From the NCBI GenBank assembly GCA_964014485.1, contig CAXHAT010000120.1:1-24601 (forward strand): a stretch of DNA of 24,601 nucleotides, read 5' to 3'. The notes under the pieces were generated by a model, which did no database searches, was not told the origin of the DNA, and worked only from the letters and a program-made list of their open reading frames with translations. Positions 1-24,601 of the stretch are shown piece after piece (positions within the stretch are counted from its first letter, which is position 1; every line of letters begins with the position of its first letter). Made by a program: the position numbers and the translations under genes. The DNA comes from an uncultured Deferribacteres bacterium (lineage in GTDB: Bacteria; Zhuqueibacterota; Zhuqueibacteria; Zhuqueibacterales; Geothermadaptataceae).

Positions 1-50
1 TACGAGATGCAAGGGAGTCTCGTGGGCTCGGAGATGTGTATAAGAGACAG
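1..50 (+). other. Illumina Nextera adapter contamination (P7 tail, i7 index, read-2 adapter, Tn5 mosaic end); not genomic
   Basis: TACGAGAT (1-8, end of P7), 8-nt index GCAAGGGA (9-16), GTCTCGTGGGCTCGG (17-31), mosaic end AGATGTGTATAAGAGACAG (32-50). Translates to the known artefact peptide SLVGSEMCIRDS. Confidence 0.99.
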
Positions 51-226
51 TTCAGGTGCTCAACGGGCGTTACGGTCCTTACATCACCGACGGCAAGAAA
101 AACGTCAAAATTCCAAAGGACAAAGAGCCAAAGGAATTGACGCAAGAAGAGTGCGAAGAATTGATCGCGGCTGCGCCAGAGAAAAAGGCGCGTGGACGCA
201 GAAAAACGGCAAAGCGGAAGTCATAA
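51..226 (+). CDS. topA: DNA topoisomerase I, C-terminal fragment (5' truncated at contig end)
   Basis: Frame from base 53 reads QVLNGRYGPYITDGKKNVKIPKDKEPKELTQEECEELIAAAPEKKARGRRKTAKRKS*. The GRYGPY topoisomerase C-terminal repeat and Lys/Arg-rich tail are typical of TopA. Stop TAA at 224-226. Not in the ORF track because no start codon is present. Confidence 0.88.
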
Positions 227-265
227 AAAAACATCTGCGGATAACGCGCACTACTCATAATAATT

Positions 266-332
266 TTGGAGTTCTGGATTTCTGGAACGATGGAAATCGG
301 GATTCCAGCGTTCCAATAATCCAGAGCTCCAA
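266..332. repeat. Intergenic long hairpin built from 8-nt periodic TGGAnnnn / TCCAnnnn units
   Basis: TGGA at 267, 275, 283, 291 and TCCA at 304, 312, 320, 328. 266-280 pairs with 318-332 (14/15) and 283-295 pairs with 303-315 (12/13). Confidence 0.85.
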
Positions 333-369
333 GACGAAACAGAAAACGTTAGCAACACTACGGTGAGCC

Positions 370-723
370 ATGCCTGAAGAAACGATTTTCAGCAAGCTTT
401 TGCGAAAAGAAATCCCCGCCGACATTGTCTACGAAGACGAACTGGTCACAGCGTTCCGCGACATTCAGCCCGCCGCGCCAACGCATGTTTTAATCATTCC
501 TAACAAGGCGATTCCCACAGTCAACGACGTTTCGAAAGAAGACGAACAAGTTTTGGGGCGCCTTTTTACCGCCGCGGCGAAAATCGCACAGGCGGAGGGA
601 ATCGCTGAAGACGGCTATCGGTTGATCGTCAATTGCAACAAGCATGGCGGTCAGGAGGTTTTCCATCTTCACATGCATATTGTCGGCGGAAGACCGCTTG
701 GCCGAATGTTGCAACGCCCATAG
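370..723 (+). CDS. hinT: Histidine triad (HIT) nucleotide-binding protein, HinT/PKCI family
   Basis: [32 protein letters not shown] and [16 protein letters not shown] (HxHxH triad). Confidence 0.95.
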
Positions 724-823
724 CCGCAGCCCGCTTTTTAGCGATTCTTACATCTCTCGTTCGCTCATATTTAAGCCCCGGTTTTACGCGCTTTGGGCAA
801 CAAAGCGTTACAAATAAGCCAAG

Positions 824-1774
824 ATGAAAACGAATTTCAAAAAGATTCTTTTTCGACTGGCTGTTCTGCCCGCCGTGTGGATCATCAACTTTTCTTTGCT
901 CTACTTTAGCCCCGGCGACGCTACGAGTCGTTACTGGGGGCCGCAGACTTCCCAGAGCGCTCTCGCGCAAATGCGGGTAGAAAAAGGCCTCGACTTGGCT
1001 TATCCTGAGCAGTTGTTATTTTGGACGAATCGGCTGCTGCAGGGCGACCTGGGCTATTCTTGGACTTACCATCGCCCAGTACTCGCCGTTTTCGCGGACG
1101 TGCTGCCCGCCACGCTGCAGTTGACGACGGCTGCGCTCGTGCTCAATATTTTACTCGGCTCGTTCCTCGGCGTTGTGAGCGCGGTTTTCGCGGGTAGGCC
1201 GGGAGGCAAATTACTCGATTACCTCGGGCAAACGATCTACGCCGTCCCCCTTTTTCTCTTCGCAATGACTCTCATTTATATTTTCAGCATAAAACTGCAA
1301 TGGACGCCGGTCTCGGGGCTGCAATCCATACTCATGCCGGGCGATTCGGCGTTGCTGGATCGTATGCACCACCTTGCGCTTCCCGTCGCGGCGCTTGGCT
1401 TGGCGGGCGCCGTTCCGATTATGCGTTACGTCTCAGCAAACATGAAGGAAATTTTGCGCGAGCCGTACATTGTTTTGGCGCGAGCGAAGGGGCTTTCCAA
1501 AGCAAGAACTGTTTTGACGCACGCATTTCGAAATTCTCTGCTACCGATTATCACGCAAGTCGGGCTGGCCCTTCCAATTCTATTCAGCGGCGCGCTTGTC
1601 GTCGAGGTTATTTTTGCTCTGCCGGGTATGGGACGGGCGATTTACGAAGCAATTTTCGCGAAGGATTATCCGGTTATCCTGGCTGCGAATTTCATCACCG
1701 CCGTACTCATCATTTTTGGCAACCTTGCCGCCGACGCGGTGTACGGCTTGGTCGACCCGAAAACAAAGCATTAA
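824..1774 (+). CDS. Peptide/nickel ABC transporter permease (OppB/DppB-like)
   Basis: PGD motif, LQGDLGYS, LPATLQL, EAA-type loop YIVLARAKGLS..V...HAFRN, GALVVEVIFALPGMG, KDYPV, D.VYGLVDP. Multiple TM segments. Confidence 0.93.
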   Translation: MKTNFKKILFRLAVLPAVWIINFSLLYFSPGDATSRYWGPQTSQSALAQMRVEKGLDLAYPEQLLFWTNRLLQGDLGYSWTYHRPVLAVFADVLPATLQLTTAALVLNILLGSFLGVVSAVFAGRPGGKLLDYLGQTIYAVPLFLFAMTLIYIFSIKLQWTPVSGLQSILMPGDSALLDRMHHLALPVAALGLAGAVPIMRYVSANMKEILREPYIVLARAKGLSKARTVLTHAFRNSLLPIITQVGLALPILFSGALVVEVIFALPGMGRAIYEAIFAKDYPVILAANFITAVLIIFGNLAADAVYGLVDPKTKH

Positions 1775-1776
1775 GC

Positions 1777-2595
1777 ATGCTTCAATACTCTGAAAATAAC
1801 AATAAACGTAAGCGCGGTTTTGTTCTTTTATTTTTCATTATGCTCATTGCATTGCTGGCGCCGCAGCTCACGACCTTTGCTCCGGAAGCGCAGATTGACG
1901 CAGCGGAAAATCACCTGCAAGCGCCGTCTTTACAACATTTTTTTGGCACTGATCAGTTGGGGAGAGACGTTTTCAGCCGCACACTGCACGGGGGGCGACT
2001 TTCGCTTCTTATCAGCGTAAGCGTCATGATGCTGGCAACCATTTTGGGGGCGCTGTACGGCGCCGTTTCCGCCTACCAGGGCGGAATGCTCGACAATATT
2101 ATGATGCGTTTGCTCGATGCGTTTCTGGCCTTCCCCCTCCTATTCTTGCTCGCAGCTTGCATCGCCTTGTTCGGCAACGCAGTGCAATGGCTGATTATCG
2201 TGCTTTCTCTAACGGCGTGGATGGACATTGCCAGGTTGGTCAGAGCCGAGGTTAGATCACTCAAAGCCCGGCATTTCATTTTACGAGCGCAAGCTCTCGG
2301 GTTGGCGCGTCTTCGAATTCTTTTTGTTCACATTTTGCCAAGCGTCGCGCCCACGATTATCGCGGCGGGCGTGTTGCGCGCCGCGGATATCATGCTCATC
2401 GAATCGACGCTCAGTTTTCTTGGCATTGGCGTGCAACCGCCGGCGGCTTCCTGGGGCGGGATATTGAAAGACGCGCGAATATACCTTGACCAAGCCTGGT
2501 GGATGGCGTTTTTCCCCGCTCTCGCCATTGTTGTAACAATCTGGAGTCTCCATTCAATTGGAGAAAGCTTTCAGCCGAAAGAGTTACGTAGATAG
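1777..2595 (+). CDS. Peptide/nickel ABC transporter permease (OppC/DppC-like)
   Basis: PSLQHFFGTDQLGRDVFSR, ARLVRAEV, ESTLSFLGIGVQPP.ASWG, WWMAFFP. The likely ATG is at 1777, 2 nt after the upstream stop; the 1300 start in the ORF track overlaps the previous gene. Confidence 0.92.
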   Translation: MLQYSENNNKRKRGFVLLFFIMLIALLAPQLTTFAPEAQIDAAENHLQAPSLQHFFGTDQLGRDVFSRTLHGGRLSLLISVSVMMLATILGALYGAVSAYQGGMLDNIMMRLLDAFLAFPLLFLLAACIALFGNAVQWLIIVLSLTAWMDIARLVRAEVRSLKARHFILRAQALGLARLRILFVHILPSVAPTIIAAGVLRAADIMLIESTLSFLGIGVQPPAASWGGILKDARIYLDQAWWMAFFPALAIVVTIWSLHSIGESFQPKELRR

Positions 2596-2686
2596 CTCCG
2601 CAAATCGTTTTCCAACCCTTTCCTGCCAATACTCGTTAAGAGTCTGCCCTAAAGCTCAAGACTTTTCATTCGAAGGTATTTAAAAT

Positions 2687-2714
2687 GTAGGGGTTCAAAA
2701 TTTTGAACCCCTAC
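2687..2714. repeat. Perfect 28-bp palindrome, GTAG-type REP-like element between convergent genes (possible bidirectional terminator)
   Basis: GTAGGGGTTCAAAATTTTGAACCCCTAC is its own reverse complement and has the GTAG...CTAC ends seen in RAYT-associated REPs. Confidence 0.85.
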
Positions 2715-2820
2715 TAAATGTCGTATGAAACTTTACAAATTTTTACAATCAACCGCTGAAGCGCTTGGACTCCAGAGCTTTTGAAAATTTGCTAACTCGC
2801 CGTCAGGGCGCTTCACGATC

Positions 2821-5800
2821 CTATTTCACCAAAATCATCTTTTTCGTTGCTTGAAAACTCTGCTCGCCTTCGACTGAAATATTATAAAAATAGACTCCGG
2901 AGCCGAAGCGCGTCATGTCGGCGACGGCTTCGTAATAACCCGCGTCGCGCTCCGCATTCTCTTCCAAAATCAAAGCCTGCCGACCAGTAACGTCAAAAAC
3001 TTTGAGCGTGACTTGGCCGCCAAAGGGCAAAGAATAACGAATCCTCGTGCTGGGGTTGAAAGGGTTCGGATAATTTTGGCTGAGGACAAAAACTTCAGGG
3101 ACGCCGAGAAATCCGTTCGTTTCTTCATTGATAAACGAATTGTGGCCGACGAGAACGGTTAACATTTTCGAAGCGGCGCCTTCAGGGAGCCGGAAAGCGC
3201 GTCGGGGTTCCTTTCGCAAGTCATGTTTGATCTTGGCCGCTTCGTCCACAAGAATAATATGAAATTCTTCCGGGACGTTTTCCAAATGCTTAAACTCCAC
3301 ATGCACGGCGTGCGTCGGTTCGCCGGAGATCTCAAAATCCCAGCGCAAGCCATCTGAAAAAACCGCCCTGACGTCGGCAGTCAATTCCGCCGGCTTTTCC
3401 CAATCTTTATGCGGGAAAACCAGCCCGACCCCGCTCTGCACGAAAGGCGGGTCAAACCAATCGTTTCCATCCAGCCCGTCCTTGGCTTCTGCACGAACGC
3501 CAAAGTAGTTCATTTCATCAGACTGTTCCTGGCTCGTTGCGATGATCTGCACAAGCCATTCGCCTGGCAGTAAATCGCTCCAAAGCTTTTGCTCGTTCGG
3601 CGATTCAATGGAATTATTCAGCGTTTTGGGTCCATCGCGTCTTTGTGAAACTGCGGGGAGATCAAACGCCAACTCTCGTTCAATCCCAGGCTGATTTTCA
3701 GAAACTGTATTCTCTGGAAGAGCGTTGATCCGCATGACTCGCCTGCCTGATTCTTCGTCCCGCTTCAAAACGCTTCCTTGAAGAGCTTGAGCCTGAATCG
3801 CGGCCATACCGGCAATTTTGCTCCCGACCTTTGCGGCCGCCGGTCGGAAGGGATCCTCGGCGTCGGCAAAAACGATCGTGTCCGCCTGGTTCGACCAAAT
3901 AAACAATCCGCCCCAAGCGTTCAGAGCAACGTCCGGCGTGTTTTGCGGATTTTTCCAGTTGCCGTCATACAGCCAAATCTGTCCCGCAACGGCCTCATCG
4001 TTCAATTTGACGCTGTCGCTCTTGTACATCAATTGTCCCAGCGCAATACGCGTGTTGTAGGGGTTGCCAATCAGCGTCCAATCGTTGGCTCGCAGGCGCC
4101 AGCCCGGGATGGTTCCCATAACGCCGGCGGAGGTCGGCACGGTGGCGCTGGCCGCGCTGTTTGTTAGCGAACCGCCTTCACGGCGAATCATGAAGTATGC
4201 GGAGCCGGTTTGCATCTCAACGCCGTCGCCTTCCGTCCAAAAATCATCGCCGTCGTAGGAATAAAAAAACCACTTGCCGCGCCTGCCGTACTTGCCCAAA
4301 TCTTTGAAAACGTCAGCAGCGATTGGCTGGCCTTGTAAGTCAAACGGCGCCGAAACCATGCGATAGCCTTGCGCGCTGGTTTCTGCCGGTAAACTGACGG
4401 AATTGCCAAACTCGCCGGATTCAGCGTTTACCGAAACGGAATGGAAGGACAAAGAGCCGTCGCGCAGAGAGTCGCTGTTGCCCGCCGCATCGGTCACAAT
4501 AATCCGATAGTCCAGGCCGCCGCTCGTCACAAAGCCGCCGTCAATTTCTACGTCAATGCCGCCGTCAACATCTTCGAAAAAGAAGAACGAGCGCCTGGGA
4601 TCCCATGCCTGGCCGGGTCGGCGCAGGCGAAACGTGATGCTCTCCATGTTTTCTTCCGATACTGAAAACGATACCGTCACCGGCTGCCCGATTCTGGCGT
4701 TTGCGGGGGCGGCGTGCTGATCGAACTGCGGCGTTGTTTGGTCGAGGATCAGGCGGCGAAATCCAACGTCGGACAAATTCCAGGAATGATCTCTCGTTTG
4801 CGCATAGATGATTTTCTGACCGTCTCCTTCCGAAAGCTCAAAATTCGGTCGTTCGAAACTCACCTCATCGTCGAAAGGAATCCAATCGACATCTTCAAAA
4901 TTTTCATCTTCAGAAAAACGCATGAAATCAGGAACGTCTCTGTCGCCGTCGTTTGCTTCGATGAAGTAGCGCACGTCTCTGGAATTGGTAAAATCAAAAT
5001 TATTAAATCCTTGACCTCCGGCAATCTCAAAATATTCAATATCAGGATTTGTGACGTCCAATTCCTGCGTGAAGACGCCTTCCAACGTTGACAGCACAAG
5101 TTGGTTTGTACTCTCCATGTAAAAAATATCACGAGTATTGAAATCGGTCAAACCCGTATTCAGCGGAAACCATTGCGTGAGATCAAATTTTTCGCTGCGA
5201 AAAATGCCGTCGCCTTCGGTTGCAACGTAGACCACGCTGTCAAGCACAAAAATCTTGCGAATATCCTTGTCGTCCATCCGCACGTGATCAACGTCTTCTT
5301 CATCGACCAAAGACCATTCGAAACCGTCTCCTGTGTAAATCAAGCCTTGATCGTCGCCGTCAACGCCGGTGACCCCGCCCGATCCGGCAAGCAGCAAGTC
5401 GTTTCCGCCGATGACAGCGAACTGGTCGATGCGGGAGCCTTGCTCATCTGCATACGGCAAGTCCAGTTTTTGCCAGCCGGTCATGCCGTCCTCACTGACA
5501 AAAATCCCGTTTTCATCCGTCCCGACGAAGATGTTACCTTGAAATTGTGCAATCGCTGTTACTGTGACGCCCTCTAATTCGCCCGGAACCTGTTCCCAAG
5601 CTTCCCCTGTTTCGCTAAAATAAAGCCCGGCGTCTCCGAACCGCACGCCCGCCCAAAAGCCCAAACCGTTAACCTCAAGCATTGTTTGGACGTTGCCCGA
5701 GTTAGCGTCCAAAACATGTATCCAGTTGTCTTCACCGCTATCGGTGCTCAAGTAAATGCCATTATTGGTTAGGGCAAAAACCCGGTTTTCATCTTCTCTG

Positions 5801-7374
5801 GCTTCCTGGGTGTCGCCCGGAATTATCAGCCGCGTGACGCTCACACTGTCCAAGCTGCTCTGAGTCCAGTTTAGGCCGTCGCGACTGCGCCAAATCCCGC
5901 TGTCATCGCCGAATTCAACGCCTAAAACAAACCAATCTTGATCAAACTGATAGATGAGTGTTGATACTTCGCCTTCGATTTTCGTCACGGATCGTTCCCA
6001 CGTCTCCCCGCCGTCCAGACTGCGAAAAACACCGGAGCCGTAGGCGTGTAAAGTACGATCATTAGAAATCTCAACGCCTCGCATTGCCACAAAAGTCGCT
6101 TGGCGCGCCGTCGGAAACCAAACTGGCGCGCCTGACGGAGCGCGAAACAATCCATTCTGAAGCGTGCCTGCATACACGTCCTGACCGTCGCGATTTGCAG
6201 CAAGGGCGGTCACATGCGTCCCCGCCAGCGGCGCTTCAGCTTCAACCCACTCAATATTTTCCAAACCGTCTTCGAAATCAACAACTCTGACGGCGCCGTC
6301 GCCTTCCGTACCCATGAATAGAAACGGATCCACCTCATGTAGATCGGAAATAAAGGCGGTCACCGGAGAGTTTGTCGTGTTCATGAAGTCCCAAGTTTGC
6401 CCGTCATGAGACGTATATATCCCATCGTCCTGATCCTCGGCTCGCAACGTAAGCGCCAACAATGAGTCCTGGAAAACTTGCGTGATATAAGGAACGCCGC
6501 CGAAATCCAGCGGTTGTCCGTCCGCTTTGCTTGGGTTTTGCCAAAAGGCGTCATCGTCGCTGGCCCGAAAGAGTCCGTTTTCCCGCGTGCCTGCGTAGAC
6601 AAAACCATTGAGGTGATGCAGTGCGTCAATTCGCGTGCCCTGAAGCGTCCATTCCCAAACTTCTCCGCTGTGATCGCTAATAAACACCCCGAATTCATCT
6701 GGTTCCTCGCCGAAAAACGCGCCGCGATTCGGCAGTTCTCCACCTGTTGCAGCATAAATTCTTGTCTCTGAAACTTCAAGACTGGTGACGATTCTCCCTT
6801 CCATCTCAGGAATGGTTTCCCAGTTTTGCCCCTCGTCAAAACTGACATATAACCCGAAAACGGGGTCGGAAATATCCTCGATATCATCGATTTTTATCCC
6901 CCCGGCATAAAGCGCGTCGCCGACGCTCGCAATGGAAAGGGCTGTTTTGTCTTGCATCTCTCCCTCAACGCGAACCCAGCTTTCGCCGTCATCATCGGAA
7001 CGGTACAATCCGGCCAATTCAGGGCTTTCAAAATTGGTCACGGAGACAAAAATAATGTCGTCCACTTTGAAGAGCGTCATCACGTTGACGTCATTCAGTT
7101 GCTCATTGTCCGCAAACTCCCAGGATACGCCGCCGTCCGTGGAACGAAAAAGACCCGTAGAAACGTTGGACTCCGTACCTCGAGTTCCAAGGTGCAGCAG
7201 GAGGGGGTTTTCCACATCCGCCAGAATACCGGTGACTTCAGCATGAAACTGAGGTCCATGGCTTTCCCAAACGCCTGCGGGTCTTTCATCCTGGCCCATG
7301 ACAGGCGTTTGGGTAAAACAAAAGCTCGCTACGACGATCATTACCAGAATTTGGTGACAACGCCTACTTCTCAT
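2821..7374 (-). CDS. Large secreted protein: Asp-box/BNR beta-propellers, Ig-like domains and a C-terminal T9SS-type/FlgD-Ig sorting tail
   Basis: Signal peptide; repeated S-x-D-x-G-x-x-W boxes (STDGGVSW, SDDDGESW, SFDEGQNW, SLDGGETW); C-terminus LSQNYPNPFNPSTRIRYSLP..VTLKVFDVTGR..SGVYFY..KKMILVK. ATG at 7374 is preceded by GGAGG (ORF track start is 7431). Confidence 0.85.
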   Translation of the reverse strand: MRSRRCHQILVMIVVASFCFTQTPVMGQDERPAGVWESHGPQFHAEVTGILADVENPLLLHLGTRGTESNVSTGLFRSTDGGVSWEFADNEQLNDVNVMTLFKVDDIIFVSVTNFESPELAGLYRSDDDGESWVRVEGEMQDKTALSIASVGDALYAGGIKIDDIEDISDPVFGLYVSFDEGQNWETIPEMEGRIVTSLEVSETRIYAATGGELPNRGAFFGEEPDEFGVFISDHSGEVWEWTLQGTRIDALHHLNGFVYAGTRENGLFRASDDDAFWQNPSKADGQPLDFGGVPYITQVFQDSLLALTLRAEDQDDGIYTSHDGQTWDFMNTTNSPVTAFISDLHEVDPFLFMGTEGDGAVRVVDFEDGLENIEWVEAEAPLAGTHVTALAANRDGQDVYAGTLQNGLFRAPSGAPVWFPTARQATFVAMRGVEISNDRTLHAYGSGVFRSLDGGETWERSVTKIEGEVSTLIYQFDQDWFVLGVEFGDDSGIWRSRDGLNWTQSSLDSVSVTRLIIPGDTQEAREDENRVFALTNNGIYLSTDSGEDNWIHVLDANSGNVQTMLEVNGLGFWAGVRFGDAGLYFSETGEAWEQVPGELEGVTVTAIAQFQGNIFVGTDENGIFVSEDGMTGWQKLDLPYADEQGSRIDQFAVIGGNDLLLAGSGGVTGVDGDDQGLIYTGDGFEWSLVDEEDVDHVRMDDKDIRKIFVLDSVVYVATEGDGIFRSEKFDLTQWFPLNTGLTDFNTRDIFYMESTNQLVLSTLEGVFTQELDVTNPDIEYFEIAGGQGFNNFDFTNSRDVRYFIEANDGDRDVPDFMRFSEDENFEDVDWIPFDDEVSFERPNFELSEGDGQKIIYAQTRDHSWNLSDVGFRRLILDQTTPQFDQHAAPANARIGQPVTVSFSVSEENMESITFRLRRPGQAWDPRRSFFFFEDVDGGIDVEIDGGFVTSGGLDYRIIVTDAAGNSDSLRDGSLSFHSVSVNAESGEFGNSVSLPAETSAQGYRMVSAPFDLQGQPIAADVFKDLGKYGRRGKWFFYSYDGDDFWTEGDGVEMQTGSAYFMIRREGGSLTNSAASATVPTSAGVMGTIPGWRLRANDWTLIGNPYNTRIALGQLMYKSDSVKLNDEAVAGQIWLYDGNWKNPQNTPDVALNAWGGLFIWSNQADTIVFADAEDPFRPAAAKVGSKIAGMAAIQAQALQGSVLKRDEESGRRVMRINALPENTVSENQPGIERELAFDLPAVSQRRDGPKTLNNSIESPNEQKLWSDLLPGEWLVQIIATSQEQSDEMNYFGVRAEAKDGLDGNDWFDPPFVQSGVGLVFPHKDWEKPAELTADVRAVFSDGLRWDFEISGEPTHAVHVEFKHLENVPEEFHIILVDEAAKIKHDLRKEPRRAFRLPEGAASKMLTVLVGHNSFINEETNGFLGVPEVFVLSQNYPNPFNPSTRIRYSLPFGGQVTLKVFDVTGRQALILEENAERDAGYYEAVADMTRFGSGVYFYNISVEGEQSFQATKKMILVK

Positions 7375-7656
7375 TTCATTCCTCCGTGATAAACCCCAAA
7401 AGACCGAGACTTTCTTGTCCCGGCTGATCATGGAATCTCGCTGTTCTTTACTTCCAGTCCGGCCAAATGGTCTCCATGTGTGAGGTTACGCTTCGCACAC
7501 GGTTGAAGAAACCCGATGCATCGCGCCTCTACAATATGGCCTTGTTTCACGAGAATCATTTTTTCATCAACTGAAAACTATAAATCTACACGAGTTTGGG
7601 AGCTGGAAGTCCCGGTTCATTTTGCGTTCAGGATTGGAAATCCTAAACGATCTGGG

Positions 7657-9105
7657 CTATTGCGTTCCTTCGCCAGGAGTAAAAGGCGGATCGGAAAGAG
7701 CTACCGGCGGCTTGAGAACGTTGTACAGTACAAACCCACTCGCCGTCATCGTTGTAGCGCCGACAGGCAAAATCCAGCTCTTGTTTTTTGACCAATAGGA
7801 CGGCTTTTCCAGAAACTCCCATTTTTCAGCAAACTCGACTTTTTTGAGCTTGTCAGCGAGATATTTCAAAATGGTGTCGATGTTATTTGCGACCGATAGA
7901 TTGCTCTCTTGCAATCCGGTCTTGAGATTGATCCCGACGACTTCACCGTTTTTGTTAAACAACGGCCCGCCGCTGTCGCCACTTTCCAGTTGCAAATCGG
8001 TCTCGAGAAACTGTCCTTCAAGATTATCGCCGCGAATATAGCCCTGCTTCGATTGAAAGTAATCGTCCAGCGACTGCGAACGTCCGACATTGGCCACCGC
8101 TTCCGTCGAATCGGCGTAGTTTTTCTTGAAACGATTGAAGTACTTCGGCGCCCAGAAAATGACCGGCTTGATCGGCGGGCAATCTTCTTCCACGATGACA
8201 ATCGCCAGGTCGAGATTTGCGTCCCCGCTGCCTGCCAACGGTTTCGCAATCAGACCGCTTTCTTCATATCCGGCGAAATTGATGCTGAATTCTTCTTCGT
8301 CTTCGACGACATGGTTGGCGGTCAAAAGATAGCCGACGTCATTTTTGTCTCGTGCGATGAAAAAACCCGTCCCAGGCTTGCCCGTCTCCAAAACGGCGGA
8401 ACTGGCGCGTATTTTTTCGATGGCGTACTGCGACGGATAAACTTCGTCCCACGTCGGGTAAAGATCGAGCGCGGCGGCGGCAAAAGTTTTGGCCGCGAAT
8501 TCTATAAGTGCTGAAATCGACGTTGCGTTTTGGCTGCTGCCGTCATTCCGGCTGGTGATCATGCCCAAAGTTTTGCCTGAAGCGTCAAATATGGGCAGAC
8601 CGCTCGTCGGCGCCGGCAGTGAACCGGTGACCTGAAAAGAGCCGTCGTCAGCCGAAAAGCCGGAAGCTTGTACGCTGGTCAGCGACTGGTTAGCGCCGAG
8701 CGTACGCAGTGCAGAGCTTACGGCTTGATCAGGCTGAGGGTGTTTTGTAATGGGAAGGAGATTTTTAATCGGCATTTTAACGTTGTAAAGCGCAACGCCA
8801 AGCGCTTCATCGGCTCCGAGCTTCTCCGCTTCGTAGGTTTTGCTCTTTCCGTCCAACGATTGGTAGGTCAATTTTACGTCCAGCCCCACCGAAAGCGTGT
8901 TCGGCGCGAGCAGGTAAACGTATTTTTTGCTGCGCGCTCCGGCGACGTACATGCCGTACGCCTGATTGGTTCCGTCACTCAACAATGCGTAGCTGGTTTC
9001 GATTCTTTGGTAAATTTCCGCATCGGAATTACCAGAATCTTGCGCCAACAACGGTGCGGCAATGAACATGAGCGCCAATCCAAAACGGATGCGTATTTTC
9101 AACAT
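7657..9105 (-). CDS. Exported trypsin-like (S1) serine protease with a degenerate N-terminal trypsin copy and a C-terminal hydrophobic anchor
   Basis: Signal peptide ending LLA/QD. The C-terminal domain has GTGFFI, LTANHVV, DLAI and GDSGGPL (intact triad). The N-terminal copy has PTSGLPIF but no His or Asp. Start is ATG 9105 or GTG 9114. Confidence 0.85.
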   Translation of the reverse strand: MLKIRIRFGLALMFIAAPLLAQDSGNSDAEIYQRIETSYALLSDGTNQAYGMYVAGARSKKYVYLLAPNTLSVGLDVKLTYQSLDGKSKTYEAEKLGADEALGVALYNVKMPIKNLLPITKHPQPDQAVSSALRTLGANQSLTSVQASGFSADDGSFQVTGSLPAPTSGLPIFDASGKTLGMITSRNDGSSQNATSISALIEFAAKTFAAAALDLYPTWDEVYPSQYAIEKIRASSAVLETGKPGTGFFIARDKNDVGYLLTANHVVEDEEEFSINFAGYEESGLIAKPLAGSGDANLDLAIVIVEEDCPPIKPVIFWAPKYFNRFKKNYADSTEAVANVGRSQSLDDYFQSKQGYIRGDNLEGQFLETDLQLESGDSGGPLFNKNGEVVGINLKTGLQESNLSVANNIDTILKYLADKLKKVEFAEKWEFLEKPSYWSKNKSWILPVGATTMTASGFVLYNVLKPPVALSDPPFTPGEGTQ

Positions 9106-9120
9106 TTTGCTCACCCTTTC

Positions 9121-9834
9121 TTATTCGCCGAACAACTGAATTTGATAACTAAATTGACGACCGCCCTTTTCTCCAACTCTCATCATGAAACCTTGTCCTG
9201 AAGTCAGTAAGTCGCCGGAAATCTCGAATTCGAAGGGGACGTCAGATTTCAATGCTTGAGCTTCCCAAGTTCTGAGCTTCTTGCCGTTCGCAACGGAAAA
9301 CAACGTGACGTCGACGGTCATGTCCTTGTCGGGAACAAGCGTCGTCCTTAAAACGGATTTTTCCGTGACCCCGGACGGCCTACTAAAACAGATGGGAAAA
9401 TAAACCTTACCCTTTTGCCCTTCGACTACGCCGCTTAACTCACCAATCGGCAGTTTGATGTCGGTCAAAATCCTGGAAGGCCAGGTAAAATGGTTCCACT
9501 TGGCTCCGAAGGTTTTGATGCGCGGATTCATGAAATATTGCATTTTGAGATTAAAAACGGTGGGTTTTAAGTCGGAAGGAACCGTGGAGTAGAAATGGAT
9601 CGAGATCGAGTCCGCCGCTTCTTCGGCTTTTGATGCGTCTTCAACAAAAACGAGTGAGGACAGTTTTACCTCGCCAGAGACCGGCTTCCAGTTTTTGGTG
9701 CGTACACCTTCAAAACGATTGCGATCCCTCAATTTGTAGAGGTGCTCGCGTTTGATTTGGGCTGCGACGCTGCTCGTGACAACAAGCAAAATGAAAGCGA
9801 CAAAAAATTTGGAGACGAACGTTAATCGTTGCAT
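9121..9834 (-). CDS. Secreted hypothetical protein (beta-rich)
   Basis: Signal peptide ending VAA/QI, purine-rich SD-like AGGAAGGA upstream, tight spacing to both neighbours. No family recognised. Confidence 0.75.
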   Translation of the reverse strand: MQRLTFVSKFFVAFILLVVTSSVAAQIKREHLYKLRDRNRFEGVRTKNWKPVSGEVKLSSLVFVEDASKAEEAADSISIHFYSTVPSDLKPTVFNLKMQYFMNPRIKTFGAKWNHFTWPSRILTDIKLPIGELSGVVEGQKGKVYFPICFSRPSGVTEKSVLRTTLVPDKDMTVDVTLFSVANGKKLRTWEAQALKSDVPFEFEISGDLLTSGQGFMMRVGEKGGRQFSYQIQLFGE

Positions 9835-9872
9835 TTTTCATATCCTTCCTGATTGGTCAATATCATCATCTA

Positions 9873-12800
9873 TTAAAAATCTGAACTCAAACTTACAGGC
9901 TCGGCTTTCTTGTATACCGGCGCTTTTCTCAGCCACTCACGAATGCCCGCCGCAGTCTTCCACTTTCTCACCGCGGCGTCATCTGAACCTGTGAAAACAC
10001 TCAAACCGTCAGGCGAAAACACGGCTGATTGGACGCCTGTTTCGTGGTTAAACGTCATCAGCGTATCCCCCTCGACCGACCAGAGCCGCGCGTTTGCGTC
10101 ATCTGATGCGGTGAGCACATGTCGTCCGTCCTTTGAAAATGTCGCTGACCAGACCCACCCGTCGTGTGAATACGTCGACAGCAATTCGCCGGACAGCGCC
10201 CAGAGACGCGCTGTTGCGTCAAACGACGCGGTCAAAACCGATTTGCCGTCAGGTGAAAAAGCGGCTCGCCAAACGCGATCGTCATGCGGGAAAATTGTCA
10301 GCGAGTCGCCGTCCAGCGTCCAAAGATGAGCGGCGTAATCGCTGGAAGCTGTAAGAACCATCTTGCCGCCCGGCGAGAAAACCGCCGACCAGACTTCGCC
10401 TTCATGCCAAAGCGTCAAAACGGAATCGCCGTTTGTTTTCCATAATCGTGCCGTGAGGTCGTCTGAAGCGGTAAGAACGTACTGGCCGTCGGGTGAAAAA
10501 CGTGCGGAATAGACGGGGCCGTCGTGCTCAAAACTAGCGAGGGAACCGCCGTTTTCCGACCAGCGTTTTGCCGCGCCGTCAAGCGACGCAGTCAAAATTT
10601 CCCGTCCATTTTTCGAAAACGAGACGTCATAGACCGTGCTGTCGTGGTGGAAAGTCGTTAGCAATTTTCCTTCTGACGACCACAGTTTCGCAGTTTTGTC
10701 ACGAGAAGCGGTCAACGCACGGTCGCCGGTCGGAGAAAAAATTACGTCCGTAACGCCGGCGCTGTGTTTGCGCGCTGTGATTAATCCGCCGTCCGCTGCA
10801 TAAATTCGCACTGCGCCGTCGTCGGAGCCGGTAAAAATCTGGCCGTTGTTAGGTGAGATTGCAAGCGATTTAACGCCTGCGTCATGTTCAAAAGTCGGAA
10901 TCACATCAATATTCGTCTGCCACACTCGCGCAGAGCCGTCTTTTGACGCCGTTGCAATCTGACTACCGTCCGCTGAAAAAACAACTTCTAACAGACCATC
11001 GCCATGCGCCAGAGTCGCCGCCAACGCACCGTCGAATGCCCAAAGCCTGGCGGCGCTGTCGCGGGAAGCTGTCGCCAGGAGGCTCTTGTTCTCGGAGAAT
11101 TTTGCTGAAACCGCCGCACTTCCATGTTCAAATACAGCCAATTTTTCCCCGTCGATGGACCAAAGCGCAGCGGTCGAATCTTCGGAAATCGTCAGGACGC
11201 CGCTGCCATCCAGTTGGAAAATCGCTGCGTAAACAGGGCCGTTATGTTGCAATATCCGCTGAAGTTCGCCCGAGGCGTTCCACAATCGCGCTGTTGAATC
11301 GTTTGACGCCGTCAATACGAAATTGCCGTCATTAGAAAACGCGGCTGAATTCGCCGCAGCATCATGGCGGAACAGGCCCAAGCTGTCGCCGGAGATTGAC
11401 CAAAGTCTGACATAGCCGTCTACGCCCGCTGTCAAGATCCGCTCGCCGTCGGGCGAAAAAACGGCGGCGTTGAGAGGCAAAAAGACATGGTGAGTCAGCG
11501 TCAAAGATGCAGGAGAAGAGTTGACGTTTGACCACAAAAGCGCCGCGCCGTTGTCCTGCGCCGTCAAAAGACTGGAGCCGTTCGGCGCAAAAGTCGCCGA
11601 CCTGACGCCTGCTGCGTGCTGGAGAACGTTGATCGAATCGCCGTTTCCCGACCACAATTTCACCGTGGCGTCGTCGGAAGCGGTGGCAATCAACGAGCCG
11701 TCCGGTGAAAAAACGGCCGCATTGACGGCGCTTTCGTGCCGCAAATTTGCCGTCAGGTTTCCGTCCGTCGACCATAATTTTGCAGTTTCATCGCGCGAGG
11801 CCGTCAGGAGTTTGCCGCCATTCGGGGAAAAAACAATGCTGACGATCTCATCATCGTGCAGGAATTCGTTTTGATAAAATAGCCGGGTTTCGGCGAGCGA
11901 ATTGTAGTAAATCTTGAGCAAGGTTTTTTCAGCGGCAGTCGTGGCTGCAAGACCATACGCCGCTTCAGCGACGCGAATAGCTTGCGTTCCGTCGGTTCGG
12001 AATACTTCATCGGCTTGCAACGCCAGCAGGTTGCTTTGCGCTTCTGCGGCTTCCCGGCTAGCAATCTCGCGTTGAGCCGAAGCTTCGCGCCATTGCCAGA
12101 CGGCGAACACCGAAAAAACTGCGATCAACGCCACCAGCCCCAGGCGAATTCGGCGGTTGCGCTGTCGCTCTTGCTCCAGTTGCGCTTTTCTTGCACGGCT
12201 GATTTCGAGGAGTTTTTCTTCATCAACGACAAGCCGCCGCATGCCTTCCTTGCCCTGTTCGACTATTTCCAAGTCCGCTTCATCGAGCCAGACTTCGTTT
12301 TCCTCTTTGTTAAAATCATTGATTTTGTTTTCGAGAACACGGGCCGCGCGCTGGCCGGGCTTGTCGGAATTGCTGTATTGCATGGCGACGATGGGCGCGA
12401 GGGAATCGTGGGTCAGACTGGCGCTGTCGTCGCTTTTTTGTCCGTCGGTGAGCAAGTAAAGTTCTTTGCATTTTCCGATCAAGTCATCGATGATTTCCTG
12501 ACGGTGTCGGTAATTTTTTCGAATCTCTTCTAAATCGCGGCTGCCCGCCGTGCCCAATTTTGTGGTGTGGAAATGCAGTACGTCGAGCGCCAACCCGGAG
12601 TCGACGGCGTCACTGCGCCAGGCGCGCAATTGCTGCATTTGCTGGTTGAAAAACTCGCCCATCGCCACGCCCTCTTTTTTGAGCTTGAGATATTGGTCGA
12701 TCTCAAAATGCGGCGCGGCGTGATTTTTCTTCGTTGCCAGACTCCACAATTTTGTCAGCAGAATTTGCAGAACCGGGGCGACGGGAGAGTCTTTATCCTC

Positions 12801-14408
12801 GATAAGATCATCTGCAATCATTACCGGCAGGTTCTCATCCGTGCTAAGGTTGTAGCGAACCTTGAGCTCGTGCGTCTGCGTCAGACCCCGAAAAATGTCG
12901 AGAATGTCTTTGCGCCGCAATTGCTCCAGAAAAACGGAGGTTCGGGGCAAGCGCCTCGCCCTGAATCCTTCTTCCATTTCCGGGTGATACTCTTTGCGAT
13001 AACCGAGCAATAATTTTCCGAGCGGCCTTTGTTCCGGCGTGCCGAAGACGGATTCAAGGGCGGCCAGGAAATCGTCCAGTTCATTTGGCGCCAGCGCGTT
13101 TGGGCGTGTAAAAACTTCTTCCGCCTGATCGAGAATAACAATCAGCGGCTTGCGCACTTGCAGCTCCACGCGTTTCCAAAGCGTCTCCAGATTGTCGTTT
13201 TGTGATAAATCCGTCGTCTTGAACTTTGGTTCTTCGCTGCGCTGCGTTTTGCGAAGGCGCTCGATCAACGTTTCAATTTCTTCGCGAATTTCGGCGGGAG
13301 CTTCGCTCGCTGCGGCTGCAAGTTGCTCAATTGTCTGCAGGTCGCCAGGGTCGCGCTTGTCGTTTTCGTTCGCTCTTTGCTCCGGCGGGGGCTTGTCATC
13401 TTTTTTTTCCAGTTTTTGTTCAAGAGCGAACGTCAACGATCCGGCCAAGCCTTTTTCTTGCATTCGGCGAACGTAGACGACTTCAAAATCATCTTCCAAT
13501 CGCGGCCTGAGCCCGGCGTCAAACAATGACGATTTGCCCGCACCAGACTGGCCGTAAAGCAGAATAATCGGCGGGGCGTTGCGGTCGCTGATGCGATTGT
13601 AAAGCTCACGTACATAGTACGACCGCCCGAAGAAAATCTCGGCGTGCTCGCGTTCGTAACGTTTGAGGAAAAGAAACGGCGTTTCGGGTAAGTCGTGGGT
13701 TTTGGGGATCGGCGGCAGGCCGAACAAAGGATTTTCAACCGCTTCCGGCAGGTTCCAATCCTTGACGATTTCAGCGCCCTTGCGGTAATAAATCTCCCAA
13801 GGAAAGCGGTCGCTGACCTCGGTTTTACCCTTCCAATGCAAGCCGCGATGGTTGGAGGTTCCCTTTTCGATTCTGACTTGATCGACGGCCTCGTTCCAGG
13901 CGCGATCAATGGTCAAGCCTTCGCCCAAGCCCTTGTAAAAACGAATCGACAAATTGGTGGCGACGCCGTCATCGATTTTCTGTGATGTGCCGACGACCGC
14001 CGGAACGCCCGCTTCGATCAAATCCTGCGCTTGTTGCTGCGAGCAGCAGCCGTTGAGAAAAACCAGTTGCAGACCTTTTTGCTTGGCGAGAAAAGAGACC
14101 AGGCCTTCGCTGTGGGCTGTGGCGTGTTCGCCGGAGAGCGATTCGAGCAGCAATTCATAACTGTCGGCATGGCCACCATAATGCAAAACCGCAATGCGAT
14201 CCTGATACTCCTGAAAAACGTCAAGAATGCTCTCCACCGTGGTGTTGGAACGCTCGACGACTTCGCAAAGCCCCGCCCGTCGCGCTTTTTGCAGCGCCTT
14301 GCGCACGCCGTCCAACTCGACGGGCAGATTGCGCAAATACTCGCCGCCTTCAACGCGGTCTTGCGCAAAGGCGAGGAAGATGACAGGTTTTGCGTTCACT
14401 TCGCTCAT
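9873..14408 (-). CDS. CHAT protease - nSTAND1-type NTPase - transmembrane helix - 16x WD40 (membrane-spanning NLR-like receptor)
   Basis: CHAT dyad LHYGGH80 / VFLNGC121; PF..L..Y......IFFGR; Walker A GQSGAGKS (aa 286-293); Walker B VILDQAEEVFT; winged-helix LTHDSL; basic stretch RRIR then TM LGLVALIAVFSVFAVW; 16 WD40 repeats. Confidence 0.9.
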   Translation of the reverse strand: MSEVNAKPVIFLAFAQDRVEGGEYLRNLPVELDGVRKALQKARRAGLCEVVERSNTTVESILDVFQEYQDRIAVLHYGGHADSYELLLESLSGEHATAHSEGLVSFLAKQKGLQLVFLNGCCSQQQAQDLIEAGVPAVVGTSQKIDDGVATNLSIRFYKGLGEGLTIDRAWNEAVDQVRIEKGTSNHRGLHWKGKTEVSDRFPWEIYYRKGAEIVKDWNLPEAVENPLFGLPPIPKTHDLPETPFLFLKRYEREHAEIFFGRSYYVRELYNRISDRNAPPIILLYGQSGAGKSSLFDAGLRPRLEDDFEVVYVRRMQEKGLAGSLTFALEQKLEKKDDKPPPEQRANENDKRDPGDLQTIEQLAAAASEAPAEIREEIETLIERLRKTQRSEEPKFKTTDLSQNDNLETLWKRVELQVRKPLIVILDQAEEVFTRPNALAPNELDDFLAALESVFGTPEQRPLGKLLLGYRKEYHPEMEEGFRARRLPRTSVFLEQLRRKDILDIFRGLTQTHELKVRYNLSTDENLPVMIADDLIEDKDSPVAPVLQILLTKLWSLATKKNHAAPHFEIDQYLKLKKEGVAMGEFFNQQMQQLRAWRSDAVDSGLALDVLHFHTTKLGTAGSRDLEEIRKNYRHRQEIIDDLIGKCKELYLLTDGQKSDDSASLTHDSLAPIVAMQYSNSDKPGQRAARVLENKINDFNKEENEVWLDEADLEIVEQGKEGMRRLVVDEEKLLEISRARKAQLEQERQRNRRIRLGLVALIAVFSVFAVWQWREASAQREIASREAAEAQSNLLALQADEVFRTDGTQAIRVAEAAYGLAATTAAEKTLLKIYYNSLAETRLFYQNEFLHDDEIVSIVFSPNGGKLLTASRDETAKLWSTDGNLTANLRHESAVNAAVFSPDGSLIATASDDATVKLWSGNGDSINVLQHAAGVRSATFAPNGSSLLTAQDNGAALLWSNVNSSPASLTLTHHVFLPLNAAVFSPDGERILTAGVDGYVRLWSISGDSLGLFRHDAAANSAAFSNDGNFVLTASNDSTARLWNASGELQRILQHNGPVYAAIFQLDGSGVLTISEDSTAALWSIDGEKLAVFEHGSAAVSAKFSENKSLLATASRDSAARLWAFDGALAATLAHGDGLLEVVFSADGSQIATASKDGSARVWQTNIDVIPTFEHDAGVKSLAISPNNGQIFTGSDDGAVRIYAADGGLITARKHSAGVTDVIFSPTGDRALTASRDKTAKLWSSEGKLLTTFHHDSTVYDVSFSKNGREILTASLDGAAKRWSENGGSLASFEHDGPVYSARFSPDGQYVLTASDDLTARLWKTNGDSVLTLWHEGEVWSAVFSPGGKMVLTASSDYAAHLWTLDGDSLTIFPHDDRVWRAAFSPDGKSVLTASFDATARLWALSGELLSTYSHDGWVWSATFSKDGRHVLTASDDANARLWSVEGDTLMTFNHETGVQSAVFSPDGLSVFTGSDDAAVRKWKTAAGIREWLRKAPVYKKAEPVSLSSDF
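9960..11858 (-). repeat. Array of 16 WD40 coding repeats, about 40 aa (120 nt) period
   Basis: Consensus H-x-x-x-V-x-S-A-x-F-S-P-D-G-x-x-x-L-T-A-S-x-D-x-T-A-R-L-W counted 16 times from HDDEI to HETGV. Confidence 0.9.
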
Positions 14409-14439
14409 TTCGAATGATCATTAAGCAATGGTTTGGAGT

Positions 14440-14561
14440 TCGTTCCCAAACTCCGGTTTGGGGATGAAAATGGGCGAGAAACTCCGGTTTCGAACCAAGG
14501 AATTCACTCGAAACTGGAGTTTCGAGTACAATTGCGCTCCCAATCCAGAGATTGGGAGCGA
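14440..14561. repeat. REPIN/MITE-like element of four short hairpins arranged as a nested inverted repeat
   Basis: TCGTTCCCAAACTCCGGTTTGGGGA; GAAACTCCGGTTTC (14478-14491); ACTCGAAACT-GG-AGTTTCGAGT (14506-14527); CGCTCCCAATC-CAGA-GATTGGGAGCG (14535-14560). Outer and inner units are mutually inverted. Confidence 0.85.
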
Positions 14562-14655
14562 GAGTATTGGGCGTCTCGAAATTAGATTGCCAGTAATGAC
14601 TTTGACAATCGGTTGCTGTATTATAGGACTTGGGCGTAACATCAGTCATTGAATG

Positions 14656-17600
14656 TCACTTCGTATTCACCTGCTCAACGCCTTGCCAGTCTTCCGGGAC
14701 GCCCTTAACAACGTATTGCGCGGCGCGCTCCAGATAAAGTTTGGCGGCTTTATCCTTCGGGCTGATTTTCAAGACGTTTTCAAAAGAAACAACGGCGCGG
14801 GCGAATTCTTTTACAAAATAGCTGGCAAGCCCGTTCTCAAAATCTTCCTTGGTTTTAAGCTTCAATGCCAAGACGTCATCGGGATCACCGTCGTAAACTT
14901 CGTAAAGCGATACAAAATCGTCCTTTCCAACGACCTGAATCTTGCCTAAAAACCGCGTATGATAACTGTCACGATCCTTGAGTTCGCGTGAAGCCGCTTC
15001 GCTTATGATAATTGAAACGCCGTATTGTTTGCACAGGCCTTCAATGCGATTGGTCAGATTGACGGCGTCTGAGAAAATATCGCCCTGCAAGCGTTCTTCT
15101 TCCCCGACAATGCCCAGCATCAGTCCGCCCGAGTGCAAACCGACGCCGATCTCAATGGGTTGTTGAGATTTCTTTTCTCGCACCTTGTTGAATTCCTGAA
15201 GCTGGCGCAAAGTCTCCAAGCTGCTTTGCAAAGCGTCATCCACGCTCCGAGGGAAAATCGCCATGATCGCGTCGCCGGTGTAGCGGTCAACGAAGCCGTG
15301 GTTTTTCCTGATTAGCGGACTGACCAGGCTGAAATAAGCGTTAATAAAATTAAAATTTTCAGTCGGCGTCATCTTCTCGGAAATGGTCGTAAAACGACGA
15401 ACGTCAGAGACAAAAATCGCAACGTCCATCTCAACATGATCGCCCAATTTCACGTCGACGATGCTTTCTTTTTGGAGATAACGCAGGAACTCATGCGGCA
15501 CAAATTTGCCCATCGCCGAATTGATTTTGAGCAGATTTAAATGCGTCTTAATACGCGCGAGCAGCTCGTCTTTGGAAAACGGCTTGGCGAGATAATCGTT
15601 GGCGCCGGAAGCCAAGCCTTCAAGCAAATCCTGAACTTGATCCTTCGCAGTCACCATGATCACCGGCATTTCGCTTGCCAAATGTTTCCGGCGAATCTTC
15701 TGGCAGACTTCGTAGCCTGACATTCTCGGCATCATAACGTCGAGCAAAACAAGATCGAAACGTTTGCCTGAGTCAATCAACTTCAACGCTTCTTCCCCGT
15801 CCGCCGCGTGGGTGAAAGCGTAATTTGTTTGCGAAAGATGGTTAGCCAAAACCAATTGGTTGATCGGCTCATCATCCACCAATAGAATGCTAAAATCGCC
15901 ATGCTCGTTCGCCAGAAGAAATTGCTTTTCCAATTTCGCAAGATCGTCGTGCGCAAGCAACTCCCCGGCGTCGCGAACCCTGGCCAGCCGCGATTCTGTG
16001 GTCGGCGCTGCATTTCCCACGGAAACCGGAATGGAAAAGCTGAATGTTGATCCTTCGCCGATTTTGGATTCGAGCCAGATTTCGCCGCCGTGCAATTCCA
16101 CCAACTGTTTTGTCACCGCCAGCCCCAACCCCGTCCCGCCGAAGGCTCTGGCCGTGGAAGCGTCCGCTTGCTCAAAAAATTTGAATATCGTTTCGAATTT
16201 GTCTTCGGGAACGCCGATTCCCGTGTCTTTGACCGCGACTTCAACACGACCGTTTTTTTGAATCGCCGAGACGACGACGGAGCCTTCGTGAGTGAATTTT
16301 ATCGCGTTGCCGACAAGATTATGCAAAATTTGCTGCAGACGGTTCTCATCGCCGTCCGCCGCAGGAATATCCGCTGGAATTTCGTTTTTGAGCGCAACAG
16401 ACTTACCCTTCGTCAGCGGCTCGCTGAGCTTCATGACAACGTCGGTGAGCACGCGTATATCGACGGGCCGCTTGTCGATCTGCAAATCATGGCTTTTCAA
16501 TTTTGAGAAATCCAAAATATCATTCACTAAAGCCGTCAGCCGCCTGCCGGAGGAGGCAACCATTCGCAGATTGGAGCGTGTTTTTACCGGCGGATCGTCT
16601 TCAAAACTGTCAATCAACGACTCGGTGACGCCAAGAATGCCGTTCAGCGGCGTGCGCAATTCATGCGAAGTGTTCGCGAGAAATTCGTCCTTCAGTTTGT
16701 CTACGCGGCGCAGTTCAGCGGTGACTTTTTGCTCTTGCTCCAACTCCCGGCGCTTAAAGCTGAGTTCGCGCGCCTGAGCTTGCGTCCGGAAACGAATATA
16801 TCCCCAAATCGCGCTGATGAATAGAAGCAGATAAAAGGCGTAAGCCCACATCGTGCGCCACCACGGCGGCGTGATAATGAGCGTGAGTTTGGCGCCGTCT
16901 TCGTTCCAAACGCCGTCGTCGTTTGAGCCGCGAACGTTCAAAGTGTAAGAGCCCGGAGAAAGGCTGGTAAAAGTCGCTCGTCGTTCGGTTCCGAGTTGAA
17001 TCCAGTTTTCATTCAAGCCGTCGAGCTTAAAGGCGTACTGATTTTTGAACGTCTTGCGATAATTGAGCGCCGCGAATTCAAAGGTCAGAATTTCATCTTT
17101 GTATGAGAGTGTGATCTCATCGCGATACGCGACGCCTTTTTCATCAATGGCGGTCCCTTCGGCTATGTCTGAGTTGTAGCGCTTGAGTCCGGTAATTTGA
17201 ATTGGGGGAACGTGATGATTGTCGCGAATACTGTCCGGCGAGAATACGTTGAAACCGTTGATTCCGCCAAAGTACATTTTTCCGCTGCGGGTGAGAAGGC
17301 AAGCGTTTGCGTTAAATTCATTGCTTTGCAAACCGTCGCGCGCCTGGTAATTCTTGATTTCTCCAGTTTCAGGATTGAACTTGATAATTCCCAGGTTAGT
17401 GCTCAGCCAGAGATTGCCGTGATCGTCCCCAAGCACGCCGTAGATGACCTCGTTCGGCAAGCCGTCTTTTTTTCGAAATCGCGTGAACGCGCCGGACTCG
17501 CGGTCGAAACGATTCAGCCCGCTGTTGGTGCCGACCCAGAGCACGCCGTCGGGAGTTTCATAAATGCTCCAGACAGAATTGTTGCTCAAGCTCCGGTCGT

Positions 17601-19296
17601 CCGCCGGATCGTGCTTGAATCGGGTGAATTCTTCGGTTGCGGGGTCAAATTTATTGAGACCGGCTTCGGTGCCAAGCCACAGGATTCTTCCGTTTTCGAC
17701 GAGCGACTCGTGAATAATCCAGACGCCGTCTGAACCCAAACTTTTGCTATTGGCGGCGTCATGTCGGAAGTGTTTGAAACGCCCAGTCTTCGGTTCGAAG
17801 CGATTCAGGCCGCCGCCCCAGGTTCCGAGCCACAGCACCCCGGGTTCCGCTTCGCGTTCGTGAATGGATGTCACCCAATTGTGACTCAAACTGTTTGCGT
17901 TGTTTCCGAGGCGTTGAAAATTTTGGAAATTTCCGGTGCTGCGATCCAATTGGTTCAGCCCGCCGTTTCTCGTGCCGATCCACAGCGTTCCAGCCCTGTC
18001 TTCAAAAACCGCCCAAACGGAATTATCGTTCAACCCGCGACCAGTTTGCGCCGACCGTCGATACTGTTCCTGAAAATTTGCATTCTGGTCAAATTTGTTA
18101 AGCCCGCCAGTCAAAGTCCCCACCCAGATCGCGCCGTCGCCGTCTTCGTGGAAAGCCCAAATCGCATTGTCGCTCAAGCTGCGCGGATTCTCAGGGTCTT
18201 TTTGGACATGCTGGAATGGAAACGGTTCATGCTCAAAGCGGTTGAGTCCGGCGCGGGTTCCAATCCACATCCCGCCTGAGCGATCTTGCGCAATTGAAAA
18301 GACGTCGTTGACCGACAGGCTTTGCGGATCTTTGGGATCGTGTTGATGGTGGGTGAATTTCTCTGAATCGAGGTCAAATCGATCAAGCCCGCCGCCTTGC
18401 GTACCAATCCAAAGCGTTCGTTCCTGATCGAGGTACATGCAGCGAATATTGTCGCTGCCTAAACTATTCGGATCACCGGCGACGTGCTTAAAATGGCGTA
18501 TGTTATCGTTTTTTTGATCGATCCGAAACAAGCCCGATCTTGTACCAACCCACAGTATTTTCTCACCTGCGGCAGGTTCTTCAACAATTTCAGTTATCCA
18601 GGCTTGATTTAAAAGCGGCGAAGAAGATTGAAAAGGTCGCAAAACTTCGGCGGCGCGGTCGAATTGCTTGAGTCCCTTTTCTGTCCCGACCCACAGAACG
18701 CCGTCGCGGTCTTCGTAAATGACATCCACCCAATTGTGCGCCGCGTTGTTTGAGTCAGAGGCGGCATAGTAAAAACGTGTAAATTCGCCGGTTCCGGGTT
18801 CAAACCGATTGAGACCATTGGACGCGCCAAGCCAAAGTTCTCCTCTCTTGCTCTCGAAAAAAGCCAGGATGTAATCGCTGCTAATAGTCCGCGTATTTGT
18901 CGTATCATAACGAAAATACGAAAAGCTTTCGCTGACCGGATTGAACAGATTGAGTCCGCCGCGACGCGTGCCAATCCAAAGGTTTCCAGATAGGTCTTCG
19001 AAAATGGTCTCGATCCAGTTATCGCTCAGTCTTCCCCGGTTCTGTGAATCATGCGTATAAGTCTTAAACGCATAGCCGTCAAATCGATTCAACCCTTCCT
19101 GGGTGCCAAACCACATGAAACCGTTGCGGTCTTGAATTATGCTCTGAATTGTATTTTGCGACAACCCCAATTCGGAATCGAAACGCTCGAATCGCACTTT
19201 GTTATTGGACAAAGCCGGCTGGAGATAAGCGCACACTAACAAAACAAAGACGCTTGCAAAAGAAACAAGAGCTTTGGACGAGAAGCCAGTTCTCAT
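14656..19296 (-). CDS. Hybrid sensor: 14x Reg_prop beta-propeller, Y_Y_Y, TM, HisKA, HATPase_c, REC and class III adenylate/guanylate cyclase
   Basis: Repeats such as LSDNWIETIFEDLSGNLWIGT; YAFKLDG..ENW..LSPGSYTLNVRGSN.DGVWN; PPWWRTMWAY TM; H-box FLANTSHELRTPL; NLVGNAIKFT, DTGIG, GGTGLGL; REC LLVDD..LLDVMMP..AKPF; cyclase SDVRRFT, DRYTGDA, SDAVNLTNRIE. Start is ATG 19296 or GTG 19353. Confidence 0.92.
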   Translation of the reverse strand: MRTGFSSKALVSFASVFVLLVCAYLQPALSNNKVRFERFDSELGLSQNTIQSIIQDRNGFMWFGTQEGLNRFDGYAFKTYTHDSQNRGRLSDNWIETIFEDLSGNLWIGTRRGGLNLFNPVSESFSYFRYDTTNTRTISSDYILAFFESKRGELWLGASNGLNRFEPGTGEFTRFYYAASDSNNAAHNWVDVIYEDRDGVLWVGTEKGLKQFDRAAEVLRPFQSSSPLLNQAWITEIVEEPAAGEKILWVGTRSGLFRIDQKNDNIRHFKHVAGDPNSLGSDNIRCMYLDQERTLWIGTQGGGLDRFDLDSEKFTHHQHDPKDPQSLSVNDVFSIAQDRSGGMWIGTRAGLNRFEHEPFPFQHVQKDPENPRSLSDNAIWAFHEDGDGAIWVGTLTGGLNKFDQNANFQEQYRRSAQTGRGLNDNSVWAVFEDRAGTLWIGTRNGGLNQLDRSTGNFQNFQRLGNNANSLSHNWVTSIHEREAEPGVLWLGTWGGGLNRFEPKTGRFKHFRHDAANSKSLGSDGVWIIHESLVENGRILWLGTEAGLNKFDPATEEFTRFKHDPADDRSLSNNSVWSIYETPDGVLWVGTNSGLNRFDRESGAFTRFRKKDGLPNEVIYGVLGDDHGNLWLSTNLGIIKFNPETGEIKNYQARDGLQSNEFNANACLLTRSGKMYFGGINGFNVFSPDSIRDNHHVPPIQITGLKRYNSDIAEGTAIDEKGVAYRDEITLSYKDEILTFEFAALNYRKTFKNQYAFKLDGLNENWIQLGTERRATFTSLSPGSYTLNVRGSNDDGVWNEDGAKLTLIITPPWWRTMWAYAFYLLLFISAIWGYIRFRTQAQARELSFKRRELEQEQKVTAELRRVDKLKDEFLANTSHELRTPLNGILGVTESLIDSFEDDPPVKTRSNLRMVASSGRRLTALVNDILDFSKLKSHDLQIDKRPVDIRVLTDVVMKLSEPLTKGKSVALKNEIPADIPAADGDENRLQQILHNLVGNAIKFTHEGSVVVSAIQKNGRVEVAVKDTGIGVPEDKFETIFKFFEQADASTARAFGGTGLGLAVTKQLVELHGGEIWLESKIGEGSTFSFSIPVSVGNAAPTTESRLARVRDAGELLAHDDLAKLEKQFLLANEHGDFSILLVDDEPINQLVLANHLSQTNYAFTHAADGEEALKLIDSGKRFDLVLLDVMMPRMSGYEVCQKIRRKHLASEMPVIMVTAKDQVQDLLEGLASGANDYLAKPFSKDELLARIKTHLNLLKINSAMGKFVPHEFLRYLQKESIVDVKLGDHVEMDVAIFVSDVRRFTTISEKMTPTENFNFINAYFSLVSPLIRKNHGFVDRYTGDAIMAIFPRSVDDALQSSLETLRQLQEFNKVREKKSQQPIEIGVGLHSGGLMLGIVGEEERLQGDIFSDAVNLTNRIEGLCKQYGVSIIISEAASRELKDRDSYHTRFLGKIQVVGKDDFVSLYEVYDGDPDDVLALKLKTKEDFENGLASYFVKEFARAVVSFENVLKISPKDKAAKLYLERAAQYVVKGVPEDWQGVEQVNTK

Positions 19297-19343
19297 TAAT
19301 TTGATCAATCTGCTATTTTTTGTTCTGAATTGCGAAATAGATC

Positions 19344-19563
19344 GTTTCGACACTCTCTACCTGACACTTTTTGTAAACTGTGTTTCCGGGCCGTCTAAAG
19401 GCCGCGTTTTGTCATTCTGGAGGAATCTTTGTTTTCGCCCAGTGCAGATCATGCTCAAAAGTTCAAGGGTCGGATCAAAAAAGATGCTTCCAGCATGACA
19501 ATTCCGGCCTCTTTCGCCAGTTTTAGAACCCTATACAAAGTGTCAGGTAGTGAATTTCGACAC
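19344..19563. mobile_element. About 220-bp MITE/REPIN-like long palindromic element
   Basis: Perfect 14-bp IR CTACCTGACACTTT (19357-19370) / AAAGTGTCAGGTAG (19537-19550); inner IR 19410-19430 / 19480-19500 (TGTCATTCTGGAGGAATCTTT, 3 mismatches); flanking direct repeat TTTCGACAC at 19345-19353 and 19555-19563. Confidence 0.7.
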
Positions 19564-19649
19564 AATCTCCGTCCCAAACGCATGGGATGGTTTGCCTTGG
19601 ACTTCGTTAAATCTTCTCTACATTCGGCAAATCTGTAAATACTAAATGG

Positions 19650-19868
19650 TGTTACGCACGGCAACGTACATCCTGAATCTTGGAGCAACTATCGTCTCAT
19701 TAGCGCCTGGCTTCAGCCCGGAGATGCACGAATCGCTCATTTTCATCTCTTCCGCCGCGCCTGCGCGGCGGAAGAGATGGGACAGCCGTCTTCAAAAATC
19801 TCCGTTCTGAAGAGCGGAGCTAATGAGAATCAAAAGTTGTCCCAGACTCTGACCGTCCGTGCGTAACA
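19650..19868. mobile_element. Second long nested palindromic element (REPIN/MITE-like)
   Basis: Terminal IR TGTTACGCACGG (19650-19661 / 19857-19868); TCTCATTAGC / GCTAATGAGA; CTTCAG / CTGAAG; CGGAGAT / ATCTCCG; central perfect 17-bp stem 19744-19760 / 19763-19779. Confidence 0.75.
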
Positions 19869-19900
19869 TCAGATCCTAAAACTCTTTCAGGAGGTGGATA

Positions 19901-20185
19901 ATGCCGTCAGAATCAGGGACAATAACGTTCGTAAATTTAAGTGAGTTTGAAGCCGGCATTTACGTTCAAGACGAGAACGGTGATGAAGCGCACGTTGTCG
20001 ATTTAATGCCCGGGCAATCTTCCGAGCAAGAAACGGTTGAAGATGAGGTCTGGATCATCAAGGACAAAGAACTGGATCAGCAAGTCGGAACGGCTTATGG
20101 CACAAGCGGTCAACAAACCCATGAGATAAAATTTCGCCGTGGTCGCAGCGGCCCGGAAGCAAGCGGTTCCGGCGGCGGCAATTGA
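19901..20185 (+). CDS. Small acidic protein with a VHL beta-domain-like fold and a Gly/Ser-rich tail
   Basis: Strong SD AGGAGGT (19889-19895). ITFVNLS...IY..DENG......L.PGQS..Q.T.....WIIKD aligns without gaps to the VHL beta-domain pattern F.N.S......W....G....Y..L.PG......S...H.W..RD. Confidence 0.65.
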   Translation: MPSESGTITFVNLSEFEAGIYVQDENGDEAHVVDLMPGQSSEQETVEDEVWIIKDKELDQQVGTAYGTSGQQTHEIKFRRGRSGPEASGSGGGN

Positions 20186-20233
20186 TACAAGTTTTTCCCA
20201 AATTTACCATTGGGGCGCAGCAGTAAACTGGAG

Positions 20234-23200
20234 TTACCAACTCACTTCCTTCAACGCCTTCTGTCCAACTTCTGAGATAAAATAATTCAAGTGGTGGCAA
20301 GCGATGCGCTCTTGCTTTGGCGCGGGGTTGCGCTTGTCGCTCACGTCAATAATGCTGTCCACACTGACGGCGATGTCATGCGTGCCGCTGCCAAAAAGCG
20401 CGGACATGACAATACCTTGTCCCGCTTTCGCCAGCATTTTGGGAAAGAACTGATCTGACGGCTCTTCGTATTCTTCGACATTCCCTGCCAGAATCGTGTA
20501 GCGAACGCCCGGATCGTCGCTGCTATTGAGTTCGGTCATGAAATCGGAAGAAGGATTCATTTGCTCTAACGTCGGCGTGATCTTTTTCGAGCGATTCAGT
20601 AAAAACATAAGCGCGCCGTTAAAAGGCACAAGCGCCGGGATATAGTTCATCGCCACGCCGGTGAGCATTTTGAAAATTTTGCGCGCCGTCTCGATTTTGC
20701 CGAAAGGGGAGCCGTTGTTGGGCGTGCCGCACATGACCAGATGATCCACCATGGCATTGCCGCCTTCGCGCTCAATAAACCAGCGCGACGCCAAGCCGCC
20801 CATCGAATGCGCCAAAACCGTCAACTTTTTGTTGTCATCTTTTCCAAAGCCGACGGCGGCCAGTTTCTTCTTCAAATCAAGCGCCGTCTTGCTGATCGGC
20901 GTGCTCAAGTTTTCATAATCGAACGTAAGCACCAAGTCGAAATCTTCATTCAACTTTGCTTGGTGCAGCCCTTCCGCAATTACCTGTGTATCGCCGATGA
21001 TCCCGTGCACCAGAACCGCAACATTTTGCGCTTCGCTCACTTTTTCAGCCACGCCGGACTTGCGCCGGGCTACGGTTCCGTCGTCCTTGAGCTCCACCCA
21101 ACACAATTGATTGACATTGTCGTGCTTTAGGTACGTCTTAAAAAAGTAGAGCTTAAGCGCTTTGCCCAGGCTGCGGCGATTGTCCGGAACCTCGGGAATA
21201 TGATCGATGCTGATGTGCGTGTTTCCGCTGTCGTCCTTATGAACGTCCCCGCCCAGCATGACGTGCTCGCCGTCGTAGACCAGCGGAAGAATGCCTTCAT
21301 TTTCATCGAGGGGCACATTCAGATCGATCTCCAAGGGATTCTCCGCCAGCGCTTCATCATTTTCAATATCCGTGATTTCGAGAATGCTTTCGCTGTCGCC
21401 GCGCGTTCCAGCAAAGTTCATCATCTGCAAACCTTGCCGCTCAAAAGCCTTGTAGAAATCATCACCGTCCCCCACGCTGCGAGAGGCCGTTTTAGCCGCG
21501 GCAAGGCTGAGATTGCCTTTCAAGTTGGGGTGTCCCTTAATGACGATTTTTCCATTCGCCAAAGCGGCATCGTTCGCGCCTGCCTGATCGAGTTGGCGGA
21601 CAACGCGTACTCGCATGCTCTTGGTGAACCAATCATTGCGACGAATGATTTTCCTCCTCGGCTTCACTGTGCCCAGCCCACCGCGAGACGCTCCGCCAAG
21701 TTCGATGAATTCTCCGAGTTCCAATTCGTCCTGAGTGAGTAAAAAATCATCCACACGCTCGGTGCTGACAATCAATTTAAAGTCCACGATGATCTCGTTT
21801 TCTTCATCGTCGAGATAAAAGTAGTCTTCTTCATCTTCGCCCCAGAGTGTAAAATAGCTCTCGCCCGGAGGTGCAGGATCGTTACGCAGAATATAAATGC
21901 CATAGGCGGGAGAGAAATAAGCTAGAACAAAATGCAACTCTTGACTGGTACGATTGCGAACTTTGATTTTTCCTCGAATTTCTGGCCAGTCTTCTCCAAC
22001 CTTTCGGAAATCAAGCGCAATCTCTCCTTCCGGATAAATGTGCTCCTGACCGTCGTCCTTATCTTCAGCATAGACAAAATCGACTTGTGACGCATCCAAT
22101 CGCGCGCTTTTGTTTTGCAGCGCCAAACTTCTTTCCCACTGCGCCACTTTCTTGACGACGCCGTGCATCGTCTGCGCTGATTCTTCAGAATAGCCTGCGC
22201 CTTTCACGCCTTGAATAAGCTGATCGAGCTCGAGTCGTTTAAGCAAAAATTCGCCGTTTTTCGCGCTTATGCCATAACTCGCGCCTCGCGCCGAATCCGT
22301 CAATTCGACGCCGACGGACGGGTTGAGTGATTTTCGGAGCGCCTCTTTACCCTGTTCATCGCCATCGACATACACCGGCAACGGCGCGGCGGGCAGGCTC
22401 GTCATTTCAGCGTAGTAGCGCGCTGATTCGTCTCCGGTAAAATCAAGTTTCAACTCGCTTTTCTGCGCACCAACCTGAATCGTTTGAGCACGTCCCGCAA
22501 AAGTTTCCTGGGCGTCTTCCGGGTAAAGCGCGAACGCAGCATTTTTCTCCGGATCAGTCGGCAGTCCGTGTAAGGCGCCGCAGTCAACCGTCCAGTCGCC
22601 GTTCTTAAAATAAACACTGTAACGCCGTGCATCATGGGAAGCTTCGCCGCCGAAGACGCCGCTAAAAGCGTTAAAATGCTCAAGCGCCTCGAATTGCGGA
22701 GTTTGGTTGTCCACTTCTTTTCGCATTTCCGCCCTGCAGCGCATGAACAGGTCGGCGTAGGAAATGTCGCTGCCGGACTTGTCGAGCACATTCAAAAAAA
22801 TGCTGGTGAACAGACCGCTGCGATCTTTGGTTTCAAACGCCTTTTGCTTGCGGTCGCAGGCGGCGAGCAGGATGTGCTTGCTGCGGGGGATGGAGAGCGC
22901 GGCGCCTTTTTTCTTTCGCTGTGCATAATAGCCGTCGAGATAGCTGTCTAACGGGCGTTCTTGAAAGACCTCGTGCGTTTGTCGCGTTTTGAGGTGCGTC
23001 ATTGAATCGGCGTCGCGGGTGGCGGAGCCGGAATGACAGCAATCCAGTAGTACGGCAATATGCGGATCGTTTGCCGCCAATTCAGAAAGCAGGAGCGCCA
23101 ATTCCTTGTCAGCCAGATCAAAAGGGTACGCGCCGCCTTCGGTTCGGCTGTCGAAACAAACCAACCCTTCATCCTTGCCGTCCGGATAAAACTCGTGAAA

Positions 23201-23479
23201 CTCTTTTGCCGCGCTCCAGCGTGCGCCGTGCCCGCAATACTGGAAAATCGCCACGTCTCCGGAACTCGCCTTTCCAAGATGAGAGCGAAACTGTTTGATG
23301 ATATTGTCGCGCGTTGCATCGCCGTCTTTCAGCATTTCAACGGCGAGCGCGTCCTTTTTGAAATGATCCGCCAGGTAAGCGTGAAAATTATCAACGTCAT
23401 TCACACATCCGGCCAGACGGCCAACCTCGGGCGTATATTCGTTTATGCCGACGAGCAATGCATAAATATTCCTGGACAT
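20234..23479 (-). CDS. Caspase-family (peptidase C14, meta/orthocaspase) protein fused to a C-terminal alpha/beta-hydrolase (lipase/PGAP1-like)
   Basis: YALLVGINEY, LAGCVND, ATRDNI, YCGH84G, LDCC148HSG, HILLAAC, QTPQ. C-terminal VLVHGIIG, AHS892MGG, GTPNNGSP, HDIAV, CHHLNYF. No signal peptide. SD GGAG upstream. Confidence 0.92.
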   Translation of the reverse strand: MSRNIYALLVGINEYTPEVGRLAGCVNDVDNFHAYLADHFKKDALAVEMLKDGDATRDNIIKQFRSHLGKASSGDVAIFQYCGHGARWSAAKEFHEFYPDGKDEGLVCFDSRTEGGAYPFDLADKELALLLSELAANDPHIAVLLDCCHSGSATRDADSMTHLKTRQTHEVFQERPLDSYLDGYYAQRKKKGAALSIPRSKHILLAACDRKQKAFETKDRSGLFTSIFLNVLDKSGSDISYADLFMRCRAEMRKEVDNQTPQFEALEHFNAFSGVFGGEASHDARRYSVYFKNGDWTVDCGALHGLPTDPEKNAAFALYPEDAQETFAGRAQTIQVGAQKSELKLDFTGDESARYYAEMTSLPAAPLPVYVDGDEQGKEALRKSLNPSVGVELTDSARGASYGISAKNGEFLLKRLELDQLIQGVKGAGYSEESAQTMHGVVKKVAQWERSLALQNKSARLDASQVDFVYAEDKDDGQEHIYPEGEIALDFRKVGEDWPEIRGKIKVRNRTSQELHFVLAYFSPAYGIYILRNDPAPPGESYFTLWGEDEEDYFYLDDEENEIIVDFKLIVSTERVDDFLLTQDELELGEFIELGGASRGGLGTVKPRRKIIRRNDWFTKSMRVRVVRQLDQAGANDAALANGKIVIKGHPNLKGNLSLAAAKTASRSVGDGDDFYKAFERQGLQMMNFAGTRGDSESILEITDIENDEALAENPLEIDLNVPLDENEGILPLVYDGEHVMLGGDVHKDDSGNTHISIDHIPEVPDNRRSLGKALKLYFFKTYLKHDNVNQLCWVELKDDGTVARRKSGVAEKVSEAQNVAVLVHGIIGDTQVIAEGLHQAKLNEDFDLVLTFDYENLSTPISKTALDLKKKLAAVGFGKDDNKKLTVLAHSMGGLASRWFIEREGGNAMVDHLVMCGTPNNGSPFGKIETARKIFKMLTGVAMNYIPALVPFNGALMFLLNRSKKITPTLEQMNPSSDFMTELNSSDDPGVRYTILAGNVEEYEEPSDQFFPKMLAKAGQGIVMSALFGSGTHDIAVSVDSIIDVSDKRNPAPKQERIACHHLNYFISEVGQKALKEVSW

Positions 23480-23827
23480 GAATGATAGCTCCGGTGTTTG
23501 GGTTGGCGGTAAGGAAGACGTAATTTACGCGAAAAATCATTGCGAAACGTGCAGGATTTGAGGAAGCGCGAAACAAAGTTCTGGTATTTTAGTGACGAAT
23601 GCCGCGATGCGCAAGGCATTTTGGCACAACGCAAATTGTTTGATGCGCCTTGTTCCCCTGCTTTTGTTTGGCTAAGTTCAGACAATTTGAACGCCGGGAT
23701 GCAACAAAAAGCAGCGTTCTCGCAGATTAATTTCCCCACCTGAATCAAGGTTAAGGAAAAATCTCTTGATCGGCGAAGGTATCATAGGGCGCTCAAAGGC
23801 TTTGATTCCGCAGTAGGACTACAAATA

Positions 23828-24178
23828 TTATCCCGCAGCTTTGAAGCGTGCTTCAATTTCGTTTAGTACTTCGTCAATTGTAATGCGAGGGTTTTCATGC
23901 ACGGTTCCGGCCTCGTGCCGATGATGAGGGAATGTAGAAAGGTGGTGGTGATGCGATGCGTTATCCCAACGGACAATTAATTGATTTTGCGCATCCTGCC
24001 AATGGTAGGAATATTTATTTTTGCCAGCGATTGAAGATTCTTTTATGTGAAGGGATGATCCATCCGTCAGTTCAGCGCGGCATTTCAAATATCTTACCGC
24101 AGCTTCGTCGATTAGATCGGCGATCCGTACATGTTTTACAATCGGGCTGCGCCGCAGCGCCTCTACGATATCAAGCAT
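23828..24178 (-). CDS. tumE: DUF6516 / TumE-family toxin
   Basis: KYSYHWQD....LIVRWDNA.HH..L.TFPHH.H motif typical of DUF6516; 116 aa; overlaps the upstream small gene. Confidence 0.8.
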   Translation of the reverse strand: MLDIVEALRRSPIVKHVRIADLIDEAAVRYLKCRAELTDGSSLHIKESSIAGKNKYSYHWQDAQNQLIVRWDNASHHHHLSTFPHHRHEAGTVHENPRITIDEVLNEIEARFKAAG

Positions 24179-24450
24179 CCCCGCAATTCCTCATATCGGG
24201 TTTTCCACTCTTGCGCGGCGGCGTCAAGCGCTTCCCATTCAATGAAGTCGTCCCATTCTACAAAAGATTCATCTTCCGATTTTTCTATGCGTTTTTTGAA
24301 GGTTCTGAAATCGCAACCGTATTTAGTCTTGAATACTCGTGCGCGGCTGGCAAAATATTCATATTTTGTTGTCGCATGAGAGAGAGACAAAGTGAGAATC
24401 TCGTTTTCTTCTAGCCACTCCGGCACACTGATAGTTCGTTTCGCGATCAT
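24163..24450 (-). CDS. Putative antitoxin (TumA-like) upstream of the DUF6516 gene
   Basis: F..KYG.DF..F......DDFIEW motif; helical with an acidic C-terminus; 16-nt overlap with the toxin gene. ATG 24450 follows AAAGG (ORF track start is 24528). Confidence 0.7.
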   Translation of the reverse strand: MIAKRTISVPEWLEENEILTLSLSHATTKYEYFASRARVFKTKYGCDFRTFKKRIEKSEDESFVEWDDFIEWEALDAAAQEWKTRYEELRGCLIS

Positions 24451-24601
24451 ATTGACGCCTTTGTATTCGTCCTTGATTCTTAAGGAAAGGCAAGATAGCT
24501 CAAAAATACAAGCTAATATACTTTCCATGACAAATCAAGTACAACTATTTAGTGTCCATCCGTAGCTTGTTCAACTCTATGATAAACAATATTTTACTTA
24601 C

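Follow-up and report, generated by a model that had tools for sequence, protein, structure and literature searches.

In bacterial immunity, the gating of death effectors by proteases has lately come to be recognised as a major principle. The STAND receptors characterised so far sense intracellular ligands and act on small, separate effectors; those with an antiviral role bind phage proteins in the cytoplasm, and a sensor facing the outside is atypical. Both protease-headed nSTAND1 proteins and pairs of caspase and alpha/beta-hydrolase genes have already been published (Kaur et al., 2020, PMC7159879; Kaur et al., 2021, PMC8195603; Evans et al., 2025, bioRxiv 10.1101/2025.11.14.688446). According to the first of these studies, caspase genes of conflict systems always adjoin a gene for an alpha/beta-hydrolase (PMC7159879). 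The Lysobacter preprint, which put this predicted caspase/hydrolase module to the test, describes a hydrolase zymogen (LcHydrolase) that is cut twice at R|G by the adjacent caspase-like protease (LcCaspase) and then kills the cell, the protease being fused to STAND or beta-transducin sensors (bioRxiv 10.1101/2025.11.14.688446).

The window, i.e., the whole stretch of 24,601 nucleotides analysed here, carries five large genes at positions 7657–23479, all of them on the minus strand according to the ORF listing. Based on our analysis, we propose with a probability of roughly 0.55 that the core of this locus is a two-gene, proteolysis-gated death-effector module, in which a STAND receptor would activate a caspase-lipase. 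The preliminary description had correctly placed the CHAT, C14 caspase, trypsin, STAND NTPase, lipase and cyclase domains; Pfam recovered all of them, and the catalytic residues named in that description are present and conserved.

The effector gene (20234–23479, minus strand) encodes a fusion of 1081 aa, which was characterised by means of Pfam, an alignment of 117 sequences, an AF2 model (pLDDT 83.8, pTM 0.75) and Foldseek. It begins with a metacaspase-like C14 domain (residues 1–270; Peptidase_C14, 80.7 bits, cut-off 21.4) with H84 at 23228–23230 and C148 at 23036–23038, continues with beta-rich middle domains (residues about 285–800) and ends in a lipase-like alpha/beta hydrolase of the DUF7379 type (about 815–1081; 50.8 bits, cut-off 33) with S892 (20804–20806), D1035 (20375–20377) and H1063 (20291–20293). 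These two caspase and three lipase residues are invariant in 117/117 aligned effectors, which also keep the full-length C14-beta-DUF7379 architecture. In the Foldseek search the N-terminus was similar to GSU0716, metacaspases and MALT1 (top matches 3bij and the metacaspases 9n3d and 6w8s) and the C-terminus to the lipases 4hs9 and 7cof; as modelled, the N-terminal domain thus resembles the Arg/Lys-specific metacaspases and MALT1. At E ≤ 0.001 the fusion family has a minimum of 586 members, and it is represented at 376 genomic loci in species-representative genomes, and the term DUF7379 did not occur in our literature search.

The locus shares with the Lysobacter module a sensor-fused protease of the caspase superfamily beside a gene for a lipase-like hydrolase, as well as conserved linker motifs of the Arg-Gly type; by analogy, the expected logic would be that of a latent death effector freed by site-specific proteolysis. 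The differences lie in the layout. Whereas LcHydrolase is small (about 30 kDa) and stands alone, the hydrolase is here the C-terminus of a 1081-aa fusion, in which it is preceded by an intact metacaspase-like domain and by beta domains that make up about 500 aa. Unlike in the Lysobacter zymogen, the candidate Arg sites are situated upstream of the hydrolase fold and not inside it, and the STAND partner is usually membrane-spanning. No Lysobacter-named protein was present among the best 120 of 383 shorter DUF7379 matches.

The second gene of the core (9873–14408, minus strand) encodes a putative sensor/initiator of 1511 aa with the order CHAT-nSTAND1-TM-WD40, as judged from Pfam, an alignment of CHAT heads and hydropathy. 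The CHAT head (PF12770, 38.7 bits, cut-off 24) contains the dyad H80 (14169–14171) and C121 (14046–14048), invariant in 24/24 sequences; the nSTAND1 domain (PF20703, 96.0 bits, cut-off 27.1, residues 244–671) carries the Walker A motif GQSGAGKS at 13530–13553; and Pfam reports 13 WD40 stretches, corresponding to about 13–14 blades at residues about 820–1500. Hydropathy points to a single TM helix (residues 754–772, positions 12093–12149) between the NTPase and the WD40 part, and this fits the “outside” propellers of the preliminary description. A crude hydropathy rule places such a helix after the NTPase in about 30 of the 38 STANDs found as partners (TM and signal-peptide assignments throughout are from hydropathy and inspection). 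One TM helix after the NTPase, as in most partners, would place the sensor outside the cytoplasm, where the WD40 part probably lies. Identity among paralogues amounts to 76–83% in the CHAT head, 40–62% in the NTPase and 36–51% in the WD40 part, and at the level of sequence this constant head with varied sensors fits several sensors serving one constant substrate.

Its nSTAND1 domain, caspase or CHAT heads and repeat sensors relate the receptor to the nSTAND1 conflict NTPases (PMC8195603), including those diversified by DGRs (PMC10907252); it differs from them in the TM helix between NTPase and WD40 and in its divergent NTPase, which scores 96 bits in the window vs. about 300 bits in C14-headed partners. 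In the passages of these papers that were consulted, no mention was found of a dedicated caspase-DUF7379 partner gene. The combination of NTPase, WD40 and caspase-family output with an initiator-to-executioner logic is also known from the Apaf-1-like bacterial STANDs (Nature 2026, PMC13581612) and from the eukaryotic apoptosome. However, Apaf-1 and the characterised antiviral STANDs sense in the cytoplasm, whereas here a periplasmic location is predicted for the propellers, and a lipase is part of the executioner. The EACC1 system likewise consists of two genes, one component being constant while the other, headed by a caspase, varies, and some of its members have TM helices and extracellular domains (PMC7159879); in contrast, no EACC1 single-TM protein is present here, and the constant component is a large cytoplasmic caspase-lipase.

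The comparison of genomes supports a functional link between the CHAT-STAND-WD40 and caspase-lipase genes. Of the 80 loci compared, 49, belonging to many phyla, have a CHAT- or C14-headed STAND no more than 10 kb from the caspase-DUF7379 gene, often directly downstream of it (33 by a CHAT homologue, 5 by a STAND NTPase match, 10 by a STAND BLAST cluster and 1 by Pfam nSTAND1), so that the co-occurrence implied by the preliminary description was borne out. The CHAT gene starts no more than 100 bp past the effector stop codon in at least 11 loci. Partners of the C14-nSTAND1-TPR/WD40 type occur at loci other than the window, and Pfam confirmed C14-nSTAND1 heads at L038, L050, L056, L058, L060, L071 (two copies) and L077. 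Among the 31 partnerless loci, the DNA downstream is shorter than 3 kb in 19; the other 12, with at least 3 kb, are without a STAND, and two of them have C14-TPR proteins instead. Unbiased clustering of 812 neighbouring ORFs returned the STAND as the sole broad neighbour (31 loci in one cluster; the next family, 8 loci), and the effector is within about 10 kb of a STAND in 5/5 KSB1-type genomes despite their differing gene order. The loci are mostly from metagenome bins, and some may duplicate our G-handle genomes. On the effector tree the CHAT and C14 partner types are weakly clustered (16 changes vs. 22.2 when shuffled), and we therefore make no claim of co-evolution.

In the window itself, the effector and STAND genes are ~6 kb apart, separated by a kinase gene, an 880-bp gap and a hairpin-rich 248-bp gap; they are not one operon, a possibility that the preliminary description had already raised. 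Together with the frequency of STAND and WD40 genes in large genomes, the large gaps and the inserted gene could be taken to mean that the two are neighbours by chance, with no functional link. We consider this very improbable in view of the pairing in 49/80 loci over many phyla, often with gaps of ≤100 bp. Moreover, the genome of 8.4 Mb to which the window belongs has, above the Pfam cut-off, one DUF7379 gene and only three nSTAND1 genes, one of which is the gene ~6 kb from the sole DUF7379 gene, and the clustering is thus beyond chance. According to these data, the robust unit is two genes, effector and STAND, and is smaller than the 16-kb cascade of the preliminary description.

The effector contains sites at which a protease could act, as the preliminary description had supposed for its linkers: conserved motifs of Arg and a small residue in predicted disordered stretches. 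Loop A (residues 596–614, GASRGGLGTVKPRRKIIRR; 21638–21694, minus strand) and loop B (residues 667–672, RSVGDG; 21464–21481, minus strand) are both predicted to be disordered (pLDDT <50) and are candidate protease sites, and the alignment reveals a third motif, R693-G694 (21398–21403, minus strand). In the loop A column, 97 of the 117 sequences have R and 19 have K, the next residue being G in 60 and A in 43; R667 is found in 116/117, with G as the next residue in 73 and S in 30; R693 is kept in 111/117 and G694 in 117/117. Some homologues have tandem AAVPTR repeats at the loop sites. A near-invariant Arg/Lys followed by Gly, Ala or Ser in two loops modelled as disordered marks where a protease could cut. 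A complex prediction of CHAT 1–235 (24-row alignment) with effector 455–1081 (117-row alignment) gave 0.24 and 0.30 against a mark of 0.32, scores that weigh neither way on binding.

CHAT is a candidate for the cutting protease, as is the metacaspase-like domain of the effector itself. A basal Bacteroidota/Aminicenantes clade (7/56 tree rows), in which no STAND was present within the flanks, likewise retains the Arg motifs; these therefore do not require a STAND-borne protease and, the effector having a metacaspase-like domain, self-processing would be equally possible. This leads to the reading of a self-contained effector, whose own metacaspase-like domain would cut the Arg loops in cis or between copies, while the STAND nucleates it or the CHAT head cuts another substrate. 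The similarity of the N-terminal domain to Arg/Lys-specific metacaspases and MALT1 matches the Arg motifs, and H84 and C148 are invariant (117/117). We nevertheless regard this reading as unlikely: the CHAT/C14 heads of the partners keep their catalytic dyad (24/24) and are the best-conserved part of the receptor, which is unexpected for a mere scaffold, and the published hydrolase zymogen is cut in trans by a sensor-fused protease (bioRxiv 10.1101/2025.11.14.688446).

For the preferred two-gene module, the domain content, catalytic residues, conserved pairing, TM helix and disordered Arg loops were computed here, and from them we infer all biochemical steps, what kind of cue is sensed and that the module acts in immunity. 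The STAND protein would be a single-pass membrane receptor with the CHAT and NTPase domains in the cytoplasm and the WD40 propellers in the periplasm. A cue from outside would cause NTP-dependent oligomerisation and activation of the CHAT heads by proximity, whereupon CHAT would cut the cytoplasmic 1081-aa pro-effector after Arg in two loops (about R599 and R667; perhaps R693). The metacaspase-like domain of the effector may then process further copies, as an initiator-to-executioner step. Cleavage would relieve the lipase-like hydrolase at the C-terminus of its inhibition by the N-terminal part, and the freed enzyme would attack membrane lipid, with cell death or growth arrest as the outcome.

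The remaining genes have a much narrower distribution. P237, a secreted orphan of 237 aa with a predicted signal peptide and two beta-sandwich domains (9121–9834, minus strand; from a structure model, pLDDT 80.6, and inspection), starts 39 bp past the STAND stop codon. It matched no Pfam family and nothing in PADLOC, and 12 such proteins were found among the 5.8 billion in the database. Fold searches with Foldseek and VIA-align returned nothing more specific than beta-sandwiches of the Ig/FnIII/macroglobulin type (DUF3244, macroglobulin MG and FnIII, with Z up to 9.8), with no VHL entry among the matches listed, and the label “VHL-like” of the preliminary description is unsupported. A protein-atlas search yielded no usable lead (best feature score 0.81, structure TM ≤0.45). 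The gene of the secreted trypsin-like protease (7657–9114, minus strand), which starts 7 bp past P237, encodes a degenerate trypsin-like N-terminal half and a Trypsin_2 half (74.6 bits) predicted to be active; its triad of H268 (8311–8313), D302 (8209–8211) and S381 (7972–7974) is invariant in the alignment of 5/5 sequences, and a conserved, weakly hydrophobic C-terminal segment is encoded at 7705–7782 on the same strand. Downstream, outside the interval of the preliminary description, Pfam identified a Sortilin/BNR protein with a Por_Secre_tail, a type IX secretion substrate (2821–7431, minus strand); in KSB1-type relatives such a gene also follows the trypsin gene (G012, G015 and G020, and a weak match in G001; tblastn and Pfam).

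Between the effector and the STAND lies the gene of a hybrid sensor kinase (14656–19353, minus strand) with Reg_prop, Y_Y_Y, HisKA, HATPase_c, Response_reg and Guanylate_cyc domains in Pfam, the class III cyclase domain forming its C-terminus (about 14914–15456, minus strand). Its syntenic counterparts share 44–50% identity over the sensor region vs. ≤36% for paralogues of the own genome; a Reg_prop kinase is a syntenic neighbour in 8/80 loci and a conserved one in KSB1-type genomes only. The receiver-cyclase output was found in the kinase of the window and in none of the syntenic counterparts. The cyclase domain partially matched the PADLOC PycC models (E 5e-13); a Pycsar-type cyclase was rejected, the domain being the output of a hybrid histidine kinase and no Pycsar effector gene having been found. 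On the plus strand, divergent from the kinase gene and convergent with the effector gene, o94 (19901–20185) encodes a small acidic protein of 94 aa and is preceded by the ribosome-binding site AGGAGG; its homologues (45–61% identity) are located beside the effector or kinase at L020, L031, L040, L054 and L073, and also at L014 and L016.

Short hairpin elements occupy the 248-bp gap (14409–14655) and part of 19354–19900. Four of them, REP-like or terminator-like, were read directly from the sequence at 14440–14570 (no strand assigned), in the kinase-STAND gap, and probably mark separate transcription units. A search for sequencing runs listed three DNA data sets, all of one study, and none of RNA. 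The term “REP-like” of the preliminary description is thus fair, but the repeat search detected no family common to different intergenic gaps, the families listed being mostly within WD40 and Reg_prop coding repeats. Two further ORFs, with no family match and no match in related loci, were rejected as genes: one of 99 aa (14350–14649), which covers the hairpin array and overlaps the STAND start, and one of 101 aa (23443–23748), which overlaps the effector start.

These results bear on the full model of the preliminary description, in which all seven genes at 7657–23479 form one obligatory cascade of proteases and a second messenger. The order STAND-P237-trypsin-Sortilin/T9SS is kept in 5/5 KSB1-type genomes that have P237, and orthologues of the kinase and o94 adjoin the effector in other KSB1/Calditrichota-type loci. 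Against an obligatory cascade, P237 with this trypsin is present in 1/80 wider loci (the remaining 79 all lack the set with Sortilin/T9SS), and 5/167 genomes of the phylum have a close homologue of P237, whereas the pair of effector and STAND is shared by several phyla; G049 has a distant set of P237, trypsin and BNR genes but no STAND with it; no syntenic kinase has the cyclase, 17 Y_Y_Y kinases are encoded in the own genome, and hairpin-rich gaps separate the units. The full model thus appears quite unlikely; its STAND-effector pair recurs, while the trypsin, P237, Sortilin/T9SS and kinase are confined to the KSB1 type and the cyclase to the window. Within the two-gene reading, the KSB1-type receptor may have acquired periplasmic accessories (P237, the trypsin-like protease and Sortilin/T9SS surface proteins) and the effector its neighbours, a Reg_prop sensor kinase and a small acidic protein; such accessories would probably condition or regulate the signal.

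A search of PADLOC-DB v2, including Avs and Pycsar, gave no match at the level of a system: the STAND had 0 matches and the effector matched only the generic “caspase” model. The claim that the locus is undescribed accordingly stands for this architecture, absent from PADLOC, and not for caspase/hydrolase pairs and protease-headed nSTAND1 proteins, already published as mentioned above. With no system matched and no match for the STAND, a role in defence is drawn only by analogy. The same two-gene module may instead be a switch for death or differentiation that senses the envelope or neighbours (kin or contact, detection of predators or lytic enzymes, developmental lysis); we regard this as a tentative possibility, rather less than an even chance. 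The TM helix that puts WD40 outside in most partners, the periplasmic trypsin, P237 and T9SS surface proteins conserved alongside in KSB1, the periplasmic Reg_prop kinase as a syntenic neighbour and the lack of a PADLOC system match are consistent with it, as is the enrichment of related systems in multicellular bacteria described by Kaur et al. (2020, PMC7159879). However, the patchy distribution of the effector (14/167 genomes of the phylum), the conflict of its FastTree phylogeny with taxonomy and the adjacent toxin-antitoxin pair are features that mobile defence genes typically show. The latter pair, reported in the preliminary description, was confirmed at 23828–24528 by a TumE toxin gene (PF20126, 85 bits, cut-off 23.4) and a small upstream ORF of 121 aa that overlaps it by 16 bp. 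No evidence here separates antiviral from non-antiviral roles.

A bolder version of the preferred module, which we consider quite unlikely as a whole, is an outside-in bacterial “apoptosome.” A cue outside the cytoplasm, read by the periplasmic WD40 propellers and pre-processed in KSB1 by a dedicated periplasmic pair of trypsin and Ig-like protein in the manner of Toll/Spaetzle, would lead through NTPase oligomerisation to the CHAT initiator, the metacaspase executioner and finally the lipase; if true, bacteria would possess innate-immune signalling across the membrane as well as a genuine caspase cascade.

Overall, the effector-STAND family is distinctive: it is widespread, it has two caspase-family proteases in series with a lipase, and sensing by its receptor is predicted to take place outside the cytoplasm. 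As a practical correction, the unit to be tested comprises two genes instead of seven. Should the inferred steps prove correct, a function would be assigned to DUF7379, and NLR-like signalling across a membrane and caspase cascades of the initiator/executioner type could both be studied in a tractable bacterial model.

The caspase-DUF7379 protein of the window (20234-23479, minus strand; 1081 aa, with Peptidase_C14 and DUF7379 domains), hereafter the effector, is widespread and no curiosity of KSB1, the lineage type of the window and its close relatives, and this wider picture changes the unit to be considered. Its family comprises at least 586 proteins at E ≤ 0.001, with full-length identities of 53-72% for the 120 listed, and 376 loci were confirmed among species-representative genomes, Variovorax and Pacificimonas records included. 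In the phylum of the window the effector was found in 14 of 167 genomes (12 of 165 without the unpublished G016 and G023). We kept 80 loci, from Planctomycetota, Burkholderiales, Sphingomonadales, Acidobacteriota, Calditrichota, Bacteroidota, Desulfobulbaceae and others; nearly all derive from metagenome bins, and some may come from the same genomes as our phylum set.

A STAND-type partner was present within the 10-kb flanks of 49 of the 80 loci. The partners of 33 loci matched, by tblastn, the CHAT domain of the window's own receptor (9873-14408, minus strand; a CHAT-nSTAND1-WD40 protein of 1511 aa), 5 more matched its NTPase only, 10 more belonged to the same STAND BLAST cluster, and 1 more was a Pfam nSTAND1 protein with a kinase head. 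Many of the CHAT-less partners are Peptidase_C14-nSTAND1-TPR/WD40 proteins according to Pfam. For at least 11 loci, no more than 100 bp separate the effector stop codon from the start of the CHAT gene downstream. Among the 31 partner-less loci, 19 have less than 3 kb of downstream DNA and two of the other 12 contain C14-TPR proteins; ORF calling errs in high-GC loci, for which tblastn and Pfam compensated in part only. When all 812 neighbouring ORFs were clustered without labels, no neighbour except the STAND recurred broadly, one of its clusters covering 31 loci; next came the Reg_prop kinase (8 loci), a 515-aa weak-trypsin protein (5), Exo_endo_phos proteins (4) and GH19-like proteins (4). 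The 8.4-Mb genome of the window itself has one DUF7379 gene and three nSTAND1 genes.

Six-frame ORF calling with Pfam searches placed further genes of the window on the minus strand beyond the effector: a hybrid kinase of 1565 aa (Reg_prop/Y_Y_Y/HisKA/HATPase/receiver/Guanylate_cyc; 14656-19353), then the receptor, the 237-aa protein P237 without a family (9121-9834), a Trypsin_2 protein of 485 aa (7657-9114) and a Sortilin/BNR protein of 1536 aa with a type IX secretion tail (2821-7431). The successive gaps are 880 bp (effector-kinase), 248 bp (kinase-STAND, filled by four hairpins), 39 bp (STAND-P237), 7 bp (P237-trypsin) and 225 bp (trypsin-Sortilin). A 94-aa ORF with a strong ribosome-binding site, o94, lies on the plus strand at 19901-20185. 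Short GC-rich intergenic hairpin arrays occur at 14440-14570 and 19690-19830 (for example, CCAAACTCCGGTTTGG and CTCCCAATCCAGAGATTGGGAG), and a 46-nt imperfect inverted repeat (19330-19375/19532-19577) is located between the kinase and o94 genes. A TumE toxin gene (23828-24178; Pfam 85 bits; PADLOC PDC-M44B, E 1.3e-15) and an overlapping upstream 121-aa ORF (24163-24528), both on the minus strand, probably form a toxin-antitoxin pair (23828-24528) directly upstream of the effector gene. Ordinary housekeeping genes at 1-2595 (plus strand), for a HIT-family hydrolase and two ABC peptide-type permeases, mark the left edge of this island-like region.

The preliminary description had joined seven genes, from 7657 to 23479, into one cascade. 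The domains it listed are borne out, except for the label "VHL-like," since all the catalytic residues it named are present and conserved in our alignments. The effector-STAND pairing recurs across phyla, whereas the window's trypsin and P237 have matches in just 1 of the 80 effector loci. P237 is an orphan, with 12 proteins in a database of 5.8 billion, the few named ones coming from KSB1-type bins, and with close homologues in 5 of the 167 genomes of the phylum. In all five (G001, G012, G015, G020 and G000, which is the window's own genome) the order STAND-P237-trypsin-Sortilin/BNR is kept, the Sortilin match in G001 being weak, and the caspase-DUF7379 gene is no more than about 10 kb away on that contig or, in G020, sits at a contig edge. 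Its place varies: G000 and G001 have the effector gene upstream of the STAND, whereas in G012 and G015 it comes behind the Sortilin genes and is itself followed by a GH19-like gene and a second STAND. The effector-STAND linkage thus outlasts rearrangement, which argues for function. The complete seven-gene cascade is improbable in our estimation, and conceivable only as an elaboration within KSB1.

P237 has a signal peptide, and its model (pLDDT 80.6) consists of two beta-sandwiches for which fold searches listed generic matches only and no VHL entry, which gives the VHL label no support. In the trypsin protein a signal peptide is combined with an N-terminal half that is trypsin-like but degenerate (compare SGLPIFDASGKTLGMI with GDSGGPLFNKNGEVVGIN) and, as the alignment indicates, an active C-terminal half with a conserved, weakly hydrophobic tail. 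Three more genomes of the phylum encode distant P237-like proteins. One of them, G049, has no STAND at this place and encodes, in this order, a P237-like protein, an unknown protein, Trypsin_2, an outer-membrane barrel and BNR/Sortilin; the P237/trypsin/Sortilin set therefore looks like an envelope module that existed beforehand and was joined to the receptor in a single lineage. G012 has a PD-(D/E)XK nuclease (PDDEXK_3) gene separating the STAND gene from that of P237 (L011:9226-10038). Small GH19-like or Exo_endo_phos genes occupy the effector-STAND interval at L016:4154-5161, L014:6679-7632, L008:9756-10844 and L051:13354-14439, the former in KSB1-type loci and the latter in KSB1, Calditrichia and Planctomycetota, and may be further accessory parts. 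The 515-aa protein with a weak Trypsin_2 match recurs behind the second STAND, in opposite orientation, in five loci, among them L016:9512-11059 and L014:781-2328.

Effector-adjacent counterparts of the kinase in other KSB1/Calditrichota-type loci are 44-50% identical to it over the sensor region, compared with 36% for its best paralogue in its own genome, where 17 Y_Y_Y members exceed the cut-off. This identifies the neighbouring kinases as orthologues and the synteny as genuine; the small acidic o94 gene accompanies them. The receiver-cyclase output was absent from all kinase counterparts in the related loci, and for this part of the window kinase another gene of the genome (G000:C138:9190-11646) encodes a paralogue with 50% identity. 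The likeness is confined to the C-terminal half, from Y_Y_Y to cyclase, which suggests that the output was exchanged between paralogues.

The AF2 model of the effector (117 sequences; pLDDT 83.8, pTM 0.75) falls into three parts: residues 1-270 form a caspase fold, about 285-800 several beta domains, and about 815-1081 an alpha/beta hydrolase. Its pLDDT drops below 50 in two segments only, 596-614 and 667-672. At one alignment column of the first loop, 97 of the 117 sequences have R and 19 have K, with G (60) or A (43) as the next residue; in the second loop 116 of 117 sequences have R667, with G (73) or S (30) next to it. R693 occurs in 111 and G694 in all 117. Foldseek neighbours of the N-terminal domain are GSU0716, plant, yeast and trypanosome metacaspases and MALT1, and the C-terminal domain is grouped with bacterial lipases. 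The neighbours of the N-terminal domain cleave after Arg or Lys. The homologous proteins P0023 and P0024 carry three to seven tandem AAVPTR[AS] units at conserved Arg loop B (aligned to effector 660-676), which look like a multiplied cleavage site. A shorter variant matching only residues 1 to about 630 was seen in L059, L060, L064, L066, L067 and L096; it has the caspase and beta domains without the hydrolase, although the DNA runs on for 10 kb, and in L060 at least a C14-nSTAND1 gene lies directly downstream.

The effector tree (FastTree, 56 full-length sequences) is at odds with taxonomy, which points to the module having been transferred horizontally. Seven sequences from Bacteroidota and Aminicenantes form a basal clade that has no partner in the flanks and keeps the Arg motifs of the loops too; in the main clade 39 of 49 have a partner. 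A gammaproteobacterial sequence falls inside Planctomycetota, and Acidobacteriota group with Burkholderiales.

The receptor has a single hydrophobic helix (754-772) after the NTPase, with RQRNRRIR just before it, and about 30 of 38 partner STANDs, CHAT- as well as C14-headed, have an equivalent helix by a crude rule (Kyte-Doolittle mean ≥ 1.7 over 19 residues); transmembrane and signal-peptide assignments come from hydropathy and inspection. Since the NTPase must be cytoplasmic, the WD40 repeat sensor behind the helix is predicted to be periplasmic. Between receptor paralogues the CHAT head is 76-83% identical, the NTPase 40-62% and the WD40 region 36-51%, which marks the head as the constant part; first-STAND orthologues within one genus (G015 versus G012) share 95, 89 and 75%, respectively. 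Genomes with two receptors have one effector, which fits several sensors feeding a single substrate.

In earlier work, the caspase domains of the conflict systems studied are stated always to neighbour an alpha/beta-hydrolase gene (Kaur et al., 2020, PMC7159879), nSTAND1 is named with caspase and trypsin heads (Kaur et al., 2021, PMC8195603), and Apaf-1-like bacterial STANDs with caspase-like heads are noted (2026 Nature paper, PMC13581612). A Lysobacter hydrolase is cut at two R|G sites by a neighbouring caspase-like protease, followed by cell killing, and such proteases are fused to STAND and beta-transducin sensors (Evans et al., 2025, bioRxiv 10.1101/2025.11.14.688446). Our literature search found no description of the caspase-DUF7379 fusion or its membrane-spanning partner and no paper containing the term "DUF7379," though the supplementary tables of the cited papers might list members; PADLOC gave no system-level match for the window's proteins.

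Overall, we consider it most likely, with a probability of about 0.55, that the module is a lipase effector gated by proteolysis and under the control of a STAND that spans the membrane and bears a protease head. The Arg loops could plausibly be cut by the STAND head in trans or by the metacaspase-like domain of the effector itself, and we favour a scheme in which cleavage would proceed in two steps, by the former and then by the latter. The role of this lipase effector may be antiviral, or it may lie in other envelope or neighbour surveillance.
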